This document shows positions 1-64,000 of a stretch of 64,000 bases of DNA, piece by piece. The notes under the pieces are model-generated. The model did not search any database and was not told the DNA's origin. It saw only the letters and a program-made list of their open reading frames with translations. The stretch spans positions 1,234,496 to 1,298,495 of the forward strand of contig CAVPHS010000001.1 in NCBI GenBank assembly GCA_963704805.1, given 5' to 3'. Source of the stretch: an uncultured Gemmatimonadales bacterium (lineage in GTDB: Bacteria; Gemmatimonadota; Gemmatimonadetes; Gemmatimonadales; GWC2-71-9). Within the stretch, counting starts at the first letter, position 1. Every line of letters starts with the position of its first letter. The position numbers were made by a program, and so were the translations under genes.

Positions 1-52
1 CGCTGCGGGAGATTCTGGCCATCGCGGAAGACCGCTTGAAACAGGAGGAAGC

Positions 53-382
53 TTGATGGACGGTATCTCGCGGAGGATGTTCGCGGAGCAGTTGGCCCTC
101 GCGGTAGCGGCCCCGTACTTCGTCGATGAGTCCCCCCTCTCCCGCAGGGAGAGGGGGCCAGGGGGTGAGGTCCAGCAACAACAAGAACCCTCTGCGCTCG
201 CCAAAGCCCTCGCCGAGGGCGTCCGCCTCCGTTACCCCGATCGTTTTTCTGCCGACGACATCGCCACGATCACGCGCGGAATCGACAGCCGGCTGCGGCA
301 GATCGAGCGGCTGTATCAAACGGTGCTCACGAATGCCGACGAGCCCGATTTTGTGTACTCGGTCTATCGTGGGGCGGACTGA
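53..382 (+). CDS. hypothetical small protein (109 aa) containing an in-frame copy of the GC-rich hairpin repeat
   Basis: The ORF stop overlaps the amidase start (TGATG at 380-384). Residues SPLSRRERGPGGEV are encoded by the repeat at 132-170. Confidence 0.4.
   Translation: MMDGISRRMFAEQLALAVAAPYFVDESPLSRRERGPGGEVQQQQEPSALAKALAEGVRLRYPDRFSADDIATITRGIDSRLRQIERLYQTVLTNADEPDFVYSVYRGAD
132..170 (+). repeat. GC-rich hairpin repeat, copy 1 (CCCCCCTCTCCC-GCAG-GGAGAGGGGG-CCA-GGGGGTGAGG)
   Basis: The stem CCCTCTCCC/GGAGAGGG is visible. The same unit occurs at 1126-1162 (inverted), 62372-62410 and 62413-62451. Confidence 0.85.
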
Positions 383-1791
383 TGCCTGACGATTTTGCGT
401 TCGCGCCTGCGGTCGAGTTGGGACGTCTGCTGCGCCACAAGAAAACGTCGGCTACCGAGCTCGCGAATCACTTCCTCGACCGCCTGGAACGTCTCGGCCC
501 TCGCTTCAACGCCGTCGTCACCGTGACCCGCGAGCGCGCACTGGCCGAGGCTGCGCAGGCCGATCGCGAGATTCGTCAGGGGAAGTGGCGCGGACCGCTG
601 CACGGAATCCCCTACGGCGTAAAAGACCTGATCGCGACCAAGGGCTATCCGACCACGTGGGGCGCGGAGCCGTATCGGCTGCAGCGATTCGAAGCGGACG
701 CGACGGTGGTCGAGCGGCTTGGCGCGGCTGGAGCGGTGCTCGTCGCCAAGCTCGCGATGGTCGAATTGGCCGGTGGCATGGGCTACAATCAGGCGAACGC
801 ATCGTTCACAGGGCCGGGCAAGACCCCGTGGAATACGAATTACTGGAGCGGCGGCTCCTCGAGTGGGCCGGGAGCGGCCGTCGCCGCGGGACTCGTGCCT
901 TTCGCCATCGGCTCGGAAACGTCGGGCTCGATTCTCACGCCCGCGGCGTACTGCGGCGTCACCGGGCTGCGCCCGACGTACGGTCTCGTCAGCCGCCATG
1001 GCGCGATGGCGCTCGCGTGGACGATGGACAAGCTGGGACCGATGGCTCGCACCGCCGAGGATTGCGCGAACGTGCTCGCGGTCATCGCCGGGAAAGATCC
1101 GAACGATCCATCGTCGGTGGATCGTCCTCACCCCCTAACCCCCTCTCCCTTCGGGAGAGGGGTGACGAAATGGAGAATTGGGATCCCTAAAGGCGCCGAC
1201 AAGGACATCCAGCCTGAGGTCGCGACAAACTTCCGGGCCGCGCTGAAAGTGCTCGAGGATCAGGTGGAGCTCGTCGAGGATGTCGAGCTGCCCGATCTGC
1301 CCTATGGCGCCGTCGCCGGCATGATCATCGCCGCCGAAGGCGCCAGCGCGTTCGACGACCTGCTGAAAGACGGCCGCCTGTCACAGCTCACCGCGCCCGA
1401 AGACCGCACCGGCGGGTATCCTGCCCTCGCCGTCTCGGCGCCGGACTATCTGCGCGCGCTGCGGGTGCGCCGCCCGATGCAACGCGCCCTCGATGACTTC
1501 CTGAAGAAGTTCGATGCCCTGGCGGTCCCGACGCGGACCACGGTGGCGACCCCGCTCGATAAGCCGTTCCGCGACGGGTGGCCGGGCGTCACCGGCGGTG
1601 CGAATGTGATCGGCCCGACGAACGTCGTCGGCGTCCCCGGTGTATCGGTTCCGAACGGATTCGGGGTCCAAGGTTTACCCACTGGCCTGAGCTTCACGGC
1701 GCGGGCCTTCGATGAGGGGAAGCTCGTGGCACTGGCTAAGGCCTATCAGTCGCGCACCGACTGGCACACGCGCCGGCCGCAAATCGACTAG
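382..1791 (+). CDS. amidase (amidase-signature family, GatA-like)
   Basis: The amidase signature GGSSSGPGAAVAAGLVPFAIGSETSGSILTPAAYCGVTGLRPTYG is present. The ORF is 469 aa. Confidence 0.9.
   Translation: MPDDFAFAPAVELGRLLRHKKTSATELANHFLDRLERLGPRFNAVVTVTRERALAEAAQADREIRQGKWRGPLHGIPYGVKDLIATKGYPTTWGAEPYRLQRFEADATVVERLGAAGAVLVAKLAMVELAGGMGYNQANASFTGPGKTPWNTNYWSGGSSSGPGAAVAAGLVPFAIGSETSGSILTPAAYCGVTGLRPTYGLVSRHGAMALAWTMDKLGPMARTAEDCANVLAVIAGKDPNDPSSVDRPHPLTPSPFGRGVTKWRIGIPKGADKDIQPEVATNFRAALKVLEDQVELVEDVELPDLPYGAVAGMIIAAEGASAFDDLLKDGRLSQLTAPEDRTGGYPALAVSAPDYLRALRVRRPMQRALDDFLKKFDALAVPTRTTVATPLDKPFRDGWPGVTGGANVIGPTNVVGVPGVSVPNGFGVQGLPTGLSFTARAFDEGKLVALAKAYQSRTDWHTRRPQID
1126..1162 (-). repeat. 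GC-rich hairpin repeat, copy 2 (inverted orientation), inside the amidase CDS
   Basis: The reverse complement reads CCCCTCTCCCGAAGGGAGAGGGGGTTAGGGGGTGAGG. It encodes HPLTPSPFGRGV in the amidase frame. Confidence 0.8.
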
Positions 1792-1794
1792 CGA

Positions 1795-2310
1795 ATGTTC
1801 GCACTCATCAAGCTGATCCAGTCGCTGTTCGGCGCCCTGCACTCCGAGGGCACGCCGGGACAGTTCGCCGCGGGAATCGTGCTGGGTTCGTTCCTTGGCC
1901 TCACGCCGCTGATCAACCTTCATAACGCGGTGATCTTCGGGGCGCTGATGCTGCTCAACGTCTCGTTTGCGGGCGGGATGCTCGGATGGGCGCTGTTCAT
2001 CCCCTTCGGTTTCCTGCTCGACCCGCTGTTCGACTGGATCGGCCACAGCCTGCTGGTCGCGCCGGGGCTGCGGCCGTTGTGGACGTCGCTCTACAACATG
2101 CCGATCGTGCCGCTCACCAACTTCAACAACACCGTGGTCCTCGGCAGCGTCGTCTTCGCGGCGCTCTTCGCCATCCCATTCTTCTTCGCAACGCGCTGGG
2201 CCGTCAGGCGCTATCGCGCCACCGTCGGAGAGCGCGTGCGTCAGTCGCGCTTTTATCGCGCGGTCATGGCGTCCAAGGCCTACAACGTCTACAAGATGTT
2301 CCGTCCATGA
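1795..2310 (+). CDS. TIGR03546-like small membrane protein (DUF2062-like)
   Basis: The N-terminus is MFALIKLIQSLFGALHSEGTPGQFAAG and the protein contains FNNTVVLGS. It is paired with, and overlaps by ATGA, the next gene. Family name recalled from memory. Confidence 0.65.
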   Translation: MFALIKLIQSLFGALHSEGTPGQFAAGIVLGSFLGLTPLINLHNAVIFGALMLLNVSFAGGMLGWALFIPFGFLLDPLFDWIGHSLLVAPGLRPLWTSLYNMPIVPLTNFNNTVVLGSVVFAALFAIPFFFATRWAVRRYRATVGERVRQSRFYRAVMASKAYNVYKMFRP

Positions 2311-4094
2311 GCGCGCCCGCCGCGGCCCCCAGATTGAAGATCTTTCGCTGGCGCGCGATCGGGCCGCTGCTGGTGCTCTTCGTGATCGGTGTGATCCTGT
2401 GGCTCATCTTTGCCGATACAATCGCGCGGCACGAGACGCAAAAGGTCGGCACGCAGGTGCTCGGCGCGAAGGTCGAGATCAACGATCTCCATCTGGATTT
2501 GCCCCACGGCAAGGTGATGATCCGCGGCCTGACCGTCGCGAGCCCCCACGAGGCGCTCCGCAATCTCCTGCAGGCCGACGAGCTGGTCGCGGACCTCGAC
2601 GTGGTGCCGCTCACCGAAAAGAAGATCATCATCAACCGCCTCGCCGCGAACGGCCTCCGCTTCGGCACGCCGCGGGAGACGGACGGTCGTGTGGCCACGA
2701 AATCGGGGGAGGGGATCGCGGGCCAGGTGCTCGCCGAGACGCGGGAGTGGGCGAGTCAATTCCAGTTTCCCGCACTGCAGCTCGCCACCGGCAAGATCAA
2801 CATCGATTCACTCGATCCACGCCGGCTCTCGACCATTCCAGCCGCCGAGGCGCTCGGCGCGCAGGCCGACTCGAGCCAACGTGCCTGGAAGGCGGCGTTC
2901 GATACGCTGCGCATCGGCCCGACGCTCGATTCGGCCAGCGCCACGCTCGAGAAGCTGCGGCATGCGCGCGCCACCGACCTCGCGACGATCAACGAAGCGC
3001 GGCAAGCCATCGAGCGCCTGAAACGCGCGGAGCAACGCGTCACGACGCTCGAACGTGGCGTCAAGTCGGGCGTCGCCAGGCTCCAGGCAGGCCTGGTCGG
3101 GCTGGACAGCGCAAAGCAGCGCGACTACGCGTTCGCGCGCAGCCTGCTGCATCTGCCGAGTCTCGACGCACCCAACGTGGGGGCGGCTCTGTTCGGTGCG
3201 GGCGCAGTCAAGCCGTTCGAGCGCGTACTGTACTGGGCGCAGCTCGCGCGCCGGTATATGCCTCCCGGTCTCTTGCCGAGAGCGACGACGGGGCCGGCGC
3301 GGGTGCGCCGCGCCGGTGAGGACGTGCGCTTCCCCAAGGAGCGCGCTTTGCCCGCGTTCCTCCTCCGCACTGCCGAGCTGTCGTTCGTCCTGAAGCCGAC
3401 GTCGGATCAGCCGCAGCGGTACGCGGGCAGCCTGACGGGTTTGACGAGCGACCCGGCGCTCTACGGGCGGCCGACGCTGGCGAGTGCCACGGGGCCGCAG
3501 TTCAGCGCGGGCGCGATGATGAACCATGTGCGCTCGGTCCCCCTGGACACCGCGGGCGCGATCGTCGGTGGCATTCCCCTGCCGGCGCTCGACGTGCCGG
3601 GCGTGGGGTTGCGGATCGATCCGGGCGCCGGTAGCACCCAGCTGGGCTTCCGTCTCAACGGTGACACGATTCACGCGCGCTTTGCGCTGCGTTCGTTGAA
3701 TGCTCGCTGGGCGCGCGACTCCGGTCTCACCAATTCGACGATGGGCAGCCTGATCTGGCAGGTCGTGTCCGGCATCTCGAACCTCGATCTCGAAGCGCGC
3801 GTCTCGGGTGCGCTTCACAATCCGACGCTCGCCGTCCGTTCCAATCTCGACCAGGCCATCGCGTCGCGAGTCCGGGCCGTGCTCGGTGATCAAATCGCCG
3901 CGGCGGAGAAGCAGGTGCGTGCGCGTGTCGACTCGCTCGTCAACGACAAGGTCACGCCCGTGCGTGCGCATGTGAACGAGCTGCAGGCGCAGGCGCAGAC
4001 ACAGATTGCGCAGCAACGCGCCCGCATCGGCGAGCTGCAGAAGCAGCTCGAGCAGCAGCTTCGAAGCCTCACGCGCGGCATTCGCCTGCCGTGA
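2307..4094 (+). CDS. TIGR03545-like protein (conserved partner of TIGR03546)
   Basis: The start at 2307 (MSAPAAAPRLKIFRWRAIGPLLVLF, N-terminal TM) overlaps the upstream stop. The tracked ORF beginning at 1986 is an over-extension. Confidence 0.6.
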   Translation: MSAPAAAPRLKIFRWRAIGPLLVLFVIGVILWLIFADTIARHETQKVGTQVLGAKVEINDLHLDLPHGKVMIRGLTVASPHEALRNLLQADELVADLDVVPLTEKKIIINRLAANGLRFGTPRETDGRVATKSGEGIAGQVLAETREWASQFQFPALQLATGKINIDSLDPRRLSTIPAAEALGAQADSSQRAWKAAFDTLRIGPTLDSASATLEKLRHARATDLATINEARQAIERLKRAEQRVTTLERGVKSGVARLQAGLVGLDSAKQRDYAFARSLLHLPSLDAPNVGAALFGAGAVKPFERVLYWAQLARRYMPPGLLPRATTGPARVRRAGEDVRFPKERALPAFLLRTAELSFVLKPTSDQPQRYAGSLTGLTSDPALYGRPTLASATGPQFSAGAMMNHVRSVPLDTAGAIVGGIPLPALDVPGVGLRIDPGAGSTQLGFRLNGDTIHARFALRSLNARWARDSGLTNSTMGSLIWQVVSGISNLDLEARVSGALHNPTLAVRSNLDQAIASRVRAVLGDQIAAAEKQVRARVDSLVNDKVTPVRAHVNELQAQAQTQIAQQRARIGELQKQLEQQLRSLTRGIRLP

Positions 4095-4139
4095 GCGAAC
4101 GACTTCAAACGCTGCAGCCCCCAACGGCATCTTAAGTCT

Positions 4140-4664
4140 GTGCCGAGTCCGGACGATCTCGTCGCCCGAGCGCAGGCTGGCGACCAGACGGCCTTCCGGG
4201 AGCTGTACCGCCAGCACGTGGGGCGGGTCTACGCGCTCTGCCTGCGCCTCACCGGCAACGCCGGCGACGCCGAGGAACGAACCCAGGATGTGTTCGTGCG
4301 ACTGTGGGACAAGGTCCGCAGCTTTCGGGGTGAAAGCGCGTTCTCTTCCTGGCTGCATCGCCTGGCCGTCAATGTGGTGTTGAACGAGCGTCGCACGACG
4401 TATCGCCGGGAGCAGCGCGTCGCCCTGGCGGAGGACCCGGCGGTGCTCGAGAAGAGCAACAGGACATCGACTGAGGGTTTGAGCATCGATCTCGAGCGGG
4501 CGATTGCCGAGCTGCCGGACGGAGCGCGCGAGGTGTTCGTGCTGTTCGACATCGAGGGCTACGCACACGCCGAGATCGCGCAGCTCGTGGGAATTGCCGA
4601 AGGAACGTCGAAGGCGCAATTGTTTCGGGCACGGCAGCTATTACGGGAGAAGCTGGACGCATGA
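4140..4664 (+). CDS. ECF-type RNA polymerase sigma-70 family factor
   Basis: Region 2 (FRELYRQHVGRVYALCLRLTGNAGDAEERTQDVFVRLW) and region 4 (ELPDGAREVFVLFDIEGYAHAEIAQLVGIAEGTSKAQLFRAR) are both recognisable. Confidence 0.9.
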   Translation: MPSPDDLVARAQAGDQTAFRELYRQHVGRVYALCLRLTGNAGDAEERTQDVFVRLWDKVRSFRGESAFSSWLHRLAVNVVLNERRTTYRREQRVALAEDPAVLEKSNRTSTEGLSIDLERAIAELPDGAREVFVLFDIEGYAHAEIAQLVGIAEGTSKAQLFRARQLLREKLDA

Positions 4665-5596
4665 ACGAGCAGGAGCTGGAACGGGCGGTCAGCCGACTGC
4701 CCAAGAGTATCGAACCACGGCGCGATCTCTGGCCCGGCATTGCGGCGCGGCTGGGGAGAAGGCGGGTCTGGTACTGGCTCCCGCTCGCGGCGGCCGCGGT
4801 GCTCGCCATCGTGCTGATCGGCCGGTCGATGGAGACGCAGGCGGCGTGGGACGTGACGATGCTCGCGGGGCGGCCGCTGCTGGGCAGCAATCCACTTACC
4901 GCGTCCGGTCGCCTGCGTGTCGGGGACTGGTTGCAGACGGACGATTCCTCGCGTGCGCTGGTCGCCGTCGGCCATATCGGTCGGGTCGAGGTGAAGCCCG
5001 GCACGCGACTGCAGCTCGTGGCTGCGCGCCCCACCGATCACCGCCTTGCACTCGCACGCGGCGCGATCGAGGCCACGGTGGATGCCGTGCCGCGTCTCTT
5101 CTTCGTGGAGACTCCCGCGGGGACTGCCATCGATCTCGGCTGCGCCTACACGCTCGAGACCGACTCCCTCGGCACCGGCCGGCTCCACGTCACGAAGGGT
5201 GAGGTGGAGTTCGCAACGGGGTCACGGTCCTCCCGCGTACTGCTCGGCGCCATCATTGGGACACGGCCGACCATCGGTCCCGGCATTCCCTACGTCGAGG
5301 ATGCGCCGGCGCCACTGGTGCGGGCGCTGACGGCATTCGACTTCGAGAAGGGCGGGGCGCGTGCCGCGCGCAACGTGCTGGCGCTCGCCCGGCCGCAGGA
5401 TGCGATGTCGCTCTGGCACTTACTGCAACGCGTCGATCCCACGCTGCGCGCGACGGTCTATGATCGCCTGGCGGCGCTGTTGCCGCCCCCCCCCCTCCAG
5501 GAGTCACGCGCTCGGGCGCGATCGCGCTCGATTCGCGCGCCCTCGAGGCCTACTGGACCAAGATCCATCGCATCCATTTCCGGCGCATGGTCCTGA
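4661..5596 (+). CDS. anti-sigma factor, FecR-domain-like
   Basis: It overlaps the sigma gene by ATGA. It has a single TM helix after about 30 aa and FecR-like beta-rich segments (GTRLQLVAA..., HVTKGEVEF). Confidence 0.6.
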   Translation: MNEQELERAVSRLPKSIEPRRDLWPGIAARLGRRRVWYWLPLAAAAVLAIVLIGRSMETQAAWDVTMLAGRPLLGSNPLTASGRLRVGDWLQTDDSSRALVAVGHIGRVEVKPGTRLQLVAARPTDHRLALARGAIEATVDAVPRLFFVETPAGTAIDLGCAYTLETDSLGTGRLHVTKGEVEFATGSRSSRVLLGAIIGTRPTIGPGIPYVEDAPAPLVRALTAFDFEKGGARAARNVLALARPQDAMSLWHLLQRVDPTLRATVYDRLAALLPPPPLQESRARARSRSIRAPSRPTGPRSIASISGAWS

Positions 5597-5727
5597 AGGG
5601 CGTGCGCGACATCGATCCGCGGACGGGGACCACGGCTCGGTGACCCGGAGCTTGACGGGCGCTTGACGGGCGTCGGGAATGCTGGTACGTCGAAGTCAAC
5701 GTACCGCACGTCAACCCGGAGCCCGTT

Positions 5728-6843
5728 ATGCGTCATGCATTGGCCTGTTTACTCCTCGCGCTCGCCGCCGCCTGCAACGACTACCCCTTCGAACCCCCCG
5801 AGGGCTCGTTCGCGCCGATAACCGAACACCGCGTGAGCTCGGATCGGGAATCAGGGATCCGCGTCATGACCCAGAACCTCTACGTCGGTGCGGACGTCGA
5901 TCTCGTAATTCAGGCGCTCGGGACGCCGGATCCCGCCGATGACTTCCCCGCGCTCCTGTTTGCGATCGAAACTGTGAACAAGACCGATTTTCCCGCGCGC
6001 GCCGAGGCGATTGCCGACAAGATCGCGCGCTCCCGGCCACACGCGGTTGGCCTCCAGGAGGTCTCGGAGATCAACATCGATCTCCGGCCACTGGGCGTGA
6101 ATGCGGTCGTGGACCAGAATTTCCTCGAGCTGTTGCAGAGCGCGCTTGCGGCCCGCGGTCTGCATTACCAGGTCGCCGCGATGTCCGACAACATCAACGT
6201 GTCCCTCGTGTCGGGGCTCGTCCGGTTGCGGGACCACGACGCGCTCCTGGTCGACGCCGATCGCGTGAGCGTCGAGGCCGCGAGCGGCCAGAACTTCGCG
6301 GTCAATCTGGGCCAGGTGGCCGATGGCGTGGTGTTGATTCGCGGCTGGGTTTACGCGCGCACGACGATTGGCCGCCAAGCCGTCACGTTTGCGAGCGCGC
6401 ACACCGAAGCAAACCTGGCAGGTGCGCCTCCCGGGATGCTGGAGCAGATTCGCGCGGCGCAGGTGGGCGAGATAGTCGCCACGCTCGCCTCGAGCGAGCG
6501 TGTGATCTTGCTGGGCGATCTGAACGACACGCCGGGGTCGCCGATGTACACCGTCTTGACGAACTCGGGGTATACCGACGCATGGCGCGCGCTGCGGCCG
6601 GGCGCCGCAGGACTCACCTGTTGCCATCCGGCCGATCTTTCAGATCGGGTCGCCCACTTCGACCAGCGCATCGACTACATCTGGACGCGCGGCTTCAGCC
6701 GAGACCACGGCAAGGTGAAGGGCGTGGTGGACCGGTTCGGCGACGTACCGGCCGACCGGGTGGCCGGGCCGGAGTATCCGATTTGGCCGTCAGATCACGC
6801 GGGATTACTCGCGGCCTTGAAGTCGTTCGACACCTGGTTCTAA
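5728..6843 (+). CDS. endonuclease/exonuclease/phosphatase (EEP) family lipoprotein
   Basis: A lipobox (LALAAAC) is present, and the C-terminal WPSDHAGL is typical of EEP enzymes. Confidence 0.8.
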   Translation: MRHALACLLLALAAACNDYPFEPPEGSFAPITEHRVSSDRESGIRVMTQNLYVGADVDLVIQALGTPDPADDFPALLFAIETVNKTDFPARAEAIADKIARSRPHAVGLQEVSEINIDLRPLGVNAVVDQNFLELLQSALAARGLHYQVAAMSDNINVSLVSGLVRLRDHDALLVDADRVSVEAASGQNFAVNLGQVADGVVLIRGWVYARTTIGRQAVTFASAHTEANLAGAPPGMLEQIRAAQVGEIVATLASSERVILLGDLNDTPGSPMYTVLTNSGYTDAWRALRPGAAGLTCCHPADLSDRVAHFDQRIDYIWTRGFSRDHGKVKGVVDRFGDVPADRVAGPEYPIWPSDHAGLLAALKSFDTWF

Positions 6844-8969
6844 CTCACTTTTCCAACCGGCAGCTTTCGGATCCGTTTGCCGGTCGCCGCAAAGATCGCG
6901 TTGCACACCGCCGGCGCGATGGGTGGGACGGACGGTTCACCGATCCCCCCCAACGCGTCGGTGCTGGGCACGATGTGGACCTCCACCACCGGCATATCCC
7001 CAATCCGGGGCAACGGGTAATCGTGGAAGTTGCCCTGCTGGACCCGGCCCTGGTCGATCGTGATCTCGCCGTACAGCGCGGCCGATAACCCGTATACCAC
7101 GCCGCCCTGCAGCTGTGCCTCGATCGTGTAGGGATTGACGACGGGGCCGCAGTCGACGGCGCACACCACGCGATGCACCCGCACCGACCCGTCCGGCGCA
7201 ACCGACACCTCGGCAACCTCGGCGCACGTCGTCGGCTCCCACTCGGCGATCGCAATGCCCCGGCCGCGTCCCGGCGGCAGCGGCGTCCCCCAGCCCGCTT
7301 TGGTCGCGGCGAGCTCCAGGGTACGAAGATGACGCGGCTTGGCCTGCAGCAGCTCCCGCCGGAACTCATAGGGATCGCGGCCGGCCAGCACCGCGAGCTC
7401 ATCTACGAACGATTCGACGACGAACGCATTTTGTGATGCACCGACCGAGCGCCAGAATCCCAGCGGGATCCCGGACAGGTCTGCCGCGACTTGATCCACG
7501 GAGACGTTGGGGAACGCGTACGGTAGGTCAGCGGCGGCGCCGTCGATCGACGTCCTATCGATACCGTCTTGTAGCGGGCCGAACTTGAGGAGAATCGGCG
7601 GCGCCACGATGTGATGCGTCCACGCGATCGGCTTATTCTGAGCGTCGAGTCCCGCGGTCAGATGGTTGTAAGTCGCCGGCCGATAGAAGCCGTGCTTCGT
7701 GTCGTCCTCGCGCGACCAGATGACTTTGACCGGCGCGTTCACCGCTTTCGACAGGCGTACCGCTTCGAACACAAAGTCAGACTCGAGTCGCCGTCCAAAG
7801 CCGCCCCCCAGCAGAGTGGTATGGATGCGGACTTTCTCCTTGGGTAGTCCCGCAGCTTCCGCGGCGACCTCCTGGGCGCGGCTCTGGTTCTGTGTCGGGG
7901 CCCACACGTCGCAGCCATCCGCCCGCACATGCGCGGTGCAGTTCATCGGCTCCATCGTCGCGTGATGCTGGAACGGGACTGTGTAGACCGCGTCGATCTT
8001 CTTCGCGGCACCGGCGAGCGCTGCGGCCGCGTCACCATCTTTGCGCGCGCTGACACCTGCTTGTGTCGCGAGTGCCGCCAGCTTCCCGGGGATGTCGCCG
8101 AGCGTGGCGTTGGGTCCTTCGTCCCACGTGATCTGCAGCGCGTCACGGCCTGTGACAGCCTGCCAGTAGGTGTCGGCGACGACGGCGACGCCACTCTCGC
8201 TGCCAATCCCCCACGCCCCGCCGGTTCCCAGCCACGGCGTGCCGTCGAGCTGCACGACGTGCCGTACGCCCGGCGTCGTCTTGGCGCGCGCGGCGTCGAA
8301 GCTCTTTACCTTGCCGCCGAACACCGGTGAGCGCTCGATACTCGCGACGAGCATGCCCGGCACACGGACGTCGATGCCGAATTGCGCGGTCCCGTTCACC
8401 TTGGACGGAGTGTCCAGCCTCTGCGTGCGGTGGCCGATGAGCCGGAAGTCTTTCGGATCTTTGAGCGGCGGATTCTCGGGAACTGCAACCGTTGCCGCTT
8501 TCGCTGCGAGCTTGCCAAACTCGAGCCGATGGCTGGCGTGCGTCACCACCCCGTTCTCGGTGCGACATGCGCTCGGCTCGACGCCCCACGTTTGCGCCGC
8601 GGCGGTGACGAGCATCGCGCGCGCGCTCGCGCCGGCCTTGCGCAAAATGTCCCACGACGTGCGCACGCTCGTGCTGCCGCCAGTCGACATCCGGCGCGAC
8701 CAAGCCGCCGGATTGTCCGGCAGCGGTCCAACCTTCACCTTCGACCAATCGGCGTCGAGCTCCTCGGCGACGATCATCGCGAGGGCCGTGTGATTGCCCT
8801 CGCCCATTTCAGACTTGTCGATGGTCACCGTAACGGCGCCCGTCGGATCGATCTGGAGCCAGGCGTTCGGCGCAAACGGGACGATGCCACGACGATCGGG
8901 AATTCTGAAACCGATCACCAATCCGGCACTGACGGTGCCGGTGACCTGGAGAAAGGCGCGCCGTTCCAT
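6840..8969 (-). CDS. molybdopterin-binding oxidoreductase large subunit (xanthine dehydrogenase family, IorB-like)
   Basis: The Tat-type N-terminus [21 protein letters not shown] starts at 8969 and overlaps the stop of the 2Fe-2S subunit by ATGA. The tracked ORF extending to 9158 is an over-extension. Confidence 0.85.
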
Positions 8970-9424
8970 CAGGCCTCCTTCGCCGCGCGATGAATCGCGG
9001 CCCGGATGCGCTGGTAGGTCCCGCAGCGGCAGATGTTCGTCATCGCGCCATCGATCTCGGCGTCGGTCGGCTGCGGGGCGTGGCCCAGCAGCGCGGCGGC
9101 GGCCATGATCTGTCCCGGCTGGCAGTAGCCGCATTGCGGCACGTCCTCGGCGATCCACGCTTTCTGTACGCGATGCGTTGCGGTCGGACTGAGACCCTCG
9201 ATTGTCGTAATCGGCATGCTACCGACCGCGGCGACCGGCAGCAGGCAGGAGCGAATCGCCTGGCCGCCGACGTGCACCGTGCAGGCACCGCACTGGGCGA
9301 TGCCGCATCCGAACTTTGTGCCGGTCAGGCCAAGGTTATCGCGGAGCACCCACAAGAGCGGCGTGTTGGCCGCTACGTCGACGGTGCGGCTTTGGCCATT
9401 CACGAGGAGCGAGTAGGGCGGCAT
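8969..9424 (-). CDS. (2Fe-2S)-binding small subunit (IorA-like)
   Basis: The cluster motifs [12 protein letters not shown] and CGYCQPG ... CRCGTY are present. Confidence 0.9.
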
Positions 9425-9493
9425 GAGGCGCCTCGGTTGGAGAGTAGCTCAAACGTGGCGAGGAAACCGGGAAGGCGCTAGTTAGAGTCCCCC

Positions 9494-10786
9494 ATGACGA
9501 CTTATGCACGGCGCCTCGGTGTCTTTTCCGCAACGATGGCGGTCGTGGGTGGAATCATCGGCGGCGGCATCTTCCGCACACCGGCGACCGTCGCCGAGCG
9601 GCTGCGATCGCCGGGACTGGTGCTCGTGGCATGGGGAATTGGCGGCGTTGTGGCGTTGATTGGCGCTTTCTGTTTCGGTGAATTAGGCCAACGCCGGCCG
9701 CGCGCCGGTGGCGGGTATGTGTACTTGCGCGAGACGTGGGGTGCGCTGCCTGCATTTCTGTACGGCTGGACCCTCGTGCTCGTGATTGCGACCGGCGCGA
9801 TCGCCGCGGTGGCGGTCACGTTTGCCGACTACACGCTCGCGTTGCTGGGCCTGCCGCACCGGTTCTCGGTGCCCCTCGCCGTTGCAGCGATCGTTCTTCT
9901 CAGCGGAATCAATTACATCGGGGTTCGACCAGCCGCGATCACCACGAACATCTTCACGGTGCTGAAACTGGTTGCGCTTGCGGTGCTCATAGGGGTGGGT
10001 CTCGTCGTTGCCGCTCCTGCGCCGCCCTCTGCCGCCTCCTCGCCGCCGCCTCACCTCGCCGCCCTTGGTCCAGCTCTCGTTCCGGTTCTCTTCACGTATG
10101 GCGGCTGGCAACAGACCAACTTCATTGCCGAAGAGATCATCGATGCGCAGCGCAACCTGCCGCGCGCCCTGGCGCTCGGTGTCGGCATCGTGGTGACGGT
10201 CTATATTCTCACGAATTACGTGTATCTGCACGTATTGGGCGTGGACGCGCTGGGAGCGAGCACGGCGCCGGCGGCCGAGACAATGCAGCGCCTGCTCGGT
10301 CCCGCTGGCGGCAAGATCATCGCTGCCGGCATCGCCCTCTCGACATTCGGTTTTCTGAACCTGGTGATTTTGGTGACGCCGCGGGTGCTCCAAGCCATGG
10401 CGGCCGACGGAGCGTTCTTTCAGCGCTTCGCGATCCTCCACCCAACGTATCAAGCACCGACGGCGGCGATCGTCGCGCTCGCAGTTTTCGCGGTCACATT
10501 GACGCTCACCGGCACGTTCGGGCAACTGGTGGACTACGTGACCTTTGGCGATTGGATCTTTTTTGGCTCGACGGTTGCTGGGCTATACGTGTACCGCGCG
10601 CGCGACCAGGGTCGCTGGACCGGCTTCGGCGTGCCTGGCTATCCCGTGACACCGGCGCTGTTCGTGGTCGCCGCGGGTTTCGTCGTTTGCAGCGCGATTG
10701 TCTCGAATCCCCGGAATGCGGCAATCGGCACCGGACTGATTGTCTTGGGGATTCCAGCGTTCCTCTATTGGCGGAGCCGCTCATGA
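9494..10786 (+). CDS. APC-family amino acid permease
   Basis: About 12 hydrophobic segments are visible. The N-terminal GGIIGGGIFRTP motif is present. Confidence 0.85.
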   Translation: MTTYARRLGVFSATMAVVGGIIGGGIFRTPATVAERLRSPGLVLVAWGIGGVVALIGAFCFGELGQRRPRAGGGYVYLRETWGALPAFLYGWTLVLVIATGAIAAVAVTFADYTLALLGLPHRFSVPLAVAAIVLLSGINYIGVRPAAITTNIFTVLKLVALAVLIGVGLVVAAPAPPSAASSPPPHLAALGPALVPVLFTYGGWQQTNFIAEEIIDAQRNLPRALALGVGIVVTVYILTNYVYLHVLGVDALGASTAPAAETMQRLLGPAGGKIIAAGIALSTFGFLNLVILVTPRVLQAMAADGAFFQRFAILHPTYQAPTAAIVALAVFAVTLTLTGTFGQLVDYVTFGDWIFFGSTVAGLYVYRARDQGRWTGFGVPGYPVTPALFVVAAGFVVCSAIVSNPRNAAIGTGLIVLGIPAFLYWRSRS

Positions 10787-12393
10787 AACGTGCCGTCCTG
10801 CTGCCGATCCTGTTAACGATCTCGCTTGCCCCCAGGTTGTCAGCCCAGCACGACCACGAGCAGCTGGGGCATGTCGTGTTTCCCGTCTCATGTAATCAGG
10901 CAGCGCAGCAGCAATTCGAGCGCGCGATGACGATGCTGCACTCCTTCTGGTGGGAGCAGGGGCAGACTGCCTTTCAAGCGGTCATCACGGCGGACTCGAC
11001 GTGCGCGATGGGCTACTGGGGCCTCGCGCTGAACGCGTGGGGAAATCCCGTGGCAGGCGGTCCGGGCGGCATGGCGGGGAAGGGGGAAGCATTGCGGCGC
11101 GGTGCCACTGCGACTGTGCGGGCTGTAGCCCTCGGCGCGCCGACACCGCGCGAGCAGGGATTTCTGGCCGCCGCCGCGGCACTGTATCGCGGCTCCGATT
11201 CGGTCCCCAATGGCCGGCGCCTGCAGGCGTATTCCGATACGCTGGCGCGTCTCTACCGCGACCAGCCGAACGACACCGAAGTCGCCATTTACTATGCGTT
11301 GTCGCTCGTCGTGACCGCGCCCAAGACCGACACGACGTTCTCACGTCAGAAACACGCGGCGCAAATCCTGAACCCGCTGTTTGCGCGCTTCCCCGATCAT
11401 CCCGGTCTCGCGCATTACATCATCCACGCCTACGACTCGCCTCAGCTCGCCGAGCTCGGTCTCGATGCGGCGCGCCGCTACGCGCAAGTAGCGCCGGCCG
11501 CCCCCCACGCCCAGCACATGCCGTCGCACATCTTCATTCGGCGCGGCCTCTGGGATGAAACGATCGCGGCCAACCAGCGCGCGTTCGACGCCGGCGTCGC
11601 GTACGCAACCGCCCACCAAATTGGTGTCGCACCCGAGCAGCTGCATGCCCTGGACTACATGGTGTACGCGTATCTGCAACAAGGCCGAGACAGCGAGGCG
11701 CGACGCACGATCGCGCACGGGCTCGAGCTCCAGACGACGCTCACGCAGGACGCGCTGGTGGCGAACTACAACCGGGTCGCCATGGAAGTGCGACTGCCGC
11801 TCGAGCGCAGTGACTGGTCGGCGGCGTCTCAGCTGCCGGTGCGCGGCAGCGCGATGACGATCGGCGCGGCGCTGGGCCACTTCACGCGCGGCATCGGAGC
11901 CGCCCGCGTGCTCGACACCGCGCGCGCCAACGTGGAAGTCGCGGCCCTCGCCGCCATCGAAGCCGACATGACCCGGCGCGGGGACAGCGATTGGGGCCGG
12001 GTGGTCACGATCAAACGGCAGCTCGTGACGGCCTGGTCCACGTTCGCCGTCGGTGACACGGCACGCGCGCTTCAGCAAGTCAAAGCGGCCGCTGATCTGG
12101 AGGATGTCACGGAGAAACAGCCGATTACGCCGGGCGAGCCGCTCCCCGCGCGCGAGCTCGAGGCCGACATGCTGCTCGCGTCGCGCCAGTACTCCGAAGC
12201 GCGCGCCGCGTATGAAGCCGCGTTGAGACGCGAGCCCAACCGCGCGCGCAGCCTGTATGGCGCGGGGCGGGCCGCGCAGCTGGCCGGCGACTCAGCCGGA
12301 GCTCGACAACACTTTCTGGCATTTCTGGCGCAGATGCAGGAAGGCGACGGGGCCCGCGTGGAGATCGCGCGCGCGCGAGAGGCGCTGCGCTAG
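10783..12393 (+). CDS. secreted TPR-like repeat protein
   Basis: The start at 10783 (MKRAVLLPILLTISLAPRLSAQ signal) overlaps the permease stop. The C-terminal region is TPR-like (AAYEAALRREPNRARSLYGAGRAAQLAGD). Confidence 0.55.
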   Translation: MKRAVLLPILLTISLAPRLSAQHDHEQLGHVVFPVSCNQAAQQQFERAMTMLHSFWWEQGQTAFQAVITADSTCAMGYWGLALNAWGNPVAGGPGGMAGKGEALRRGATATVRAVALGAPTPREQGFLAAAAALYRGSDSVPNGRRLQAYSDTLARLYRDQPNDTEVAIYYALSLVVTAPKTDTTFSRQKHAAQILNPLFARFPDHPGLAHYIIHAYDSPQLAELGLDAARRYAQVAPAAPHAQHMPSHIFIRRGLWDETIAANQRAFDAGVAYATAHQIGVAPEQLHALDYMVYAYLQQGRDSEARRTIAHGLELQTTLTQDALVANYNRVAMEVRLPLERSDWSAASQLPVRGSAMTIGAALGHFTRGIGAARVLDTARANVEVAALAAIEADMTRRGDSDWGRVVTIKRQLVTAWSTFAVGDTARALQQVKAAADLEDVTEKQPITPGEPLPARELEADMLLASRQYSEARAAYEAALRREPNRARSLYGAGRAAQLAGDSAGARQHFLAFLAQMQEGDGARVEIARAREALR

Positions 12394-13415
12394 GCCACTT
12401 CCCGCTCGAGATACTCCTGGCGGTACATGCGACCGAGCTCGAAGAAATAGCTGAGCGCGAGCGGTCCGATCAGCAGTCCGAGCAGGCCGAAGTAGCTCAC
12501 GCCCGCGATCGCGCCGATCAGGGTGATGAGTGGGTGAATCGTGGAGAAGCGCCGGTAGATCAGCGGCCGGATGAAGTTGTCTACGCTGCCGACAACGACG
12601 ATCCCCCAGACGATGAGCAACACGCCGGCCACCGGCCGTCCCTGCATGATGAGCACCACCGCCGCCGGACCCCACACCAGACCGCTGCCGACAACGGGCA
12701 GGATCGCGAGCACCATCGTGACGACGCTCCAGAACAGCACATTGGGCAGTCCCGCGATCCAGAACGCCATGCCGAGCAGCGCTCCCTGCAGCGCGGCGAC
12801 CACACCCGTTCCGATCACGGTCGATACCGTGACGTCCTTGAAGCGCTGGCCGAGCTTCTCGGTGTTCTCGGGCGAGAACGGGATGTAGGGCTGGGCGTCG
12901 AGCCACACGCCACCTGGATGCTTCAGGACGTAGTAGAGCCCGAAGAACGAAATCGTGAGATTCAACGTGAGCCGCGTCGCGGTGCCGACCAGCCCGAACG
13001 CGCTGGTGCCGATCATCGTCACGAGCCGGCCTCCCGCTTCCGCCAGCCGCGGGCCAATCGGAATGCCGCGAATCTGGAGGCTCTGAAGGCGCTCGAGAAT
13101 CGGACTTTGCAGCACGCTCCCGGTCACCTGCTGTGCTTCGTTGATCAGCAAACCGGCGAATAGGAGGCCGGGGACGATGAGCAGCACCGCCCCGAACAGC
13201 GTCACCCCCAGCGCGGCGAATCCCGCCGGCGCGCCATGCTTCACGAGCCAGTCGTGCAGCGACCCGAACAGTACCGCGAGCACCGGGATGCCAATGATTC
13301 CGGTAGCGTAGGGCGCCAGGAAATAGACCGTTATCACGCCTAACGCGATGACGATGAACGCGGCGCGTTGATGCTTGGTGTCTAGGAAAGACAGGCTACC
13401 GCCCGCGTTCGACAC
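12390..13415 (-). CDS. AI-2E family transporter (PerM/UPF0118)
   Basis: The protein is 341 aa with multiple TM helices. The C-terminal DNFIRPLIY motif is typical of the family. Confidence 0.85.
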   Translation of the reverse strand: MSNAGGSLSFLDTKHQRAAFIVIALGVITVYFLAPYATGIIGIPVLAVLFGSLHDWLVKHGAPAGFAALGVTLFGAVLLIVPGLLFAGLLINEAQQVTGSVLQSPILERLQSLQIRGIPIGPRLAEAGGRLVTMIGTSAFGLVGTATRLTLNLTISFFGLYYVLKHPGGVWLDAQPYIPFSPENTEKLGQRFKDVTVSTVIGTGVVAALQGALLGMAFWIAGLPNVLFWSVVTMVLAILPVVGSGLVWGPAAVVLIMQGRPVAGVLLIVWGIVVVGSVDNFIRPLIYRRFSTIHPLITLIGAIAGVSYFGLLGLLIGPLALSYFFELGRMYRQEYLEREVA

Positions 13416-16400
13416 GCAGCACGCGAGTCAGTGTCTTCCCATCGACGGTGATCGTGACGAGATAATCGCCCGTCGCGACCGGCGGTGCGCCGCCGCCGAA
13501 GCCTCCGAATCCGCCCCCCCCCCCACCGGCGGGCGCGCGCCCGAACGCTTGGGCCACGAAGCCGAGCGCACCGAAGCCACCGCCACCGCCGCCCCCTTGT
13601 TGGCCGGGCCGGCGCAGCAGGTTGCCGAGGGTCTGCAAAAAGCTCGCGTCGGGCGGTGCATCACCGGATTCACCACCGCTCTCGCTGCCTGCGGCCGGCA
13701 GGGACCCACCGGGCGTCGGAGTGCGCGCCGTCGTCTCGCCGGGGCGTTCGTTGAACCGGCCGGTGGCCGTAAACGGCGATCCGCCGCCACCACCACCGCC
13801 CCCACCGCCCCCCCCACCGAATCCAAACCGCTGCGCGATCCCCTGCACGTCACCGGCCAGCAGCAGCTTCTTGATGGGGTCGAGCTGCTCGGCATTGCCG
13901 CCCGCTTTGGTCAGCGAATCGAACACCACGTTGATCCGCGCCACGAGCCACGCGCTATCCCGTTTCTGCGAGGGCGAAAGCGCTACCGGCGGCGGGGTCC
14001 GACCCTGGAAATTCCAGACGACCCGATGCAGGCCGGCGCCGGCCGGTCCCTGCACCGTGCGCACCGTATCGCCCCGAACGTCACGAATGACGATCTGCGT
14101 CCGCGCCCGCCGATCCGGATTGCCCTTGGTGAGCCGGTACACGATCTCGGCACCGTATTGGGGACTCGGGGAGCGGAACGCTTTCTGGCCTGCGTTGCCA
14201 CCGCCGAGCGGCGGCTGACCGTACTGGTACGCCGTCTTCGGCTGGAAGAGGTAGGCATCGGCGGTCAGCGCGCTGTCAGTGAGCTGCTCGAGCGGCGCGA
14301 TGTCCACGATCCAGAGCGCGCGGCCGTGCGTCGCCGCGATCAGCTCGCGCTCGCGCGGATGAATCGTGAGATCGTGCACCGGCACGGTCGGCAGGCCGTT
14401 CATGAACCGCTGCCACGATTTGCCGCGATCGAACGAGACGTAGAGCGCCGACATCGGTGCCCACGAACAGCAGGTCGCGGTTCGCCACGTCCTCGCGAAT
14501 CACGTGCACGTAGTTCGGCAGCGTCGCTCGGCGGGCAGGTTGTTCACGATCGAGCGGAACGTCTTGCCGAAATCGGTCGTCACGAACACGTACGGCGTGA
14601 AGTCGCCGTTGCGGTGGTTGTCGAACGTGACGTAGAACGTCGCCGTGTCGAACTGCGACGGCTCGATGCGGCTCACGTAGGTTCCGGCCGGGACGCCGGG
14701 GAAGCGGCCCGCCGTCAGATTCTCCCAGGTGCCGCCGTCGTTCCGGGTCAGCCACACGTTGCCGTCGTCGGTGCCGGCGTACAGCAGGCCGGGCCGGAGC
14801 GGCGACTCGGCCAGCGACACGATTGTGCAGTAGGTCTCGGCGCCCGTGACGTCGGGCGTGACGCCGCCGGTCGTGCGCGTGCTCACCCGGATCTTCATCG
14901 TGTCTTCGTGGTCAGGTCCGGCGAGATCGGATACAGGTCGTCCCCGCGCTGCGTGGACTTCATCACCTGGTTCGCGCCGGCGTAGAACGTCTCCGGATTG
15001 TGCGCCGAGATGAGGAAGGGCGTGTTCCAGTTCCAGCGCAGATCGGTTCGTCGGAGTCGGTGCTGTCTGCCGCACGCTTCAGCTCGGCGATGCGGCGCTT
15101 CTGTGCCGCTGTCTCGCGGCTTGGTCGGTGTCGGGGCGCTCGATGACGATCGAGTCCTCGTACAGTCGTGTAGCGCGGCCGCCACTGCGGCTTCTGCAGC
15201 GACGGTGCGCTCGCCGGTCGCGAGGTTGAGCCGCGACATGTTGCCGCCCTGCGACTCGACGTAGATCGATGTTCGGATCGGTGGGGTCCTGCGCCGTGTG
15301 GAAGCCGTCGCCGCCGCCGATCGTCGAACCAGTCGGCGTTGGTGATGTCGCCCTGGCGCCGGCGCTCGGCCCGCACCAGGAGCCGTTGTCCTGCAAGCCC
15401 GCGCAGACGCTGTAGGGGACGTCCATGTCGTAGCTGACGTTGTAGAACTGTCCGATCGCGAACGTGTTCAGGAAGTCCCAGTTGCCGCCCCTGTCCCAGG
15501 TCTGCGCCACGCCGCCGTCGTTGCCGACGATGATGTGATTCGGGATCGTTGGGATCGATCCACATCGCAGTGATGGTCGACGTGGATGCCCGACCGTCGC
15601 GTTGCCGACCGTCTTGCCGCCGTCATTCGAGTAATTCACCGGCGTCGACGACCAGTAGACGCGATTCGGGTTCTTCGGATCGACGCGCACCTGCGAGTAG
15701 TAGAAGGGACGCACGTCGTGCCGTTCATCTTTGCCCACGTCGCGCCGCCGTCGGTGGAGCGATACAGTCCGGAGGGCCGCGTCTGCGGGGCCTTGCCCGC
15801 GCCACCTTTCGCGTTGGCCGTCGTGTCGGCTTCGACCATCGGGTAGATGACCTTCGGGTCGGAGGCGCGCGATCGCGAGACCGATGCGGCCCTTGGTCGT
15901 TTCGGGGAGACCGCCGCCCTTGACCTCGGTCCACGTCTTGCCGCCGTCGGTCGTCTTCCAGAGTGCGCTGCCGGGGCCACCGCTGTTCAGGAAGTAGGGA
16001 CCGCGCACCCGCTGCCAGCTCGCGGCGAACAGTACTTCCGGATTCGACGGATCCATCGCGACGTCGACGAAGCCGGCCTGGTCGCAGATGAACTTGATGA
16101 GCTGCCAGGTCTGGCCGCCGTCGGTCGTCTTGTAGAGTCCGCGCTCGGGGTTGGCCGTCCACGGCTGCCCAGCGCCGCGACGTAGACGATGTTGGGATTG
16201 GTCGGATGCACGACGATGCGGCCGATCGCCCCGCCTTCTCGAGGCCCGATCGCGCTTCCAGGTGAGCCCGCCGTCGGTCGATTTGAAGATGCCGCAGCCC
16301 GGCGAGATCGTGTTGCGCGAGTCCTCCTCACCGGTGCCGGCCCAGACCTGCATCGTGTCGGACGGCGCGATGGCCAGCTCGCCCATCGAGATGCAGGGCT

Positions 16401-16689
16401 AGTTGTCGAACACCGGGCGGAACGTCGTGCCCGCGTTGGTCGTCTTCCAGATTCCACCCGCGGCGGCCGCGACAAAGAACGTGCGCGACGGGCTCGGGAT
16501 GCCGACGACGCTCGAGACTCGACCCTGCATGTTGGCCGGGCCGAGGTTGCGCCAGCGGAAGCCGGCGAGGAGCGTCGAGTCGAGCACGCCCGTCGTCACC
16601 GTGACGTTCTGCGGCGGCTGACGTTGAGGCGGGGGAAGCGTTGGTTGCGTTGGTGCCTGGATCAATGCGGCGAGCAGCATGACGAACAT
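13396..16689 (-). pseudogene. sortilin/VPS10-BNR repeat glycosyl-hydrolase-like secreted protein, disrupted (about 17 frame changes and one in-frame TAG)
   Basis: BNR/Asp-box motifs (S/TxDGGxTW) recur across ORF pieces in all three minus frames: 16399-16689, 15079-16386, 15987-16475, 15636-15980, 14963-15565, 14895-15239, 14500-15075, 14276-14755 and 13396-14454. A signal peptide lies at 16689. An amber codon lies at 16399-16401. Confidence 0.75.
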
Positions 16690-16696
16690 GACGGCC

Positions 16697-17608
16697 TCAA
16701 GATGAGAGGTTGTGGAGTGCCGAACCTGCAGCCATTGAAGTGCGAAGGGAAGGGGTGACGAGCGCGGCGGTGGAACGCGCGTCGGCGGCGATCGCGGTAC
16801 GCGCCACCACGGTCATCTGTCGCCGGCCGCTGGCCGGCCGCCCCGTCGCCGGGTCCATGACGTGGCCGAGGACCTGGCCCCCCAGGCGGATCACCGAGAC
16901 GGCATTCGATGAGGTGGCGAGGCCGGCGTCTCGCAGGCGCGCGGTTTGTGACGTCCCGGCGATGTCCACCCGCCACCCTTCGGGTTCACCCGGCGGGGCG
17001 CCGAGTCCGTAGCAGTCGCCACTCACGTCTACGAAGGCGCGCCGAATCCCCAGCGAGCGCAGGACTCGGACGGCGCGGTCGATTCCATACCCGACGCCGA
17101 TGCCGCCGAAATCGAGCTGCGTGTGCGAGCTGGGCAGCGAGACGAGGTCACCGTCCAGCCGTACCACCGCCGCTGCAACCGCCGCGCGCGCCTCTGCGAT
17201 CTCGGCGTCGGTCGGCAGAGCGCGGCGCGGCCGGTGAAACCCCCACGCGCGCATCAGCGGCTCGACGGCGGGGTCGAACGCCCGCGCGGTCGCGTTCCGG
17301 AACGCCTCCGCGGCGCCGAGGATGTCGCGCAGATCGCGGTCGGCCCGCATGGGACGCCGGCCCGCGTGCCGGTTCAGCTCGCACAGGTCGCTGGCGTCAT
17401 CAAATAGCGAGAGGCGCGCCTCGACGCGCCGCAGCTCGGCGAGTGCGCCCGCGCACGCTTCCTGCCCCGCGTCCTCCGAATCCGCGAACACCATAACGTG
17501 GACTGCCTGCCCCATCGCCCACGACCAGCGCTCGACAAATCGCTCGGTCCGGAAGCGCAGCGGTACCCAGATTCCCATAGCCGTGGCAACGAACTCGCGC
17601 CGTTTCAC
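16697..17608 (-). CDS. apbE: FAD:protein FMN transferase (ApbE family)
   Basis: ApbE-like sequence is present (AFDPAVEPLMRAWGF, LDFGGIGVGYGIDRAV, ATSSN, HVMDPATGRP). The likely GTG start at 17608 overlaps the upstream stop. Confidence 0.85.
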   Translation of the reverse strand: MKRREFVATAMGIWVPLRFRTERFVERWSWAMGQAVHVMVFADSEDAGQEACAGALAELRRVEARLSLFDDASDLCELNRHAGRRPMRADRDLRDILGAAEAFRNATARAFDPAVEPLMRAWGFHRPRRALPTDAEIAEARAAVAAAVVRLDGDLVSLPSSHTQLDFGGIGVGYGIDRAVRVLRSLGIRRAFVDVSGDCYGLGAPPGEPEGWRVDIAGTSQTARLRDAGLATSSNAVSVIRLGGQVLGHVMDPATGRPASGRRQMTVVARTAIAADARSTAALVTPSLRTSMAAGSALHNLSS

Positions 17609-18105
17609 GCCTGCTCCCCGCTCCCGGCTCCCAGCTCCCGCAGAATGAGGAAGGACTGCACGTAGAACGTGACGGCAAGCGTCGCGCTCGATGCTTCGAG
17701 CAGCCACGCGAAGCGCGCGTCGACGTAGCGCATCAGCCACATGGCGGTGAACGAGACGAGCAGCGTAACAAAGGGCTCCGCAATGAGGAAACGCCGCAAC
17801 CGCTGGGAGAGTCGCTCACACAGTGCCACGCCGATCCCCGTAAAGGCGAAGATCACCGCCATGCTGAGCAGGTGTGTGTGCGTGATCGTGAGCATCTCTC
17901 CGATCGACTTGGGGAACTGCATTGGCGCGGTTGCCGTCGTGTCGACGATCGCGCCCCGGTAGCGGGAGGCGATACCCGGCGGAGTGAGGTGCGTCGTGTG
18001 CCACACGAAGATGAGCGACGTGGTGTAGCCCACGAGCTGCACGATGGTCAGCCAGCGTGCGAGCGTGCGCCACGGCGCGGGCAATGTGCGCCAGGACCAC
18101 GTCAC
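17605..18105 (-). CDS. His-rich 4-TM membrane protein of unknown function
   Basis: The GTG start at 18105 overlaps the FMN-binding gene stop. WHTTH and THTH motifs occur in or near the TM helices. Confidence 0.5.
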   Translation of the reverse strand: MTWSWRTLPAPWRTLARWLTIVQLVGYTTSLIFVWHTTHLTPPGIASRYRGAIVDTTATAPMQFPKSIGEMLTITHTHLLSMAVIFAFTGIGVALCERLSQRLRRFLIAEPFVTLLVSFTAMWLMRYVDARFAWLLEASSATLAVTFYVQSFLILRELGAGSGEQA

Positions 18106-18566
18106 TTGATCGCTCCCGTGCGGTGCCACGTCGTGAGATCCGCCAACGCGCGCCGCACCCCGTTGGTCACCGCGTTCACGCTGATCGTCGCGCCGGAAAT
18201 GCTGCGAATCTGGCGCCCCACGTCGAGGGTATCCTGTGCTGTCTTGCCGCGGAATTGCCGGCGCCACGATTCATAGGCGACTTCGCCGCCGTAGGGTTCT
18301 CGATAGACGAGGATGTCGATGTCCTTCAGGTGGTCCGCCGTATCCGTGGCAACCAGAAATGTGATCGGTTGATCCTTGCCAATGACGTTGCGGACCACCG
18401 CGAAGCCGAGCACCGAGTCGCCGCGGGTCACACGAAAGGCGGTGTCGGCGTTGACCGGCACCGGTGTCGCGATCGCGCCGCGGCCAAAAATGCGCGTGAC
18501 CGACGCCGCCACCTTCGGCGGCGCGGCCACGCTGATCTGCGCCAGGATCAGTGCCATCAACGGCAT
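18102..18566 (-). CDS. secreted FMN-binding domain protein with an ApbE flavinylation motif
   Basis: A signal peptide is present. The SISGATISVNAV motif ([S/T]GAT) is encoded at about 18186-18197. Confidence 0.75.
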   Translation of the reverse strand: MPLMALILAQISVAAPPKVAASVTRIFGRGAIATPVPVNADTAFRVTRGDSVLGFAVVRNVIGKDQPITFLVATDTADHLKDIDILVYREPYGGEVAYESWRRQFRGKTAQDTLDVGRQIRSISGATISVNAVTNGVRRALADLTTWHRTGAIK

Positions 18567-19684
18567 CAGAACTGGTACCCCACGCCCAGGCGCAACGTCT
18601 CGCCGGTGCCGCCACCAGCCGCGGTGCGCCGAATCTCGTAGTCACCCTTGAAGGCCGTATTCCAGGTCGGCTTGTAGGTCAATCCGAACGTCGTGATCCG
18701 CCGCGCGAGCTCTGGGTCGCGTGGCGTTCCCGCCGGGACGGCGGCGTGGGTATCGTAGTGTTCATAGCGGACGAATGCAGTCAGGCGCTGCTTGCTGCTT
18801 GCGGCAAGCAGTCGCAGCAGGTTATACGCCCCCTCGACATATGCGCCCGTGATACGGCTTCCCACGCCGCCACCGTACAGCGCGTTGATCGTGTCGGCGT
18901 CGCTGACGCTGATCGTGGCGAAGACGCCACGCACCGCGAGCGCGCCGCGTTCATATCGTCCGTCTGCCGACACCACCGCGACTGGTGCGGTGAACGTGCC
19001 GGTGCCGAGTAGCGTGTCACCGGCGCTCGTGCCGCCGTACCAGAACGACCCACCCAGTTTGAGCCCCGGACGTGCCCATTCGAGCCGGCCGGTGAGCGAC
19101 GGATTGGCGAACGTCGCGTTCTGTCCCTCCTGCCGCCCCTCGCGAATGCCCTCCTCTGCCGAGAACCCACTCGCCTTGAGACCATTTACGAGGTACACGC
19201 GGTAGCTCCATCCTTCCATCGGGAGCGTGCCCACCAGACCGATGCCGAGCTCGCGCCAGGTGGTGGGAATGACATCGTTATCGAATGCCGGCCGATCGAC
19301 GCCGTTGAACGTCGGCGGCTCGTGTGTTTCGTTGATGATGCCGACCGGCATGAGCACGAGACCCGTGCGGATGGTCGTGCGATCGGAGATACGATAATCG
19401 AGGAATGCCTGCTCGAGGCCGACTTCGCCGCCCGACCCGCCGGCTTCGATCTTTGCGTCTTCGATTTCGAGCTCGGAACGGAAGCTCAGCTTGTCGTTGA
19501 ACGTGTGGGCGAGGTAGACGACGAAACGGCGGAGGTTGATTACAGCAGGCGTGTTTGGCCCCGACAGATTCGTATAGTGGATTTCGCCGTATCCTCCGAG
19601 CGTGGTGGATTCCTGGGCGACGGTGGGCCGGAGCGGGAGGGCAACGAGCGCAGCCGCGATAAGGCCGATCAGGGGTCGACACAT
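18566..19684 (-). CDS. outer-membrane porin-like beta-barrel protein
   Basis: The start at 19684 (MCRPLIGLIAAALVALPLRPTVAQ signal) is followed by an alternating beta-strand pattern. The C-terminus ends in GVGYQF. Confidence 0.6.
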   Translation of the reverse strand: MCRPLIGLIAAALVALPLRPTVAQESTTLGGYGEIHYTNLSGPNTPAVINLRRFVVYLAHTFNDKLSFRSELEIEDAKIEAGGSGGEVGLEQAFLDYRISDRTTIRTGLVLMPVGIINETHEPPTFNGVDRPAFDNDVIPTTWRELGIGLVGTLPMEGWSYRVYLVNGLKASGFSAEEGIREGRQEGQNATFANPSLTGRLEWARPGLKLGGSFWYGGTSAGDTLLGTGTFTAPVAVVSADGRYERGALAVRGVFATISVSDADTINALYGGGVGSRITGAYVEGAYNLLRLLAASSKQRLTAFVRYEHYDTHAAVPAGTPRDPELARRITTFGLTYKPTWNTAFKGDYEIRRTAAGGGTGETLRLGVGYQF

Positions 19685-19787
19685 GGGGTGCAAAGACTCC
19701 TGTTTAAAGTTGAGAGAAATTGTCGGGATATACCCGAATGTATTTATCGGATATTTTGGGTCAAGATCTCTTGATCTGGAGGTCGAC

Positions 19788-20267
19788 ATGCAACTCGGGA
19801 CGGTAGCAGCCGTCGCTCTATTTCTGACGGTTCTAGGGTCGCAGGCTTCCGCGCAAGAGACGGAAAAGGAAAAGAAGGTCAAACGGTCCGACCTGCCGGC
19901 GGCCGTACAGCGGACTGCTGACGAACAGAGCGCCGGCGCAACGGTCAAGGGTTATTCGATCGAGGAGGACAACGGCCAGGTCGTCTATGAGGTCGAAATG
20001 ACCATGCGCGGCCACGGGCGCGACGTGCTCATTGGCGCCGATGGGACCGTGCTGGAAATCGAGGAGGAAGTCGCGCTCGACTCACTGCCCGCGGCCGTGC
20101 GGACGGGACTCAAGCAACTCGCCGGGTCCGGCACCATCGGGAAGGTGGAGTCGCTGACCAAGCGGGGCACGCTCGTGGCGTACGAAGCCCACGTGAAGAC
20201 GGGCGACAAGCGCTCAGAGATCCAGGTTGGTCCCGACGGCAAGCCGCTCGCGCACCCAGAGGACTGA
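19788..20267 (+). CDS. PepSY-like secreted protein
   Basis: A signal peptide is present. Two repeats of the pattern LPAAV...G..I...E.....G..VYEV occur. Confidence 0.55.
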   Translation: MQLGTVAAVALFLTVLGSQASAQETEKEKKVKRSDLPAAVQRTADEQSAGATVKGYSIEEDNGQVVYEVEMTMRGHGRDVLIGADGTVLEIEEEVALDSLPAAVRTGLKQLAGSGTIGKVESLTKRGTLVAYEAHVKTGDKRSEIQVGPDGKPLAHPED

Positions 20268-20473
20268 GTAGGGACAATCTGACACCTTCCTAGGCGCAAT
20301 CGGGGCGTGACAACCGTCACGCCCCGCTCTGCTACTCCCCCCCACATTTGACCGCGGCACGCATCTGCCGTCGTAAGGCGGGACCTCGCCCCCCCCTCCC
20401 TCGCTTCATCTGTAGGTGCCGCGCACTCGGCTCCCGCGCTCGCTCGCGGAGCCCTTTTGTGAGGGATCGGACC

Positions 20474-23122
20474 ATGGCCGCCTGGAATATCTTCGGTCGC
20501 GACACCACGCCCGAACAGCTCCCTGCCGAGCTCCGCGCGATCCTCGCCGAGATGAAGCGCGAGCGCGTGGCGTTCGAAGCACTGACCAACGCCGCCCGCG
20601 ACTCCGGTCAAAGCCTGTCACAGCTCATGCAGCCGATCACGGAAGCGCAGAAGGTCATGGGCGAGCTGCAGGCGCGCGTCAAATCGCTCGAGCGGCTGGT
20701 CCCCGTCCTGGCGACGCTCGACGAGCAGACCGAGACCGTCTCGAAGACTCAGCGCCGCACCGAAACCCAGCTCACCCAGAACTCCGAGAGTGCCAAGCAG
20801 CTGCGCACCGAGATCGACGAGCTGCGCGGCGTGCTCGAGCAAGCGCTGGCGCTCAAGAACGACGTCGCCGGCTTCCTCGAGCTTGGCGGCGGGTTCAAGG
20901 CGTTGCGCATGGACGCCGACACGCTGAGCGGCGCAGTGCGCGAGCTGACTCAAGGGTTCGACCAGGTGCGCGCGCGCCAGGAGGAGCTGCGCAAAACGGG
21001 CGATGCCGTTGCGGCGCGGTTCAGCGCGTTTGAAGACCGCCAGCACGACGTACAGCGCAGCGTCGCCGAGACCGAGTCGCGCACCACCGCGGTCGGACAG
21101 ACGCTGAAGGACCTGTCGGCGGCAGCGGCCGAGGCCCTGCAAACCAAACGCCAGCTCACGACACTGAAAGCGTTGGCCGACGGCGTCTCGGAGAAAGTCG
21201 CTGCGCTTGAGTCGCAGCGCGACGTGGTCGAGCGCGCCACGGCCGAAGTGGGCAGGCTCCATGAGCTGATGCGCGACGTCGATGCCAAGATCCGCCGGCA
21301 TGAGGAGAGCGCAAAGGGGCTCAAAGACCTCGAGTCGAAAGTTGGCGAGCTCAAGGAGCTGCATGCTGAAGTCCTGGAGCGCTCGACCGAGATCACGGCC
21401 AATCACACTGCTGTGAAGCAAGCCGATGATGAGCTGCGCGTCCGTCTCGCCGCGCTGCGCGACGACGTGCAGCGGGCCGTGAAGCGGTTTGAGCTCGAGA
21501 ACCAGGGGCTGGACGCCGTCGGCCAGCGGATCGTCGATCTGCGCGGCGGACTCACCGCGATGGAAGGCCGGTTCAAGTCCATGGAGGAGTCGAGCCGCAC
21601 GATCACGGATGTCAACACCAAGGCGGACAGTCTGGCCACGCAGCTCGAGAGCATTGCCGAGAGCGTGGCGACTCTGGGCACACAGGCCGAGCGGGTGCGC
21701 ACGATGGAAGCGAGCACCGGGCGGCTCGGGAATACAGTAGAAGAGATGACGCAGCGGGTGGCGCAGCTGGAAAAGGCCCACCCCGGCGTGAAGGCGGCGC
21801 TGGAGGATATCGCGATGCTCCGGGGCACGCACGAATCGGTCAGGGGCGCGCTGGAGCATGTGGAGGGTGCCGCCAGCGAGATGGCGCGCGTACTCGAGCA
21901 GCAATCAGGCACCAAGGCATGGCTCTCCGGCGTGACCGACCAGATCAAGGCGCTGCGCGGCGAGCTGGCCGCAATCGAGGAGTTGAAGCCGACCGTTGAA
22001 TCGGTGCGCGGCGAAGCCGATCGGGTGTCACAGGCCATGGGGCAGATCGACGCCCGCAGCCGCATGGTGGACGATCTCAACAAGCGACTCTCCGATCTCG
22101 CGACACTCGGCACGCAGCTCGATGAGCGGAGTCGTGAGCTGCTGACGCGGATGCAGGGCGCGGACGAGCGCTTCGGTGAGCTCGCCGCTCGTGCCGATGA
22201 AGCGGCACGGATCGAGAAGCTCGTCCCGGCGGCGGTCACGACCGTCGAACGTGCGGAGCGGCGCGTCGGGGAAGTCGACTCGGCCGTGACGGCGATCGAA
22301 TCGCGCGCCCACAACCTCGAAGGCCTGGCCGAGCGCACCCGCGCGCTGGGTCAGGAGCTCGAGCTCAGGCAGAGCGCGCTGGACAAAGCGTCGGAGCATC
22401 TGGACCGGGTGGCCCAGCTGCGCGAGCAAGCGGCGACTGCCGCCCAGCAGCTCGAAGAGCGCTCGTCCCAGCTGAGCACCGCGGTCACCACCGCGAGCAA
22501 CCGGATGCTCGAGCTGACGGCCATGGTGGACGACCTCGACAATCGTGCCGGCGGCCTGCGCTTCGCCCAGAAGCGCATGGCGAAGTTCGAGGAACGCCTC
22601 GCCAAATGGGAAGCCGTCGAATCGCACTTGACGAGCGCGCTCGAGCAGATGAATCAGCGTCAGGCCACAGTCGATGCCGTGCAGGCCGACATGCACCGCT
22701 TGTACGAGGTCGCCGAGAAGACGACCGATGACGTGCGCTCGATCGCGGGCGCAAAGGAAGAGATTGGCCAGACCCGCGCGATGTTGGAGACGGTGCTGAG
22801 TATGGTGACGCACGTCCACGATGCGGCGAACGGCCTCGATCATCGCAAGCGCCAGGTCGAGCAAGCCGAGGAGCGGCTGGCGCGCGCCGAGGCGATGCTC
22901 GCGGAGGTGCAGGCCGGCTTGGAGCGCCTGCATGGCCAGAAAGCGCTATTCGATCAAGCGGTGACCCAGGCGAGCGCGCTCGAGTTCCATACCAAGCAGG
23001 CGGAGACGGTGATCGCGGCGCTGCGGCGGGAGCGCGAGATCACGGATAACGTGCGGACTGCCGTGTCGCATCTGCGCGAGGAGCGGCGGTCGCAGGAGCG
23101 GCCGACCATAAAATCGGCCTAG
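20474..23122 (+). CDS. large coiled-coil protein (882 aa), function unknown
   Basis: Heptad-rich E/R/L/A/Q sequence runs throughout, with no recognisable NTPase motif. The start at 20474 (MAAWNIFGRD) is preferred over the tracked 20348. Confidence 0.65.
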   Translation: MAAWNIFGRDTTPEQLPAELRAILAEMKRERVAFEALTNAARDSGQSLSQLMQPITEAQKVMGELQARVKSLERLVPVLATLDEQTETVSKTQRRTETQLTQNSESAKQLRTEIDELRGVLEQALALKNDVAGFLELGGGFKALRMDADTLSGAVRELTQGFDQVRARQEELRKTGDAVAARFSAFEDRQHDVQRSVAETESRTTAVGQTLKDLSAAAAEALQTKRQLTTLKALADGVSEKVAALESQRDVVERATAEVGRLHELMRDVDAKIRRHEESAKGLKDLESKVGELKELHAEVLERSTEITANHTAVKQADDELRVRLAALRDDVQRAVKRFELENQGLDAVGQRIVDLRGGLTAMEGRFKSMEESSRTITDVNTKADSLATQLESIAESVATLGTQAERVRTMEASTGRLGNTVEEMTQRVAQLEKAHPGVKAALEDIAMLRGTHESVRGALEHVEGAASEMARVLEQQSGTKAWLSGVTDQIKALRGELAAIEELKPTVESVRGEADRVSQAMGQIDARSRMVDDLNKRLSDLATLGTQLDERSRELLTRMQGADERFGELAARADEAARIEKLVPAAVTTVERAERRVGEVDSAVTAIESRAHNLEGLAERTRALGQELELRQSALDKASEHLDRVAQLREQAATAAQQLEERSSQLSTAVTTASNRMLELTAMVDDLDNRAGGLRFAQKRMAKFEERLAKWEAVESHLTSALEQMNQRQATVDAVQADMHRLYEVAEKTTDDVRSIAGAKEEIGQTRAMLETVLSMVTHVHDAANGLDHRKRQVEQAEERLARAEAMLAEVQAGLERLHGQKALFDQAVTQASALEFHTKQAETVIAALRREREITDNVRTAVSHLREERRSQERPTIKSA

Positions 23123-23156
23123 ATCTTTCCATAAGGCAGGGATGCTGACGGGTTTC

Positions 23157-23826
23157 GATGTAGGGGCGCAGCATGCTGCGCCCCTACGTCATTCGCGGAC
23201 CGCTATCTGCGCGAAAATGGTTATCCGTGCGTGCCCACCGAATCACATCGTGTACCAATGGACGGGCGATGGCATCCCGGCGTCAGCATGCACCGCCGGT
23301 CGATCAGACTACGTGGACGCGACTATTCAGCTCCCGGCACCTATCTGCTGACGATCTGCGCATGCTCTCACTTGTTTGGTCGTGTGCAAACTGGCGCGAT
23401 GATCCTGAGTCGATTTGGTGAGATCGCCCGTGAGTGTTGGACGGACCTTGCAAATCATTTCTCGCACGTCCGTTTAGACGCATTCGTTGTCATGCCTGAC
23501 CATATGCATGGCATTCTGGTCCTGGGCCGTCGCTCTGGACGTGCGTCCGCGGTAGGACGAATAGGCCCCGGATCGCTCGGCGCCGTCGTTAGATCGTTCA
23601 AATCAGCGGTTACGGCGCGGATCAATTCCGAGCGCGGCGCTTGCCCTGGTGGGATCTGGCAGCGGAATTATTTCGATCAAATCATTCGCAGTCGTACAGA
23701 TCTCGATCGTGTGCGACGGTATATTCGGGATAATCCGGTCAGGTGGGATCGCAAACGGCGCGCTCGGTTGGGTCGAAACAGCGCGACGTCTGAATGATGT
23801 AGGGGCGCAGCATGCTGCGCCCCTAC
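23157..23826 (+). mobile_element. RAYT unit: an IS200-like Y1 transposase gene bracketed by two identical REP palindromes
   Basis: GATGTAGGGGCGCAGCATGCTGCGCCCCTAC occurs at 23157-23187 and again at 23796-23826 in direct orientation. Each copy contains a perfect 28-bp palindrome. Confidence 0.8.
23231..23797 (+). CDS. REP-associated tyrosine transposase (RAYT, IS200/Y1_Tnp-like)
   Basis: An HUH motif (MPDHMHGILVL) and a catalytic-Tyr region (WQRNYFDQIIR) are present. The true start may be 23288. Confidence 0.8.
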   Translation: MPTESHRVPMDGRWHPGVSMHRRSIRLRGRDYSAPGTYLLTICACSHLFGRVQTGAMILSRFGEIARECWTDLANHFSHVRLDAFVVMPDHMHGILVLGRRSGRASAVGRIGPGSLGAVVRSFKSAVTARINSERGACPGGIWQRNYFDQIIRSRTDLDRVRRYIRDNPVRWDRKRRARLGRNSATSE

Positions 23827-23922
23827 CTACATCCCCTGCGTCCCTACCTAACGATTCGACGTCCACCCATGATCAGCGACGCCCCTGCCGAACGATCCGA
23901 CGCCGTCCTATGGGAGGATGCC

Positions 23923-24438
23923 CTAGCGGCTCCGTCGCGGCGCAGGTGCGGGCGGCGGCGCCGGTGCCATGGGCAGCGGCAAGTCGCTGTTCCAGATGTC
24001 GTCCACCATCACCCACTTCCCGTTCTGTTGGGCCCAGCGGGCGATGTACTTCCCCGAGTCCACCGCGGTCGTGCCCGGCGGCAGCTTGGCACCGGGAGCG
24101 TAGGCCCAGTGCCAACGGCCTACCTCGATGGCGACGGGTCCGGTGGCCACCACGCGCTCGGACCGCAGCGTCAGGGTCGGTCGTGGGTCGATCGTATTGA
24201 TGGTCGCGAAGAACGCGCGAACGGCGTCCTTGCCTTTCATCGTCGCCATGTTCGGCGGCATGATCACCGCGTCGGCCGCGTAAAACTCCGCGATCGAATC
24301 GGCATGGCCGGTGCTCGTGAGCCGGGGCCATTGGGCGTTGGCGGCGTCGATCGCGTGCTTCGCATCGGCCGTGGTGTCGGCCGGCTGGCAGGCGAAGGCG
24401 GCGGTCACGAGAATGGCGAAATAGCTGTGGGCGCGCAT
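23923..24438 (-). CDS. DUF4440/SnoaL-like (NTF2 fold) secreted protein
   Basis: The size is right and the pattern AEFYAADAVIMPPN...GKYIARWAQQNGKWVMVDDIWN is present. Confidence 0.65.
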   Translation of the reverse strand: MRAHSYFAILVTAAFACQPADTTADAKHAIDAANAQWPRLTSTGHADSIAEFYAADAVIMPPNMATMKGKDAVRAFFATINTIDPRPTLTLRSERVVATGPVAIEVGRWHWAYAPGAKLPPGTTAVDSGKYIARWAQQNGKWVMVDDIWNSDLPLPMAPAPPPAPAPRRSR

Positions 24439-24451
24439 CTAATCTCTCCGA

Positions 24452-25105
24452 CTAAAGGGAAGGGGGGAGAAACCGTTCGAATCGATACGCCAATTCTGGA
24501 CCGTCTTCGCCCTCATACGCAAGCTGCGCGATGAGCAGTGTGAACGGCTCGGTGTAGCGCGCGATCCGGAGTGGCCCCGCGTCCACGGGATCGAACCCCA
24601 CATCGCGGATCAACTCAGCGGCAATCTTTTTGCCCTTGGAATCGTCCCCGCAATACACGAGGCTGGGCTTGGTGGCTTTGCGCCGAGCCGCGAAGACACC
24701 GAACAGCACTTCGCTCGGCACGGTGCCGAATGCGGAGACGACCCGCGCTTTCGGGACCTTCTTTGCCAACTCCTCCGCGCCGGATGAGGTGTGGGCGACG
24801 ACGAGATCAGTATCGTCGGCGTTCATCGGCAGTGAGCAGGTCACGATGACTTTGCCGGTCAGGTCACCCGCCTGTTTCAGGACGTCATCGACACGTGACC
24901 AGTGCACGGCCAGGAGAAGCGCATCCGCATCTTGCGCGGCCTCGGCCGGTGTGCCGGCGCGCGCCTTGCCCTTCGCCTCGCGCGCGAGCTTCTCGAGCTT
25001 CTGTCGGGTGCGGGCATAGCTGAACACCACCTCGTGGCCCGCGCGCGCGAAGATCGTGCCGAGCTTGCCGCCCATCAGGCCGGAACCCAGGATGCCGATT
25101 CGCAT
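24452..25105 (-). CDS. NADP oxidoreductase, coenzyme F420-dependent family (NpdG-like)
   Basis: The N-terminal Rossmann motif MRIGILGSGLMGGKLG is present. The protein is 217 aa. Confidence 0.75.
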   Translation of the reverse strand: MRIGILGSGLMGGKLGTIFARAGHEVVFSYARTRQKLEKLAREAKGKARAGTPAEAAQDADALLLAVHWSRVDDVLKQAGDLTGKVIVTCSLPMNADDTDLVVAHTSSGAEELAKKVPKARVVSAFGTVPSEVLFGVFAARRKATKPSLVYCGDDSKGKKIAAELIRDVGFDPVDAGPLRIARYTEPFTLLIAQLAYEGEDGPELAYRFERFLPPSL

Positions 25106-26092
<987 letters not shown>

Positions 26093-26224
26093 TCAACCTA
26101 CCCCCGAGACGTGAGCCTGGGTAAGTTGGTGCAACGCGCCGCCGGCAATGCATGCGGGAGAGCCGCAAGTGGGTTGCAAGTGAAAGACGCCAAGGCGGTG
26201 TGATGGATCCGGGAAGGGAAAGAA

Positions 26225-26298
26225 CGGGACGTAGCGCAGCCCGGTAGCGCACCTGAATGGGGTTCAGGGGGTCGCGGGTTCAAATCCCGCCGTCCCGA
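26225..26298 (+). tRNA. tRNA-Pro (anticodon GGG), no encoded CCA
   Basis: A manual cloverleaf fits: acceptor CGGGACG/CGTCCCG, D stem GCGC/GCGC, anticodon stem CCTGA/TCAGG with loop ATGGGGT, and T arm GCGGG-TTCAAAT-CCCGC. Confidence 0.85.
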
Positions 26299-26431
26299 TT
26301 GTCGAAGTCGTTGTCTCCGCTGCAACTCCGGGGCGCGCGTCCGCGCGCTCCGAAATGCCTCCGCTCCCTTCTCCGCTACATTCATCGAAACTGCTACTGG
26401 GTCGGGTCACGCGACTGCGGGAGACGAACCG

Positions 26432-26653
26432 ATGAAAGGACAGGACCTGTATTACTGCCGGACGTGCGGCAAGGCGACGCTGCACATCGAGGACCAGACG
26501 AACCACCTGCTGCACCTGCTGCTGTCGGTGCTCACCGCGGGGGCGTGGATCATCGTGTGGATTCTCGCCGCGGCCAGCTTTCGCAAGCCCCGCTGTACGA
26601 TCTGCGGGACGTACGCCAAGTATCGCTATTTCCTTGGATACCGGCGGTCGTAA
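26432..26653 (+). CDS. small zinc-ribbon membrane protein
   Basis: CRTC...CTIC cysteine pairs flank one TM helix. Confidence 0.4.
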   Translation: MKGQDLYYCRTCGKATLHIEDQTNHLLHLLLSVLTAGAWIIVWILAAASFRKPRCTICGTYAKYRYFLGYRRS

Positions 26654-26983
26654 CCCGTCGAGGGTGGGGAGCTGGGCATCGCACGCTGAGAGCCGATCCG
26701 AAACGGCGCCACGTTTCGAATTTTCGTTTTCGATCGGCTCCGCGCGGGTGTAATCGACGAATTCGGTCGAAAAACGCGTCGAGGGAACGCGTTTTTTCCT
26801 CCCATTTGGCTCGCGATTTTCGAATTGCTCGCGAACGACCGAAAAACGCGCGATGGACTGCGCGCGCTCGGTCTCTGCTTCCAAATCAGGGGGTCGCTCA
26901 CCGCAACACGTTGACGGCGCAGCGTCTTAGCGAAGCGCTCCGCCATCTTCTCCGCCGAAAGTGGCCGCAAACCTGCGCCCCGC

Positions 26984-27361
26984 GTGCGCCTCGCGCGTTG
27001 CCTGCCCGTCACCTACCGCTGCGTGCGCACCGTGCCGGGTAACCCGAATTTGCGAGACTACGCGAGCGCTGGGGGGCATGCCCGCGCGCGTCGGCGGCTC
27101 ACGCTCGACCGCGTCGAGCGGGAGTTACCGCCGATGGACACGCCCGAGCATGTGCGCGCGGGACTGCAAACCGTCCAACGGTGGGCCGCCGCGGGGATGC
27201 TCGCGGGCACCGTCGCGGGCGCCTGCGTGCGCGCCGCGGAGGCGTGGCTCAAGCTCCACGAGCACGAGCTGGACCGGCAGCGGATGAAAGCGCTGGAGCA
27301 CCGAGTACGTGAGCTGGAGGCCGAGCTGGCGCAGCGTCCTCAGAGGGGGAGACTCCCGTGA
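26984..27361 (+). CDS. hypothetical protein with a C-terminal coiled coil (position suggests a small terminase, unproven)
   Basis: The ORF lies immediately upstream of TerL. No diagnostic motif was seen. Confidence 0.3.
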   Translation: MRLARCLPVTYRCVRTVPGNPNLRDYASAGGHARARRRLTLDRVERELPPMDTPEHVRAGLQTVQRWAAAGMLAGTVAGACVRAAEAWLKLHEHELDRQRMKALEHRVRELEAELAQRPQRGRLP

Positions 27362-27527
27362 CCGCGGACCGTAGTCGTGTCCCTGTGTCCCATGAGTGCC
27401 GGGACACGCGGACACGAGTCTCGACTCGGCCTCGGAAGGCCGTCACCGCGCCACGTTCTCGTGTCCCGCTGGTCTGGGGATCGGGGCAGGGCGGCCGATC
27501 CACGGGACACGATTCTCGGAGGGTCCA

Positions 27528-29054
27528 GTGAGTGGCCGGGACAGGCGGCTCGACGCACTGGAGCAGCGTGTGGGACGCGTGCACGTCCCGCGCAGCGGCA
27601 CGCACGCCGAGCCGTTCGCGGGCACGATGCTCGACGCCATGGACGCCGCGGGGCTCAGTGGACCGAGCTGGGCGGCGTGGCGCACGTTCTGGCGCGCCGT
27701 GTTCGCGTTGCCGCTGGGCGACGCCGAGCGCGCTGTGTTCGAGCGGCATACCGCGCGCAGTGCCGCGCCGCCCGCGCCGGTGCGCGAGGCGTGGCAGATC
27801 GTCGGGCGGCGCGGCGGCAAGAGCCGCAACGCGGCGGTTGCCGCCGCGTTCCTCGCAGTGCGCCAGGACTACGCGCCGCTGCTCGCGCCCGGCGAGCGCG
27901 GCGTCATTCCGATTCTCGCGGCCGATCGCACACAGGCGGGCCAAGTGCTCGGCTATCTCAAAGGACTGGCGCGCCGCGAGCAGTTCGCGCCGCACGTGGC
28001 GCGCATCCTCAAGGAAGCCGTGGAATTCCGGACCGGTGTCACGGTGCGCGTGCACACGGCGAGCTACCGGACCACGCGCGGCTACACCGTCGTCGGCCTC
28101 GTCGCCGACGAAATCGCGTTCTGGCGGTCCGACGACGAGGGCGTCAACCCGGACAGCGAAGTGCTCGCGGCGCTGCGGCCCGGCATGCTCACCATTCCCG
28201 GCGCGCTGCTGCTCGCCATGTCCACGCCGTACGCGTGCCGCGGCGAGCTGTACCGGGCGCACGAGCGGTATTTCGGCCGCGACGATCCGCGCGTGCTCGT
28301 GTGGAATGCCGACACGCGCAGCATGAACCCCGGCGCCGACGCGGGCGCGATCCGCGAGGCGTTCGAGGAGGACCCGGCGCGTGCCGCGGCGGAATACGGC
28401 GAGGACGGCCGCGTGCAGTTCCGCCGCGACGTGCAGGCGCTGCTCGATGCGGAGGCCGTGCGGGCGGCGATGGTTCCCGGCCGGCGCGAGCTGCCACCCG
28501 TTGGCGGTGTGTCCTACGTCGCGTTCACGGACCCGAGCGGCGGCAGCCAGGACGCCATGACGCTCGCCGTCGCGCACCGGGCGGGCGAGCGCGCCGTGCT
28601 CGACTGCCTGCGCGAGGTGCAGCCGCCGTTTTCGCCGGAGGCCGTCGTCGAGGAGTTTGCGGCGGTGCTCCGCGCGTACGGCGTGACCGAGGTGTGCGGC
28701 GACCGCTACGCGGGCGAGTGGCCGCGCGAGCGCTTCGCCGTGCACGGCCTCCGCTACGTGCCGAGCGAGCTGTCCAAGAGTGACCTCTACCGCGAGCTGG
28801 TGCCGCTGGTGAACGGCGCGCGGGTCGAGCTGCTCGACCTGCCGCGCCTCTACGGCCAGCTCGTCGGGCTCGAGCGCCGGGTCGCGCGCGGCGGGCGGGA
28901 CAGCGTGGACCATCCGCCCGGGGGCCGGGACGACGTGGCGAACGCCGCGGCCGGGGCGCTCGCCTTCGCAGCGGGCACGCCGTCGCCGCTGCTCGCGGCG
29001 TTGCTGGAGCGCGCGGTGTCGGCTGCGCTGCCGCCCTTGGAGCTGCCGGCATGA
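27528..29054 (+). CDS. phage terminase large subunit
   Basis: Walker A (GRRGGKS) and Walker B (VVGLVADEIAFW) are present. The GTG at 27528 is preceded by GGAGGG. The tracked start at 27396 lies inside the GTGTCC repeat region. Confidence 0.75.
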   Translation: MSGRDRRLDALEQRVGRVHVPRSGTHAEPFAGTMLDAMDAAGLSGPSWAAWRTFWRAVFALPLGDAERAVFERHTARSAAPPAPVREAWQIVGRRGGKSRNAAVAAAFLAVRQDYAPLLAPGERGVIPILAADRTQAGQVLGYLKGLARREQFAPHVARILKEAVEFRTGVTVRVHTASYRTTRGYTVVGLVADEIAFWRSDDEGVNPDSEVLAALRPGMLTIPGALLLAMSTPYACRGELYRAHERYFGRDDPRVLVWNADTRSMNPGADAGAIREAFEEDPARAAAEYGEDGRVQFRRDVQALLDAEAVRAAMVPGRRELPPVGGVSYVAFTDPSGGSQDAMTLAVAHRAGERAVLDCLREVQPPFSPEAVVEEFAAVLRAYGVTEVCGDRYAGEWPRERFAVHGLRYVPSELSKSDLYRELVPLVNGARVELLDLPRLYGQLVGLERRVARGGRDSVDHPPGGRDDVANAAAGALAFAAGTPSPLLAALLERAVSAALPPLELPA

Positions 29055-29695
29055 GCGCGCCGGTTATTGGCGTGCATTTGCCCGGCCCGGGCGGGGATGC
29101 GGCGGCACTCGCCGTGGTGCAGCGGCGCGAGCAGACCATCCGCGCGGACGAGCGCGACGAGCAGCGGGCCGTCGAGCAGGCGCTGCTACTGCGCGCGGAG
29201 CCCGCCCTGCTGCGGCGAGGCGTGCAGCGGCGCGTGTCCTGCTTTGATGTGGTGCACCTCGGCCAGCTCGCGTCCGACAGTTCAGTGGCGACCGTCGCGG
29301 GCGAAATCCTGCGGCTGAAGCGTGTGGCCGGGCTCGCGCGCGCGGACCTCGTGGCGGATGGGAGCGCCGTCGGCGCGCCGGTCGTCGAGGAGCTGCGGGC
29401 GCGGGGCTTGGACCCGCGGCACCTCCTCGTTACAGACAGCGGACCGGCGGGCCTGGGCGACGACGGCATCCGGCGCGTCCCGGCCGCGGACCTCGCGGGC
29501 CTGCTGCTCGTCTTGCTGGAAGCGGGCCGCCTGAAAATCGCGGCGGCGTTGCCGGACGCGCCGGTCGTCGTTGAGCAGTTGCGGCGCGTCGGCGCGCGCC
29601 CGGGGCCGCTCGCGGTGGCGCTGCTGCTCGCGGTGTGGTGGGCCGAGCAGCACGGGGCGTACGAGCCGGAGGACTGGCCGGTGCTGCAGTTCTAA
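29051..29695 (+). CDS. hypothetical phage protein (214 aa)
   Basis: It overlaps the TerL stop by ATGA. No motif was recognised. Confidence 0.4.
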   Translation: MSAPVIGVHLPGPGGDAAALAVVQRREQTIRADERDEQRAVEQALLLRAEPALLRRGVQRRVSCFDVVHLGQLASDSSVATVAGEILRLKRVAGLARADLVADGSAVGAPVVEELRARGLDPRHLLVTDSGPAGLGDDGIRRVPAADLAGLLLVLLEAGRLKIAAALPDAPVVVEQLRRVGARPGPLAVALLLAVWWAEQHGAYEPEDWPVLQF

Positions 29696-29772
29696 ACCGC
29701 TCGGGGTCCCTGTCCGGCTAGTCACCGGCGGGGCGTAAGGGGCTACGGACTCCAGCCCGCCCCGGGGCCGGG

Positions 29773-30156
29773 CTACTGCCTAGGTTCCGACCAACCGTCA
29801 ACCTTCTCGTCAACGAACGTGACCCTGGCGCCGGGATAGTGCCAGATGGTGAGGTATCCGGCATCCACGCTCTCGGGCTCGCCGAGCAATTTGCGGACCT
29901 CATCCATCTTCATCCCGCGGCGCAGTCGGCGCCAGTTCGCAAGCGACGTTGGGACTGCCCGGCTTCCCGATGGCTCAACCCTGATGAGGGCCTCCAGTTC
30001 ACTGACGCGTCGTTCGAGGTCGGCAGTCCTGCGCTGGAGAGAATCGATCCGGCGCAGAAGGCTGTCGGCTGACACGTTCTGTCCGACCGCGACGGTCGGG
30101 ATGGAGGCGGCCGTAAACGCGGCGACGAGCGCTGCACGGAATATGGCGGTCATCAT
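29773..30156 (-). CDS. secreted protein with a coiled coil and a BamE/SmpA-like C-terminus
   Basis: A signal peptide (MMTAIFRAALVAAFTAASIPTVAVG) and the segment MDEVRKLLGEPESV are present. Confidence 0.45.
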   Translation of the reverse strand: MMTAIFRAALVAAFTAASIPTVAVGQNVSADSLLRRIDSLQRRTADLERRVSELEALIRVEPSGSRAVPTSLANWRRLRRGMKMDEVRKLLGEPESVDAGYLTIWHYPGARVTFVDEKVDGWSEPRQ

Positions 30157-30255
30157 GGGCCTCCTTCGGCAAGGCACAGCGGCGCTCTGCCAGTAGGGAT
30201 TTGAGTGGACGGCGTGGGTGAGCGGCATAACGAGATGCGCCTAAGCTCTGGTTGA

Positions 30256-31002
30256 TCACCACCGTTCCTTTGGCTTCCAAGCCGGGTCGGTGAGGTAACC
30301 GTAGAGCATCGATGCGGCGGCGGTGGGCCAATCCGCGCCGTCCTTCGGCCAGTTCGTTTTGACCAGCATAACGCCAAACGTGACCCTCAACAGATTAGCG
30401 AGCGAATCCCTTTCGGTAGTCGTCAGCTTGATGAATTCGAGCCGATGCGTCGCAGGGTTGGAGGTCACGATCCCGTCCGCAGCCTCCGCAGTGGCGACGA
30501 GAAGCATCTCGCCGTTCGCGTGCTCTTTTTGCGAAAGGGAGGCCAAGCTATCGGCCATAGTGCCGGAGCCCATCATGGGGGCGAGCTGATCGATGGCATC
30601 GAGCCCGCGCTTGAACATGTCGGCTTTGGCGCGGGTGATTCTCGCGAGGCCGTCAAACGCCTCAGCCGCCCACGAGGCACTTCTGTAGAAGCCGCTGTCC
30701 TTGGCGGTGCTCATGGAACGGCGCAGCAAGCTCGCTGCGCAGTCGTACTCGCTTGCCGTCACTCTGAATTTGTAGAGTAAATCAGTCGGATTCGTTGTCG
30801 TGTCGTCGCGGGTTGGTTCATTGTCCACGGCAGCTTTCGCATGCCGCAGACTGGCAACATAAAGTGCCGTGAAGCCAGCTGGTGTGGTTGAACCTGCCAG
30901 CGGTGGTACACACATCCACTGTGCGCCCGCGTCCCGGTTCCCCATCGGGGACAAGATGGCCGTGGCCAGGAGGGTGATGTATCGACGCGAAAGGCACCGC
31001 AT
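30256..31002 (-). CDS. hypothetical secreted protein
   Basis: The likely start is MRCLSRRYITLLATAILSP. The upstream part of the tracked ORF runs through a repeat. Confidence 0.4.
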   Translation of the reverse strand: MRCLSRRYITLLATAILSPMGNRDAGAQWMCVPPLAGSTTPAGFTALYVASLRHAKAAVDNEPTRDDTTTNPTDLLYKFRVTASEYDCAASLLRRSMSTAKDSGFYRSASWAAEAFDGLARITRAKADMFKRGLDAIDQLAPMMGSGTMADSLASLSQKEHANGEMLLVATAEAADGIVTSNPATHRLEFIKLTTTERDSLANLLRVTFGVMLVKTNWPKDGADWPTAAASMLYGYLTDPAWKPKERW

Positions 31003-31225
31003 GTCGATTGAGTCTACAACTCCCGCCACGATGCGCCAATCAATGCGGCCTACTGTCGAAAGGACCAGCCTGGTAGGGCGGCAGTCAGTCAGGGGTCTCG
31101 GTCCGGGCTGATCACCGGCGGGGCGTAGGGGGCTGCGGCATCTAGCCCGCCCCGGAGCTGAGAACGCCGCAACTTCGCCTCTCAATGCCGCAAAATCGCC
31201 CTAAACCCCGGGCCCGGGCGTTATC

Positions 31226-32422
31226 ATGATATGCCCCATGCCCACGCATCGCCCGACGATCAATCCGGCCCTGCTCGTCTGGGCGCGCCGCTCGCTGAAC
31301 CTCACCGAGGAACAGGCGGCGACGCGGGTAGGCGTGTCGCTCGACATCTTGCGCGGGTGGGAGAAAGGCGATCCGCTCCCCACAATCGCGCAACTCCGCA
31401 ACGCCGCCGAGAAGTACCGCCGGCCGCTCGGCGTATTCTTTCTGCCGACACCGCCCGCAGACCCGGCTCCCCCGCATGACTTTCGGACAGTTTCCGACCG
31501 GGAAGCCGAGGAGCTTAGTCCCGAGTTACTCGTCGAGCTGCGGCGCGCGCACTATCGCCGTCAACTCGCGCTAGAGCTGCACGAGGACCTCGAACGCCGA
31601 CCGCCGCGCTTCCAACTGCGCGCGCAGCTTGACGACGACGAGGAGGAGACGGGCCGACGTGTCCGCCACGCGCTCGGCGCTCGGCTCGCGGATCAAGAGC
31701 GGTGGCGCGAGGGGAGCGCCTTCAACGAGTGGAAGGCGCTCGTTGAGGCGCACGGGGTGCTCGTGTTCCAGGCGCGCGGCGTGTCCTTTCGCGAGGCGCG
31801 CGGGTTTTCGATTGCCGAGCACCCGTTGCCCGCCATCGTCGTCAACGGTTCGGATTTCCCCAACGCCAAGACGTTCACGCTCCTGCATGAGTTTGTGCAC
31901 CTCATGCTGCATCTCGGCGGCATCTGCGATCCGTACGCACATGTTGCCCGTGGCCGCTCTCGCAACAGCCGCGTCGAAGTGTTCTGCAACCACGTCGCGG
32001 GGGCGGCGCTCGTGCCCGCGGCGGCGCTGGTCAATCATGGTCTGGTGCAATCGAACGAGGAGCCCGAGGGATGGACGGAGGCGACGCTCGACCGGCTCGC
32101 GCGCGACTTCGCCGTTAGCTCGCTCGTCATCCTCCGCCGGCTGCTCATGCTCGGCCGGACCACAACACGCTTCTATGAGAGCTTTCAAACGCAGGTCATC
32201 GCGCGGGCGGAACGACACCGCGCCGAGCGCCCGCCGCAGGAAGGCGGACCGCCGCGGCCCGTTATGGTCGTCGCCGACTTGGGCCGAGCCTTCACCGGAA
32301 CCGTGCTCGATGCGTACAAGAGCCGCGTCATTACCGCCTCGGACGTATCGGAGTACCTCCGCGTCCGCGTTCCGCAGATCGGCGCGGTACAGGAGCGCCT
32401 TACCCTGGGCGCTGGTGAGTAA
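31226..32422 (+). CDS. XRE-type HTH fused to an ImmA/IrrE family metallopeptidase
   Basis: An N-terminal HTH (LTEEQAATRVGVSLDILRGWEKG) and the zinc motif HEFVHLMLH are present. Confidence 0.8.
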   Translation: MICPMPTHRPTINPALLVWARRSLNLTEEQAATRVGVSLDILRGWEKGDPLPTIAQLRNAAEKYRRPLGVFFLPTPPADPAPPHDFRTVSDREAEELSPELLVELRRAHYRRQLALELHEDLERRPPRFQLRAQLDDDEEETGRRVRHALGARLADQERWREGSAFNEWKALVEAHGVLVFQARGVSFREARGFSIAEHPLPAIVVNGSDFPNAKTFTLLHEFVHLMLHLGGICDPYAHVARGRSRNSRVEVFCNHVAGAALVPAAALVNHGLVQSNEEPEGWTEATLDRLARDFAVSSLVILRRLLMLGRTTTRFYESFQTQVIARAERHRAERPPQEGGPPRPVMVVADLGRAFTGTVLDAYKSRVITASDVSEYLRVRVPQIGAVQERLTLGAGE

Positions 32423-32469
32423 CGCTGTTCTCATTCGATACCAGCGCACTTATTGGCGCACATAACGAG

Positions 32470-32880
32470 TTGTATCGGCCGCAGACGTTCCCCGGTCTGT
32501 GGCGAAAGCTGGAAGCGATGATCGCCGAGGGTGAGCTGCGCTGTTCGGAGGAGGTGCTCCACGAGCTGGAGCGCCAGGACGATGACTTGCTCAAATGGGC
32601 GAAGGCTCAGAACGGCCTCTTTGTCCCAATGGACGCCGAGATTGAAGCGGCGGTCAAAACCGTCGTTGTGATTCCCAACGTCGTAAAGAACGCCTCGACC
32701 GACAACTCGGCAGACCCGTTCGTTGTGGCGGTTGGCATAGCGCGGAAGGCGACGGTTGTGAGCAGGGAGAAGCCCGGTAGCGCGCAACGCCCCAAAATCC
32801 CGTACATCTGTAGTGCGTTGAGTGTGCCTCACCAAACACTGGAGGAGTTTGTGACCGGGCAGGGGTGGTCATTTGAGTAG
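32470..32880 (+). CDS. DUF4411 (PIN-like) protein, partner of ImmA/IrrE
   Basis: The pairing is typical and the sequence fits (FPGLW...SEEVLHELERQDDDL...ADPFVVA). The conserved-looking N-terminus (LFSFDTSALIGAHNEL) extends upstream to about 32425 with no ATG/GTG/TTG. Confidence 0.65.
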   Translation: MYRPQTFPGLWRKLEAMIAEGELRCSEEVLHELERQDDDLLKWAKAQNGLFVPMDAEIEAAVKTVVVIPNVVKNASTDNSADPFVVAVGIARKATVVSREKPGSAQRPKIPYICSALSVPHQTLEEFVTGQGWSFE

Positions 32881-32901
32881 CTACTCCGCGAGGAGGCATT
32901 A

Positions 32902-33924
32902 GTGGGAGACTGTCTGTATTGCGGGAAACCCGCCGGTTGGTTCCGCTCAAAGCACAAAGAGTGCGAGACCAAAAACCAGATAGGCCGCGAACAGATCGTC
33001 GCGCTCGCTCAGCGGGCCGTCAGAGACGGGAGCGACCTGACCGCCGTTCAGAGCGAGGTCGGGCGACTGGCGGCAACCGCCTTCGTCCCCCCGGATGAAC
33101 TGCCCAAGTTGTGGCTGACGGCGTGGGAGAACGCCGTGCAAAGCGCGTTGGAGGATAACGTAGTCACAGCCGACGAGGAAAAAGCACTCGTTCGGGCGGC
33201 GGAGCACCTCGGCTGGAAACAAGAAGACTTCTACACTAACGGCGCGTTCGTGAAGCTCGTGCAGGCAGGTGTGTTGCGGGACCTCATGGAGGGAAAACTT
33301 CCTGCGAGGTTTGAAGTCAAAGGACAGCTACCATTCAACTTCCAAAAAGGCGAGGAATTGCTCTGGGCGTTCCCCGGCGTGAAGTACTTCGAAACGCGGA
33401 TGCGACGGACGTTCGTCGGCGGTTCGCAAGGATTCAGCGTGCGGGTTGCGCGCGGCGTCTATTACCGGGTCGGAGGTTTTCGGGGCGAGGCCATACAGAA
33501 TCCCGAGACCGTGTTGGTGGACACGGGAACGCTCGGTGTGACGCAGAAGCACCTCTACTTTGCCGGGCCGTTGAAAAGTTTTCGAGTGCGGTTCGACAAG
33601 ATCGTGTCGTTTACGCCGTATTCCGACGGAATCGGCTTTCAGCGAGACGCGTTGACGGCGAAGCCCCAGGCGTTGCTCACTGGCGACGGGTGGTTCATTT
33701 ACAATCTGGTCACAAACCTCGCCAGCATGGAAACAGAGGAGCCGTCGAACGTGGAGCGACGCGCCCGGAAGTTTATTCCCGCTCGGGTGGAAATTGAGGA
33801 AGAAGCACCGGCACCGACCTGGACAAGATGTTCTCGCTCGCAATTGTCGGTGAATCACACTATCAGGACGCGCTGGAAGCAATCTGCGGCGAGCGGGACG
33901 ACGATGGCGTTGACCGCGTCGTGA
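32902..33924 (+). CDS. hypothetical protein with an N-terminal zinc ribbon
   Basis: CLYCGKPAGWFRSKHKEC is present. The 3' end overlaps the HIRAN ORF by about 97 nt in another frame. Confidence 0.4.
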   Translation: MGDCLYCGKPAGWFRSKHKECETKNQIGREQIVALAQRAVRDGSDLTAVQSEVGRLAATAFVPPDELPKLWLTAWENAVQSALEDNVVTADEEKALVRAAEHLGWKQEDFYTNGAFVKLVQAGVLRDLMEGKLPARFEVKGQLPFNFQKGEELLWAFPGVKYFETRMRRTFVGGSQGFSVRVARGVYYRVGGFRGEAIQNPETVLVDTGTLGVTQKHLYFAGPLKSFRVRFDKIVSFTPYSDGIGFQRDALTAKPQALLTGDGWFIYNLVTNLASMETEEPSNVERRARKFIPARVEIEEEAPAPTWTRCSRSQLSVNHTIRTRWKQSAASGTTMALTAS

Positions 33925-34169
33925 ACGCGTCGCTCGTGCTGGAAGGCTCCAACCCCTACGATCCGCAGGCGGTTCGTGTCGACATCGACGGCAAGACAGT
34001 GGGCTACCTGAGCCGACCTACCGCCCGCGCCTTCCGCCAACAGGTTGCAGCTGGCCAACCCGAAGGAACAGCGTTGCCGTGTAAGGCTAGGATCAAAGGC
34101 GGTTGGGATCGCGGCCCGGAGGACCAAGGCCAATTCGGCGTCTGGCTCAACCTGTCGTTGGAAGGCTGA
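33828..34169 (+). CDS. HIRAN domain protein
   Basis: IVGESHYQDAL...NPYDPQAVRV...GKTVGYL is present. Confidence 0.7.
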   Translation: MFSLAIVGESHYQDALEAICGERDDDGVDRVVNASLVLEGSNPYDPQAVRVDIDGKTVGYLSRPTARAFRQQVAAGQPEGTALPCKARIKGGWDRGPEDQGQFGVWLNLSLEG

Positions 34170-34389
34170 CCAGCGACGCCGAGACTTTTGGTAGTTTTGG
34201 CACTACAAAATCGGAGAATCTTCTACTTGCAGCCGTTCGGCTGCTCACTAAATTGCGTCTTACCATAGCGGCATCGGCCGCGTGACTGGCGGACCCCTCG
34301 CTCCGGCGGAGCGAGGACACAGCCGCAAGACCTCAGTGACTGCCACTTGGAGCCAACTGCTCCGGGTGGCTTTCGTTTTTGGGGGGACA

Positions 34390-34584
34390 ATGCCCGCAAC
34401 GCGCCTACATCGTCTGACCATTCGGTTTCGTGGGCAAGAGGCGCAGCTCGTCAAGGTCGTCGCCGGGCGTCAGGGATTGTCGTTCGCCGAGTGGGCGCGC
34501 GCGGCGTTGCTGCGTCATGCGCAGCTCGAACTCGACCCGGCACCGGTGAACGGTCGCCGCGCCGAGCCGAGCCGGCAGGCCTGA
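34390..34584 (+). CDS. ribbon-helix-helix (CopG-like) DNA-binding protein
   Basis: RLTIRFRGQEAQLVKVVAGRQGLSFAEWARAALL is present. Confidence 0.5.
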   Translation: MPATRLHRLTIRFRGQEAQLVKVVAGRQGLSFAEWARAALLRHAQLELDPAPVNGRRAEPSRQA

Positions 34585-34585
34585 C

Positions 34586-35971
34586 GTGCCTGACGGCGAC
34601 TTGTTTCTCGCGCTGCGCGAAGCTCTTGGAAGCGTGGAGGGCGAGAACAACGGCCACTTCACAGCACAGTGTCCGGCAGGTGATCATCGGCTCGTGGTCC
34701 GCCGTGGTCCCGACCGGAGCGCGTTCGTCGCGTGTCCGACCTGCGGTAGCGCTGCCGGACCCGCGCTCGCCCACCTGCTCGATGTGCCCGTACACGTCGC
34801 GCCGACAGCGGCGGACACGAATCACCGTGCGGATGCGCCCCGGAGACCCGCGCGCGTGCCTGACCGCTTGACGCATATCCGCCACTTTCTCGCCGAGCCT
34901 GACGACCCGGTGTCGTGGATCGTGGACGGCCTGCTGCCCGCGGGCGGGATGTCGGTGCTCGCTGGAAAGCCGAAGGGCGGCAAGAGCACGCTCGCGCGCG
35001 CGATGGTCCTCCGGGTCTGCCGGGGTGAGCCAATCCTGGGCCGCATCACGACGGCAGGGCCGGTGATTTACTTGGGCATCGAGGACCCGCGCCGCGTGAC
35101 GAAGAATCATTTGCGCACGCTTGGCGCTCGACCCGACGACGATCTGTACGTGTTCACGGGGCACCGTCCCGACGAGGCGGTGCTGTGGCTGGAAGATGTT
35201 CTGGCGACGGTGGACCCGGTGCTCGTCGTAGTTGACACGCTCCAGCATCTGCTCGGCGTGAGCGACCTCAACGACTACGCGCGGGTCGTCGCCGCGCTCG
35301 GTCCAGTGTTGGCGCTCGTGCGGCCACGCCGGGCGCACATGCTGCTGATTCACCACGCCGGCAAGGGTGACCGCACGGGCTTCGACGCAATTCTCGGTTC
35401 CACGGCGATTGTCGGGACCGTGGACGTGGCGCTCTTGCTCAAGCGCGGAGCGGACAACGTCCGCACCCTGACCTCGCTGCAACGCACCGGCGAGGACCTG
35501 CCCGAGCGCGTCGTAACGCTCAACGATCAGCAGGAGCCTCAGCTCGGCCCCGCGAAAGAGGCATACGACACGCAACAGGCCGGGGAACGCGTGCTCGCGT
35601 GGCTCCGCACGCAGACCGAGCCGGTGACCCGAAAGGCCGTCGAGGAAACCGTCGAGGGTCGCGCCGAGCTGGTCCGCGGGGCGCTGTACCAACTCGTGCG
35701 GGACGACAAGGTGACGCGGACCGGCGGCGGGAGGCCGGGCGACCCTTACCTGTTCTCGTGTCCGCGTGTCCCTGTGTCCGGGCCTATACCGGGACACGCG
35801 GACACGACGTCGCAAACGGGCGAAACGTCCCGCGCTTCTGCCACTTCCTCGTGTCCCGTTAATCCGGCAACCGCGTCGCCCCAGGACACAATCCGTGACG
35901 CGAATTCTGGCGATGCCGCCGAGCCCGACGGTCCGGCGGACACGTCGTTTGACTTCCCGAGGGAGGATTGA
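34586..35971 (+). CDS. RepA/AAA_25-like replicative ATPase with an N-terminal zinc finger
   Basis: Walker A (AGKPKGGKST), Walker B (VLVVVDTLQ), LLIHHAGKG and CPAGDH...CPTCG are present. Confidence 0.7.
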   Translation: MPDGDLFLALREALGSVEGENNGHFTAQCPAGDHRLVVRRGPDRSAFVACPTCGSAAGPALAHLLDVPVHVAPTAADTNHRADAPRRPARVPDRLTHIRHFLAEPDDPVSWIVDGLLPAGGMSVLAGKPKGGKSTLARAMVLRVCRGEPILGRITTAGPVIYLGIEDPRRVTKNHLRTLGARPDDDLYVFTGHRPDEAVLWLEDVLATVDPVLVVVDTLQHLLGVSDLNDYARVVAALGPVLALVRPRRAHMLLIHHAGKGDRTGFDAILGSTAIVGTVDVALLLKRGADNVRTLTSLQRTGEDLPERVVTLNDQQEPQLGPAKEAYDTQQAGERVLAWLRTQTEPVTRKAVEETVEGRAELVRGALYQLVRDDKVTRTGGGRPGDPYLFSCPRVPVSGPIPGHADTTSQTGETSRASATSSCPVNPATASPQDTIRDANSGDAAEPDGPADTSFDFPRED

Positions 35972-36666
35972 TGCCGATGCCCAACAACCTGAAATCGCTG
36001 ATCAAACATCGCGACGCCGCGGCTGCGAAGGTGGCCGCGCTGGAAGCGCGCCGCGCGGAGCGGCGGCGCGAGCACGCGACACTCACCGACGACATCGCGG
36101 CGCTGGACGAGCAGCTCGTCACCGCGGACGCCGCGGGCGAGGCGGTCACGGTGCTGGAGGCCGAGCGTGCGCAGCGGCTGCAGCGCCAGCGCGACCTCGC
36201 GGCCGTCCTGCCGCTCTTGGAGCAGCAGCTCGCCGAAGCGCGCGCCGAGTTGCACGCGGCCCGCCTCCAGGTGGGGGGCGCGCAGCTCGCGGCGGACGAG
36301 CGCGCGCTCATTGCGGACGGGCTCGCGTTCGCGGAGGAATTCGGTCGTGACGTGCTCGCGGTCTACGGGCCGCGTGCGACGGAGTTACTCAGCCGCCTGG
36401 AGCACCTGGGGCGGGACGAGCATGAGGTAGACCAACTGAACGGCCGCCGCGCCCGCGGCTGGACGGCGCGGGACCGCTTCATCCGCGACACGCGGCTGCT
36501 CATGCAGCAACTCATCGTCCTATGCGAGTGGGCACACGGCCGGCCGACGCAGCTCGACCGGTCGCAGCCTGCCGAGTCGGACCGGCCAGAGACTGAGTTG
36601 GACCGGCGGCTACGGCTGCACTCGACCGTCGCTGAGGCGTCGCGTCGGCTGGGATTGTCACGCTGA
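35968..36666 (+). CDS. coiled-coil hypothetical protein
   Basis: It overlaps the upstream stop. The N-terminal half is heptad-rich. Confidence 0.45.
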   Translation: MMPMPNNLKSLIKHRDAAAAKVAALEARRAERRREHATLTDDIAALDEQLVTADAAGEAVTVLEAERAQRLQRQRDLAAVLPLLEQQLAEARAELHAARLQVGGAQLAADERALIADGLAFAEEFGRDVLAVYGPRATELLSRLEHLGRDEHEVDQLNGRRARGWTARDRFIRDTRLLMQQLIVLCEWAHGRPTQLDRSQPAESDRPETELDRRLRLHSTVAEASRRLGLSR

Positions 36667-36696
36667 AGTAGTGAACCTGAAACAGAGGAGCGAGTC

Positions 36697-36915
36697 ATGG
36701 CATTCACGAAACCTGTTCGCCGGGCGATGTGGCATTTGGACCGGCGACTCCGCGCGTACAAGAGAGCCGTCACGCAGCACCTCGCCAACCTGGACGCGAC
36801 GATCGCCGAGAACGGAGGCGAAGCAGATGCCGAGATCGTCGCTGGCTGGACGGCTCCGGAGTTTCTGGCCGGGTTCAAGGCGCTGCGCGATGCCCTGAAA
36901 AACTTCCCGGCCTGA
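36697..36915 (+). CDS. hypothetical protein (72 aa)
   Basis: The ORF is preceded by GAGGAG. No motif was recognised. Confidence 0.35.
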   Translation: MAFTKPVRRAMWHLDRRLRAYKRAVTQHLANLDATIAENGGEADAEIVAGWTAPEFLAGFKALRDALKNFPA

Positions 36916-36922
36916 GCATTGT

Positions 36923-37252
36923 GTGACGAGTGCCGAGCTGGCCGAGCTGACCAAGCTGGTCGCGTTCTGGCGCGAGCAGGCCGCCGCCTACGAACAAGAC
37001 GGCCAGCCCGGCACGGCCTTGCTCCGCAGAGTGGCCACCGAGCTGGACGAGGCGGTGCGGGGCCTCGGCCTGGAGGAGTTGACGGTGGCGCAGGCGGCGG
37101 CGGAGAGCGGTTACAGCGCCTCGCAGCTCCGGCGGCGGTTCCCGGGCCAGCGGACAATCCGCCGGGCGGACCTGCCCCGGAAGGGGCGGCACGGTGGGCC
37201 GGACCTGGCGGGGGCCGTCTTGCGAGGGACCTACCATGGTGGTAGGTTATAG
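36923..37252 (+). CDS. HTH protein, excisionase-like
   Basis: LTVAQAAAESGYSASQLRRRF is present. The gene lies near the integrase. Confidence 0.45.
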   Translation: MTSAELAELTKLVAFWREQAAAYEQDGQPGTALLRRVATELDEAVRGLGLEELTVAQAAAESGYSASQLRRRFPGQRTIRRADLPRKGRHGGPDLAGAVLRGTYHGGRL

Positions 37253-37257
37253 GGACG

Positions 37258-37530
37258 ATGACCCTACAGAATGTTGTCCGCCAAGCGATTGCCGACGCCC
37301 CGCGCTCTTTGCGTTCGTTGCGGGCGTTGGCCAAGGCCGCCGGTATCTCGCACGTCACCCTGATGCGTATTCGCGATGGGGACGAGCCAGCGAGTGCGCG
37401 CGTCGCCGCAAAGCTCGCCCAGGTGCTTGATGCCTGGGCGGCCGAGCACGCGCGCGATGCCGAGAAGTGTGCGCGGTCCTCCTCGCGGATTCGGACGGCG
37501 TTGCGGGGTTCGACAGGGAGGGCAGAATGA
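37258..37530 (+). CDS. HTH DNA-binding protein
   Basis: LRALAKAAGISHVTLMRIRDG is present. It overlaps the integrase start by ATGA. Confidence 0.45.
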   Translation: MTLQNVVRQAIADAPRSLRSLRALAKAAGISHVTLMRIRDGDEPASARVAAKLAQVLDAWAAEHARDAEKCARSSSRIRTALRGSTGRAE

Positions 37531-38819
37531 CCACGACAGCAGCACAGCTCCCCACCGCCAAGACTCGACGCCGCACGCGCTGGTCGTGGTCGGTCGGAGA
37601 GTACGGCGAGCGCGTCCTCGTGTTCGAGGAGCGGAACGGGCGCCTGTACGGCCAGATTCGCGGCCGCCGCGTCGCGCTTGGCCACAAGGACCGCGACCGG
37701 GCGAAGACGTGGGCGAAGGATCAGGAGAAGCAGCTCCGCGACGGGCTCGCGACCGCGGCCGACCCGACGCCGACCGTCGCCAAGGTGTTCGCGGCGTACC
37801 TCGCGGCGCGCGCGGAGCAGGACCTCTCCGCCACGTCGCGGTACGTGGACGAGCGGTGCGGCGGCCGCCTGCCCGATCCCAAGGTGCCCGGCGACGCAGG
37901 CGACCCCGGCCTGTTCGCCCGCGTGCTCGGCGCGGGCCGCGACCTCTCCAAGCTCACGCTCGGCGAGTGGCAGCACTTCATCCGCCAGCGGCTGACCGGC
38001 GCCGTGGACGCGTGGGGCCGGGACGTGCCCGCCCCGGTGACGCCCGAGGACGCGAAGCGGCGACCGGTCCGCGCCCGCACGGTGGAGGCCGACTGCGAGT
38101 GGCTCGCGATTGTCTGCAACTGGGCGACCGAGTGGGAGGACCGCGAGACCGGCCAGCCGCTCCTCCGCGAGCATCCGCTCAAGCGGGAGCGCTTCCGCGA
38201 CGCCGTGCCGCACGAGCAGAACCCGCGTCGGCCGGTCGCGACGCAGGACCGCTACGAGGCCATCGTGGCCAAGGCGGCGACCGTGCACCCGTACCTCGTG
38301 CCTCTGCTCGCCATCGTGAACGGCGCGGGCCGCCGCATCTCCGCGGTGCTCCAGCTTCGCTACGAGGACGTGCGGCTCGCCAAGACGGCGGGCGCGCCCT
38401 ACGGCGCGATTCAGTGGCCGGGGGAGTCGGACAAGATGGGGAAGGCGTGGGCCGCGCCGATCAACGCCGCGGTGCGCGCGACGCTCGACGCAGTGCTCGC
38501 CGCGCGGCCCGGACTCGGCGGGGCGTACCTGTTTCCGTCGCCGATGGACCCGGCGCAGCCGATGGACCGGTGGTTCGCCTCGAAGCTGCTGCGCCGCGCC
38601 GAGCGGCTCGCCAAAGTGCCGAAGCACCACGGCTCACTCTGGCACGCCTACCGGCGGAAGTGGGGCACGGAGCGGAAGCACCTGCCGGTCCAGGACGTGG
38701 CGCAGGCGGGCGGATGGAAAAACACGGCGACGCTGGAGACGATTTACCAGCAGCCCGACGAGGCGACGCTCTACCGCGTCGTGTCCGAGCCAGCCGAATT
38801 GCGGGAAGCGCACGCGTGA
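37527..38819 (+). CDS. tyrosine-type site-specific integrase
   Basis: The C-terminal catalytic region (LWHAYRRKW...GGWKNTATLETIYQQ) is present. The gene ends 131 nt before attR. Confidence 0.85.
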   Translation: MTTTAAQLPTAKTRRRTRWSWSVGEYGERVLVFEERNGRLYGQIRGRRVALGHKDRDRAKTWAKDQEKQLRDGLATAADPTPTVAKVFAAYLAARAEQDLSATSRYVDERCGGRLPDPKVPGDAGDPGLFARVLGAGRDLSKLTLGEWQHFIRQRLTGAVDAWGRDVPAPVTPEDAKRRPVRARTVEADCEWLAIVCNWATEWEDRETGQPLLREHPLKRERFRDAVPHEQNPRRPVATQDRYEAIVAKAATVHPYLVPLLAIVNGAGRRISAVLQLRYEDVRLAKTAGAPYGAIQWPGESDKMGKAWAAPINAAVRATLDAVLAARPGLGGAYLFPSPMDPAQPMDRWFASKLLRRAERLAKVPKHHGSLWHAYRRKWGTERKHLPVQDVAQAGGWKNTATLETIYQQPDEATLYRVVSEPAELREAHA

Positions 38820-38950
38820 GCGCGCTCCGCTATTTCCTCCGCCAAGTCTTGCGCGCATCCTGCGTGTCTAGCGTGCGGCGCGCGCGTATGGCGCGCATCG
38901 TTGAGCACGAACCCGCGCACGATGCGCGAATCCGGCGCCACCGGCGACGG

Positions 38951-38992
38951 ATGGGGTTCAGGGGGTCGCGGGTTCAAATCCCGCCGTCCCGA
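38951..38992 (+). repeat. attR: 42-bp copy of tRNA-Pro positions 32-73
   Basis: It is identical to 26257-26298. Confidence 0.85.
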
Positions 38993-38997
38993 CTCGG

Positions 38998-39027
38998 CCT
39001 CCGCGAAGACGCGGGGGCTTTGTCGTT
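38998..39027 (+). terminator. hairpin plus T-rich tail, likely the ancestral tRNA-Pro terminator (possibly bidirectional with the kinase gene)
   Basis: The sequence reads CCTCCGCG-AAGA-CGCGGGGG followed by CTTTGTCGTT. Confidence 0.5.
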
Positions 39028-39036
39028 CCGGCGACC

Positions 39037-41997
39037 TTAGTCAATCGGTAGCGTAGCCCGAACGATTGTGCCCTGTCCCGGCTCGCTCGTGATGTGCAGA
39101 CTGCCTGCGACGCGATCCGCCCGGGCGCGCATCCCTGCCAAACCAAGGTGCCCGTCGGTCGCCGCCGCCTCGGCGGCGCCCGGAGGCATCCCTCGGCCAT
39201 CATCCCGGACCTGGAGCGTGAGCACGCGCGGCCCGTAGTCGAGCTGAACCTGAATCTTCTGTGCATCCGCATGCTTCAGCGCGTTGAGCACAGCCTCGCG
39301 ACCAATGCGCAGCGCCGTCGTGGCCACCTGCGGCGTGAGCGGCCGACGGTCACCCTGCACCGTGAACTCAAGAGCCACCGGTGCCTGCGCGGTGACCGAA
39401 CGCACGGCTCCCTCAAGGGCCGCCGGCAGATCGTGACCCTCGAGCTCCACCGCGCGCATGTCCCAGATCGAATTCCGGGCGTCTCGCAGCGCGGTATCGG
39501 CCGCGGACAACGCGCCGTCGAGTGCCGCGACTCCCTCCTGCGGCCGCACGGCGATGGTGCGCTGAATCGCGCGCAGCTGAATCGTGATGCCGGTGAACCC
39601 CTGGAGCAGGGTGTCGTGCAGCTCCTGCGCGATCCGAGCCCGCTCCCCCAGCGCAGCTTCGTACTGACCCTTCAGCGTCTCCTGCGCGAGCCGCTGACGC
39701 CGCCGCTGCACCAGCACCGCCGCGGCGGCGCCGAGCACCCCGATCAGGACGACGACACCAATCCGGAACACCAGGGTCTGGTACCAAGCGGGCAGGACAC
39801 GGAAGTGCCAAGCCGCTCCAGTCGCCGCCTCGTTCCAGACCCCGTCACCATTGCTGGCGATCACGCGGAAGCTGTACCGGCCGGGCGCCAGGCTGGTGTA
39901 ATAAGCCCGACGCCGCGTGCCCGCGTCGTGCCACGTCGGATCTTCGCCTTCCAATTGATAGCGGAACTGAACCCGCTCAGGCGTCGACAGCGTAGTCGCC
40001 GTGTAATCGATCTCAAGATTGCGGCTCTCGGGGCGAATGCTTGTTCCGTCTGAAGGCGCAGTCTCTCGGCCATCGATCCGTACCGTCTCGATGAGTACCG
40101 GAGGCGGGACGTTAGGTGGAAGCTCGCGCGGATCGACATTGGCCACGCCACCGTCTGTCGCCACCCAGATTCTGCCGTCCATGGACCGGGTCACCCACTG
40201 ACCGTAGGTCCAGCGTGGGATCATGCCGCCCAGGCCGTCCCGCCGATCAAAAAGGCGATACGGAGCGACATAATCGGAGTCCGACAGGGCACGATCGATC
40301 GCTCCAGGTGGCAGCAGCAGCACGCCGTCGCGGGTCACGATCCACCACGCGCCCGCGTCGTCGGCGGCGATTCCATACACCGACCGCCCCGGCACGCCTT
40401 GGCGCTCCGGCAAGGTTCGGAAGCGGCCGTCCTCGAATCTGCTCAGACCGCCGTCGCCGGAAGCCCAGACCTGGCCGCTGCGATCCTGAAAGAAGGCGCG
40501 GACCTCGCCGAGCGTCATTCCCTGCGCCGGAGTGAACAGGCTCACCTGCCCGTGATCGTAGAGCGCCACACGGTTCGACTGGCCAACCCAGATTCTTCCT
40601 TCGCGGTCACTGAACATCACCGCCGCCTGTCCATGCGCCGGTTGGCCCAGGGGTGCCACCCGAACCAGCCCACTCGGCGTAAAGCGAAGCAACCCCAACT
40701 CCTCATCGAAGAACCAGATGGTTCCCTGCGAGTCAACCGCAACCTCCGCCAGATGCTGCGCATCGCGGCCGCTTAGCGGGACACGGCTGAGGCGCCCTCC
40801 CTGGATTCGGAGTACCTCTTTCGCGTCAACCGACCAGAGGGTCCCGGTGGTATCCTCAGCGAGATTTGTCAGGGCGTCGGGTATGTGGATCGTGTCCCGA
40901 CTGCGAGGGCCAATCCGGATGAGCTCAAACGTGTTGTAAGCGCCGGTCCAGACCGATGAGTCCCGCGTGGCGAAGACGAACCGTTGACGAACTCCACCGG
41001 GCGTAGCGCTCGGTGTGAAGGCGCCTTCCCGGAACCGTTCCAGGCCCCGTGCCGTGCTGACCCAAATGTTGCCCTCATCATCTTCCAGTAGCGCATAGAC
41101 GATGTCGGACAACAGTCCGTCCTTCTCAGTGAAGTGCTCCGCCTCGTGACCGAACTGCTCGATGCGTCGTCCGCGGATCCGGGTCGGATCGAGGACGCGG
41201 CGCAAGCCGTCGCCGAGCGAACCGATCCAGAGACTCCCCTTCTTGTCGATCAGTAGCGTCCAAGCGCCGACTCTCACTTCGGTGATCGGAGCCCGGTCGC
41301 CGAACCGGGGAATGGTGTGCGCGGATCGGTAGAACTCCGCCATCCAGATCGCGCCATCCCTGGCCTGGGCAAACACCGTCTGCGCCGATTGCGCCAAGAG
41401 TCGCACGCCCGGATCGATGAACCGGTGTGCGTTCGTCGGGAGATAGACCACCCGGTCTTCAGTCTCCACCCACAGCGTATCCCCACGGTCGAACCACACG
41501 CCGTCGGCCTTGGTACCACGAAAGCCCAATTCGCGGCCGAACGATTCCCATCTGCCGGCGACGAAGCGGGACAAACCCCGCGCAGTCCCGGCCACCAGCA
41601 TGCCAGTGCTGGACTCGGTCAGTTGCATCGTCGGTGGCAGATCGTCATCTGCGCCATAGGAGCTCAGGTGAGCCCCGTTGAGGTGGCTGACCACACCACT
41701 GGCCCACGCGATCCAGAGACTGCCGTCACGCGCCCCCAGCAGGGTCCGGACTCCGCCAATCGGAATCGTGTCGCCACTCGGCGCTGAGAACGGGACGAAC
41801 CGGACCCCATCGAAGCGGACTAAGCCGGACACAGTTCCCAGCCAGAGGTAGCCGTCCCCCGTTTGCGCCAGGGCGCGGATCTCGGTAGGCGCGCCGTCGT
41901 CTGGCGTCCACCGCGTGTGTACCAGCTCGTGGATGGGACGAGGCGTGGAGTCGATCGCGGACAGCGCGATCAGCAGAGTTGAGAGGCAGGGCCACAT
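39037..41997 (-). CDS. sensor histidine kinase with a periplasmic two-component-regulator-propeller/Y_Y_Y region, HisKA_3 and HATPase
   Basis: Repeated beta-propeller motifs (G.LW.GT..GL) are present, along with one TM helix, an H-box (IAQELHDTLLQ) and a C-terminal ATPase domain. Confidence 0.85.
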   Translation of the reverse strand: MWPCLSTLLIALSAIDSTPRPIHELVHTRWTPDDGAPTEIRALAQTGDGYLWLGTVSGLVRFDGVRFVPFSAPSGDTIPIGGVRTLLGARDGSLWIAWASGVVSHLNGAHLSSYGADDDLPPTMQLTESSTGMLVAGTARGLSRFVAGRWESFGRELGFRGTKADGVWFDRGDTLWVETEDRVVYLPTNAHRFIDPGVRLLAQSAQTVFAQARDGAIWMAEFYRSAHTIPRFGDRAPITEVRVGAWTLLIDKKGSLWIGSLGDGLRRVLDPTRIRGRRIEQFGHEAEHFTEKDGLLSDIVYALLEDDEGNIWVSTARGLERFREGAFTPSATPGGVRQRFVFATRDSSVWTGAYNTFELIRIGPRSRDTIHIPDALTNLAEDTTGTLWSVDAKEVLRIQGGRLSRVPLSGRDAQHLAEVAVDSQGTIWFFDEELGLLRFTPSGLVRVAPLGQPAHGQAAVMFSDREGRIWVGQSNRVALYDHGQVSLFTPAQGMTLGEVRAFFQDRSGQVWASGDGGLSRFEDGRFRTLPERQGVPGRSVYGIAADDAGAWWIVTRDGVLLLPPGAIDRALSDSDYVAPYRLFDRRDGLGGMIPRWTYGQWVTRSMDGRIWVATDGGVANVDPRELPPNVPPPVLIETVRIDGRETAPSDGTSIRPESRNLEIDYTATTLSTPERVQFRYQLEGEDPTWHDAGTRRRAYYTSLAPGRYSFRVIASNGDGVWNEAATGAAWHFRVLPAWYQTLVFRIGVVVLIGVLGAAAAVLVQRRRQRLAQETLKGQYEAALGERARIAQELHDTLLQGFTGITIQLRAIQRTIAVRPQEGVAALDGALSAADTALRDARNSIWDMRAVELEGHDLPAALEGAVRSVTAQAPVALEFTVQGDRRPLTPQVATTALRIGREAVLNALKHADAQKIQVQLDYGPRVLTLQVRDDGRGMPPGAAEAAATDGHLGLAGMRARADRVAGSLHITSEPGQGTIVRATLPID

Positions 41998-42076
41998 GGA
42001 AAGGAGATGATGAAGGGCAGGGGCCTTCCTCGGAAGAGGTATGCCGCCGCGCGCAGCACCTGATACTGTTCTCTGC

Positions 42077-42703
42077 ATGGTTACGGCGATTCGAATCCTC
42101 ACCGTAGACGATCATCCCCTGATGCGGGCGGGAGTCGCGTCCTTCCTCGCGACCGAGCCCGGGTTGCAGGTGGTGGCGGAGGCCGCCAATGGCGAGGAAG
42201 CCCTCGAGAAGTATCGTGAGCTCCGTCCGGATCTTGTTCTCATGGACCTCAGCATGCCGGTCATGGATGGCCTGGAGGCGACCCGAGCGATCCTCGAGGA
42301 GTTTCCGGACGCGCGCATCATCGTGCTGACCACCTATGCGGGGGACGAAGACGTTCACCGGGCCCTCGATGCCGGCGCATTGGGCTACCTGCTCAAGGAC
42401 ATGTTGGTCGCCGATATCCTCAAAGTCATCCGATCGGTCGTCGCCGGGCGCCGCGGTATTCCGCCGGCCATCGCCGCAACGTTGGCCCAGCACACGCCGC
42501 GCGTCGCGCTGACGCCGCGAGAGACGGAAGTGATCTCGCTGATCGCGACGGGACTCACCAACGCGCAAGTCGCGCAACGCATCGGACGGACCGAGGAAAC
42601 GGTCAAGGTTCACGTGAAGAACATCCTGCAGAAGCTCGACGCGCAGGACCGCACCGAAGCGGTCACGCAAGCGGTGCGGCGCGGATTCATTCGCCTCTCG
42701 TAA
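42077..42703 (+). CDS. NarL/FixJ-type response regulator (REC plus LuxR HTH)
   Basis: ILTVDDHPLMR, DLVLMDLSMP and LTPRETEVISLIATGLTNAQVA are present. It is divergent from the kinase gene. Confidence 0.9.
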   Translation: MVTAIRILTVDDHPLMRAGVASFLATEPGLQVVAEAANGEEALEKYRELRPDLVLMDLSMPVMDGLEATRAILEEFPDARIIVLTTYAGDEDVHRALDAGALGYLLKDMLVADILKVIRSVVAGRRGIPPAIAATLAQHTPRVALTPRETEVISLIATGLTNAQVAQRIGRTEETVKVHVKNILQKLDAQDRTEAVTQAVRRGFIRLS

Positions 42704-42851
42704 CTCCTCCCTCTAGCGAGTTAGGAAAAGACTACTGGCGTTGGGGACGCGACGTGACCCTCCCGGGCGCTAGCGTGTGGGTACGACAACGGTCGATGCC
42801 GGTCACCGACTCGCGGCGGCTCGCGCTCGACCCTCGCTCCTGGAGACTCGT

Positions 42852-43625
42852 ATGACACAGCAGGCACTCATGGCGGCGTTGGCGCTGGGCGCCGCGGCCC
42901 CGGTCCACGGCCAGACACAGCAGTCGACGCAGCGTCCCACGATCGTGCTCGTGCATGGCGGCTTCGTGGACGGTTCCGGCTGGGAAGGTGTGTTCAAGCG
43001 TCTGCGGAAGAACGGCTACAACGTCACCATCGTTCAGAACCCCACCACCTCTTTGAGCGACGACGTTGCCGCCACGCGTCAGGCCATCGCGGCGAGTAGC
43101 GGTTCGGTGATCCTGGTTGGTCATTCGTACGGCGGCGTCGTGATCACTGAAGCCGGCAACGACCCCAAGGTCGTGGGACTCGTCTACATCGCGGCCTTCG
43201 CCCCCGACAACGGGGAATCGGTCGCGAAGTTGATCGCGAATCCCGCGCCGGGCGCGCCCGTGCCTCCGATTCTGCCGCCACAGGACGGATTCCTCTTCCT
43301 CGACAAGGCCAAGTTCGCGGCGTCGTTTGCCGCTGATGTCGATGCGCCAACGGCGGAGTTCATGGCGCAATCCCAGGTGCCTTGGGGCCTCAATGCCCTC
43401 AACGGCGAGGTCACGCAAGCATCCTGGCGGACCAAGCCGAGCTGGTACCTCGTCGCCACTGACGATCGGATGATTCCGCCGGCAGCTCAGCGCGCGATGT
43501 CCAAGCGGGCAGGTTCGACCGTGATCGAGTCGCCGGGCAGTCATGCAGTCTACGTGTCGCGTCCGGCGTCGGTTGCTGCGCTGATCGAACAGGCTGCGAG
43601 CAAGATCGAAACGGCGTCTCGCTGA
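42852..43625 (+). CDS. secreted alpha/beta hydrolase
   Basis: A signal peptide, VLVHGG and the nucleophile elbow GHSYGG are present. Confidence 0.8.
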   Translation: MTQQALMAALALGAAAPVHGQTQQSTQRPTIVLVHGGFVDGSGWEGVFKRLRKNGYNVTIVQNPTTSLSDDVAATRQAIAASSGSVILVGHSYGGVVITEAGNDPKVVGLVYIAAFAPDNGESVAKLIANPAPGAPVPPILPPQDGFLFLDKAKFAASFAADVDAPTAEFMAQSQVPWGLNALNGEVTQASWRTKPSWYLVATDDRMIPPAAQRAMSKRAGSTVIESPGSHAVYVSRPASVAALIEQAASKIETASR

Positions 43626-43632
43626 ACTCCAA

Positions 43633-43643
43633 CGCCGTCCCGA
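43633..43643 (+). repeat. degenerate core: last 11 nt of tRNA-Pro (CGCCGTCCCGA)
   Basis: It is followed by ATGAGTGAAAGATCAAGCCTCAC, homologous to the sequence after element A. Confidence 0.6.
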
Positions 43644-43660
43644 ATGAGTGAAAGATCAAG

Positions 43661-43694
43661 CCTCACTGCAATTGTCGCGGTGGGGCTTCTTCTT
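43661..43694 (+). terminator. rho-independent-type terminator
   Basis: The sequence reads CCTCACTGC-AATTGTC-GCGGTGGGG followed by CTTCTTCTT. Confidence 0.55.
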
Positions 43695-43712
43695 GCGCAT
43701 AGCTCGCGCTTG

Positions 43713-43837
43713 TTTGCCGTAATGTTTGCCGGTCCATCGCTACCGATGCGTGCCAATACGGTCCTTGGACGCACGTACGTGCCAATAAAACAACGGCCCC
43801 GCATGGAGGCCGTTGCATTCAAATCCCGCCGTCCCGA
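43713..43837 (+). repeat. conserved ~126-nt element, copy A, ending in the 20-nt tRNA-Pro 3' end
   Basis: It starts at TTTGCCGTAATGTTTGCCGG and ends at TTCAAATCCCGCCGTCCCGA. It aligns with copies B-E. Confidence 0.85.
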
Positions 43838-43853
43838 CTGAGTGAAGATCAAG

Positions 43854-43888
43854 CCTCACAGTGGTTTTCGACTGTGGGGCTTTTTCTT
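43854..43888 (+). terminator. rho-independent-type terminator after element A
   Basis: The sequence reads CCTCACAGT-GGTTTTCG-ACTGTGGGG followed by CTTTTTCTT. Confidence 0.6.
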
Positions 43889-44093
43889 CGGTTGCGACCC
43901 CCTGATGACCTTGCATGGGGTCGCAAGCTGCGAGCGGCTGAAGGTCTGGCGCTGTTGTGAATCTTGTTGTGACTGCATGGCTCTAAGCGACTGCTCAGGC
44001 CGACTCAAAACTCTGCCCTCAACCCGCGCACAATCCCATGCTATTCTAACGACTTCAATGGTCACGTCCCCCGCGCCCCTCGCGAGTACAGCG

Positions 44094-45236
44094 ATGGAGA
44101 AACGCCCCCTACGGTTCGACCGCAACGAGCTCGCCGGCGCCTTTGGCGACCTCGGCACCGATCTGCCCCTCATCGTGGGCATGGTCCTCGCCGCCAAGCT
44201 CGACAGCGCCAGTGTCCTCATCGCCTACGGCGTCATGCAGCTGCTCACCGGGTTCGTCTATCGCCTCCCGATGCCGGTCCAGCCGCTCAAAGCCGTCGCG
44301 GCGCTCGTCATCACGCAGCACATCGCCGCCAACACTATCTACGGGGCGGGTCTCGCGATCGGTCTCGCGATGCTGCTCATCACCGCGTTCCGACTGATCG
44401 ATTGGCTTGCCTGGGCGATTCCCAAGAGCGTCGTCCGCGGCATCCAGCTCGGGCTCGGCATCCAGCTCGCGTCGCTCGCGCTGCGCGAATACGTCGGCGC
44501 CGATCGGCTTCCTGGCTATGTCTTCGCCGCAATCGCGTTCGCGATCGTGATCGCGCTGATCCGGAACCGGCGTCTGCCCGCAGCGCTCCCGGTCGTGGCG
44601 CTGGGCGTCGTGTATGCGCTGGTGTTCAAACTCCCGCCCGCCGCGCTCGTTCAGAGCGTCGGCCTCGACCTTCCCCGGCTCCACGTCCCAACCGTAGCCG
44701 ACGTGGCGACAGGATTCGTCATACTGGCTCTGCCACAGCTGCCCCTGTCGCTCGGCAACTCGATCCTCGCGACGCAGCAGATCGTCAAAGACCTGTATCC
44801 CGACGTCCCGCTCCCTGTGCGCAAGATCGGGTACACCTACGCCCTGATGAATCTCGTAAGTCCGTTCTTGAGTGGCGTCCCGGTGTGCCACGGATCGGGT
44901 GGGTTCGCCGGGCACTACGCATTCGGCGGGCGCACCGGCGGCTCCGTCGTCATTTACGGTGCGCTGTTTATGGTGCTCGGGCTGTTCTTCAGCAGCGGAT
45001 TTGCGCGCGTCGTGAACGTGTTCCCGCTGCCGATGCTAGGCGTGCTGCTCCTGTTCGAGGGTCTCGCGCTGATCGTGTTGGTGCGCGACCTCGCCGCCGA
45101 GCGGTCGGACTTTTTCATCGCGGCTCTGGTCGCGCTGTGTGCCGCCTTCCTGCCGTATGGCTACGTCGTCGGACTCGTGATCGGGGCGCCGCTCGCCCAT
45201 CTCGCTCGACGCGGAACTGTCATATCGGTCGGATAA
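44094..45236 (+). CDS. MOT1/MOT2-like putative molybdate (sulfate-family) transporter
   Basis: ELAGAFGDLGTDLPLIV and LPMPVQPLKAVAALVI resemble the MFS_MOT1 signature as I recall it. The start is 44094 or 44058. Confidence 0.65.
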   Translation: MEKRPLRFDRNELAGAFGDLGTDLPLIVGMVLAAKLDSASVLIAYGVMQLLTGFVYRLPMPVQPLKAVAALVITQHIAANTIYGAGLAIGLAMLLITAFRLIDWLAWAIPKSVVRGIQLGLGIQLASLALREYVGADRLPGYVFAAIAFAIVIALIRNRRLPAALPVVALGVVYALVFKLPPAALVQSVGLDLPRLHVPTVADVATGFVILALPQLPLSLGNSILATQQIVKDLYPDVPLPVRKIGYTYALMNLVSPFLSGVPVCHGSGGFAGHYAFGGRTGGSVVIYGALFMVLGLFFSSGFARVVNVFPLPMLGVLLLFEGLALIVLVRDLAAERSDFFIAALVALCAAFLPYGYVVGLVIGAPLAHLARRGTVISVG

Positions 45237-45259
45237 CGCGCGTCTCATCCCGACGGGGC

Positions 45260-45385
45260 TTTGCCGTAATGTTTGCCGGTCCATGCCCGCCAATGCCTAC
45301 CGATGCGGTCATTCCGCGCACATATGTGCCAATAAAAACAACGGCCCCGCATGGGAGCCGTTGAATTCAAATCCCGCCGTCCCGA
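45260..45385 (+). repeat. conserved ~126-nt element, copy B
   Basis: It has the same boundaries and the same 3' 20-mer as copy A. Confidence 0.85.
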
Positions 45386-45394
45386 TTAGCGAAG

Positions 45395-47560
45395 TCATTG
45401 CTGTGTGTGCACCGCCTCGACCGGCGGCAGGCCGTTCAACTCGCGCGCCGCCCCCACCACATCCCCGATCCCGGCGAAGTCCACGGCGAGCATGGTCGGC
45501 AGCATGTGCCGCTCGCGCTGGCACTGCCGCGCCCGCCGCACCAGCACGTCCCGCTGATTCACGATCTCGGCGTTGCTCGGTCGCGGGGTGGGCGTGGTCT
45601 CGATCCAGTGGTTAATGAGGAACAGCTCGCCTGTGGGCGTGCCCCGGTTGGGCCGGCAGTTGAACTCCTGCGGCGTGTGGAACGTGTAGGGCGTTTCCGT
45701 CACCAGCCCGCCCATCGAGTGGTGATACCACGGCACGTCGCCCACGTCGGTGTCGCCCAGCACGACCACACGGCCGCCGCTGGCGATCATCTCGCCCAGG
45801 GTGGGCCACGTGGGTCCCAGCGGCCCGCGATACACGAAGTCGATCAGCCCGCTCTCCTCGAACGCGGCCGCGATGTCCGCCGGCGGCGCGTAGTCCTCGA
45901 ACGAGATGATGACGACTTCGCCGGGGTGCAGGACGAGGAACTCCACGAACGTGCGCAGCGTGGGCACCATGGGAATGGCGCCGAGCTCGCAGAACCCGTG
46001 GCAGAAGTACCCGGCGCTCGCCCCGGGCGCACCCGTCAGCCGCTCGCGCACGCGCATTCCCGCCTGCCACGCCGCGTTGCCGATGACCTCGGCGATCTTG
46101 CGGTTGGCGTGCGGAACGGCGTCGAAGTCGGTGCGCACGCGGTCGCCCATGGCGTTGCCCCGATAGGGGTCGAGCAGGAACGCGCGCACACCGCGGTCGA
46201 GCAGTGGCCCGATGTCCAAGTCCTGATTGGGGAACAGCCAGGTCGGGTTGGTGGCCGCGCCCATCGCGTTGTGGGCGGCGGGGAACACGACCCGGTTGAA
46301 CCGCCGCGCGCACAGCTCGACGGCGCCGTTGCATGCGTCACTCTCGGTTGCGGCCACCGCTTGTGGCGGGCGCAGGCGGAGGAGTACGGCCGCCGCGCCG
46401 ACGCCCAGCGCCAGCAGCGCGACCACGCGCACCCCCACCAGGACGGGAGTCGCCACGCGCGTCTCGCCAGCCGCACCCCCCCCCATGGTCGTGGGCAGGT
46501 ACGGCTGCACGAGGCGTCGCACCTCCGCCAGACTCAGCAGGAGGAGCGCCGCGCCGGCGGCGACGACCACGACCGTCCCCGCGGCGCTCGGCGCGAGAAA
46601 CGCCGCCAGACCGGCGATGCCGAGCCCGAGCAGGCGACCGGCCTCCGCCCAGGGGTTCTGGCGCCGCTGAGTCACGAAGGTCCAGATACGGTCACGCAGC
46701 GCCGCGGGGTCCACCGAGTCGCCGGGCTGGGCGATCAGCGCGACGGTCGCGCCGACGAGCGCCACCACGATACCCGCGATGCGCAGCGGGCCGAAGAACG
46801 CATCCCACAGGCCTGCCGCGGCGTCCGAGGCGGCGTGATCGGCGATCACGGACGACACGAGGACGCGACCCGCCGGGACGGTGAGTGCGAGGACCGCGCC
46901 CACGGTGGCGATCCCCACGCCGGCCGTGAGCAGCGCCGAGCGCTTGTGTGGCGACAGCACGACCGCTGCCGCGAGGACGAGGATCGCGGCCACCAAGCCG
47001 AGCCGGCCGAACGGCCGCAACGCGCCCGCGATTCCGAGCCCCGCGCGGGCGGCGCCCCTCCACGCTGCACCGGGGCGCGACTGCAGCACGGGCTGGAGCC
47101 GCGGCGGCAGCCGATCCGCGGCGCCCGCGCCGACGTTCTTCAGGGCCTCGTGGATCAGGACTCGCGCGTCGGGGAGCGCGAGCAAGATGTTCTCGGTGGT
47201 GGATGAGGTCACGGCGCGGTGGGCCTGCCGCACGGCGGGGCGCACCAGCGCGCCGAACGGCTTGGAGGTCACCACGCCGCGCGTCACCACGACGAGGATC
47301 GGTCGCAGCGCGGTGAGGTCGGGCTTCTGCGCGATGACGGCATCAGTCATCTTGAGGGCGACGAACTCGCCCACGCGCGGATCCTGGAGACTGGCGCTCA
47401 CCCTATCGGCGAACGTGTCCTCGCGCACCAGCACCCGGCCCACGTACATCATCAGGAGGCTGATGGTCAGCACCGTCAGGCCGGCGCCCGCGAGGAGTCC
47501 GGCGATTCGTGATTTCCAGGTATGCCCGCGTGGTTGGTCAGCCATCTTCCCTAGCCCCAA
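45395..47560 (-). CDS. multi-TM protein with a C-terminal PI-PLC-X-like phosphodiesterase domain
   Basis: The N-terminal two thirds are hydrophobic. The C-terminal part contains FNRVVFPAAHNAMGAATNP...RAFLLDPY. Confidence 0.55.
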   Translation of the reverse strand: MGLGKMADQPRGHTWKSRIAGLLAGAGLTVLTISLLMMYVGRVLVREDTFADRVSASLQDPRVGEFVALKMTDAVIAQKPDLTALRPILVVVTRGVVTSKPFGALVRPAVRQAHRAVTSSTTENILLALPDARVLIHEALKNVGAGAADRLPPRLQPVLQSRPGAAWRGAARAGLGIAGALRPFGRLGLVAAILVLAAAVVLSPHKRSALLTAGVGIATVGAVLALTVPAGRVLVSSVIADHAASDAAAGLWDAFFGPLRIAGIVVALVGATVALIAQPGDSVDPAALRDRIWTFVTQRRQNPWAEAGRLLGLGIAGLAAFLAPSAAGTVVVVAAGAALLLLSLAEVRRLVQPYLPTTMGGGAAGETRVATPVLVGVRVVALLALGVGAAAVLLRLRPPQAVAATESDACNGAVELCARRFNRVVFPAAHNAMGAATNPTWLFPNQDLDIGPLLDRGVRAFLLDPYRGNAMGDRVRTDFDAVPHANRKIAEVIGNAAWQAGMRVRERLTGAPGASAGYFCHGFCELGAIPMVPTLRTFVEFLVLHPGEVVIISFEDYAPPADIAAAFEESGLIDFVYRGPLGPTWPTLGEMIASGGRVVVLGDTDVGDVPWYHHSMGGLVTETPYTFHTPQEFNCRPNRGTPTGELFLINHWIETTPTPRPSNAEIVNQRDVLVRRARQCQRERHMLPTMLAVDFAGIGDVVGAARELNGLPPVEAVHTQQ

Positions 47561-48045
47561 GCAGGCTGGCCGAGCGCCAGCGGCATGCAGCCTACGTACT
47601 TTCCCGGCACCCGCACGTAGCGGAGCGCCTTCGTCATTCCGGTCTCGGACGAGAAGTACGCGCCGAGTGCGAGATCACGCACCGGCTCGAACCACGCTTG
47701 CCTGCCAACCGAGCGCACGAACGTCTCACGATCCGCACGCGAGAGCTCGAGGAAGTTCTCGGCGCGAAAGCGCGCGAGCCCCTCACGGACCATGCGCTGC
47801 TCCGCCGGCTTGTAGCAGTCGCTGAGAATCAAGTTCATCGCCGCGCCCGTGCCCGCCGCCTTCGCGCCTGGTGAGCCCCCCCCGGCAGTCGTGGGGAGCA
47901 AGGTGTCGGCGATTTCCTCCGCCAGCACCTGATCCTCGTCCGAGAGCACGCGTGCGCTCGAAGCGCGGCGCGTGCGACATGCCGCCAGGATGCCACTGGA
48001 CGCGATGAGCGCGGCCCCCGCCTTGAGGGCGTCGCGTCGATTCAC
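47551..48045 (-). CDS. gluconate 2-dehydrogenase subunit 3 family protein (Tat signal)
   Basis: MNRRDALKAGAALIASSGILAAC is present. It overlaps the GMC oxidoreductase gene. Confidence 0.7.
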   Translation of the reverse strand: MNRRDALKAGAALIASSGILAACRTRRASSARVLSDEDQVLAEEIADTLLPTTAGGGSPGAKAAGTGAAMNLILSDCYKPAEQRMVREGLARFRAENFLELSRADRETFVRSVGRQAWFEPVRDLALGAYFSSETGMTKALRYVRVPGKYVGCMPLALGQPAWG

Positions 48046-49739
48046 AGATTCCTCCGCTTCAGCTCAGCCACGGCGTGGTTCGCCGCGCGCGCGGTCAACG
48101 CCATATAAAGGATGGAAGGACTCTGGTTCCCGGTCGACGTCATGCACGCGCCGTCGGTGACGAACACGTTCGGGCAGCCATGCACCTGGTTCCATTGATT
48201 GAGGACAGACGCCCTCGGATCCTTCCCCATGCGCGCGCCGCCCATCTCGTGGATGTCGAGCCCCGGCGCCCATCCCTTGTCGTGTGTTTCGACGTCTTTG
48301 CACCCCGCGGCCTCGAGCATCTCGGCTGCCTGCGTGCGCCAGTCCGCGATCATCCGCGCGTCGTTGTCGTCGTAGTCCACGTTCATCACCAGCAAGGGGA
48401 TCCCCCATTGGTCCTTCTTCGTCTCATGGAGACGCACGTGGTTCGACTCCTTGGGGATCGTCTCACCCTGCATATACATGTAGATCCCCCACGGCCCCGG
48501 CTCGGTCTGAGCGTTCTTGAATGCTTCGCCCGCTAGGGTCTCGGTCGCCACTCCGCGCTCGCGATAGGCGCCGGTGAACGTGGTATAACCGCCAACGAAG
48601 TCGGTGTCCTGCCTCCCGAGGTTCCGGAAGTTCACGAGGATGCACTCCGTCGGGTTGCGGCCGAAGAAGTACTTGTCGGTGTACCCGTCGATGCGTCCGT
48701 GTCCTTCGACGCGATAGTTGTGGTGCATCACGTACTTGCCGAGCAGCCCGCTGTCGTTGCCGAGCCCCTGGGGGAAGCGCGACGACGTAGAGTTGAGCAG
48801 CACGAGCGTGGAGTTGAGCGCTGACCCGTTCACGAAAATGATACGCGCGGCGAACTCCAACTGTTCGTGCGTATTGGCATCGACGACGCGTACGCCGGAC
48901 GCCTTGCCGGACTTGTCGTCGTACACAATCGAGTGCACGACCGAGTGCGGCCGCAGCGTGAGGTTGCCCGTCTTCGCTGCCCAGGGCAGCGTCGATGAGT
49001 TGGAGCTAAAGTATCCCCCGTACGGGCACCCGCGCATGCAGAGATTGCGCGCCTGACAGCTGCCCCGCCCCTGCTGGAGGTGGATCGGCTTCGGCTGCGA
49101 GAGGTGCGCCCAGCGTCCCTGCACGACCCACCGGTTCTTGTACTTCGCGTGAATCGCCTGACTCATGTGCTTCTCGACGCAGTTGAAGTCGAAGGGCGGG
49201 AGGAAGTCGCCGTCCGGCATCGCGTCGAGATGGTCGTAGTTGCCGCAGACTCCGATGAACCGCTCGACATGCGTGTACCACGGCGCGATGTCGTCGTACG
49301 TGATCGGCCAGTTCATCCCGTAGCCGAGCTTCTCGGGGGCGACGAACTCGTACTTGCTCCAGCGCTGCGTCGCTCGTCCCCAGATGAGCGACTTCCCGCC
49401 GACCTGATAACCGCGGATCCAGTCGAAGGGCTTTTCCTGCACGTACGGGTGGTCGGCGTCCTTCACGAAGAAATGGGCGGTGTCTTCGCCGTAGCCGGCC
49501 GCCTTACTGATGAGCGGATTCTCGGTCGTCAGCTTGCGCGGGTTGTAGCCCCGGTGCGGCAGATCCCATGGTGCCATGTTCGCCGTGGGGTAATCCTTGA
49601 TGTGCTGCACGTCGCGGCCGCGCTCGAGCACGAGGGTCTTGAGGCCGTGGTCGCAAAGCTCCTTCGCGGCCCAACCCCCGGAAATTCCGGAGCCGATGAC
49701 GATGGCGTCGTACGTTCGATCGAGTTTTGTCATGCCCAT
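48042..49739 (-). CDS. GMC family FAD oxidoreductase
   Basis: YDAIVIGSGISGGWAAKEL is present, and the C-terminal region is GMC-like. Confidence 0.9.
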   Translation of the reverse strand: MGMTKLDRTYDAIVIGSGISGGWAAKELCDHGLKTLVLERGRDVQHIKDYPTANMAPWDLPHRGYNPRKLTTENPLISKAAGYGEDTAHFFVKDADHPYVQEKPFDWIRGYQVGGKSLIWGRATQRWSKYEFVAPEKLGYGMNWPITYDDIAPWYTHVERFIGVCGNYDHLDAMPDGDFLPPFDFNCVEKHMSQAIHAKYKNRWVVQGRWAHLSQPKPIHLQQGRGSCQARNLCMRGCPYGGYFSSNSSTLPWAAKTGNLTLRPHSVVHSIVYDDKSGKASGVRVVDANTHEQLEFAARIIFVNGSALNSTLVLLNSTSSRFPQGLGNDSGLLGKYVMHHNYRVEGHGRIDGYTDKYFFGRNPTECILVNFRNLGRQDTDFVGGYTTFTGAYRERGVATETLAGEAFKNAQTEPGPWGIYMYMQGETIPKESNHVRLHETKKDQWGIPLLVMNVDYDDNDARMIADWRTQAAEMLEAAGCKDVETHDKGWAPGLDIHEMGGARMGKDPRASVLNQWNQVHGCPNVFVTDGACMTSTGNQSPSILYMALTARAANHAVAELKRRNL

Positions 49740-49809
49740 AAAGTATCAGCAGCCCGTTTTTTCTAAGTTGTCCTAGCCCCCGCCAACCACTCCTACTCGA
49801 CCATGTAGC

Positions 49810-50718
49810 CTACTCCGGCCCGGCGCGGGCCACGAGTGCCAGCGGCACCTTGCGTAGTCCCTTCCAGGCTCTCGCCTGACCGGTCGAGTCGACGATCGTC
49901 AGTTGCGCCGAGATTCCGCCGTCGAGCAGCATCGCATGCTGTGCGCCAAGCTCGCCCATCACCGCCGCCATCTCGACAACCGTGAGCCCGAACGGCAGAC
50001 GGTCTGCGCCGGGGATTGGAACGTCGAGCCGTGTCATGGCGACGAGCAAGCGCCCCTGACGATCGAGACCGACCGCCAGTCGCGCGTCGCGATGCGTGAC
50101 ATTGATGGTCCTGTTGCGCAGCGCTGCCGGCAACGCGCCGTCGCCCGCGAGCAGAGCGGGGTACGATTGAAACGCGAAGCGCACGTCTCCCAGGGCTCGG
50201 CCGCGCCAGGTCGAAACATCGTCACCGTCCACCCACACGAGCCGGCCGTCCGCAAGGCCGATCAGTGCCGATGAAAGCGGTCCGTCACCAGGGGGGAGAC
50301 GCTCGTGGCCATCCATCACCACCCAACCCCACGGCAGCCGGTCCACGAACATCCCGGCGTTGAGGGCGAGGGCCGCGTCGCCCGCCCGATCGATCGTCCA
50401 GGCGGGCCGATCGCGCTCCATGCGCCACACTAAATCAAAGGAGACCGCCCGAAGATCGATGCGCGCGAGCACGAGCGTGAGTGCGTGCGCTTCGCCTTGC
50501 CCCTCGATCGGCAGCGTGGCCCACTCGACGCCCGGCTGCCCGGGCTGCCAGGTGACCAGTCCGCTGAGCGTTGCATCCGCCGCAGTCCAGCGCGCGGGCG
50601 CGCGCGACGCGCGCCACACCACGCGCCACGACCCGGAGGGTAGCCGAACGGCCAGCGTGGCGTCGTCGCGACGAGCCGTGGGGGACCCCGCAGCCGCCGC
50701 GAACAGCGCGACCGCCAT
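49810..50718 (-). CDS. phosphodiester glycosidase family (DUF2233-like) secreted protein
   Basis: ALALNAGMF...GWVVMDG...MLLDGGISAQL is present. Confidence 0.55.
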   Translation of the reverse strand: MAVALFAAAAGSPTARRDDATLAVRLPSGSWRVVWRASRAPARWTAADATLSGLVTWQPGQPGVEWATLPIEGQGEAHALTLVLARIDLRAVSFDLVWRMERDRPAWTIDRAGDAALALNAGMFVDRLPWGWVVMDGHERLPPGDGPLSSALIGLADGRLVWVDGDDVSTWRGRALGDVRFAFQSYPALLAGDGALPAALRNRTINVTHRDARLAVGLDRQGRLLVAMTRLDVPIPGADRLPFGLTVVEMAAVMGELGAQHAMLLDGGISAQLTIVDSTGQARAWKGLRKVPLALVARAGPE

Positions 50719-50757
50719 GACGCTGGCCGCCCGGAGTCTTCTAATAACGGTGTCCGA

Positions 50758-51660
50758 TCACCCGAGGTATTTCTTCAGGTCAACGAGCCGCGCCGTGAGC
50801 GCCTGCTCTTCGATCGAGGTGAACACCCAGCGAGCCCCGACGTTCCCGGCAGCCTGGAGCGCCACGAACCCCTCAGCGCGCTCAGCCGCCATCGCAAATT
50901 GCTCGGCTGTCATCGCCGCCGCGCGAGCGGCAGCGGTGTCTGCCGCCCCTTCCGCTGCCCGCGCCTGAACGAGCAGCGTATCGGAAATCGCGGCGAGCGA
51001 ATCGGCGCGCCGCATCCAGGCCGGCATCGGTGGCACATGGCACGTGGCGCGCGCCTTGGCACTGTCGGCCTGCGGGTCCACCCCCATCAGGGTATTCATC
51101 TTTTCCTGCGCGCGTCGCAGCGCTGCCGTGTCGTTCGCCGCCGTCGCCTGCTGCATTTCCTGCGACGCCGCCGTGAAATCCTGCATGAATTTCGTCTTGG
51201 CGGGCGTGTTCACGCCCGTCATGCCCATGAAGCGCTGCTGCATTTCCTGGTAGTGCCGCTGCTCCATGGTGTGGAGCTCTTCGCTCACGCAGTTCTCGGC
51301 CTCGCCGTTTGCGTTCACCCACTGGGCGCGGTCGTCGCTGTGCTGGCCGTTGATGTTCGCCGCTTCGTCAGCGGCGGCGGACGAGCGCCGTCGTAATTCG
51401 CCGGCGGTGTGGCCGCCTGCCCCGCGCGTGGTGCTGCGGGCCTCGAGGCCTGTGATGAGCCGCGCGACGACCTGCGGATTCAACTCGAGCATGGTGTTGT
51501 CGAACTTGGGCGGCGCGCCACGCTGCTGTGGCTGCTGGGGGGTGACGGCCTGACGGCCGGCGTCTTTCGCCTTCCGACGGAGGCTGGGGAGTTGCGCCTG
51601 CGCGATGGAGGCGCCGAGGACGAAGGCGGCGAACATGAGCACCGTGAGGCGGGAAGACAT
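50758..51660 (-). CDS. hypothetical secreted protein (300 aa)
   Basis: A signal peptide (MSSRLTVLMFAAFVLGASIAQAQ) is present. No motif was recognised. Confidence 0.5.
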   Translation of the reverse strand: MSSRLTVLMFAAFVLGASIAQAQLPSLRRKAKDAGRQAVTPQQPQQRGAPPKFDNTMLELNPQVVARLITGLEARSTTRGAGGHTAGELRRRSSAAADEAANINGQHSDDRAQWVNANGEAENCVSEELHTMEQRHYQEMQQRFMGMTGVNTPAKTKFMQDFTAASQEMQQATAANDTAALRRAQEKMNTLMGVDPQADSAKARATCHVPPMPAWMRRADSLAAISDTLLVQARAAEGAADTAAARAAAMTAEQFAMAAERAEGFVALQAAGNVGARWVFTSIEEQALTARLVDLKKYLG

Positions 51661-51709
51661 AGCGATCCTTCGGTGGAGGTGGTGGTGATGGATATTCTCT
51701 CTCCCGCTC

Positions 51710-51742
51710 TCGAATCCCGCCAGTCAAACCCAGCCATCCCGA
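51710..51742 (+). repeat. degenerate, internally duplicated tRNA-Pro T-loop/acceptor remnant
   Basis: TCGAATCCCGCC-A-GTCAAACCCAGCC-ATCCCGA is followed by TTGTC, as occurs after the intact tRNA. Confidence 0.5.
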
Positions 51743-51919
51743 TTGTCTTCGTGGTCCTAGCCTGCAATTTGGATGACGGTCTGACCCTGGGCGTGTCGCT
51801 CGCCAACGTGCCGGAGCGGCAAGATCCCAGGTCCGGTGCTCGAGGGCCAGATCGGCGACGTCCTCGAGCATCACGCGTCCGGGATGATGGGGCACTTCGA
51901 CGTGGTGCGATGAAAGGTG

Positions 51920-52045
51920 TTTGCCGGAATGTTTGCCGGTCCATGATCGCCAGTGACTACCAATGCGGTCGTTAAGACACCCATACGTGCGAATAAAACA
52001 ACGGCTCCGCATGGGAGCCGTTGAATTCAAATCCCGCCGTCCCGA
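51920..52045 (+). repeat. conserved ~126-nt element, copy C
   Basis: It has the same boundaries. This is the most divergent copy but it retains both hairpins. Confidence 0.85.
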
Positions 52046-52251
52046 TTGGAGTTAGGCATCTTCCAAGCCGACTGATCAATAGTCGGCTCAATAGTTCCGC
52101 AGTCTCGTTAAGCCGTGTCCGCAGGACTTAAGACGTATGAAAACTGCCCTCGACCCTAGGACGACTTTCTGACACGCTGACCCAATGCCGCGCGGAACCG
52201 CAGGCGTCCTCCACTGTTTTCTACAACACTCTTTCGACTCGGACCTGCGAC

Positions 52252-53250
52252 GTGAGAAATGCCTTGCGACCGTGGGCGGTCGCGTTCCTCGGACTGCTTG
52301 GCTGTCGCGGTGAACCCCTGGTTTCGCCGGAAGGCGAGCCGGGCGTCTACCCGGTCGGCAGCACCATGCTCACGAGTCTTGCGGCGCTGGATGTGCTCGG
52401 TGACACCCGCCGCGACCTCGTCGCCGTCGCCCGCGGTGACCTGACAATCCGCATCCTGCCGGGCGACACCGCGGGTACCTTCGCGGCGCCGCTCGCCCTC
52501 ACGGCGGGAAACGACGCCCGCCGGGCGACCGCCGGAGATGTGAACGGCGACGGCGTCCCCGACCTGCTCGTAATCGGGCACGACAACGTGTTCATCGTGC
52601 GGCTCGGCCTGGGCAGCGGCCGCTTCGCCGATGGGGTGAAGTACCCCCTCCGCAACCACGGGAACTTCATCCTCGTCGCCGATCTCAACGGGGACGCGTT
52701 CGACGATGTCGTGGCCGTGCACGACGGCTCGGGGAACCCGGTGTACGTCACGGCCTACCTCGGCTCCGCGAGCGGAGCGCTGCAGCCGGTGTGGGAGATG
52801 GGCACGACCTACTTCACCTCGATGGGGCTCGCCGCCGGCGACTTCGACGCCGACGGCAAGACCGACGTCGCAGTCGCCGTCGGCGACAACCGCGCCGCGG
52901 TGTTGGTGTTCCGCGGACAGGGGACGGGGGAGTTCGCCGCGCCGCTCGTACTGCCGACGCTCTCGCCCGATCCCCGCACAACCGACGGCACGACCGCGCT
53001 GGCCGTGGGGGATCTCGACGGGGACGGCCGCGACGACGTCGTCGTGGCCTGCTACGCCTTCAGCAACCGGCTCGTCATCCGGGGGTCGCGGGTTGAGCTG
53101 CGGCCGCTTCGCGGCCTCGCTCCGCTTGACCGGCTGCAGCCGGTCACCGGCGCTTCGCGCCGGACGCGTCAAATCCCGCCGTCCCGACTGAGTGAAGCCC
53201 TGCAACGTTGCTGGTTGCAGGGCCTCTTTTCAGGCGAGGTTAAACGATAA
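52252..53250 (+). CDS. FG-GAP/VCBS repeat lipoprotein, with a 3' end that reads through a tRNA-derived site
   Basis: A lipobox (LLGC) is present. The repeats GDVNGDGVPDLLV, ADLNGDAFDDVV, GDFDADGKTDVAV and GDLDGDGRDDVVV occur. The tail from about 53082 is tRNA-fragment and terminator sequence. Confidence 0.65.
   Translation: MRNALRPWAVAFLGLLGCRGEPLVSPEGEPGVYPVGSTMLTSLAALDVLGDTRRDLVAVARGDLTIRILPGDTAGTFAAPLALTAGNDARRATAGDVNGDGVPDLLVIGHDNVFIVRLGLGSGRFADGVKYPLRNHGNFILVADLNGDAFDDVVAVHDGSGNPVYVTAYLGSASGALQPVWEMGTTYFTSMGLAAGDFDADGKTDVAVAVGDNRAAVLVFRGQGTGEFAAPLVLPTLSPDPRTTDGTTALAVGDLDGDGRDDVVVACYAFSNRLVIRGSRVELRPLRGLAPLDRLQPVTGASRRTRQIPPSRLSEALQRCWLQGLFSGEVKR
53082..53188 (+). repeat. tRNA-Pro 3' fragment (GGGGGTCGCGGGTT ... 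TCAAATCCCGCCGTCCCGA) interrupted by a ~74-nt GC-rich insertion
   Basis: 14 nt plus 19 nt match tRNA positions 44-73. The insert at 53096-53169 contains three short hairpins. Confidence 0.7.
53199..53231 (+). terminator. rho-independent-type terminator
   Basis: The sequence reads CCCTGCAAC-GTTGCTG-GTTGCAGGG followed by CCTCTTTT. Confidence 0.55.
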
Positions 53251-53280
53251 GGGCCTCGCTATGGCGAGGCCCCGGAATTG

Positions 53281-53787
53281 CTATCGCGACTGCTGTTCGA
53301 CTTCGACGGACCGTTTGGACTCGCCGCCGTTTCCAGTTTTCACTTCGATCTGGCGCGGCTTCGCCTTTTCGGTCTTGGGGAGCGTGATCGTCAGCACGCC
53401 GTTGTCGTAGTTGGCCTTGATGTCCTTCGGCTCGACCGACGACGGCAGCGTGAACGACCGCTCGAACACGCCGTACATCCGCTCATAGCGGTGGACGCGC
53501 TTCGTGTTCTCTTCGCGCTCGTCCTGCTTCGTCCCCTGAATCGTCAGGACATTGCCTTCGAGCGAGATTCTCATGTCCTCGGGTCGTACGCCCGGAATCT
53601 CGGCCGTAATGCGGATCGCATCGGGCTCTTCCACGACATCGACGGCAGGGACCCACGCCGCCGCCGCGCTGTCGCGGTACATCCAGTCCGACCCGCCCAG
53701 CGTTTCGTTCAGGACTCGCTGAATCCTGTCGGTCAGGGCCGGCAATGCGCCTGCCGATTCCCGCGGGTTAGTTCTCGTCACATACAT
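53281..53787 (-). CDS. Hsp20/alpha-crystallin small heat-shock protein
   Basis: The ACD core is present (VDVVEEPDAIRITAEIPGV...FERSFTLP...ANYDNGVLTITLPK). GGAGGGAGAC lies upstream of the ATG at 53787. Confidence 0.9.
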   Translation of the reverse strand: MYVTRTNPRESAGALPALTDRIQRVLNETLGGSDWMYRDSAAAAWVPAVDVVEEPDAIRITAEIPGVRPEDMRISLEGNVLTIQGTKQDEREENTKRVHRYERMYGVFERSFTLPSSVEPKDIKANYDNGVLTITLPKTEKAKPRQIEVKTGNGGESKRSVEVEQQSR

Positions 53788-54085
53788 GTCTCCCTCCAAG
53801 GGAAAAGGTTGCGTCCTCGGGGGCAGCAACCCGCATGCCACATTCCGGGGCCTTTCTCTTGCCGTTTTGACAACCGGGGGATCGAACTCTGGCAGTCACC
53901 CTGTCAGGATTGCCGGGTGATCGCGATCGCCATCGCGGCGTCGGTATTCGAGGGGGTCTGCAGTCAGACTGACCGGCCTCCTGTCACACTGACCATCGGC
54001 GTTTGTCAGCCCGACAAGCCACCCCCTTCAGGTTCTGGCACGCCGGTTGCCGGGAGGCAGAGCGCCACTGTCAGAGGAGGATGTT

Positions 54086-54757
54086 ATGCGTACCGATATG
54101 GACATTCAGAAGGACGTCGTCGCGGCGCTCAAGTGGGAGCCGAGCCTCCGGGATGACGACATCGCCGTGGGTGTGCGGGATGGCGTAGTCACGCTCGCGG
54201 GCTTCGTCGACAGCTACGCCGACAAGCTGACCGCCGAGCGGGTGGCCAGCAAGGTCAAAGGAGTGAAGGCCCTCGCAAACGATCTCGCGGTGAAACTTCC
54301 GTCGAGCTCGACGCGGCCGGACCCCGACCTCGCCCACGCCGCCGTCGACGCCCTCAAGTGGAGCGTCGCCGTGCCGCAGGACCGCATTCAGGTGAAGGTC
54401 AAGAACGGCTGGCTCGTACTCGAAGGGGAAGTAGACTGGTACTACCAGAAGGAGGCCGCCCAGCGTGCGGTCCGCGACCTCACGGGCATCAGCGGTGTGT
54501 CGAACCTGATCACCGTGCGGGCGCGGCCGACCCCGACCGACGTGAAGCAGCGGATCCGGCAGGCGTTGCAACGGGGCGCCCAGTTCGATGCTGAGCGCAT
54601 CAGTGTCGAGATCCAGGGTAATAGGGCGATCCTGCGCGGCACCGTGCGCTCGTACGCCGAGATGAAGGATGCGGAGCGCGCCGCCCGCGATGCCCCCGGT
54701 GTCACCGAAGTGGAGAACGATCTTACGATCGACGCGGGCGTGTACGTTGACGTCTGA
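54086..54757 (+). CDS. BON-domain protein (three BON repeats, OsmY-like)
   Basis: The pattern I.V.V.DGVVTL.G.V occurs three times. GAGGAGG lies upstream of the ATG at 54086. Confidence 0.85.
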   Translation: MRTDMDIQKDVVAALKWEPSLRDDDIAVGVRDGVVTLAGFVDSYADKLTAERVASKVKGVKALANDLAVKLPSSSTRPDPDLAHAAVDALKWSVAVPQDRIQVKVKNGWLVLEGEVDWYYQKEAAQRAVRDLTGISGVSNLITVRARPTPTDVKQRIRQALQRGAQFDAERISVEIQGNRAILRGTVRSYAEMKDAERAARDAPGVTEVENDLTIDAGVYVDV

Positions 54758-54888
54758 CGGCGCGAAAAAAGGGGGACCGGGTTCATCCCCGGTCCCCCAT
54801 TCACAGGAGGGAAACAAATGAGGCGGGCTACGACGCAGCCGGGGGCCAGCCTTCGATGACCAGGCGCCGCCTACACGATTGGGCCGTA

Positions 54889-55320
54889 ATGAGCTTCTAC
54901 GAGCGCTTCGAAGCGCTCGTGGCGTTGGTGCTCACGGCGGTTATCACCATCGTCATCGTGGTCGCCCTGTGGCGTCTCATCGTTAGCGTGGTGGATAAGT
55001 TGTTGCTCCAAAGCCTGAACCCGCTGGAGCACAATGTGTTTCAGGCCGTCTTCGGGGAAATCCTGACCCTATTGATTGCATTGGAGTTCAACCACACGCT
55101 GCGCTACGTCGTCACCCGGGGCTGGGGGATCATCCAGGCAAAGATCGTCATTCTGATCGCGGTGCTGGCTCAGGTGCGCAAGATCATCGTGTCGGATGTC
55201 TCGGCACTGCCGCCGGCAACGCTGGGGGCCGAAGCCGGCCTGCTCCTCGCCTTGGGCATAACGTATTTGTTGATGCGCGAAGGGAAAGACGGGCTCGAGC
55301 CGCCATCAGCGGATCGCTAG
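54889..55320 (+). CDS. PsiE-like phosphate-starvation-inducible membrane protein
   Basis: Four TM helices are present, along with LIALEFNHTLRYV. The start is 54889 or 54856. Confidence 0.55.
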   Translation: MSFYERFEALVALVLTAVITIVIVVALWRLIVSVVDKLLLQSLNPLEHNVFQAVFGEILTLLIALEFNHTLRYVVTRGWGIIQAKIVILIAVLAQVRKIIVSDVSALPPATLGAEAGLLLALGITYLLMREGKDGLEPPSADR

Positions 55321-55369
55321 TCAGAGAATCGACGGGGGACGGGACGGCCGCTTCCTAGTTCGCGTTTTG

Positions 55370-55494
55370 TTTGCCGTAATGTCTGCCGGTCCATACCCGC
55401 CGATGCCTACCAATGCGGTCTGTTCGCGCACGTAAGTGCCGGAAAAACAACGGCCCCGCATGGGGGCCGTTGAATTCAAATCCCGCCGTCCCGA
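55370..55494 (+). repeat. conserved ~126-nt element, copy D
   Basis: It has the same boundaries. The inner hairpin AACGGCCCC-GCATG-GGGGCCGTT is perfect in this copy. Confidence 0.85.
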
Positions 55495-55511
55495 CTCGTA
55501 AGGAGCTTCAA

Positions 55512-55547
55512 CCCCTACAACGAGTTCCCTCGTTGTGGGGCTTTTGC
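55512..55547 (+). terminator. rho-independent-type terminator after element D
   Basis: The sequence reads CCCCTACAACGAG-TTCCC-TCGTTGTGGGG followed by CTTTTGC. Confidence 0.6.
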
Positions 55548-55552
55548 AAGCA

Positions 55553-55814
55553 GGTCCTTCCCTTCGCTCCCTTTTCTCTTACACAAAGACGCGCGCGGCA
55601 TGTCATCCTGAGCGAAGCGAAGGACCTGCTTTTGACAGGTGCGCGAGCGCGAGAAGCAGATCCTTCGTGCTGCGCACTCAGGAGGTCCCTCGCGCCTGTG
55701 GCGCTCCCCAATCCCAAAGCAGGTCCTTCGCTACGCGCGCCTGCGGCGCGCTCCGCTCAGGATGACAAGCGCGCTCGCTGTCGCAACAAAAAAAGATCAG
55801 CGAAGGGAAGGATC
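55553..55814. repeat. nested imperfect palindrome (MITE/REP-cluster-like) built from GTCATCCTGAGCGAAGCGAAGGACC-type units
   Basis: The outer arms are 55553-55568 and 55799-55814. The inner arms are 55602-55629 paired with 55719-55732 plus 55754-55766. Confidence 0.7.
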
Positions 55815-57185
55815 TGCCATAGAGCCCAACTGGCTCTCGCTGGGCTCCGCTCAGCAGAACCACGGCTCGGTGAGCCGTGCGGGGATCGGCCGCTCGGGGG
55901 GCGGGCGTCGCACGCCCCCTGCTCGTTGTTGCGCGCTGACTTCGGCGTGCAGCGCGTCCATGCGCGGGTCGGGGTGGGTCCAGCGGTAGGTGAACGCCGC
56001 GGGGTCGAGCGCGCCGAGGAAGGGCTGGATGGCGGGGCGGGTGAGCAGCGCCGAGCCTGGGGGGATGAGCAGGCGGATGGTCAGCTGCACCGGGTCCACT
56101 TGATCTACGAGGTCCCTCGCGTGAAAGAAGTCCACCAGATCGCGGTAGCTGTCGAGTGTTTCCCACGGCGTGAACGGGATCAGCGAGGGGCGCAGCGGGA
56201 TGCCGGCGCGGCGCGTCAGGTCGAACGCGGTAAGCGCGTCGGCGCGGGTGTGGCCTTTCTCTAATTCCGAGAGCACGACGTCGCTCAGCGACTCGACGGC
56301 CGACACGATGAACGCGCAGCCCGTCCGGGCGAATTCCGGGAGATGCGCGCGGTGGCGGAGCAGGTGCTCGATCTTGGCCGTGAAGTCGTAGGTGACGCCG
56401 GGGAATTCGGCGTGCAGCGCGCGGACCAGCTTCAGCGCGTGGCCGGGGCCGTTCAGGAAGTCGGGGTCGCCGAAGGTGATGTGTCCCGCGCCGGCGGCGA
56501 CTAGGCGGCGGATATCAGCAAGGACGATCTCGGGCGGCACGACAAAGAATCGCCCGTCGTAGACGGGAGGAATGGGGCAGTGGAGGCAGTGGTGCAGACA
56601 CCCTCGACTTGCCTCGACGTAACCCGCTGGAATCTCGACTTCATTGCGCTGGAGTTTGACATACCTGGTGAGCCCTGGCAGCGAGGCGCGACTGGGAGCT
56701 GGAAAGTCGAGGCGTTTGCGTGCGGCGTGCGGCGTGTGGCGTGGCGATTCACCACGTTCGAGGCGATCGACGTGCTCGACGAACTCCTCCTCGAATTCCC
56801 CTCCGAAAACCTCATCAGCCAACCCGCCCAGGAGGTAGTCCGCGTTGAGCAGGGCGTAGAGGCCGTGAAACACGATGCGGCAGCGCGGGTTTTCGCGGCG
56901 GATCCGCTCGGCGGCGCGGACGCCCAGGCGCAGCGCGGTGTGCATCGGGACCGCGATGGCGACCAGTTGGGCGCGGCGGATCTTGGTGTCGTCCCAGGGC
57001 TCGAGCGCGAGGTCGAGGGAGTCGGGCGCGAAGCCGGCGCGCTCGAGGAAGGCTTTGGGCCAGGCGATGCCGAGAGGCTGGTGGCCGAGCTCGTAGCAGG
57101 AAAGCAGGACGATCGCGCCGGGGTCGCGGAGGGGGGGCGAGGCCGGGGCCTGGGTGGTCTGGATTGCGACGTCGGGTATGGCCAT
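55797..57185 (-). CDS. B12-binding-domain radical SAM protein, candidate selenoprotein (C-U-A-E-P tail with in-frame TGA at 55851-55853)
   Basis: The radical SAM motif CLHHCLHC (CX3CX2C) is present. The tracked ORF stops at TGA after ...EPWFC, and the next codons read AEP. A 9-bp hairpin lies 3 nt downstream. The frame then runs to a TGA at 55797. The start is 57185 (MAIPD) or 57314. Confidence 0.7.
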
Positions 57186-57249
57186 CGATATGAAGTTAAT
57201 CCGGCCTCGTTGGTGCAGCTCCCGCATCACTTCGGCTGGGCAGCTCTCG

Positions 57250-57480
57250 CCAAGGCCGCCGGGGCCAAGGACCGCGTCGCCGAGTTGGCGAAGGATCTCC
57301 TCGCGCATTTCCAAAGCCGGATTGCAACGCTCGACGGTAAAGGGATGGTTGTGTGTATGACGCGGCGAACTGCGTCCGGGTATTCGACGCGCTCACTGCG
57401 CTGCCAGGGTGCCCTGAGGTAAAGGTGGTGATGACCGGAGACCTCGGCATAGACCCGCCGCAGTGGAGCGAAGCCGGCGT
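57250..57480 (+). pseudogene. hsdR: fragment of a type I restriction enzyme R subunit (hsdR) with one frameshift
   Basis: LAKDLLAHFQSRIATLDGKGMVVCMTRR is followed in another frame by CVRVFDALTALPGCPEVKVVMTGDLG. This resembles the HsdR segment ...MDGKAMIVCMSRRICV.LY..I..LRP......IKVVMTGS as I recall it. Confidence 0.45.
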
Positions 57481-57657
57481 TCTACCCAGCCCTGATACCG
57501 AGCGGCGAGATAACCTAAGCCGGCAGCAAGGATGGCAAGGATTCCGCCTGCCAGGATGTCTGAATCCATAGAGATGTTTTGGAGACCGTGGCCGCCCGGT
57601 GAACTAGAAAGACCTGCCTATTCACCACTTCCTCGATCATCATAATCGCTGAGCATG

Positions 57658-57782
57658 TTTGCCGTAATGTTTGCCGTTCCATGTCCGCCAATGCCTACCA
57701 ATATGGTCACTGCGCGCATGTAAGTGCATATAAAACAACGGCCCCGCATGGAGGCCGTTGCATTCAAATCCCGCCGTCCCGA
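57658..57782 (+). repeat. conserved ~126-nt element, copy E (last of the array)
   Basis: It has the same boundaries and the same 3' 20-mer. Confidence 0.85.
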
Positions 57783-57831
57783 CTCGAGTAAACCAACGGC
57801 GCGATCGTCGCTTGACGGTCGAGCCGTGCGT

Positions 57832-59712
57832 TCAGCTAGACTCGAGCCCCACCGCCCCCGCCGGCCGCAGCCCCGCCAAAAGGCGCTCATAACGCGGATT
57901 GCCATGCAGGGCGTCGAACTCCGGCCGACGCAGCGCGGCCCAGAGGTAGGGGACGGGTGACGCGCGCTCCAACCGATCCAGTGCGGCCGCTGTATCGCCC
58001 ACCGCCACCAACGCCGCCATGACGAGCCAATGCTCGGTCCGCCCCGGCCAGTGCGCAGTCAGGGCCCGAGCTCGGGTGCTGTCTCCCGCGCGGGCGAGGA
58101 CAGTGGCGAGCACGCTTTCCATAACCATGTCCCCAGGCTGCAGCTGGTTGGCCAGCTCAGCGTCCTCCTGAGCTCCGCGCACGTCGCCCGCCCGAAGGCG
58201 GGCTAACGCCCGCCACCGCCGCGAGAAAGCCGAGCCAGGGTCGAGCGCGACGGCGCTGTCGGTCAGCGCCACGGCGAGCGCGGTTTCGCGAACGTGCGTC
58301 CACGCCAGATCGACGAAGGAGATCGCGCGTCCCGGATCGAGCGCGAGCGCCAGGCGCTGCTCCCGATCGGCCTCATCGGACCGCCCGAGCCAGTTGAGGA
58401 TCGAGCCGTATTGATGGTGCGCCTCTGCGTTCTTGGGGTCGAGGGCGATGGACTGCTCGAACGCCTGCACCGAGCCGTCCAAGGTGCGGGGGTGGGCGAA
58501 GGCGAGGAGGTAGCCGCGTGCCATCCAGGCGTCGGAGCAGGTCGAATCGCGGCGCAGCGCGCGGTCGGCGACGGCGAGCCCGCGGATTGCCAGGCTCTCG
58601 ATCGGTGTGTCAGGCAGCCGATAGTGGTTGCCGCGCGCGATCGCGTGCGCGTAGGCCGCTCGTCCGATCGCCGCGGCAAACCCGGAGTCGAGCCGCTCGG
58701 CTTCCCGATACTCAGCGAGGGCCCGGGCGGTCCCATCCGGTGACCGGCGCGCCAGAAAGAAGTTGCCTCGCAGAAAATGGTCGTAGGCAGCCGGGCTCTG
58801 GGTGCGCACCGCGCCTAGCACGGTTTCCCACGACGAGGCCGAGCCGCCCACGTGCAGCGCCACCTCCCGGGCGATGACCGAGGGCAACGCGAGCAGCTCG
58901 TCCGGCGACCGATCGAACACGTCGCCCCACGCCGCAAGCGCCGTCGTCCCATTCAGGAGCCGGATCGACACCCGGACGCGCGCGCCCACGCGCCGCACAT
59001 TGCCGTCCACCAGGTAGCGCACACCGAGCGCACGGGCGATCGCCGGCACGTCGCCCGGCGACGCCCGCTGCGCGCGCCGCACCACGCCGGGCGACTTCAC
59101 CTGCACACTTGCCACGCTGCCGAGGAGGCTCGTGAGGTCTTCCGTCAAGCCGTCGGCCAGATAGGCGTCGGCCGTGTCGCGTGCTGCGAAATACAGCACG
59201 GCGACTCCGTTCGCGACATCGGCCCCCGGCGCAGTTGCCTGGGGACGGCTCCAGGGATGCCACAGGCCGGCGATGGATGCGAGGGCGACCGCACCCGCGA
59301 TGACGGCAACCGTGGCTGCCCTGGACGGGTGCTCCTCAGAACGGACACTCGGCACCGCTTCCGAGGCGACCACGGCATCGATCGGCGCGATGAACCGGTA
59401 CCCGCGACGCGGCAGCGTCTCCACCAGTCGCGGGTTCTCGGCCGAGTCGCCCAGGGCGCTGCGGAGTCTGTGAATCGCTTTGTCGAGGCCGACATCGAAT
59501 TCCACAAACGTGCCGGCGGGCCAAATCGTCTGGCGCAGGTCCTCCCGCGTCACCACTTCGCCGGGATGCTCCAGGAGGAGCGCCAAGATCCGAAACGGCT
59601 GCTGCTGCAGCTTGATTTTGATCCCCTGCTTGAAGAGCTCGCCCGCATGAAGGTCGACTTGGAACACGCCGAACCGGACGACTCGTCGAGCAGATCGCTG
59701 GGGATTCTCCAC
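57832..59712 (-). CDS. CadC/OmpR-type winged-helix regulator with one TM helix and a C-terminal TPR region
   Basis: The N-terminal region FGVFQVDLHAGELFKQG..IKLQQQPFRILALLLEHPGEVVTREDL...LPRRGYRF is present. Confidence 0.8.
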   Translation of the reverse strand: MENPQRSARRVVRFGVFQVDLHAGELFKQGIKIKLQQQPFRILALLLEHPGEVVTREDLRQTIWPAGTFVEFDVGLDKAIHRLRSALGDSAENPRLVETLPRRGYRFIAPIDAVVASEAVPSVRSEEHPSRAATVAVIAGAVALASIAGLWHPWSRPQATAPGADVANGVAVLYFAARDTADAYLADGLTEDLTSLLGSVASVQVKSPGVVRRAQRASPGDVPAIARALGVRYLVDGNVRRVGARVRVSIRLLNGTTALAAWGDVFDRSPDELLALPSVIAREVALHVGGSASSWETVLGAVRTQSPAAYDHFLRGNFFLARRSPDGTARALAEYREAERLDSGFAAAIGRAAYAHAIARGNHYRLPDTPIESLAIRGLAVADRALRRDSTCSDAWMARGYLLAFAHPRTLDGSVQAFEQSIALDPKNAEAHHQYGSILNWLGRSDEADREQRLALALDPGRAISFVDLAWTHVRETALAVALTDSAVALDPGSAFSRRWRALARLRAGDVRGAQEDAELANQLQPGDMVMESVLATVLARAGDSTRARALTAHWPGRTEHWLVMAALVAVGDTAAALDRLERASPVPYLWAALRRPEFDALHGNPRYERLLAGLRPAGAVGLESS

Positions 59713-59920
59713 GAAATCTCCTACTAGGACCGCAGCCTAATGTACCGATTCATTCGAAGCGCCGCGCCGGATCAGCTGCCGCCGTAATCGTCGGTCCTCC
59801 AGCCATTTAGCGAGTCAGCATCGGGTCTGCCACGAGTCAGGTGCGCGCCATGGAGCGCTCGGGGGCGTCCGCCTACTCTACCATATCGGCGTATCCACCA
59901 TCTCACAGAGGTAACGAATC

Positions 59921-61174
59921 ATGTTCAAACGAATGCTCGTGCTCGGCCCGGCCGCGCTCCTTGCCGTCGCGTGCGGCATTGACCGCCCCCTCCCGAGCGA
60001 CCCGACCGCGTCCAACGCGAGCCTGGCCTTCTCCGCGGTCAAGTTCCGGGACGCCGGCGCAGCGGTCAGCTGGAACCAGTTGGCCACCGACCTCGCAGCA
60101 GCGGCGCCAGCGCCAGGAATCAACTCGACGCGCCTGTACGCCTACCTCTCGCTCGCGCAGTTCCGCGCTGCTGAGGCGGCACAGGCAGCCCATGGGGCGC
60201 ACCACCCGATCGCGGCGGCTATCGGTGGCGCTTCGGTCGCCGTGCTGGGCTCGTTCTTCCCCAGCAGCGTCGCTCAGCTCGAAGCGGCGCTCGACGCGCA
60301 ACAGGCTTCCGACCCGCGGCGCGGCGCGAAACATGCGAATTTCGCCGCCGGTGAAGCGATCGGTCGGGCGGCCGGGGCGCTGGTGCTCACCTTCGCGCAG
60401 GGCGACCTCGTTGGGCTCACGAATCCACTGGTCCCACCTATCGGGCCGCCACCCGTCGGACCGGGCCACTGGATCTACGCTCCTCCTCCCCTGGTCTCAC
60501 GCGGCAACCTCGGCGCGCGTCCGTTCTTTCTTACGTCCCAGGATCAGCTGCGGCCGGCTCCGCCACCCGCGTTCGGAAGCGCTGCTTTCAACGCAGCACT
60601 GGATGAGGTTTATCAGGTCTCGGTCCACCGGACCCAGGAGCAGATCGACATCGCGAACTACTGGAACGTGAACCAGTCGCCGCGCTCCCAGGCCGCCTTC
60701 ATGGGAGTCGCGCGCGAGCTGATCGTTGCGCACCACCGCAACGACGCGGAGGCCGCGCGGATTCTGTTCCTTATGAGTGCGGCAGCCTTCGACGCGAACA
60801 TCGGATGCTCCGATGCCAAGTTCTACTACTGGTTCATCCGGCCCCCCCAGGCGAACACGGCAATCGTGACCGTGTTCCCGACGCCGCAGCACCCGTCGTA
60901 CCCGTCCGCTCACTCCTGTTTCTCGGGCGCGTTGAGCGACGTACTCACCGCCGCATTCCCACGCGAGCGGGCTCGCTTGGCGGCCATGGCCGAAGAGGCA
61001 AGCCTGTCGCGGCTCTACGCAGGAATTCACTATCGATTCGACATGGAGGCCGGGCTCGAGCTGGGCCGTCGTGCTGCCGCGCTCGCGCTTGCCGCAGACC
61101 TCGACGAGGTCGCCCCGGGGACCAGGTATAGGCCGCCTCGCCCACGCCATCACTCACACGATCGCGACCGCTGA
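59921..61174 (+). CDS. PAP2-superfamily / vanadium-dependent haloperoxidase-like secreted protein
   Basis: HPSYPSAHSCFSGA and SRLYAGIHYRFD motifs are present. Confidence 0.7.
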   Translation: MFKRMLVLGPAALLAVACGIDRPLPSDPTASNASLAFSAVKFRDAGAAVSWNQLATDLAAAAPAPGINSTRLYAYLSLAQFRAAEAAQAAHGAHHPIAAAIGGASVAVLGSFFPSSVAQLEAALDAQQASDPRRGAKHANFAAGEAIGRAAGALVLTFAQGDLVGLTNPLVPPIGPPPVGPGHWIYAPPPLVSRGNLGARPFFLTSQDQLRPAPPPAFGSAAFNAALDEVYQVSVHRTQEQIDIANYWNVNQSPRSQAAFMGVARELIVAHHRNDAEAARILFLMSAAAFDANIGCSDAKFYYWFIRPPQANTAIVTVFPTPQHPSYPSAHSCFSGALSDVLTAAFPRERARLAAMAEEASLSRLYAGIHYRFDMEAGLELGRRAAALALAADLDEVAPGTRYRPPRPRHHSHDRDR

Positions 61175-61338
61175 TTTTGGCGGCACGACTGTAGCTACCA
61201 TCTCGAATCGCTGCTCGCTGCGCTGCGTGCCGCGCTACCGAGTCTCGCATTGAGACGGACGCCCAACTCCAATTCATTCGCCGGTAGCGGCCTAAGAACC
61301 CCCGCCGCTTGGTACACTCCGTGCCTACGTGAGCAGGC

Positions 61339-61625
61339 GTGGACATCCCACGCGCTCCAACCAAGAACCGCAAGCGGTACGTCCAGGCGGGGATCGCCGC
61401 CGGCGGTCTGATCCTCTTCACGATTCTCCTCGCCAGCTTGAAACCCGCGGCGCCCAGCGTGGACCGCGAAGTCGTCTCGCTCGACGGCGTGCGCCGCGGC
61501 ACGATGGTGCGTGAGGTCCGCGGTCCGGGCACGCTCGTCCCTGAGCACATCCGCTGGATCTCGGCGCTCACCCCCGCGCGGGTCGAGCGCATCTTCGTTC
61601 AACCGGCGGGCAACGTCCCCTCGGC
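61339..61625 (+). pseudogene. 5' fragment of a HlyD/MacA-type efflux adaptor gene
   Basis: The typical N-terminus (KRYVQAGIAAGGLILFTILLASL...VRRGTMVREVRGPGTLVPEHIRWISALTPARVERIFVQPG) breaks off near 61625, where the convergent gene begins. Confidence 0.45.
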
Positions 61626-61654
61626 GACAGCTTCGGGTACCACCTCTCATCGTC

Positions 61655-62347
61655 TCACGCCGCCTCCGCCCCAACGCCCCGAATCTCCCCCACCACCGTC
61701 TCCATCTCGGTCTTCGCCCGACCCGGCCCCCCCACCTTCCGTGCGCCCAACCACGCCGCCCTCAGGTCGGCGCTGTCCCAGAACCGGTACCGCACCAGCC
61801 CGTCGAGCACCCGCACACGCGCGCTGATCTGCGCGGCCACAGCCCACAAATCCGCCGTCGCCCCGACGTGCTCGCGCCGCGCCGCCCGCGTCGCCTCCAA
61901 CGTCTGCTCGAACACGACCACCGTTGCCGCGAGATCGCCCAGCAGCTCGGCCGACATCCCGTGGCTCACGAACAGCTCCTTCAGCTCTGTCGCCTTCTCG
62001 AGTATCCCGCGCGCCAGTGTGAGGAACGCGAGATCGGGGACACGAACACGCGGCAGCTTGAAATGCGCCGCGAGCCCCGCGTGGTCCTTCACCGCCAACC
62101 TCGCCACCCCAGACAGATAGTGCAGCAGCGTGCTCTGCAACTCGCGCCGCACCGCCGCGCGCCGGACCGTAGACGCGCGCATCGCGACCAGCCCCGAGCG
62201 CTGCTGTAGCGCGAGCACATCCACCCGCTCGAGTAACCCCTCGAGCCGCCCCAGCGTCGTCGTGCTGTCTCCGTCGGTCCGATGGGCCCGCAGGAAATCG
62301 CGCACCCGCTCAGCCATGTCGAAGCGCCGCCGCAATACCGCGTTCAT
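61655..62347 (-). CDS. hypothetical protein (230 aa)
   Basis: It is a clean ORF. GGAGGAA lies upstream of the ATG at 62347. No motif was recognised. Confidence 0.5.
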   Translation of the reverse strand: MNAVLRRRFDMAERVRDFLRAHRTDGDSTTTLGRLEGLLERVDVLALQQRSGLVAMRASTVRRAAVRRELQSTLLHYLSGVARLAVKDHAGLAAHFKLPRVRVPDLAFLTLARGILEKATELKELFVSHGMSAELLGDLAATVVVFEQTLEATRAARREHVGATADLWAVAAQISARVRVLDGLVRYRFWDSADLRAAWLGARKVGGPGRAKTEMETVVGEIRGVGAEAA

Positions 62348-62371
62348 TGTTCCTCCTTCCTTTCATATCGT

Positions 62372-62451
62372 CCCCCCTCTCCCGACGGGAGAGGGGGTCA
62401 GGGGGTGAGGTTCCCCCCTCTCCCGACGGGAGAGGGGGTCAGGGGGTGAGG
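62372..62451 (+). repeat. two tandem copies of the GC-rich hairpin repeat
   Basis: CCCCCCTCTCCCGACGGGAGAGGGGGTCAGGGGGTGAGG occurs at 62372-62410 and 62413-62451. Confidence 0.9.
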
Positions 62452-62936
62452 ACCCCGACAGCCGTATGGTTGTGGAATAATCGCGCCACGCCGCTCCGTG
62501 CTCGCGCACGCATTGTCCCACTCCGCTGTGTCCTGCGTCGAGGACGCAATCCGAGGGCAGGGGAGCGCCGTAGCCCGCTCAACGCTCCCGTTTTCGCGCG
62601 CAAGGACAGCCGTGCGTTGAATGATCTCGATGTCTTCTTGCGTTACGCAGGCGCGCGCCGGATCGACACACATCGTCGCCGGCAACCGGGCGGCGCATCG
62701 GTGCTCAAGGCCGGCGTTGTGGAGGTCGAGGAAAGCTGACGCCTGCAAAACGTCGTCGGTTTCCCCAACGAACAGCGCTCGCGCCCACATAACGGCGACC
62801 TGGCAGCGCTGAGCCGACGCGCATCGCTGATCGCAGGAATCACGAGAGCACACTCTGAACGCCTGTTCTCGCAAAACGGACCCGTATCGGCGCGTACCGG
62901 AGGCGTACACCCGCACAACGGAGCGTTTGCGAAGAG

Positions 62937-62966
62937 TTGACACCGAGTGCGCTGGCATGGTACAAC
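62937..62966 (+). promoter_or_regulatory. sigma-70-like promoter candidate for the aspartic protease gene
   Basis: TTGACA (62937-62942) is followed by an 18-nt spacer and TACAAC (62961-62966). AGGAG and an ATG at 62990 lie downstream. Confidence 0.35.
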
Positions 62967-62989
62967 TCGGCAGGTTACCAGGAGCGATC

Positions 62990-63382
62990 ATGACGGACGA
63001 TATGGGACTCTTTCGAGTCGACATCGCAGTCGAGAATCCCGCGCGCCCAGGCGAGCGGCGCCCGGTCAACGCCGTCCTCGTCGATACCGGTGCCGAGCTG
63101 TCCTGGATCCCCGCCACTGTCCTCGATCCGCTCGGGATCGAGCGCTACGAGCAGCGGCGATTCCGCCAGGCCAACGGTACGGTCCTGGAGCGGTGGACCG
63201 GACACGCCTTGATCTACCTGGCAGGCAAGCGCACCGCCGACGACGTCGTCTTCGGGGAACCCGGTGACCTCGTGTTGCTCGGCTCGCGCACGCTGGAGGG
63301 GCTGAACGTGCGCATCGAGCCCGTCACCAAACAACTCGTGGATGCGGGACCGGCACCTGCTGCCGCGGTCCTCACGCCCTGA
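62990..63382 (+). CDS. retropepsin-like (clan AA) aspartic protease
   Basis: The active-site context VLVDTGAELSWIP is present. The protein is 130 aa. Confidence 0.7.
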   Translation: MTDDMGLFRVDIAVENPARPGERRPVNAVLVDTGAELSWIPATVLDPLGIERYEQRRFRQANGTVLERWTGHALIYLAGKRTADDVVFGEPGDLVLLGSRTLEGLNVRIEPVTKQLVDAGPAPAAAVLTP

Positions 63383-63393
63383 CGGAGGTGGCC

Positions 63394-64000
63394 GTGCCCT
63401 TCAACGCATCGCTGGGCCGAGCCCTCGTGGTCTTGCTCGCTGCCACGTCCCCGCGTGTGACGGAGCAGATCCACACGAACGACAATCTCCACCCGGCCGG
63501 AACCCTGCGCGACGGCGTCCTGCACCTTCGCCTCGACACGCGCGTCGGGATCTGGCAGCCGGACGGCGACGACGCGCCCGGCGCGATCGGTGCCGGCGTT
63601 CGCGGAGGTCGGGCGAGCGCTCCAGATCCCCGGTCCGCTCATCCGCGTCCCCGCCGGCACCGACGTCGTCCTGACCGTGACGAACTCCCTCCCCGACAGC
63701 GTGCTCACACTGCACGGCCTCGCGTCGCGCCCGCTGCCGCCTGGCGCTCCGGACAGCGTGCAAGTCGCCCCCGGCACGTCGCGCGAAGTCCACTTCCGGC
63801 TCGACGCGCCCGGTACCTACTTCTACTGGGGCACGACCACAGGCCGGAGCTGGCTGGCGCGCACCGGAGCGGACGCGCAACTCTCCGGCGCCATCGTCGT
63901 CGACGAACCCGGCATGACACGCCCGCCGCGATCGCATTCTCGTCATCGGTCAATGGGCCGATACGACGCCGTCCGAGGCGAATCCGGACGCCCTCATGCG
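63394..64000 (+). pseudogene. multicopper oxidase, 5' part (runs off the window), with two apparent frameshifts
   Basis: The N-terminal frame runs to about 63589. IPGPLIRVPAGTDVVLTVTNSL...LHGL...APGTYFYWG follows in a second frame. RDRILVIGQWAD follows in a third frame from about 63927. Confidence 0.45.

Follow-up and report, generated by a model that had tools for sequence, protein, structure and literature searches.

Can a gene whose protein is recognisable only by moving between reading frames be a real feature of its organism, or was it broken in the deposited sequence? The question is raised by a minus-strand gene running from 16689 to 13396 in a 64,000-nt stretch of DNA from an uncultured Gemmatimonadales bacterium, the whole of which is referred to here as the window. 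The initial annotation named, without ranking them, a pseudogene in decay, a local fault of assembly or consensus, and frameshifts that compensate one another in a still-expressed gene; the analysis favoured the assembly or consensus option and contradicted the other two. Judged from the sequence, the damage (about 20 one-base indels plus a TAG, 14445-16401) is very probably a local consensus or assembly artefact.

Gene identity and neighbourhood

The gene (13396..16689, minus strand) has a length of 3294 nt, a multiple of 3, and its syntenic orthologue is an intact Gemmatimonadales VPS10/sortilin-BNR propeller protein of about 1,100 amino acids (aa), with 85% aa identity. Its best matches, which are intact, measure 1,056-1,133 aa and share 81-85% identity over 97-99% of the length, and tblastn gave one alignment, in one frame, spanning the full length of the gene. 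The family appears in the source records as 'VPS10 domain-containing protein', 'WD40/YVTN/BNR-like repeat-containing protein' or 'photosystem II stability/assembly factor-like'. The layout comprises a hydrophobic N-terminal leader, the propeller, a Gly-rich low-complexity linker and a small C-terminal domain, ending at the natural stop TAG (13396-13398, minus strand).

With the indels removed, the protein matched Pfam Sortilin-Vps10 (PF15902) at 99.9 bits against a cut-off of 33, compared with 95.6 bits for an intact orthologue, and BNR (PF02012) at 32.8 bits against a cut-off of 27; the raw ORF fragments reached only 27.1 and 21.1 bits for Sortilin-Vps10, under the cut-off. The Asp-box motif (S-x-D-x-G-x-T-W) is present, and the DNA holds five copies of an Asp-box repeat family, spaced 153-196 nt apart and encoding ..TTDGGxTW... 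The downstream neighbour is an intact AI-2E family transporter gene (12390..13415, minus strand; PF01594, 116.8 bits, profile positions 4-319 of 327) that overlaps the end of the propeller gene by 20 nt, and the upstream neighbour is an intact ApbE family flavin transferase gene (16697..17740, minus strand; PF02424, 188.5 bits, profile positions 1-247 of 266). The order ApbE - sortilin - AI-2E transporter is retained in L081 and L082. Set beside Gemmatimonadota VPS10/sortilin BNR (Asp-box) propellers, the repaired gene is typical in length, Pfam content, Asp-box repeats and neighbourhood, and differs by ordinary species-level divergence only, with a leader peptide shorter than those of the orthologues. 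By these features the gene, once repaired, is an ordinary, putatively secreted beta-propeller gene of a soil Gemmatimonadales bacterium.

Inventory of the indels

Three-frame translation of the minus strand and the ORF list showed the homologous protein jumping between frames from about 16250 to 14445. The ORF pieces of the gene, all on the minus strand, lie at 16399-16689 (96 aa), 15079-16386 (435 aa), 14500-15075 (191 aa) and 13396-14454 (352 aa). Frameshift-aware alignment to the closest intact homologue had been suggested in the initial annotation; run at the protein-to-DNA level with four intact orthologues, it gave 17-19 frameshift events. Nucleotide alignment to ten orthologues gave 21 indel events, including one at ~14522 that was read separately. 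All 21 are 1-2 nt long (14 insertions and 7 deletions, net +9 nt). The damaged segment (14445..16250, minus strand) holds all 17-21 frameshifting indels, about 10 per kb, and the ancestral frame is lost in about 35% of its codons.

The events, all on the minus strand, fall into seven clusters. Cluster 1 (16168..16250) has +2 at 16249-16250, -1 at 16230 and -1 at 16168, or +1 at 16248 and -1 at 16171 in the protein-level alignment, and its out-of-frame patch encodes ..AIGRIVVHPTNPNIVYVAALG. Cluster 2 (15720..15867) has +1 at 15867 and -1 at 15720, with a patch that encodes SDPKVIYPMVEAD...TWAKMNG. Cluster 3 (15541..15591) consists of +1 at 15591 (GG to GGG), 15569 (T between C and G) and 15541 (G between C and A), cluster 4 (15328..15367) of -1 at 15367 and +1 at 15328, and cluster 5 (15166..15269) of +1 at 15269, 15200 and 15166. 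In cluster 6 (14905..15128) there are +1 at 15128, 15117 and 15079, +2 at 15065-15066, and -1 at 15048 and 14905; the TGA that terminates the 435-codon ORF (15079-15081) lies here. Cluster 7 (14445..14530) has +1 at 14445 and, in a loop whose length varies, -1 (or +2) within 14516-14530 (~14522); the TGA at 14500-14502 falls inside this cluster.

Upstream of the indels, an in-frame TAG (16399-16401, minus strand; VFDN*PCIS) occupies a variable codon of the homologous frame that is GAG, TAC/TAT or CAG in the orthologues, from each of which it is a single substitution away. The start frame thus contains three stops: this TAG, TGA 15079-15081 and TGA 14500-14502.

The initial annotation was accurate in its description of the damage. 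It had the protein jumping frames between about 16270 and 14455, which translation, ORFs and alignments bear out with 17-21 indels in 14445-16250. Its first four clusters, (+1,-1), (+1,-1), (+1,+1,+1) and (-1,+1), were reproduced by the protein-level frameshift-aware alignment, and the TAG does lie in the homologous frame. It had also called the last 1 kb and both neighbouring genes clean, which held and extends to the 5' 290 nt. The clean 5' part (16402..16689, minus strand) carries the start codon, a short hydrophobic leader and the first conserved blade motif, and the clean 3' part (13396..14444, minus strand) carries the last propeller blades, the Gly-rich linker and the C-terminal domain. 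All length differences from orthologues in the 3' part are multiples of 3, and its two long G runs, of 11 and 8 nt (13514-13524 and 13808-13815, where the plus strand has C runs), are in frame.

Frame restoration and recoding

The heading of the initial annotation stressed frame changes that 'repeatedly restore the frame'. Random +/-1 indels taken modulo 3 give the same pattern: the frame is regained 7 times in 18 steps, where a random walk modulo 3 predicts 5.8-6.2 returns (P = 0.25-0.41), and the chance of a gene ending in frame is 1/3. One frame is indeed open for 435 codons (15079-16386), as annotated, but an open frame crossing about 151 out-of-frame codons is at chance level at the local G+C content (P about 0.07-0.12). 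No ~100-nt periodicity was found among the junctions, whose spacing is Poisson-like (CV 0.94). Compensation as a signal was rejected, the modulo-3 random-walk and permutation tests being not significant.

A still-expressed gene, in which frameshifts compensate one another and leave novel out-of-frame patches, or in which ribosomes shift at each site, would account for a net length divisible by 3, for seven returns to frame and for the 435 open codons. Such a reading is scarcely credible, as the returns and the open frame are both at chance level and the start frame holds the three stops. About 230 propeller codons would be replaced by unrelated sequence in the shifted patches, yet their nucleotides bear the mark of selection in the old frame: where these 230 codons differ from orthologues, 61-66% of the differences are at ancestral third positions, and first- and second-position rates equal those between intact orthologues. 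An uninterrupted frame, and selection in the new frame within the shifted patches, were sought, and three stops and ancestral codon-position differences were found instead; together these contradict the compensated-and-expressed option. The twelve closest orthologous genes for which DNA was examined (the ten aligned, L008 and L083) are each one uninterrupted ORF, so no shift site is conserved. The shift sites share no motif and no 4-mer is enriched among them. Compensatory ('saviour') indels and programmed ribosomal frameshifting resemble this locus in that the frame is lost and then regained within one gene, but in known examples the frame changes at only one or two places, with a slippery motif or a short patch that is tolerated and conserved among relatives (PMC5009743), whereas here there are 17-21 unrelated sites, in-frame stops, no conservation among orthologues and an old frame that is still selected.

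Age of the indels and selection on the gene

On the codon-position signature within the out-of-frame codons, the indels are evidently younger than essentially all of the divergence from the orthologues. The remaining sequence was examined for lineage-specific change. With the indels removed, 8 of 407 aa at sites invariant in ten orthologues are uniquely changed (2.0%); the same invariant-site test gave 0.2-2.7% in nine of the ten intact orthologues and 5.7% in L019, the most distant. At codon positions 1 and 2 there are 8 unique changes in 948 sites, against 0.5-1.9% in the nine closest intact orthologues. Relaxed constraint would give an excess of lineage-specific non-synonymous changes; none was seen, both the aa and the first- and second-position counts lying within the range of these nine orthologues.

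These counts bear on the view that the locus is a genuine, very recent pseudogene, with real indels and a real amber codon that accrued after the gene became dispensable. The deposited sequence does contain three start-frame stops and at least 17 frameshifts, and bacterial pseudogenes with multiple indels exist (PMC6054270). Neutral decay, however, would be expected to bring many more substitutions than indels, and no excess is seen; it would also scatter indels over the whole gene, whereas 18 of the 18 protein-level events fall within 1,806 nt of the 3,294-nt gene (P = 3e-4; P = 2.5e-8 when the two intact neighbours are included).

Indel spectrum and sequence context

The published indel/substitution ratios used here are 1.8-11.9% (Sung 2016, PMC4978911), and the highest reported ratio is 35% (PMC8717266). 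If all 8 unique changes are taken as neutral, 2-6 indels are expected and at least 18 are seen (P = 5e-12 to 4e-5 for ratios of 1.8-11.9% and 35%). Under extreme assumptions, combining the 95% upper bound on substitutions with the highest published indel ratio, this test weakens to P = 0.04. In real bacterial pseudogenes deletions outnumber insertions and the mean deletion is about 19 nt (PMC6054270). Decay should leave a deletion bias and a range of sizes, and its single-base events should favour runs. Here insertions are in excess (14 against 7 deletions, P = 0.025). Eleven 4-nt runs lie in the damaged segment, and homopolymer slippage was rejected, only 1 of the 21 events adjoining a 4-nt run. 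The natural pattern of fewer indels than substitutions, a deletion bias, mixed sizes and an association with runs was not what was found.

Measured against neutral-decay bacterial pseudogenes, the locus is alike in that frameshifts at many sites and an internal stop set it apart from its intact syntenic orthologues, and unlike in its lack of a substitution excess and of spread, its surplus of insertions over deletions, its exclusively 1-2-nt events and its lack of run context. The decaying-pseudogene option of the initial annotation is thus contradicted by the absence of a substitution excess, the confinement of indels to 1.8 kb and the unnatural spectrum, and a genuine pseudogene is unlikely.

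Confinement, missing substitutions and the youth of the indels would also be explained, with no artefact involved, if a single event, one tract of extremely error-prone repair synthesis of ~1.9 kb, had produced real indels. Such an 'indel shower' would have left ~20 one-base insertions and deletions with almost no substitutions in a living lineage and killed the gene instantly. We regard it as very improbable.

Independent sequences and relatives

An AI-2E protein identical to that of the window was found on two Logan contigs. One of them, the short-read contig ucvus9ps (run ERR12036778, another sample), has upstream of this gene an ORF that remains open for at least 410 codons to the contig end and spans the last two damage sites, which speaks against a genuine pseudogene. 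No frame of the window permits such an ORF upstream of the transporter gene, since the start frame is cut to 368 codons by TGA 14500-14502. The comparison is indirect, being one of ORFs; the ucvus9ps ORF stops 14 nt later than that of the window, and the contig also differs elsewhere.

Same-species DNA was absent from the genome collection, where the best match was 86%, and protein searches gave nothing above 85% except the window's own fragment P0308. That fragment of the damaged gene (132 aa, ending ...AERRCRTTCT) is recorded from an NCBI/ENA contig of 1,826,265 nt. Exact and codon-degenerate DNA scans of JGI metagenomes returned no same-species DNA and only L083, an intact orthologue that is 84% identical. 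When the ORF fragments of the window and its ApbE were looked up as exact sequences, there was no match. A frame-hopping orthologue on a JGI contig (P0309/L084) was set aside: its single-base indels, six within 1.2 kb, differ from those in the window and give them no confirmation. It is 94% identical to another species (L016), and the JGI data set that holds it is one we take to be PacBio-derived.

State of the rest of the window

No other damaged gene was detected in the window by G+C phase plot, ORF map or Pfam coverage. In a Pfam scan of twenty other ORFs, the domain families detected were all essentially complete against their profiles; four of these ORFs matched no Pfam family. Coding homopolymers of 8, 9 and 11 nt elsewhere in the window are in frame. 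With the window otherwise free of damage, long homopolymers included, the cause cannot be a general loss of quality and must be local. The search for a local cause found no repeat, paralogue, composition anomaly, homopolymer signature or sequence-motif enrichment; the best 4-mer at the indel sites had P = 0.011 among 124 tests (GATC, P = 0.11). tRNA and Rfam scans gave no match at the propeller-gene locus. A collapsed paralogue (a variant put forward in the initial annotation) or repeat was rejected as unsupported: the window has no second copy, only Asp-box motif repeats, and each related assembly has a single locus.

Origin of the damage

The indels are 1-2 nt long, are unaccompanied by substitutions, and their removal restores the orthologue, as expected of an artefact. 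Long-read assemblies are documented to contain artefactual indels that fragment genes (PMC12007338), and polishing reduces them (PMC12313526). From the 1.83 Mb source contig, and from a soil lineage whose Mb-scale contigs come from Nanopore MAG projects, we infer that the source is a long-read assembly. The organism most likely carries an intact, ordinary VPS10/sortilin-type BNR beta-propeller gene, and the indels would have arisen in sequencing or assembly, not in the cell. The consensus of a roughly 2-kb stretch would have been built from poor, sparse or mixed long reads and never properly polished; a coverage dip, mixed strains or failed polishing are candidate reasons for its failure.

Long-read (Nanopore or PacBio CLR) indel errors are likewise dense, 1-2 nt long, occasionally accompanied by a false stop and able to make an apparent pseudogene of a conserved gene; unlike them, the errors here all fall within a single 2-kb stretch, the remainder of the 64 kb being clean. 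Residual Nanopore errors are usually homopolymer-linked and scattered, whereas those of the window avoid homopolymers. The Nanopore signature of homopolymer or methylation-motif association was not found, with 1 of 21 events near a 4-nt run and the 8- and 11-nt runs in frame. Random, insertion-biased single-base errors of this kind fit a PacBio-CLR-like or low-coverage consensus better.

A sub-type nested within the artefact explanation, not additional to it, is a mixed-haplotype consensus, possible but on balance doubtful, in which reads of two co-occurring strains or of a close population were merged. SNP sites would have entered the consensus with two alleles (+1) or with none (-1), and the TAG would be a chimera of TAC and CAG/GAG, codons that are both present among orthologues at this position. 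By eye, most inserted bases adjoin an ancestral third position as a synonymous alternative (CAC[T]GCG, CCC[G]AAT, ACC[G]TCG, GGC[G]CTC), and a third-position placement is possible for most deletions. This signature was striking by eye, but objective placement against a simulated null gave 9.2 of 12 insertions (null 0.66 per event, P = 0.19) and 3.5 of 6 deletions (null 0.42, P = 0.22), with a joint P of 0.11, not significant, so the two-haplotype signature was rejected and is retained only as this nested possibility. Measured at synonymous sites, the window is more 'central' among orthologues where it is damaged (ratio 0.855, CI 0.81-0.90) than in the flanking parts (1.01), but the synonymous-distance profile does not track the damage boundaries.

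Implications

The steps applied here may be reused as a recipe, independent of reads, for telling artefactual indel clusters from real decay. It asks whether indels are confined to one part of the gene, counts lineage-specific changes at otherwise invariant sites with the indels removed, reads the codon-position signature within shifted patches, compares the indel spectrum with natural mutation spectra, and sets apparent compensation against a modulo-3 random-walk null. For this genome the locus is a quality flag: annotation would present it as a pseudogene or split it into four fragment proteins, at least one of which (P0308) is already in protein collections, and 14445-16401 should be treated as unreliable in pseudogene or gene-content counts. 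The damaged frame pattern is, in all likelihood and as far as the DNA can tell, not a real feature of the organism. The biological weight of the locus is small: the gene belongs to a very large family in which it is nothing out of the ordinary, and its 'compensated frameshifts' are an arithmetic illusion.

Frameshifts in the propeller gene

The gene on the minus strand from 16689 to 13396 is the orthologue of a VPS10/sortilin-type BNR (Asp-box) beta-propeller protein of about 1,100 aa that is ubiquitous in soil Gemmatimonadales. With the protein stitched from three frames as the query, intact matches of 1,056 to 1,133 aa were obtained at 81 to 85% identity over 97 to 99% of the length, and tblastn gave a single alignment, in one frame, spanning the entire gene. 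The gene is 3,294 nt long in the window, a length divisible by three, and was 77 to 84% identical to ten orthologous genes in the nucleotide alignment. The order ApbE, propeller gene, AI-2E transporter is kept at the closest loci, and both flanking genes are intact in the window. Compared with the leader of the orthologues (MFQRLWAAAAVL...ASQ), the leader peptide in the window (16600-16689, MFVMLLAALIQAPTQ...) falls short by more than 13 codons; it contains no basic residue, and every length difference from the orthologues in this region is a multiple of three.

The initial annotation had described a protein that hops between frames and is interrupted by an in-frame amber codon. Using the ORF list and three-frame translation, homologous sequence was indeed found to switch frames from about 16250 to 14445, and the homologous frame does contain the TAG at 16399-16401. 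Frameshift-aware protein-to-DNA alignment to four orthologues placed 17 to 19 events, the first four clusters of the annotation were reproduced exactly, and nucleotide alignment gave 21 events (14 insertions and 7 deletions), every one of 1 to 2 nt, with a net gain of 9 nt. The TAG codon is variable, and since the orthologues have GAG, TAC/TAT or CAG, it represents a single substitution; further on, the start frame is interrupted twice more, by TGA codons at 15079-15081 and 14500-14502. The flanks are clean, as had been described: the 3' 1,050 nt and the neighboring genes carry no frameshift, and the 5' 290 nt are also free.

The observation was thus accurate, but the reported frame restoration is at chance level as a signal. 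Seven returns were counted in eighteen +/-1 steps, against a mean of 5.8 to 6.2 expected under permutations or independent steps (P = 0.25-0.41), and the probability of finishing in frame by chance is one third. The switch about every 100 nt did not hold up as a period either, with a Poisson-like inter-event coefficient of variation of 0.94. Stop codons account for only 1.1 to 2.0% in the shifted frames of the ten orthologues; the lack of a stop in about 151 out-of-frame codons therefore has a probability of about 0.07 to 0.12, and the 435-codon open frame is unremarkable. Expression of the gene with compensated frameshifts, which had been offered as an option, is effectively excluded, and so is recoded expression. 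High G+C, rather than a gene, accounts for a 536-codon antisense open frame opposite the propeller gene (13375-14985, plus strand), an example of how readily this sequence produces long ORFs.

Tests for a pseudogene

A second option, a decaying pseudogene, was opposed by four tests (location, substitutions, age, and spectrum). All events fall within 1,806 of the 3,294 nt (P = 3e-4; with the two intact neighbors added, P = 2.5e-8). Once the indels were removed, 8 unique amino-acid changes were counted at 407 sites invariant in the ten orthologues (2.0%), the same measure being 0.2 to 2.7% in nine of the ten intact orthologues and 5.7% in the most distant locus, L019. At invariant first and second codon positions, 8 of 948 were unique to the window, inside the range of those nine orthologues (L019 excluded), and the repaired protein scored 99.9 bits for Sortilin-Vps10, slightly better than an intact orthologue (95.6 bits). 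Across the 230 out-of-frame codons, ancestral third positions take 61 to 66% of the differences from orthologues, and at first and second positions the rates match those of comparisons among intact orthologues; selection on the old frame was therefore active until essentially the present.

Indel rates have been measured at 1.8 to 11.9% of substitution rates (PMC4978911), the highest value, about 35%, being that of a single unusual bacterium (PMC8717266). Were all eight unique changes neutral, 2 to 6 indels would be expected, whereas the gene has at least 18 (P = 5e-12 to 4e-5); the test weakens to P = 0.04 only when the most extreme ratio is applied together with the 95% upper bound on substitutions. 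In real bacterial pseudogenes, deletions exceed insertions and the mean deletion is near 19 nt (PMC6054270), whereas the window gene has twice as many insertions as deletions and no event longer than 2 nt. The 4-nt runs of the damaged segment (n = 11) are touched by one event only. A real, very recent pseudogene would require a mutation process unlike any measured and is improbable.

Nature of the probable error

The damaged segment could be a consensus of two strains, in which a second synonymous allele was inserted or a third position is missing, the TAG being a chimera of TAC and CAG/GAG. By eye, many insertions lie beside third codon positions and many deletions look like lost third positions, but the pattern was not significant (P = 0.11) once events were placed objectively and compared with a simulated null. 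At synonymous sites, the window occupies a somewhat more central place among the orthologues across the damaged segment (ratio 0.855 versus 1.01), but the synonymous-distance profile does not track the damage boundaries: the distance to nine orthologues is about 15% below the inter-orthologue distance over 14214-16460 (ratio 0.855, CI 0.81-0.90), and the ratio is about 1.0 in the flanks. This lowering could reflect recombination, mixed consensus, or noise. A collapsed paralogue had also been proposed, but no repeat or paralogue was found in the window or related assemblies. The damaged segment showed no composition anomaly, and the indel sites no motif association.

Independent sequences

Two short-read (Logan) contigs from other runs (ERR12036778 and ERR15459715) encode an AI-2E protein identical to that of the window. 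In the first of them, ucvus9ps (run ERR12036778), the ORF upstream of AI-2E stays open up to the contig end, for 410 codons or more; in the window, TGA 14500-14502 ends the start frame after 368 codons. No window frame permits such an ORF, so ucvus9ps cannot carry the last two frameshifts, which is indirect evidence. In ucvus9ps, the propeller ORF ends 14 nt farther downstream than in the window, overlapping the AI-2E gene by 34 nt instead of 20 nt, and the second Logan contig has the same 20-nt overlap as the window (region 13382-13415). One assembly differs by a frameshift somewhere in the Gly-rich tail, which carries an 11-nt G run (13514-13524).

No same-species sequence was found in the genome collection (best match, 86%), the protein collection contained nothing above 85% except P0308, a 132-aa fragment of the window gene itself (ending ...NNLPAERRCRTTCT), and JGI metagenome scans for the same species returned nothing or another intact orthologue. 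All Mb-scale contigs among the related loci come from one Nanopore soil-MAG project, and we infer that the window sequence derives from such data. A 1,264-nt metagenome contig, L084 (JGI 3300015052, Ga0137411_1300974), carries at 106-1194 a propeller orthologue of another species, 94% identical to locus L016, with six single-base indels (four deletions and two insertions) in 1.2 kb and a 362-aa ORF passing through both in-frame and out-of-frame patches. The phenomenon is the same as in the window, but the indel positions differ, and L084 was rejected as confirmation of the window's indels. Frame-hopping fragments of the propeller family circulate in databases. Three other family fragments, P0262, P0300, and P0302, have unrelated peptides at their ends or starts (..RSEERRVGKECRSRWSPYH, MLDYKVTGVQTCALPI.., ..FFFFFSSRRRHTRWPRDWSSDVCSSDL..) that resemble the translation of junk sequence or of chimeric contig ends.

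Quality of the assembly

The 64-kb map of G+C phase and ORFs shows long genes without interruption. Pfam was searched with twenty other ORFs, selected as abutting or overlapping on one strand, and each detected domain family was covered over essentially its whole profile; four had no match and are not judgeable in this way. Coding homopolymers of 8, 9, and 11 nt are in frame, two of them in the propeller gene's own tail. Because the rest of the assembly is clean, the problem is local.

Elsewhere in the window, an ECF sigma-factor gene (4095-4661) is followed downstream by a 373-aa ORF without Pfam match, close to whose end there is a 10-nt C run (5486-5495). Third-position G+C is about 0.72 at 32419-34550 versus 0.8 to 0.9 elsewhere; this stretch, possibly an acquired island, includes an ORF for DUF4411, a short ORF that matches HIRAN weakly, and one of 347 aa without Pfam match. 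At 19250-20000, between an FMN-binding-domain gene cluster and the next plus-strand gene, G+C falls to 0.57-0.59 with strongly positive GC skew. The sole RNA gene detected in the window was tRNA-Pro(GGG) (26225-26298).

The interpretation is ordinary: the frameshifts at 14445-16250 very probably form a local island of consensus or assembly error within an intact propeller gene.

What the first reader, a model, noticed from the sequence alone, without database searches (positions are those of the whole stretch)
26225..57782. Same-orientation array of tRNA-Pro 3'-end copies, five embedded in a discrete ~126-nt structured element, dividing ~19 kb into integrase-less gene cassettes
Besides the intact tRNA-Pro (26225-26298) and the 42-bp attR of the phage-like island (38951-38992), the last 19-20 nt of the tRNA (TTCAAATCCCGCCGTCCCGA) recur six more times in the same orientation. 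These copies end at 43837, 45385, 52045, 53188, 55494 and 57782. Degenerate copies lie at 43633-43643 and 51710-51742. Five copies (A 43713-43837, B 45260-45385, C 51920-52045, D 55370-55494, E 57658-57782) form the 3' end of one conserved element. Its left boundary is sharp: sequence upstream of TTTGCCG is unrelated between copies. The ~105 nt upstream of the tRNA-like 20-mer is not tRNA-like, because the 5' strand of the T stem is absent. It contains a direct TTTGCCG(T/G)AATGT(T/C)TGCCG duplication and several CC(A/G)AT(G/A)C-type short repeats. It also contains two hairpins whose pairing is kept by different sequences in different copies. One is GCAC-GTAC-GTGC / GCAC-ATAT-GTGC / GCAC-GTAA-GTGC / GCAT-GTAA-GTGC. 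The other is AACGGCCCC...GGGGCCGTT in D versus AACGGCTCC...GGAGCCGTT in C. About 10 nt after the core are semi-conserved (CTGAGTGAAG twice, ATGAGTGAAAG, TTAGCGAAGTC, and TTGTCGAAGTC after the real tRNA). Terminator hairpins follow at several sites, again with different but paired stems. The cores delimit the following units:
- kinase/regulator/hydrolase
- MOT1-like transporter
- five oxidoreductase and secreted-protein genes
- FG-GAP protein
- Hsp20/BON/PsiE-like set
- radical SAM gene plus an hsdR fragment
None of these units carries a recombinase. Hypothesis (a): serial accretion at tRNA-Pro of related integrative units, each with attP = 105-nt arm + 20-bp core + terminator arm, mobilised in trans. 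This would be functionally analogous to an integron-like cassette array using a tRNA-derived site. Hypothesis (b): the element is a small structured RNA gene (scaffold, then a 3' 20-nt tRNA-matching segment, then a terminator), which is formally a guide-RNA-like layout. However, no TnpB/Cas12-type gene is in the window. I do not recognise this element as a described family.
Basis: partly seen in the sequence, partly recalled or inferred. Interest (0 to 1): 0.9.

Follow-up and report, generated by a model that had tools for sequence, protein, structure and literature searches.

The report
Stacked gene units at tRNA-Pro
Downstream of a proline tRNA gene in a soil Gemmatimonadota genome, gene units that integrated one after another each end in the same ~126-nt integrase attachment-site arm; this is a known kind of genomic-island stacking, unusual mainly because almost no unit keeps its own integrase.

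Summary
The last 20 nt of tRNA-Pro(GGG) recur 8 times on one strand (about 0.03 expected), and five copies end a conserved ~126-nt element.

I found 149 copies of the element's 5' motif in soil Gemmatimonadota contigs. 118 are joined to the same 20-mer. Most of the rest are truncated or interrupted copies, and 5 are variants joined to other tRNAs.

Left units and right units are combinatorially shuffled between contigs. The 105-nt "scaffold" travels with the left unit, and homology breaks 1–2 nt after the 20-mer. Strains 98–99.7% identical up to the tRNA diverge right after it. This is the signature of site-specific recombination.

The scaffold shows no conserved RNA fold. It carries phased direct repeats (RTGTTTGCCG ×2) that also occur in the 3' tails of a λ-Int-like integrase family, plus a minus-strand terminator hairpin.

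One complete relative (L016, at tRNA-Arg) shows the scaffold as the att arm across the core from the integrase gene.

The guide-RNA idea (b) is not supported.

The units lack integrases. Whether they are mobilised in trans or are fossils is unresolved.

Close precedents exist: Dehalococcoides ssrA islands, CIMEs and tycheposons.

The parts
26225..26298 (+). Intact tRNA-Pro(GGG). Its last 20 nt (26279-26298) are the recombination core.
   Evidence: ARAGORN; Rfam tRNA, 64.5 bits; pattern search.
26299..38950 (+). 12.7-kb integrative island of a different arm family. It carries HTH/Peptidase_M78, DUF4411, AAA_25 and a tyrosine integrase at 37467-38819 that reads toward its attR.
   Evidence: Pfam. 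The same left-end sequence follows a scaffold-core in L158, so this island type can use either the tRNA or a scaffold-core as its target.
38951..38992 (+). attR of that island: 42 nt identical to the tRNA 3' part, followed by a native-type tRNA terminator.
   Evidence: Alignment; flank listing.
38993..43643 (.). Unit with a histidine kinase (39037-42102, -), a LuxR response regulator (42041-42703) and an alpha/beta hydrolase (42777-43625). It ends in an 11-nt core remnant at 43633-43643.
   Evidence: Pfam. Homologues at ~86-88% identity in L062, L132, L078, L120 and L118; those that reach the unit's right end stop exactly at 43643. Remnant shown.
43644..43712 (+). Right arm (ATGAGTGAAAGATCAAGCC-hairpin-GGGGCTTCTTCTTGCG) running straight into scaffold A. 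This is an 'empty' unit made only of two att arms.
   Evidence: Sequence read; arm family defined.
43713..43837 (+). Element A: 105-nt scaffold (left att arm) plus the 20-nt core at 43818-43837.
   Evidence: Minus-strand terminator called at 43816-43790.
43838..43974 (+). Right arm after A: a 12-nt box, a plus-strand terminator (43851-43882), and the direct repeat GTTGTGAATCTTGTTGTGACT (43954-43974).
43975..45259 (+). Cargo of the unit between A and B: an MFS_MOT1 transporter. The mechanical ORF runs 43842-45236; the true start is probably later.
   Evidence: Pfam.
45260..45385 (+). Element B: scaffold plus core (45366-45385).
   Evidence: Terminator at 45363-45339 on the minus strand.
45386..51919 (.). 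Unit with five minus-strand genes: an unknown 721-aa protein, Gluconate_2-dh3, a GMC oxidoreductase, NAGPA and an unknown 300-aa protein. It contains a degenerate core at 51724-51742.
   Evidence: Pfam.
51920..52045 (+). Element C: scaffold plus core (52026-52045).
52046..53187 (+). Unit with an FG-GAP protein ORF (52252-53250, which runs on past the unit's end). It ends in a tRNA-Pro fragment (53081-53094), a ~73-nt GC-rich T-loop insert (53095-53167) and core copy X (53168-53187, one mismatch). It has no scaffold.
   Evidence: Pfam.
53188..55369 (.). Unit with a right arm (terminator 53197-53223), Hsp20 (53281-53841, -), a BON protein (54047-54757) and PsiE (54856-55320).
   Evidence: Pfam. 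In L008, L073 and L080 an Hsp20 gene also follows a core, with different left neighbours.
55370..55494 (+). Element D: scaffold plus core (55475-55494).
55495..57657 (.). Unit with a B12-binding radical SAM gene (55851-57314, -).
   Evidence: Pfam. No hsdR fragment detected.
57658..57782 (+). Element E: scaffold plus core (57763-57782). This is the last copy in the array.
57832..59712 (-). Trans_reg_C-TPR regulator, the likely native chromosomal flank of the array.
   Evidence: Pfam. In L103 the same gene follows tRNA-Pro, one 3.6-kb unit and a scaffold-core; the 83%-identity homology starts at the left edge of scaffold E.

Best explanation
The five ~126-nt elements are attR-type junctions: a left att arm plus the crossover core. 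They belong to a family of small site-specific integrative units that target the last 20 bp (T loop to 3' end) of tRNA-Pro(GGG) in soil Gemmatimonadota.

Each unit has four parts, in order:
1. A right arm: a tRNA-trailer-like box, a plus-strand terminator, and sometimes a GTTGTGAGT direct repeat.
2. 0-10 kb of ordinary accessory genes.
3. The 105-nt scaffold.
4. The 20-bp core.

The scaffold is protein-binding DNA, not a structured RNA. It contains two 12-bp-phased repeats (RTGTTTGCCG), three ~10-bp-phased GCCRAT boxes, a GTAAGTGCC box, an A-tract, and a GC hairpin that acts as a minus-strand terminator next to the crossover region.

Shown here:
- Units are exchanged at the core between genomes and between near-identical strains.
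- The scaffold is linked to the unit on its left.
- In a complete relative at tRNA-Arg (L016), the scaffold is the att arm across the core from a lambda-Int-like tyrosine integrase gene, and that gene's 3' tail carries the same repeat.

Inferred:
- A heterobivalent tyrosine integrase binds the arm repeats with its N-terminal domain and recombines a circular unit with any copy of the core, whether the tRNA or an earlier junction. This stacks the units.
- Because the units carry no integrase, they either depend on an integrase supplied in trans (CIME-like, about 45% likely) or are remnants whose integrase genes were deleted.
For: - The core is enriched 8 versus 0.03 expected. The scaffold motif gives 5 window hits versus 0 expected.
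- Of 149 copies of the 5' motif in Gemmatimonadota contigs, 118 are joined to the 20-mer at offset 101-107. The rest are truncated, have insertions, or are joined to other tRNAs.
- Left and right units are combinatorially shuffled.
- Scaffold identity follows the left unit: 0.916 for pairs sharing only the left flank, 0.840 for pairs sharing only the right flank, 0.834 for unrelated pairs.
- Homology breaks at +1 or +2 after the core.
- Some left flanks are 99% identical while the right flanks are unrelated.
- Strains 98.4-99.7% identical up to the tRNA diverge within 0-52 nt after it.
- L016 has the complete layout: tRNA fragment, hairpin, scaffold, cargo, integrase, intact tRNA.
- The integrase tails encode ACGGCAAA..CGGCAAACA, the reverse complement of the scaffold repeat.
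- Remnants of an L016-type integrase abut tRNA-Pro in L042 and L108.
- The integrase model (pLDDT 85.6) has an N-terminal beta-sheet plus helix. Its best structural matches are full-length lambda Int.
- The scaffold hairpin is called as a minus-strand terminator in all five window copies.
Against: - I found no intact integrase of the scaffold-linked (L016) family at tRNA-Pro. All 43 closest database matches to the remnant are short fragments.
- The common right arm is instead linked, in L160, to an integrase of the window-island family. The cognate enzyme of the window units is therefore ambiguous.
- Right and left arms do not pair strictly within units.
- Crossovers confined to the core could partly reflect homologous recombination, since the core is among the longest blocks of perfect identity.
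- No excision product, binding or activity was or could be observed here.
Confidence: 0.8

Rival explanations
1. Fossil array. The units are remnants of once-autonomous islands whose integrase genes were deleted. Today the array is reshuffled only by homologous recombination between the ~220 bp of shared arm and core sequence, with no site-specific activity.
For: - Integrase remnants lie next to tRNA-Pro (L042, L108, L019).
- The sampled data contain truncated scaffolds, cores with insertions and degenerate cores.
- Arm pairing within units is loose.
- No intact cognate integrase was found.
Against: - Breakpoints fall at +1 or +2 after the 20-mer rather than being spread across the similar arms.
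- Exchanges occurred between lineages 99% identical in their flanks.
- The scaffold is more conserved than its adjacent flank in several pairs, for example 99.2% versus 89.6%.
- 118 of 149 copies are intact.
- An integrase-bearing island uses both the tRNA and a scaffold-core as target, so at least some recombination at these cores is integrase-driven.
Confidence: 0.3
2. Small structured RNA gene. The 105-nt scaffold plus the 20-nt tRNA-matching 3' segment would be a guide-RNA-like transcript that directs a nuclease or recombinase to tRNA-Pro.
For: - The layout (scaffold, then a 20-nt match, then a terminator) formally resembles the TnpB omega-RNA arrangement.
- Variants with the same 5' scaffold carry segments matching other tRNAs.
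Against: - RNAalifold finds no conserved fold beyond one hairpin, at -3.1 kcal/mol.
- That hairpin is followed by a T-run on the opposite strand in all five copies.
- There is no promoter-like site, and the sequence upstream of the sharp left edge is not conserved.
- No Rfam family matches, even at E<=1.
- No TnpB, IscB, Cas12 or IS110 gene is conserved nearby.
- In L016 the 'guide' is simply the duplicated tRNA segment at an island end next to a tyrosine integrase.
Confidence: 0.03
3. The scaffold is a replication origin or partition site (iterons, an A-tract and a hairpin) recognised by the Prim-Pol/AAA_25 proteins of the master elements, rather than an integrase arm.
For: - Master elements encode AAA_25 or Prim-Pol replication-type proteins.
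- The scaffold has direct repeats next to an A-rich tract.
Against: - There are only two 12-bp repeats.
- The same repeat sits inside the integrase 3' coding tail on the other side of the core, a two-arm arrangement typical of arm-type sites.
- The integrase has a lambda-Int-like arm-binding domain.
- The scaffold always abuts the crossover core.
Confidence: 0.07
4. An ordinary dispersed REP/MITE-type repeat that happens to lie near tRNA-Pro fragments.
For: It is short, non-coding, multi-copy and contains hairpins.
Against: - All complete copies are fused to the 20-mer at a fixed offset and in the same orientation as the tRNA.
- Copy number per genome is low; each of two long MAG contigs (3.4 Mb and 0.69 Mb) holds one match.
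- There are no terminal inverted repeats or target duplications.
- No copy occurs in the first 43 kb of the window.
Confidence: 0.02

Closest known systems
Dehalococcoides ssrA-specific genomic islands (McMurdie et al. 2011, PMC3146451)
   Same: - Tandem islands lie downstream of a single tRNA-like gene.
- Each is bounded by a 20-bp direct repeat of the gene's 3' end, with the insertion point in the T loop.
- A conserved motif lies just upstream of each repeat.
- About half the islands (15 of 31) lack an integration module and were proposed to be cis-mobilizable elements.
   Different: - Those islands use a serine recombinase (DsiB, CcrB-like) and target tmRNA.
- Their conserved upstream motif is 15 bp, not a 105-nt arm with phased repeats.
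- Here the linked integrases are lambda-type tyrosine recombinases, and essentially all scaffold-ended units lack one.
CIMEs (cis-mobilizable elements) formed by accretion and deletion, ICESt1 family (Pavlovic et al. 2004, cited in PMC3146451)
   Same: Non-autonomous units are flanked by att sites of an integrative element, sit in tandem with related elements at one site, and carry no recombination or transfer genes.
   Different: - CIME mobilisation by the ICE integrase has been shown experimentally (from my own knowledge). Nothing has been shown here.
- Here the units are many and small (0-10 kb), and no helper element is linked to them.
- The host phylum and integrase family are different.
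Tycheposons of Prochlorococcus (Hackl et al., bioRxiv 10.1101/2020.12.28.424599)
   Same: Tyrosine-recombinase elements integrate at tRNA genes. Successive integrations push older elements further into the island, leaving partial tRNAs and fragmented integrases.
   Different: - Tycheposons generally carry their integrase, and in that paper fragmented integrases mark degenerated remnants. Here integrase-less units are the rule, and they keep long conserved arms.
- The phylum and integrase clade are different.
Phage lambda attP / Int (heterobivalent tyrosine integrase; PDB 1z1g, 5j0n)
   Same: - The predicted integrase has the three-domain lambda Int architecture.
- The att site spans ~220 bp, with direct repeats about 100 bp from the core.
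- In L016 these repeats lie on both arms.
   Different: - Sequence identity to lambda Int is only ~18%.
- The target is a tRNA gene.
- In the window units, the right arm carries a different repeat from the left arm.
- Binding has not been tested.
Integrons (IntI, attI, attC cassettes)
   Same: Functionally analogous picture: an ordered, same-orientation array of recombinase-less gene units, each ending in a conserved recombination site, and shuffled between strains.
   Different: - No IntI and no attI.
- The sites are sequence-conserved two-armed att sites, not structure-defined attC hairpins.
- Units are multi-gene, lie in both orientations, and carry their own terminators.
- This is not a member of the integron family.

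Membership tests
tRNA-targeting integrative element / genomic island | Unit bounded by an intact tRNA (or an earlier junction) and a same-orientation direct repeat of the tRNA segment. | tested here: met
tRNA-targeting integrative element / genomic island | Presence/absence or replacement between related genomes, with breakpoints at the repeat. | tested here: met
tRNA-targeting integrative element / genomic island | Integrase gene inside the unit. | tested here: not met
   None in the six units from 38993 to 57782 (Pfam). No recurrent recombinase in 34 bounded units of other loci. Profile and tblastn screens with three integrase types found only remnants. The feature is met only for the separate island at 26299-38950.
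Cis-mobilizable element (CIME) | Flanked by att sites of an integrative element family while lacking recombination and transfer genes. | tested here: met
   The scaffold is homologous to the att arm of the integrase-bearing element in L016. The units have no recombinase.
Cis-mobilizable element (CIME) | Excision or integration driven by a helper element's integrase in trans. | not testable with these tools
   Needs reads, PCR or biochemistry. No intact cognate helper at tRNA-Pro was found.
Lambda-type (heterobivalent) attP | Integrase with an N-terminal arm-binding domain in addition to the core-binding and catalytic domains. | tested here: met
   AlphaFold model of the L016 family: three strands plus a helix at residues 1-55, then a linker. 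The top five Foldseek hits are full-length lambda Int, aligned over 343-379 columns.
Lambda-type (heterobivalent) attP | The same arm-type repeats on both arms, distinct from the core. | tested here: inconclusive
   Met in L016 and in the tRNA-Phe and tRNA-Arg elements, where the repeat lies in the integrase tail and, in L016, also in the scaffold. In the window units only the left arm has RTGTTTGCCG; the right arm has GTTGTGAGT repeats or none.
Integron | IntI-type integrase with attI adjacent to the array. | tested here: not met
   The only integrase in the window is a 450-aa PF00589 protein at the far end of a 12.7-kb island. There is no attI-like arrangement.
Integron | attC sites defined by an imperfect-palindrome structure rather than by sequence. 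| tested here: not met
   The scaffold is conserved in sequence, has direct repeats, and shows no overall fold.
Guide RNA of TnpB/IscB/Cas12 or IS110 bridge RNA | Adjacent or conserved effector gene (TnpB, IscB, Cas12, IS110 recombinase). | tested here: not met
   Pfam on window genes. Neighbour clustering across 138 loci shows no conserved neighbour.
Guide RNA of TnpB/IscB/Cas12 or IS110 bridge RNA | Conserved RNA secondary structure with covariation, and a match to a known RNA family. | tested here: not met
   RNAalifold gives -3.1 kcal/mol and a single hairpin. Rfam finds nothing.
REP/MITE dispersed repeat | Many dispersed copies independent of the tRNA core. | tested here: not met
   118 of 149 copies are fused to the core at a fixed offset. 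The others are truncations, insertions or variants joined to other tRNAs.

The most novel reading that the evidence does not exclude
Soil Gemmatimonadota may maintain a cassette platform that works like an integron but is built from lambda-type att sites. In this reading, small integrase-less gene units each keep a complete two-armed ~220-bp attP derived from the tRNA-Pro 3' end. They are actively excised, exchanged and re-inserted at any copy of a 20-bp core by tyrosine integrases supplied in trans. Several integrase families would share the same core, giving strain-level shuffling of regulators, kinases and stress genes.
Probability: 0.35. Interest if true: 0.65.

Novelty: new member of a known kind. 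Interest (0 to 1): 0.4.

Why it matters
- The work gives a precise, testable map of a recombination hotspot in Gemmatimonadota, an abundant but little-studied soil phylum. The map covers a 20-bp core, a 105-nt left arm with candidate arm-type sites, and a right arm that doubles as the tRNA trailer and terminator.
- It shows that accessory genes (kinases, two-component systems, transporters, chaperones) are swapped as modules between strains that are 98-99.7% identical elsewhere.
- If the integrase-less units are mobilised in trans, this would be a large natural example of non-autonomous integrative cassettes. It would also be a source of compact att sites and integrases with different tRNA specificities.
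- If they are fossils, the locus is still a clean record of serial integration, and it explains why assemblies break at this tRNA.

Tried and rejected
- Rfam at gathering and permissive thresholds: only the tRNA matches.
- Viral contigs, annotated phages and plasmids: no copy of the element.
- Reading the scaffold as a small ORF or as the displaced 3' end of the integrase gene: rejected. The offsets to the core vary (101-107 nt) and in-frame stops occur.
- Retroelement primer-binding site: rejected. The copy is in sense orientation and has no CCA (reasoned from the sequence).
- Search for an intact tRNA-Pro-type master of the L016 family: the 68-aa remnant retrieves only fragments. Its closest full-length relatives sit at tRNA-Arg, tRNA-Phe and tRNA-Trp.
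- My first integrase screens were biased toward L016-type queries. After finding the L160 integrase I re-screened, and the units remained integrase-less.
- Pairing of right and left arm types within units: inconclusive.
- Using the AKR gene as an anchor did not show the far end of the L160 element, because the 10-kb flank limit cut it off.
- The hsdR fragment was not found.

Full report
**1. Observation**

ARAGORN finds one tRNA, tRNA-Pro(GGG), at 26225-26298. Its last 20 nt, TTCAAATCCCGCCGTCCCGA, occur 8 times on the + strand, where shuffles give 0.03. The copy at 53168-53187 has one mismatch.

An alignment of the eight sites shows that A (43713-43837), B (45260-45385), C (51920-52045), D (55370-55494) and E (57658-57782) share ~105 nt upstream of the 20-mer. 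The left edge is sharp, at TTTGCCG. The attR at 38951-38992 and copy X share only tRNA sequence. The 5' motif of the scaffold occurs exactly five times in the window, against 0 expected.

Rfam recognises nothing but the tRNA.

No unit between 38993 and 57782 has a recombinase. The 12.7-kb island next to the tRNA has a tyrosine integrase at 37467-38819. The hsdR fragment was not found.

**2. Distribution**

An exact scan of one genome per species with the scaffold's 5' motif alone gave 18 loci. Sixteen are in Gemmatimonadota MAGs, and two are in bins labelled Acidobacteria and Rokubacteria.

Of the 149 copies:
- 118 are joined to the same 20-mer at offset 101-107.
- Most of the rest are truncations or carry insertions in the core.
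- Five are variants in which the same 5' scaffold is followed by a different hairpin and the reverse complement of the 5' half of tRNA-Arg(CCT), a CAT-anticodon tRNA or tRNA-Phe(GAA).

No copy was found in viral contigs, phage records or plasmid records. The window itself comes from a 1.8-Mb Gemmatimonadetes contig.

**3. What the scaffold is**

L016 holds a complete relative. In order, it contains:
- a 42-nt 5' fragment of tRNA-Arg;
- a hairpin;
- the reversed scaffold;
- 4.6 kb of cargo, including an AAA_25 protein;
- a 374-aa PF00589 integrase;
- the intact tRNA-Arg, 12 nt after the integrase gene.

So the scaffold is the att arm at the island end far from the intact tRNA. In the circular form it lies across the core from the 3' end of the integrase gene.

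This integrase family is large: 634 hits at E<1e-20, about 370 aa each, from Gemmatimonadaceae. Its C-terminal tails encode NGKQ(T/A)AN. The underlying DNA, ACGGCAAA..CGGCAAACA, is the reverse complement of the scaffold's RTGTTTGCCG direct repeat. The same repeat therefore flanks the core on both arms, as arm-type sites do in lambda attP.

An AlphaFold model of the family (pLDDT 85.6) has an N-terminal three-stranded sheet plus helix, a linker, a helical domain and a catalytic domain. Its five best PDB matches are full-length lambda integrase chains.

For tRNA-Pro, L042 and L108 carry a C-terminal remnant of this integrase type on the minus strand, immediately after the intact tRNA. A scaffold lies 4 kb downstream, with a 20-nt insertion in its core.

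**4. Not an RNA**

On 98 non-redundant copies RNAalifold finds only the GC hairpin, at -3.1 kcal/mol. Conservation is by sequence: the repeats are nearly invariant, followed by phased GCCRAT boxes and a GTAAGTGCC box.

The GC hairpin is perfect in 57 of 98 copies. It shows C-G to T-A compensation at two positions and frequent C.A intermediates. The terminator scan calls it as a minus-strand terminator followed by TTTT(A/T) in all five window elements. The same scan calls the post-core hairpins as plus-strand terminators and finds no promoter-like site.

Each core is thus bracketed by convergent terminators. This makes sense for an att site that must terminate the integrase gene in the circular form and the tRNA in the integrated form.

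**5. Recombination signature**

I clustered 700 nt to the left of each scaffold and to the right of each core. The same left unit pairs with many right units, and the reverse also holds.

| Pair type | Mean scaffold identity |
|---|---|
| Sharing only the left flank | 0.916 |
| Sharing only the right flank | 0.840 |
| Unrelated | 0.834 |

The scaffold therefore belongs to the unit on its left. Copies sharing a left unit stay homologous through the scaffold and the 20-mer, then diverge at the first or second base after it. One left unit has at least 8 different continuations.

Some exchanges are recent. Left flanks are 99.0-99.1% identical over 560-700 nt while the right flanks are unrelated. 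In several pairs the scaffold is more conserved than its flank.

I then used the conserved aldo/keto reductase gene near the tRNA as an anchor. tRNA-Pro(GGG) was present in all 14 orthologous loci, and six contigs end at the tRNA. Results:
- L157 and L158 are 98.4% identical over 6 kb up to the tRNA, and unrelated after ~50 nt of arm.
- L147/L149 (99.4%) and L149/L151 (99.7%) diverge within 0-18 nt after the core.

**6. Unit anatomy**

47 of 149 cores are followed by a common right arm: CTGAGTGAAGAnCAAGCC, a covarying terminator hairpin, GGGGCTTTTTCTTCG..CCCCGTG. In a subset a GTTGTGAGT direct repeat follows, reaching about +95. The window has this repeat after A, at 43954-43974.

The same arm follows the intact tRNA in most anchored loci, so it doubles as the tRNA trailer and terminator.

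In the window, 43633-43712 is a core remnant plus a right arm that runs directly into scaffold A, forming an empty unit.

There are 41 fully bounded units, from 0.08 to 12.7 kb. A Pfam batch on 123 ORFs from the 34 non-window units shows kinases, response regulators, oxidoreductases, hydrolases, Cpn60, TetR and MarR. No recombinase recurs. Profile and tblastn screens with three integrase types find only two full-length integrases in the scaffold-selected loci and the window: the L016 integrase and the window island's integrase. Everything else is a remnant.

**7. Open point: the cognate integrase**

All 43 closest database matches to the tRNA-Pro-adjacent remnant are fragments of 47-119 aa. 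Its closest full-length relatives sit at tRNA-Arg, tRNA-Phe and tRNA-Trp.

In L160, an intact 359-aa integrase reads toward the tRNA-Pro 3' end, right after the common right arm. It is 37% identical to the window island's integrase and is not of the L016 type.

In L158 a scaffold-core is followed by the same left end as the window's 12.7-kb island. So at least three integrase lineages use the same 20-bp core, and any core copy can serve as a target.

The scaffold is tied to the L016 family. The right arm is tied either to the native tRNA trailer or to the L160 family. Arm pairing within units is loose. Whether the integrase-less units are mobilised in trans or are remnants cannot be decided from sequence alone.

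**8. Comparison with known systems**

- The closest described system is the Dehalococcoides ssrA islands. They are tandem units bounded by a 20-bp repeat of the tmRNA 3' end, inserted in the T loop, with a conserved motif upstream of each repeat. Fifteen of 31 lack an integration module and were interpreted as CIME-like (PMC3146451). They use serine recombinases.
- Tycheposons show the same push-down stacking, leaving partial tRNAs and fragmented integrases (10.1101/2020.12.28.424599).
- The system works like an integron in outline but fails every defining feature of that family.

I file it as a new member of the known kind 'tandem tRNA-targeting integrative elements with non-autonomous derivatives'. 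Its notable points are the long, conserved two-armed att site kept by units without integrases, and the sharing of one core by several integrase families.

**9. Verdict**

- Hypothesis (a) is supported, except for the untested claim of trans mobilisation.
- Hypothesis (b) is rejected.
- Interest is moderate (0.4).

Noticed in passing
L016:1302-7262; also L004, L006, L011, L090, L139, L141, L142, L144-L146: Relatives of the scaffold-bearing elements duplicate the 5' half of a tRNA (Arg-CCT, a CAT anticodon, Phe-GAA, Trp) up to the anticodon loop. The integrase gene reads into the 5' end of the intact tRNA. The island therefore replaces the tRNA's upstream region and must supply its promoter. 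Targeting the 5' side is unusual for tRNA-integrating elements.
   Followed up: partly
window 53081-53187; L017, L025, L057, L065, L136: A tRNA-Pro 3' fragment is interrupted exactly in the T loop (GGTT|...|GTCAAATCC) by a ~73-nt GC-rich insert of three hairpins. The same insert recurs at the same position in five other loci, with compensatory stem changes. It may be the arm of yet another element family or a small insertion element.
   Followed up: partly
window 52252-53250: The FG-GAP ORF runs through the tRNA fragment, the T-loop insert, core X and the right arm. Pfam repeats stop near residue 266 of 332, so the gene's 3' end is probably fused or truncated by recombination.
   Followed up: no
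L014, L074, L095, L098, L120 (for example L095:11181-11280): A recurrent 78-80-nt mini-unit lies between two cores. It consists of a native-type tRNA terminator, then GCCGCCGCTCGCTCCGCTCGCGGCATTACCG, then a second core whose first base differs from the tRNA copy (CTCAAATCCCGCCGTCCCGA in L074, L095 and L120; GTC... in L014 and L098).
   Followed up: no
L019, L042, L108 (scaffold cores): The same 20-nt insertion splits the core (TTCAAATCCCGC|ACTAAAGTACTTCCTTCGGT|CGCCGTCCCGA). In L042 and L108 this is the unit whose tRNA-proximal end keeps an integrase remnant.
   Followed up: no
L160:1953-3239: An intact 359-aa integrase, 37% identical to the window integrase at 37467-38819, has HTH_17 and MerR genes upstream. 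It reads toward the tRNA-Pro 3' end immediately after the common right arm, which includes GTTGTGAGT x2. The far end of this element lies beyond the retrievable flank.
   Followed up: partly
L158:1831 and below; window 26299-26360: The left end of the window's 12.7-kb island (TTGTCGAAGTCGTTGTC..GGGGCGCGCGTCCGCGCGC) follows a scaffold-core in L158. This island type can therefore integrate either at the tRNA or at a secondary core.
   Followed up: partly
L144:11167-11260, L146:2462-2540: After tRNA-Phe(GAA) comes a box, a hairpin and a direct repeat (ATTGTCCCCCG x2 or ATTGTGCCC x2). The layout is the same as the tRNA-Pro right arm. No tRNA-Phe 3' repeats occur in the sequence held downstream of the tRNA (about 10 kb in L144, less in L145 and L146).
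   Followed up: partly
L149-L154 (contig ends): Six of 14 contigs anchored on the conserved aldo/keto reductase gene end within ~130 nt of tRNA-Pro. This suggests assemblies break there because of strain heterogeneity in the array.
   Followed up: no
L157 vs L159, first ~45 nt after the tRNA-Pro core: Two loci that are 99.4% (tRNA side) and 98.8% (array side) identical differ only in a short patch covering the post-core box and terminator stem. This looks like a patch exchange or a scar of an integration-excision cycle.
   Followed up: no
window 31226-35971; L143, L144: The window island and the L016-family master elements share a module of an HTH regulator, DUF4411 and an AAA_25 or Prim-Pol protein. 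These look like small replicative integrative elements rather than phages; no capsid or terminase domains were detected.
   Followed up: partly

What the first reader, a model, noticed from the sequence alone, without database searches (positions are those of the whole stretch)
43633..43888. Minimal ~200-bp unit: degenerate core plus terminator, then a full element A plus a second, compensatorily diverged terminator
Directly after the hydrolase stop comes CGCCGTCCCGA-ATGAGTGAAAGATCAAGCCTCAC and the hairpin CCTCACTGC/GCGGTGGGG with a T-rich tail (43633-43694). About 18 nt later element A begins. After its core comes CTGAGTGAAGATCAAGCCTCAC and the hairpin CCTCACAGT/ACTGTGGGG with a T-run (43838-43888). 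The two post-core segments are clearly homologous over about 33 nt. The terminator stems then differ at several positions while both remain fully paired. The interval between the two cores (about 194 bp) therefore contains nothing but a terminator arm and the 105-nt arm. This is what an empty or minimal unit of the array would look like, a circular permutation of a putative attP. It also argues that the terminator is a selected part of the module rather than a recent duplication.
Basis: seen in the sequence. Interest (0 to 1): 0.6.

Follow-up and report, generated by a model that had tools for sequence, protein, structure and literature searches.

The report
Empty unit in tRNA-anchored cassette array
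The two look-alike segments are neighbouring junctions in a chain of small gene cassettes with no integrase of their own, inserted one after another into the 3' end of a proline tRNA gene of a soil Gemmatimonadales bacterium; the ~200 bp between them is a cassette without cargo, an unusual variant of a known kind of site-specific insertion.

Summary
The two post-core segments are homologous: local alignment score 31, against 6.5±1.4 for shuffles. Both hairpins fold strongly (z -5.3 and -6.5) and differ by compensatory changes.

The window holds a tandem array. A prophage-like island with the window's only integrase comes first. At least six cassettes without integrase follow, each bounded by the tRNA 3' repeat.

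Each junction is a module: a ~125-nt conserved arm with the core ("element A"), then a terminator. I found 167 element A copies in 145 Gemmatimonadales contigs, each next to different cargo. No tyrosine recombinase lay nearby.

The same cassette has up to eight different right-hand neighbours, and synteny breaks at the core. The terminator family covaries (96.5% paired, 0/500 shuffles). It also follows the intact tRNA directly in other genomes, so it is a selected part of the module.

The 194-bp interval has no cargo. Its left core is cut to 11 nt and lacks the T-loop, so it is probably a fossil. Orthologous cassettes elsewhere carry a different spacer at this position.

The closest published parallels are cis-mobilizable elements and the Dehalococcoides ssrA islands. 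The recombinase was not identified.

The parts
26225..26298 (+). Intact tRNA-Pro(GGG), with no encoded CCA. It is the primary attachment site, and its last 20 nt are the repeated 'core'.
   Evidence: ARAGORN; Rfam RF00005, 64.5 bits; sequence.
26299..38992 (+). Island 1, a prophage-like integrative element. It is bounded by a perfect 42-nt direct repeat of the tRNA 3' half (26257-26298 and 38951-38992). It carries the window's only integrase (about 37527-38819), an AAA_25 (RepA-like) protein and an HTH/IrrE regulator.
   Evidence: Repeat family D5; Pfam. Homologous integrases always sit just upstream of the same arm and tRNA-Pro fragment.
38993..43632 (.). Cassette holding a histidine kinase (-), a LuxR-type response regulator and an alpha/beta hydrolase (42777-43625). 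It starts with a terminator at 38993-39020.
   Evidence: Pfam; fold. An orthologous cassette at 87-88% nt identity occurs in L093, L132, L134 and L145; L152 carries the same post-hydrolase spacer.
43633..43643 (+). Truncated core: the right-hand 11 nt of the 20-nt tRNA-derived repeat, joined 7 nt after the hydrolase stop codon. The T-loop part TTCAAATCC is absent.
   Evidence: The same truncation point is seen in L081 and in a 20-nt-insert variant in four loci.
43644..43694 (+). Terminator 1, a type-2 post-core module: a conserved trailer ATGAGTGAAAGATCAAG, a hairpin at 43658-43688 and a T-rich tail. It serves as the terminator of the response regulator-hydrolase operon.
   Evidence: Fold -27.9 kcal/mol, z -5.3; alignment; family covariation.
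43695..43712 (+). Left extension of element A (GCGCATAGCTCGCGCTTG). It resembles TTCCTAGTTCGCGTTTG upstream of element A at 55352 and in the orthologous hydrolase cassettes.
43713..43817 (+). Element A arm, read as an attP P-arm. It contains direct repeats TTTGCCG at 43713 and 43725, a CCAAT(G/A)CGGTC box, the palindrome GCACGTACGTGC (43771-43782), and the hairpin CAACGGCCCC/GGAGGCCGTTG (43790-43816). On the - strand that hairpin is an intrinsic terminator.
   Evidence: Repeat family D1; alignments; 167 copies by nhmmer; terminator scan; hairpin variants with compensatory changes.
43818..43837 (+). Full 20-nt core TTCAAATCCCGCCGTCCCGA: the tRNA T-loop, the 3' strand of the T-stem, the 3' strand of the acceptor stem and the discriminator base. 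It is the exchange site.
   Evidence: Synteny breakpoints map here.
43838..43892 (+). Terminator 2, a type-2 post-core module belonging to the next cassette (MOT1): trailer CTGAGTGAAGATCAAG, hairpin at 43851-43882 and a T-run.
   Evidence: Fold -31.2 kcal/mol, z -6.5; terminator scan. Its closest relatives are L096_9699 (88%) and others.
43838..45385 (+). Cassette with a MOT1-family molybdate transporter (about 44094-45236). It ends with element A and core at 45260-45385.
   Evidence: Pfam PF16983.
45386..57782 (.). Four more cassettes bounded by cores at 52026-52045, 53169-53187, 55475-55494 and 57763-57782. Cargo: a GMC oxidoreductase cluster (-); an FG-GAP protein; HSP20, BON and PsiE; a radical SAM enzyme (-). 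None has a recombinase.

Best explanation
The region is two consecutive attachment-site junctions in a tandem array of small integrative cassettes that have no integrase of their own. The array sits at the 3' end of tRNA-Pro(GGG) in a Gemmatimonadales genome.

Each cassette, seen as a circle, would carry one composite recombination site. That site has three parts:
- A ~105-nt sequence-conserved arm (element A), with direct repeats and a hairpin.
- The last 20 nt of the tRNA.
- A conserved trailer followed by an intrinsic terminator.

A site-specific recombinase acting in trans exchanges strands inside the 20-nt core. It is most likely a tyrosine integrase. This step is inferred; the enzyme was not found. 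Insertion at the tRNA rebuilds the tRNA 3' end and gives it a new trailer and terminator. Repeated insertion and excision at any core builds and reshuffles the array.

The module also insulates neighbouring cassettes. The post-core hairpin stops + strand transcripts, and the element A hairpin stops - strand transcripts.

The 194-bp interval is a unit that holds only the two halves of such a site and no cargo. Its left boundary is a novel joint: the 3' end of the hydrolase gene fused to the right-hand 11 nt of a core. An aberrant or secondary-site event most likely made this joint, so the unit is now fixed. Terminator 1 simply serves as the terminator of the hydrolase operon.
For: Shown:
- The core equals the tRNA-Pro(GGG) 3' end. 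Eight same-strand copies delimit the cassettes.
- The cargo genes contain no recombinase.
- Element A occurs 167 times in 145 Gemmatimonadales contigs, and 165 copies are oriented like the core. The core lies 110-116 nt from the arm start in 96 of 127 arms. Identity outside a short variable stretch is about 90%, while the cargo is very diverse.
- Arrays begin at the intact tRNA in L006, L109, L117, L122, L142 and L151. All cores in an array point the same way.
- Core-to-core spacing runs from 99 nt to 8.9 kb, with a median of about 2.3 kb.
- The same GFO-oxidoreductase cassette (89-100% nt identity) has 8 different right neighbours. The response regulator-hydrolase cassette has 4.
- Identity runs through element A and the core and ends within a few nt after the core in 9 of 10 contigs.
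- L117 shares the window's right flank but has one cassette. L151 shares the left flank but has a different array.
- The post-core terminator family shows 96.5% paired cells, 30 double-change cells, and 0 of 500 shuffles reaching this. It directly follows the intact tRNA in L006, L117 and L151.
- The 60 nt after cores fold more strongly than controls: median -25.9 against -17.7 kcal/mol, p = 1e-21.
- Term1 and term2 are not each other's closest relatives.

Inferred: the recombinase, the exact crossover point, and how the truncated joint arose.
Against: - No cognate recombinase was found. There was none near the 165 + strand element A copies in 781 kb, by hmmsearch and hhalign with one integrase-family profile. 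I had no positive control for distant tyrosine recombinases or for serine recombinases.
- The arms of the one integrase-bearing island in the window are unrelated to element A.
- No circular form or empty attB was observed.
- In L077 and L132 the variable part of element A differs although the cassette is the same. Some exchange therefore happens inside the module, as homologous recombination would produce.
- The terminator-plus-element-A empty unit is unique to this window.
- In five related contigs the hydrolase is followed by a different spacer. The unit could therefore be a local rearrangement product rather than a cassette that was ever mobile.
Confidence: 0.7

Rival explanations
1. Cassette shuffling happens by homologous recombination alone. 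In this view the conserved ~190-bp junction modules are portable homology blocks. Cassettes taken up by transformation, or exchanged within the genome, are swapped by double crossover, and no dedicated site-specific recombinase exists.
For: No recombinase lies in cis in 781 kb. The modules are about 90% identical over more than 100 nt. L077 and L132 show exchange inside element A.
Against: Breakpoints pile up at the 20-nt core in 9 of 10 contigs instead of spreading over the homology block. The repeat is exactly the tRNA 3' end starting at the T-loop, which is the signature of integrase attB sites. Homologous recombination does not explain how the first copy arrives at a tRNA, why all copies share one orientation, or why novel joints recur at one nucleotide.
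Confidence: 0.13
2. The two segments are a local tandem duplication of core plus terminator, for example by slippage or unequal crossing-over, that later diverged. In this view there was never a separate unit.
For: The two copies are only 194 bp apart and share 11 nt of core plus about 23 nt of trailer.
Against: Of 44 family members, 36 from other contigs are closer to term2 than term1 is. Term1's own best matches are also elsewhere. The stems belong to different subclasses (CACYGC/GCGGTG against CACAGT/ACTGTG) that both occur in other genomes. Element A lies between the copies and has a 94% match in another contig.
Confidence: 0.04
3. Element A plus core is a functional RNA or a 3' UTR element, for example a tRNA-like processing signal or an sRNA attached to many operons, and not a recombination site.
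For: It has a conserved hairpin with compensatory variants and ends in a tRNA 3' sequence. It lies downstream of many operons.
Against: There is no Rfam family at gathering threshold, only a 22-bit chance hit. The whole-element fold is not better than shuffles, with z from -0.5 to -1.4. Conservation is at the sequence level and includes direct repeats, as in protein-binding arms. The element occurs after genes on either strand. Copies occur only in one-directional arrays downstream of tRNA-Pro, and synteny breaks at the core.
Confidence: 0.04
4. The cassettes are decayed remnants of once-complete integrative elements that each lost its integrase. They are fixed, and the array is a graveyard rather than a working system.
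For: Truncated and interrupted cores exist. The mini-unit's left site is defective. Tandem remnants of this kind are described at tRNA sites in other phyla.
Against: None of the 165 + strand copies retains an integrase or a fragment of one next to element A. Independent decay should leave some. Element A stays about 90% conserved while the cargo differs completely. The same cassette sits next to many different neighbours.
Confidence: 0.09

Closest known systems
Cis-mobilizable elements (CIMEs) and tandem accretion at att sites; Dehalococcoides ssrA genomic islands (PMC3146451)
   Same: Both form tandem islands downstream of a tRNA or tmRNA gene, each bounded by a ~20-bp direct repeat of the RNA gene's 3' end, with insertion in the T-loop region. 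Both have a short conserved motif upstream of the repeat. In Dehalococcoides many islands (15 in that study) lack any integration module and are thought to move with, or by means of, neighbouring elements. An integrase-bearing element sits in tandem at the head of the array here.
   Different: Here none of the 165 + strand copies has an integrase. The conserved site is much longer (about 125 nt of arm and core, plus about 50 nt of terminator). Units are smaller (median about 2.3 kb). The integrase of the neighbouring island has unrelated arms. The Dehalococcoides enzyme is a serine recombinase; here the enzyme is unknown.
Tycheposons of Prochlorococcus (bioRxiv 10.1101/2020.12.28.424599)
   Same: Both involve cargo-carrying elements that integrate at tRNA genes. 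Successive integrations push older elements outward, and partial tRNAs are scattered through the island.
   Different: Tycheposons are defined by their own tyrosine recombinase and replication genes. The elements here carry neither, and they share a standard non-coding arm instead.
Integrons (IntI, attI, attC cassette arrays)
   Same: Both are one-directional arrays of small cassettes that encode no recombinase. Each cassette carries a standard recombination site at its 3' end, cargo is highly variable, and cargo-less cassettes are known. The site is about 125 nt long, similar in length to the Vibrio cholerae repeats (this comparison is from my own knowledge).
   Different: There is no IntI: the window's integrase matches no NCBIfam model and only PF00589 weakly. 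No integrase lies next to the primary site. Element A does not fold into an attC-like imperfect hairpin. The primary site is a tRNA 3' end, not an attI. Conservation is of sequence rather than of structure.
Lambda-type attP with arm-type sites, and tRNA-gene attB sites in the T-loop sublocation (Williams 2002 classification, from my own knowledge)
   Same: The identity block starts at the T-loop and runs to the end of the tRNA, so the gene is rebuilt on insertion. A ~100-nt arm with direct repeats (TTTGCCG-N5-TTTGCCG) lies at the distance expected for arm-type binding sites. Verrucomicrobial elements with the same core carry a different repeat (GTGACAAAACGTGACAAA) at the same distance.
   Different: No integrase or excisionase gene is linked to the site. 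Binding of any protein is untested.

Membership tests
Integrative elements at tRNA genes in tandem array (accretion; cis-mobilizable elements) | Units are bounded by direct repeats of the 3' end of a tRNA or tmRNA gene, with an intact gene at one end of the array. | tested here: met
   tRNA-Pro(GGG) lies at 26225-26298. Eight same-strand copies of its last 19-20 nt are present, and one further copy of 11 nt. The same layout occurs in L006, L109, L117, L122, L142 and L151.
Integrative elements at tRNA genes in tandem array (accretion; cis-mobilizable elements) | Unit content differs between related genomes at the same chromosomal site, with breakpoints at the repeats. | tested here: met
   L117 shares the right flank and has 1 cassette; L151 shares the left flank and has a different array. 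One cassette has 8 different right neighbours. Breaks fall at the core in 9 of 10 contigs.
Integrative elements at tRNA genes in tandem array (accretion; cis-mobilizable elements) | The units themselves lack integration and transfer genes (the CIME criterion). | tested here: met
   Pfam annotation of the window cassettes shows cargo only. No tyrosine recombinase was found in 145 loci. Two ORFs (721 aa and 300 aa) have no Pfam match.
Integrative elements at tRNA genes in tandem array (accretion; cis-mobilizable elements) | Functional attL and attR sites are recombined by an integrase supplied by a neighbouring or resident element; excision as a circle can be demonstrated. | not testable with these tools
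   This needs PCR or read evidence for circles, or recombination assays. The neighbouring island's integrase has different arms, so the helper is unidentified.
Integron | An IntI-type integrase (tyrosine recombinase with the IntI-specific insertion) is encoded next to the primary site attI. | tested here: not met
   The only integrase has no NCBIfam hit and a weak PF00589 hit. It belongs to a 12.7-kb island with its own 42-nt repeats. Arrays in other contigs start at the tRNA with no integrase nearby.
Integron | Cassette sites (attC) are imperfect palindromes that fold as single-stranded hairpins, conserved in structure rather than in sequence. | tested here: not met
   ssDNA folds of five element A copies give z from -0.5 to -1.4 and share only a local 10-bp hairpin. 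Sequence is about 90% conserved.
Integron | One-directional array of small cassettes without recombinase genes, each with a site at its 3' end. | tested here: met
Rho-independent terminator (the two hairpins) | A G+C-rich stem-loop followed by a T-run, with the stem kept by compensatory changes across homologues. | tested here: met
   Folds. The scan calls term2. Twelve pairs are 96.5% paired across 45 distinct copies, 6 pairs show double changes, and 0 of 500 shuffles reach this. Term1's tail (CTTCTTCTT) is weaker and the scan did not call it.

The most novel reading that the evidence does not exclude
Soil Gemmatimonadales may carry a tRNA-anchored gene-capture system that is functionally integron-like. 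In this reading, an as yet unidentified recombinase encoded elsewhere in the genome recognises a standard ~190-bp cassette-borne site: the element A arm, the last 20 nt of tRNA-Pro, and the trailer and terminator. It inserts, excises and reshuffles hundreds of different small cassettes at the tRNA-Pro(GGG) gene. Novel joints at one fixed nucleotide of the core, as at 43633, would be the footprint of how new cargo is captured. The 194-bp unit would then be the bare recombination site of that system.
Probability: 0.3. Interest if true: 0.75.

Novelty: new variant of a known kind. Interest (0 to 1): 0.45.

Why it matters
Tandem islands at tRNA genes are well known. This case is different in scale and uniformity: more than 160 cassettes, all without a recombinase gene, share one long standard attachment module and sit next to different neighbours in different genomes.

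That points to a gene-shuffling platform in an abundant but poorly studied soil phylum, working on integron logic with lambda-type sites. It also gives a concrete reason why a terminator belongs to an attachment site. Every insertion replaces the trailer and terminator of a tRNA gene that has no encoded CCA, so only cassettes that bring a working replacement are tolerated.

For annotation, the 125-nt element and the 20-nt core are precise markers of cassette boundaries in Gemmatimonadales genomes assembled from metagenomes.

Tried and rejected
- attC-like folding of element A: rejected.
- Rfam match for the region: none above noise.
- Coding potential of the 65-aa ORF that spans the unit: rejected.
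- Viral origin: no IMG/VR match to either the arm or the core pattern.
- Island-1 integrase as the obvious partner: its arms share nothing with element A. Its P'-type sequence (TTNNCGAAGTC after the core) occurs nowhere else in 165 loci. Its homologues were found in only one (L067) of the 145 element A loci; each of the six homologues whose context I fetched sits at the end of its own phage-like or integrative element next to a tRNA-Pro gene or fragment.
- A motif regex for tyrosine recombinases: too strict, since it missed the window's own integrase. I replaced it with hmmsearch and hhalign.
- Looking for a recurrent recombinase among ORF clusters that recur near element A: the ten largest are cargo by eye (sensor kinases, MarR, dehydrogenases, GroEL, hydrolases, TonB receptors).
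- Search for circular contigs: one internal repeat only, uninformative.
- A crude terminator classifier for all post-core sequences gave low counts (5% against 0.9%). I set it aside in favour of the MFE comparison.
- Source record of the window: look-up returned no DNA.

Full report
**The observation.** CGCCGTCCCGA occurs at 43633 and 43827. The 51 nt that follow each copy align with a single 1-nt gap. The local score is 31, against 6.5±1.4 (maximum 15) for 2000 shuffles and a maximum of 14 against random 51-mers of the window. Both hairpins are strong: -27.9 kcal/mol (z -5.3) and -31.2 kcal/mol (z -6.5). They differ at two pairs by changes on both sides. Between the two cores lie only hairpin 1, an 18-nt stretch and the 105-nt arm. 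The 65-aa ORF that spans the unit is a chance ORF.

**What the core is.** ARAGORN and Rfam find one tRNA in the window, tRNA-Pro(GGG) at 26225-26298. The 20 nt TTCAAATCCCGCCGTCCCGA are its T-loop, the 3' strand of the T-stem, the 3' strand of the acceptor stem and the discriminator base. No CCA is encoded. This block, or 19 nt of it, recurs on the same strand ending at 38992, 43837, 45385, 52045, 53187, 55494 and 57782. The copy at 43633 keeps only the right-hand 11 nt.

**The array in the window.**
- The first interval (26299-38992) is a 12.7-kb island bounded by a perfect 42-nt repeat of the tRNA 3' half. It carries the window's only integrase, a RepA-like ATPase and an HTH/IrrE regulator.
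- The following intervals hold ordinary cargo and no recombinase. The cargo is: a kinase, a response regulator and a hydrolase; a MOT1 transporter; a GMC-oxidoreductase cluster; an FG-GAP protein; HSP20, BON and PsiE; and a radical SAM enzyme.
- Five of the cores are preceded by the ~105-nt "element A".
- The upstream 26 kb of the window also has no recombinase.

**Element A elsewhere.**
- An exact-pattern scan of GTDB genomes found the element A-core junction in 25 contigs, nearly all binned as Gemmatimonadales or Gemmatimonadota. Verrucomicrobial contigs have the same core behind a different arm that carries its own direct repeat.
- An nhmmer profile finds 167 copies in 145 loci, 165 of them in the orientation of the core. 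In 96 of 127 arms the core lies 110-116 nt from the arm start.
- Outside a ~30-nt variable stretch the element is about 90% conserved. The first 25 nt are biased by the search pattern.
- Its parts are TTTGCCG-N5-TTTGCCG, a CCAATGCGGTC box, a short palindrome, and a 10-bp hairpin with compensatory variants. The hairpin reads as a - strand terminator.
- The whole element does not fold like an attC and matches no Rfam family.

**Evidence that units are exchanged at the core.**
- Arrays start at the intact tRNA in six other loci, and all cores in an array point the same way.
- Core-to-core spacing (n = 102, including a few chance one-mismatch hits) runs from 99 nt to 8.9 kb, with a median of about 2.3 kb.
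- Cargo near element A is very diverse. The recurrent ORF clusters are cargo, not recombinases.
- A GFO-oxidoreductase cassette at 89-100% nt identity is followed by eight different right neighbours. The response regulator-hydrolase cassette of this window (87-88% identity elsewhere) is followed by four.
- In an alignment of ten GFO-cassette junctions, identity runs through the gene end, element A and the core, and stops within a few bases after the core in nine of them. Element A therefore belongs to the cassette on its left and the post-core sequence to the cassette on its right.
- L117 has the window's right-flank gene (81% aa identity) with one cassette between it and the tRNA, where the window has 31.5 kb. 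L151 has the window's left-flank genes (89-90% aa identity) and a different array.

**The terminator.**
- About 65 of 227 cores are followed by the same module, CTGAGTGAAGATCAAGCC-hairpin-GGGGCTTTTTCTT. These include the intact tRNA in L006, L117 and L151.
- In 45 distinct copies the 12-bp stem is 96.5% paired. Six pairs show double changes in 30 cells, and none of 500 shuffles reaches these values. Slid controls fall to 34-57% paired.
- Other post-core types are also hairpins. The 60 nt after cores fold at a median of -25.9 kcal/mol, against -17.7 for controls (p = 1e-21).
- Term2 has 36 family members in other contigs that are closer to it than term1 is. Term1's best matches are also elsewhere. 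The two are independent members of a family, not a local duplicate.
- My reading is inference: a cassette that inserts at the tRNA replaces its 3' trailer and terminator, so it must bring a working copy.

**The 194-bp unit itself.**
- Its left site lacks TTCAAATCC, so it should not be a substrate for the recombinase.
- It is the only terminator-plus-element-A unit among the intervals examined. A different cargo-less unit of 99-100 nt (terminator, 45-nt arm, core) recurs in L089, L109, L112 and L134.
- In five contigs with the orthologous hydrolase cassette, the stop codon is followed by ACTACAAGCAATCCCGA, a private hairpin, about 60 nt, the same kind of left extension, and then element A. That spacer occurs nowhere else. 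The window instead has ACTCCAA|CGCCGTCCCGA followed by terminator 1.
- The same 11-nt truncation point is seen in L081 and flanks a 20-nt insert in four loci. This suggests a cleavage position and an aberrant or secondary-site event. I cannot tell whether the window or the relatives show the older state.

**The recombinase.**
- Homologues of the island-1 integrase are common in Gemmatimonadales. In each of the six whose context I examined, the gene sits at the end of its own phage-like or integrative element, next to a tRNA-Pro gene or fragment. For the closest homologues the arm resembles island 1's, and that arm is unrelated to element A.
- The integrase is not an integron integrase and has no close solved relative.
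- hmmsearch and hhalign with this family's profile found no tyrosine recombinase among 920 ORFs in the 145 loci (781 kb), apart from fragments in L067. This used one family's profile and does not test for serine recombinases.
- The enzyme is therefore inferred to act in trans and remains unknown.

**Comparison with known systems.**
- The closest published cases are tandem islands at ssrA in Dehalococcoides. They have 20-bp repeats, T-loop insertion and a conserved motif upstream of the repeat, and 15 islands there lack an integration module and are interpreted as cis-mobilizable elements.
- Successive tRNA integrations with scattered partial tRNAs are described for Prochlorococcus tycheposons.
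- The system here differs in four ways: the complete absence of cis integrases, a long standard site, small units and high copy number.
- It shares the logic of integrons but fails their defining features, IntI and a folded attC.
- I rate it a new variant of a known kind.

Noticed in passing
window 53078-53187: 'Element B': the tRNA 3' half GGGGGTCGCGGGTT is interrupted at the T-loop by about 86 nt and then resumes as TCAAATCCCGCCGTCCCGA. It is conserved at 89-94% in L006 and L027 and is recognisable in L080 and L149. The FG-GAP ORF (52252-53250) reads through it, through the core and through the following terminator.
   Followed up: partly
L109 11162-11280; L134 6871-6988; L112 2885-3002; L089 210-310: Cargo-less units of 99-100 nt lie between two cores. 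Each has a terminator (CTCGGCCCCCGCC..GGCGGGGGCC), a 45-nt arm and the core. The first ~40 nt also follow the core at window 38993.
   Followed up: partly
L035, L058, L087, L122: An element A variant in which a 20-nt insert (ACTAAAGTACTTCCTTCGGT) splits the core into TTCAAATCCCGC and CGCCGTCCCGA. The right-hand boundary is the same as in the truncated core at window 43633.
   Followed up: no
window 131-171, 1124-1167 (-), 62371-62452: A 41-nt G+C-rich palindromic repeat (TCCCCCCTCTCCCGACGGGAGAGGGGGTCAGGGGGTGAGGT) is present as a tandem pair and as dispersed copies. It is also present in L017 after a core. It looks like a REP-type element.
   Followed up: no
window 29716-29768 and 31106-31158: A 53-nt direct repeat (85% identity) inside island 1 flanks two - strand ORFs (29773-31185).
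   Followed up: no
L165 5403, 7110, 7784: Downstream of an integrase 44% identical to the window's, three ~40-nt fragments of another tRNA-Pro (core TCAAATCCCGGCGCCCCGA) bound two short units (1.7 and 0.7 kb). This is the same kind of tandem build-up at a second tRNA-Pro gene.
   Followed up: partly
L008, L009, L015, L019, L022 (Verrucomicrobia): The same 21-nt core is preceded by a different ~100-nt arm with the direct repeat GTGACAAAACGTGACAAA at the position where element A has TTTGCCG-N5-TTTGCCG.
   Followed up: no
window 45386-45410 versus 26299-26323: The post-core sequence of the GMC-oxidoreductase cassette (TTAGCGAAGTCATTG) resembles that of island 1 (TTGTCGAAGTCGTTG). This type was found in no other locus. 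It may be a chimeric unit with an island-1-type left end and an element A right end.
   Followed up: partly
window 45395-47560 (-) and 50758-51660 (-): Two cargo ORFs (721 aa and 300 aa, GC3 0.91 and 0.84) have no Pfam match. They lie in an operon with gluconate-2-dehydrogenase subunit 3 and a GMC oxidoreductase.
   Followed up: no
L017 (binned as Acidobacteria) and L034 (binned as Rokubacteria): Element A copies sit in contigs binned to other phyla from the same soil study. L034 holds the closest match (94%) to the window's copy at 43713. This could be mis-binning or transfer between phyla.
   Followed up: no

Follow-up and report, generated by a model that had tools for sequence, protein, structure and literature searches.

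The 3′ part of a tRNA-Pro gene at positions 53081-53187 of the window, the whole 64-kb stretch of Gemmatimonadales DNA analysed here, is a retired att remnant. It contains one representative of what appears to be an undescribed family of three-hairpin elements resident in T loops. In tRNA-derived fragments, this structure-conserved module is inserted precisely, in one orientation and at one specific position. tRNA genes are the commonest landing sites of integrating elements, and the fragments left over are usually deemed inert scars. The module occupies one exact T-loop position in at least four tRNA identities and in three families of an abundant soil order. It points either to a tiny element with tRNA-arm specificity, which could endanger live tRNA genes and might serve as a tool for site-directed insertion, or to an unrecognised structural component of integrase-less cassette arrays. 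Either reading, if true, would add a new player to the tRNA-anchored gene-cassette systems of Gemmatimonadales. Such units also yield false read-through open reading frames (ORFs), such as the tail of the adjoining FG-GAP gene, and at array junctions they fragment short-read assemblies.

The reference for the fragment is the intact tRNA-Pro(GGG) gene at 26225-26298 on the forward strand (ARAGORN; 64.5 bits with the Rfam tRNA model), which is the sole tRNA gene in the window and the anchor of its cassette array. Two pieces of the site match this gene at 100%, both on the forward strand. The left piece is an exact 14-mer at 53081-53094 and comprises the variable loop, the 5′ strand of the T stem and the TT of the T loop. 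The right piece is an exact 19-mer at 53169-53187 and supplies the rest of the T loop, the 3′ strand of the T stem, the 3′ acceptor strand and the discriminator. Between them lies a gap of 74 nt (53095-53168), and together they hold one T more than the unbroken tRNA sequence. A preliminary description of this DNA had reported a tRNA-Pro 3′ fragment broken in the T loop by a 74-nt insert; exactly these pieces are present, with coordinates one base lower.

The right piece is the core common to all array sites. It occurs eight times in the window as an exact copy, against 0.03 expected, and nowhere else in the 3.64-Mb genome; its further copies, all on the same strand as the tRNA gene, begin at 38974, 43819, 45367, 52027, 53169, 55476 and 57764. 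The left 14-mer has only four copies genome-wide, so the match is not due to chance, a doubt that had been raised about it. One of these copies, at C2:297895, lies inside no tRNA according to ARAGORN. In relatives, the match to the tRNA reaches further upstream, as far as the anticodon loop, with arm-like sequence before it; the unit in the window is therefore a truncated version.

Structurally, the insert (53095-53168, forward strand; 74 nt, or 75 with one flanking T) is a three-hairpin element according to folding, to a covariance model built for it (R1) and to the family alignment. The first hairpin, HP1, spans 53095-53122 and is followed by an unpaired CGCT linker. HP2 (53127-53146) is a perfect 20-nt palindrome, and HP3 (53147-53163) leads into an ACGCG tail, all on the forward strand. 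The three hairpins proposed earlier were borne out by folding, with z-scores of −3.6 as DNA and −3.8 as RNA; none of 200 shuffled sequences folded equally well. R1 scores the window copy at 92.3 bits, its sole strong match in the genome. At 53138, the middle hairpin of the window has one A more than the 19-nt version in its six closest relatives within the genus (L173-L178), which gives the perfect 20-nt palindrome, containing CTGCAG.

Covariation was analysed on 41 model matches, giving 38 distinct rows in an alignment that had been fitted to R1's own structure. There, 94.0% of cells fall in standard pairs, compared with 78.0% in shuffled alignments and 30-51% in slid controls. Changes on both sides are seen in 21 of 26 pairs (10.7 after shuffling), and the covariation score is 0.358 (0.104 after shuffling); none of 500 shuffles reaches any of the observed pairing or covariation values. 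Palindromes can, however, retain their symmetry through self-templated repair without selection. Conservation at the sequence level is found in the unpaired CGCT between HP1 and HP2, in the ACGCG tail and in most of HP1.

Because all three stems covary and the unit stands between an upstream gene and a terminator, the hairpins could act in RNA: they might stabilise the 3′ ends of cassette transcripts or signal their processing, or they might belong to a small structured RNA. Variants also turn up among the contigs of one RNA library (X15, two contigs), although contigs from such a library are no proof of transcription. We put little probability on this role. On the tRNA strand, wobble pairs number 9 G-T against 17 A-C, a ratio that is not decisive for the strand of function; G-T is not favoured, so the counts give no support for a sense-strand RNA. 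In Rfam searches, tRNA is the only family at the gathering threshold in the window, and the hairpins of nine loci match no family at E up to 1. Moreover, an RNA role leaves the T-loop position unexplained.

That position is highly specific. Together, the two flanks of the element match exactly the 3′ portion of an intact tRNA close by, namely Pro-GGG in the window, Arg-CCG at L240, Ala-CGC at L213 and Gln-CTG at L215 and L219; a tRNA-Leu case (L238) has messy flanks. GGT stands directly 5′ of the element in 34 of 40 matches and TCA or TCG directly 3′ in 30 of 40. The join therefore reads GGT^TCRA plus one extra T, and the orientation is constant in all copies. When the element was removed in silico, a complete tRNA was recovered at 0 of 36 sites; fragments alone carry it. 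A tRNA intron, whether group I or bulge-helix-bulge, was rejected on this result and on the lack of any Rfam intron match. GGTTCRA occurs 909 times in the genome, and 867 of these sites are not in any of its 53 tRNA genes, so the 7-mer alone cannot account for the placement. No convincing copy was found at a non-tRNA GGTTCRA site; L205 and L241 lie in a hairpin context of unassigned kind.

The junctions themselves consist of universally conserved T-loop bases, and the single ambiguous T is what a microhomology remnant would be expected to leave. With the very low copy number and a second target, GGGGTTCAGG, that has the same bases, these features would suit an enzyme-free spread by microhomology template switching or gene conversion between T arms (GGTT, TCRA) during replication of hairpin-prone fragments. 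We regard such a spread as distinctly unlikely: microhomologies of 4-5 bases are available at the 909 places in the genome, yet the element is seen only in tRNA fragments, and repeated exact capture of the whole 75-nt module is improbable by chance.

Elsewhere, the element takes shorter forms (HP1 only) and longer, nested ones, and related short and long inserts are found at GGGGT^TCAGG of the tRNA-Pro anticodon stem. At L186 (G053:C12, 3340-3526), for example, a tRNA-Pro 3′ half is cut at two places, by a 62-nt GC-rich insert at GGGGTT^TCAGG in the anticodon stem and by the three-hairpin element in the T loop; the two inserts have the third hairpin and the ...CGCG end in common. L243 (G316:C63:5769-8861) has 12 tRNA genes within 2 kb by ARAGORN and 14 Rfam matches, and a nested 93-nt form of the hairpin element lies there between two clustered tRNA genes. 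At L211 (G438:C61, about 1472-1620), additional segments, located close to HP1 and within the 3′ acceptor strand, are mutually complementary, as though a long-range helix had been added across the unit.

The surroundings of the site in the window are those of a cassette array. An integrative element with a tyrosine integrase gene (37467-38819) occupies 26299-38992, and its far-end site (E1, 38949-38992) has 43 nt of unbroken tRNA identity. Beyond 38992, the core is preceded by a 105-nt scaffold at five sites, with a sixth such site 3.9 kb beyond the end of the window; the blocks between array sites hold ordinary accessory genes. Among ORFs from 38993 to about 67900 there is no Phage_integrase match, the only one being at 37467-38819. 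The present site shows exact 3′ identity to the tRNA gene in the same orientation and bounds acquired DNA, as expected of a tRNA fragment at a boundary; no cognate integrase was found within the bounded element. Both the post-core motif and the terminator described earlier are present. The motif, CTGAGTGAAG (53188-53197, forward strand), comes directly after the core and recurs after the core at 43838. With the terminator-like hairpin (53197-53223) and its T run, it forms a feature at 53188-53231 (forward strand) that starts the next cassette, which encodes Hsp20, BON and PsiE. An apparently empty unit is seen at L183 (G054:C100, 8225-8407, minus strand), where a GC-rich hairpin and another 19-nt core come no more than about 90 nt after an intact tRNA-Pro with its terminator.

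Williams is said to have described, in 2002, T-loop and anticodon-loop sublocations of integrases. As in the known tRNA fragments and CIMEs, same-orientation exact 3′ tRNA repeats here bound foreign DNA downstream of an intact tRNA; unlike there, the fragment is interrupted by a conserved structured element, which is the new feature. tRNA gene fragments left by integration are the subject of PMC9897764, and in a term search of that article the words hairpin, T-loop, inserted and interrupted do not occur. Full-text literature searches yielded no description of hairpin elements in the T loops of tRNA fragments.

Genome searches show that the element is rare within a genome and recurrent across the order. 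A search for further copies of the insert, which the preliminary description had envisaged, found no second one in the 3.64-Mb genome by blastn-short, regular expressions or R1; the best extra match (30 bits, E 0.1) lies in coding DNA. By DNA search, 7 of the 49 further genomes from the genus contain the unit of left piece, insert and core, at 83-98% identity. At E up to 1e-6, it was matched in 36 of 401 genomes of the order, representing 19 of 104 genera and all three families. With the insert-only model R1, 17 of 151 family genomes are positive, each with 1-2 copies. In a phylum sample, R1 detected the element in 12 of 151 genomes, all from the order's three families and with up to three copies (G127), and in 0 of 46 genomes from nine other families. 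Viral contigs in IMG/VR gave no match to the HP1 pattern. The family is thus low in copy number (1-3 per genome) and confined to one order in the genomes searched. Insertion inside an att core had been called unusual; it recurs at exactly this place across the order. The unpublished genomes G009 and G017 count only in the tallies of the genus unit, of FG-GAP orthologues and of Y1_Tnp genes.

Filled sites have empty counterparts. Homologous sites without the element, with the same upstream arm and an unbroken tRNA-Pro 3′ half, occur in 5 of 401 genomes, and two genomes (G278 and the unpublished G244) contain empty and filled sites together. Three genera (G023, G082 and G175) have letter for letter the same element, which shows transfer of the whole site. 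Elements from different tRNA contexts are 80-89% alike, which shows that the element has changed context. No contig from the sequencing runs crosses the site, the share of the stretch covered being 0.27 or less.

Among the options raised earlier for the insert, a tiny mobile hairpin element is the best fit, given a conserved and covarying family, the same T-loop position in at least four tRNAs, and filled and empty sites; a scar is rejected. We give about an even chance to a low-copy miniature hairpin element that homes to the T loop in retired att-site remnants by means of a putative enzyme. On this account, the site would be a retired recombination-site remnant, the 3′ portion of tRNA-Pro(GGG) that stayed behind at a boundary in an integrase-less cassette chain that is anchored on the tRNA-Pro gene. 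The non-coding three-hairpin element of about 75 nt would have invaded the T loop between T54/T55 and C56. Its family would land at GGT^TCRA of T arms and, now and then, at a similar sequence, GGGGTT^CAGG, in the anticodon stem of tRNA-Pro, in constant orientation and with at most one T duplicated. Such insertion would presumably be enzyme-mediated and strand-specific, on hairpin-forming and probably single-stranded DNA; HUH/Y1-type single-strand transposases are only a candidate among known enzymes, by analogy. Insertions into working tRNA genes would be lost, which may be why copies persist only in dead fragments. The whole site, including the element, would then move between genera with its cassettes. 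A later deletion at the site in the window, with a 2-nt microhomology (GG), would have removed the site's upstream arm, the first ten bases at which it matches the tRNA and about 106 codons from the end of the FG-GAP gene, and so produced the read-through ORF.

Several points count against a mobile element. No transposase or other enzyme is linked to it, and its copies are far fewer than those of REPs or MITEs. Its constant orientation and its covariation are compatible, too, with a structural component of a recombination site that is kept by selection, and where copies are identical in several genera, it is the whole site that was transferred, not the element that transposed. Perhaps many tRNA-Pro copies go back to a single insertion, so that independent events are few, about five or six.

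In another reading, the hairpins would be a structural component of the cassette recombination sites that is under selection, comparable to the variable stem of integron attC, and would spread between sites by recombination, not as an independent transposon. As folded single-stranded DNA, they would assist an integrase acting in trans, or regulate it. The stems vary in sequence while keeping their structure, the CGCT and ACGCG linkers stay constant, the orientation does not change, and the element always lies beside the 19-nt core. Additionally, three unrelated site families (the 105-nt scaffold, the three-hairpin element and the G054 site) all have a GC-rich hairpin 4-7 nt before TCAAAT. The cassettes lack integrases, and the missing excess of G-T over A-C (9 against 17) suits a palindrome that works at the DNA level. 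Like integron attC, these are folded, structure-conserved and sequence-variable sites at the boundaries of integrase-less cassettes; unlike attC, the site derives from a tRNA gene. The two integron core motifs are not both present: only a GTTRRRY-like GTTGAGC is found at the left junction, with no RYYYAAC inverse core at the right, and no integron integrase IntI was found among the scanned ORFs. Homologous sites exist without the element, E1 among the sites that lack it, and the element also occurs in fragments abutting an intact tRNA-Ala and in a tRNA cluster that looks free of cassettes. We consider a structural part of the recombination site unlikely. The idea that the insert blocks further recombination is doubtful, because the anticodon-loop part and the whole 19-nt right part stay intact in relatives.

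Tentatively, and with somewhat less than even confidence, we propose that this is either an undescribed gene-less miniature element homing to the T loop of tRNA-derived DNA (T-arm hairpin, GGTT^CRA; seen only in retired fragments) or a folded-DNA device at the tRNA-derived junctions of integrase-less arrays.

Comparison with known systems places the putative mobile element near several groups, each with distinctions. PATEs, which derive from IS200/IS605, have subterminal hairpins at both ends, insert in one orientation at a short specific target and duplicate 0-1 nt. The present element likewise has subterminal hairpins (HP1 and HP3), a single orientation, a short 5′ target and an ambiguous T; its ends are of the IS200/IS605 type, with hairpins at both ends, no inverted terminal repeats and GGT 5′ in 34 of 40 matches. 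It differs in that no cognate TnpA with matching ends was found in the flanks of the two Y1 genes of the genome under study (G000), in being much shorter than the minimal ends of PATEs, and in a target that is apparently the T arm of tRNA and not every GGTT. Hairpin loops are also the homing targets of IS1397 (REP loops), of IS1111-attC elements and of group IIC introns. The likeness lies in the hairpin loop as target, and nested loop insertions are seen in this family too (L240, L243); those elements, however, are autonomous and 1-2 kb long, whereas the present one is gene-less and 75 nt long.

Like REPs and REPINs mobilised by RAYTs, the element is a small GC-rich non-coding unit of hairpins with no terminal inverted repeats and no clear target duplication. 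Unlike them, it has one copy here (1-3 per genome searched) rather than tens to hundreds, and it consists of three different hairpins in fixed order with a strict T-loop location. REPs tagged GTAG and CGTC are described in PMC3733652. CGTC adjoins HP3 on the opposite strand in most copies of the element, namely those ending GGACGCG, and not in those ending GGGCGCG or GGTCGCG; no GTAG tag was found beside an element stem. Y1_Tnp genes are present in 38 of 50 genomes of the genus. A RAYT was considered as the mobiliser and rejected, since both RAYT genes of G000 are flanked by other, GTAG-tagged palindromes. The RAYT gene in the window (23231-23797, forward strand) scores 66 bits against the NCBIfam REP_Tyr_transpos model, below its cut-off of 80. 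One GTAG-tagged palindrome stands on both of its flanks (about 23161-23188 and 23800-23827, within the region 23158-23827), and this half-palindrome has 28 copies in the genome. The second RAYT, at C1:1744678, has its own, different REP.

Upstream, the fragment is fused to a gene. The first 277 codons of an FG-GAP repeat gene (52252-53082, forward strand; Pfam FG-GAP_3 and FG-GAP) form a 3′-truncated remnant, which is continued in translation by a 55-codon tail (53083-53250, forward strand) to which no homologue aligns. The ORF at 52252-53250 has the codon bias of a real gene. It stays open through the tRNA fragment, as the preliminary description had observed, and through insert, core and terminator. 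With an E-value limit of 0.001, protein searches gave 827 FG-GAP homologues, of which the closest are 379-389 residues long and cover 82-83% of the query; the best is 95% identical. Identity ends at ...SNRLVIR, after which the homologues go on for about 106 residues that are absent from the window. At the DNA level, homology to the metagenome contigs L092, L093 and L094 runs from 52240 or 52265 to 53081 or 53082, and two public metagenome contigs (runs X1 and X3) depart from the window sequence exactly at 53082. The proposed alignment to homologues thus showed that homology stops at 53082 and that none of them shares the C-terminal tail.

With homology ending there, the 55-codon tail is the translated tRNA fragment, insert, core and terminator. 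It is an accident and shows no sign of function. The natural 3′ end of the gene has been lost, because homologues of about 383 residues diverge after ...NRLVIR and none has the tail. The preliminary description had taken this end to be replaced by the recombination site; its loss stands, and a separate later deletion, not replacement by the site, would account for it. The two bases at 53081-53082 (GG) are at once the last homologous FG-GAP bases and the first bases of the left tRNA piece, and the FG-GAP/tRNA boundary is, judging from this overlap, a deletion junction with a 2-nt microhomology.

In this genome the insert is single-copy and the ORF stays open through it, which would also be seen if the insert were a one-off scar or repair filler DNA, or if the sequence were genuinely part of the FG-GAP coding region. 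These explanations are scarcely credible: the same insert is found in dozens of genomes with no adjacent FG-GAP gene, FG-GAP orthologues occur in 0 of 40 relatives, and the homologues lack the tail. An origin of the insert from the lost FG-GAP 3′ end was likewise rejected, as the resemblance in MAFFT alignments is weak and the insert occurs without FG-GAP in other genomes.

Since the orthologue is absent from the 40 relatives and present only in G000 among the 41 genomes, the FG-GAP gene lies on acquired DNA. Close homologues were found in other genomic contexts, and a protein search of the genome contigs gave relatives at no more than 36% identity among the matches listed. DNA homology to the orthologues begins at 52240, 12 nt before the start codon, so the native upstream region (52046-52251 in the window) has also been replaced in the cassette. 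On the metagenome contig L094, some 2 kb separate an intact FG-GAP gene from a homologue of the window's regulator gene (57832-59712), and positions 14-263 of this contig are 77% identical in DNA to 57846-58095. In the window, the regulator gene lies past two further cassettes and in the orientation opposite to that in L094.
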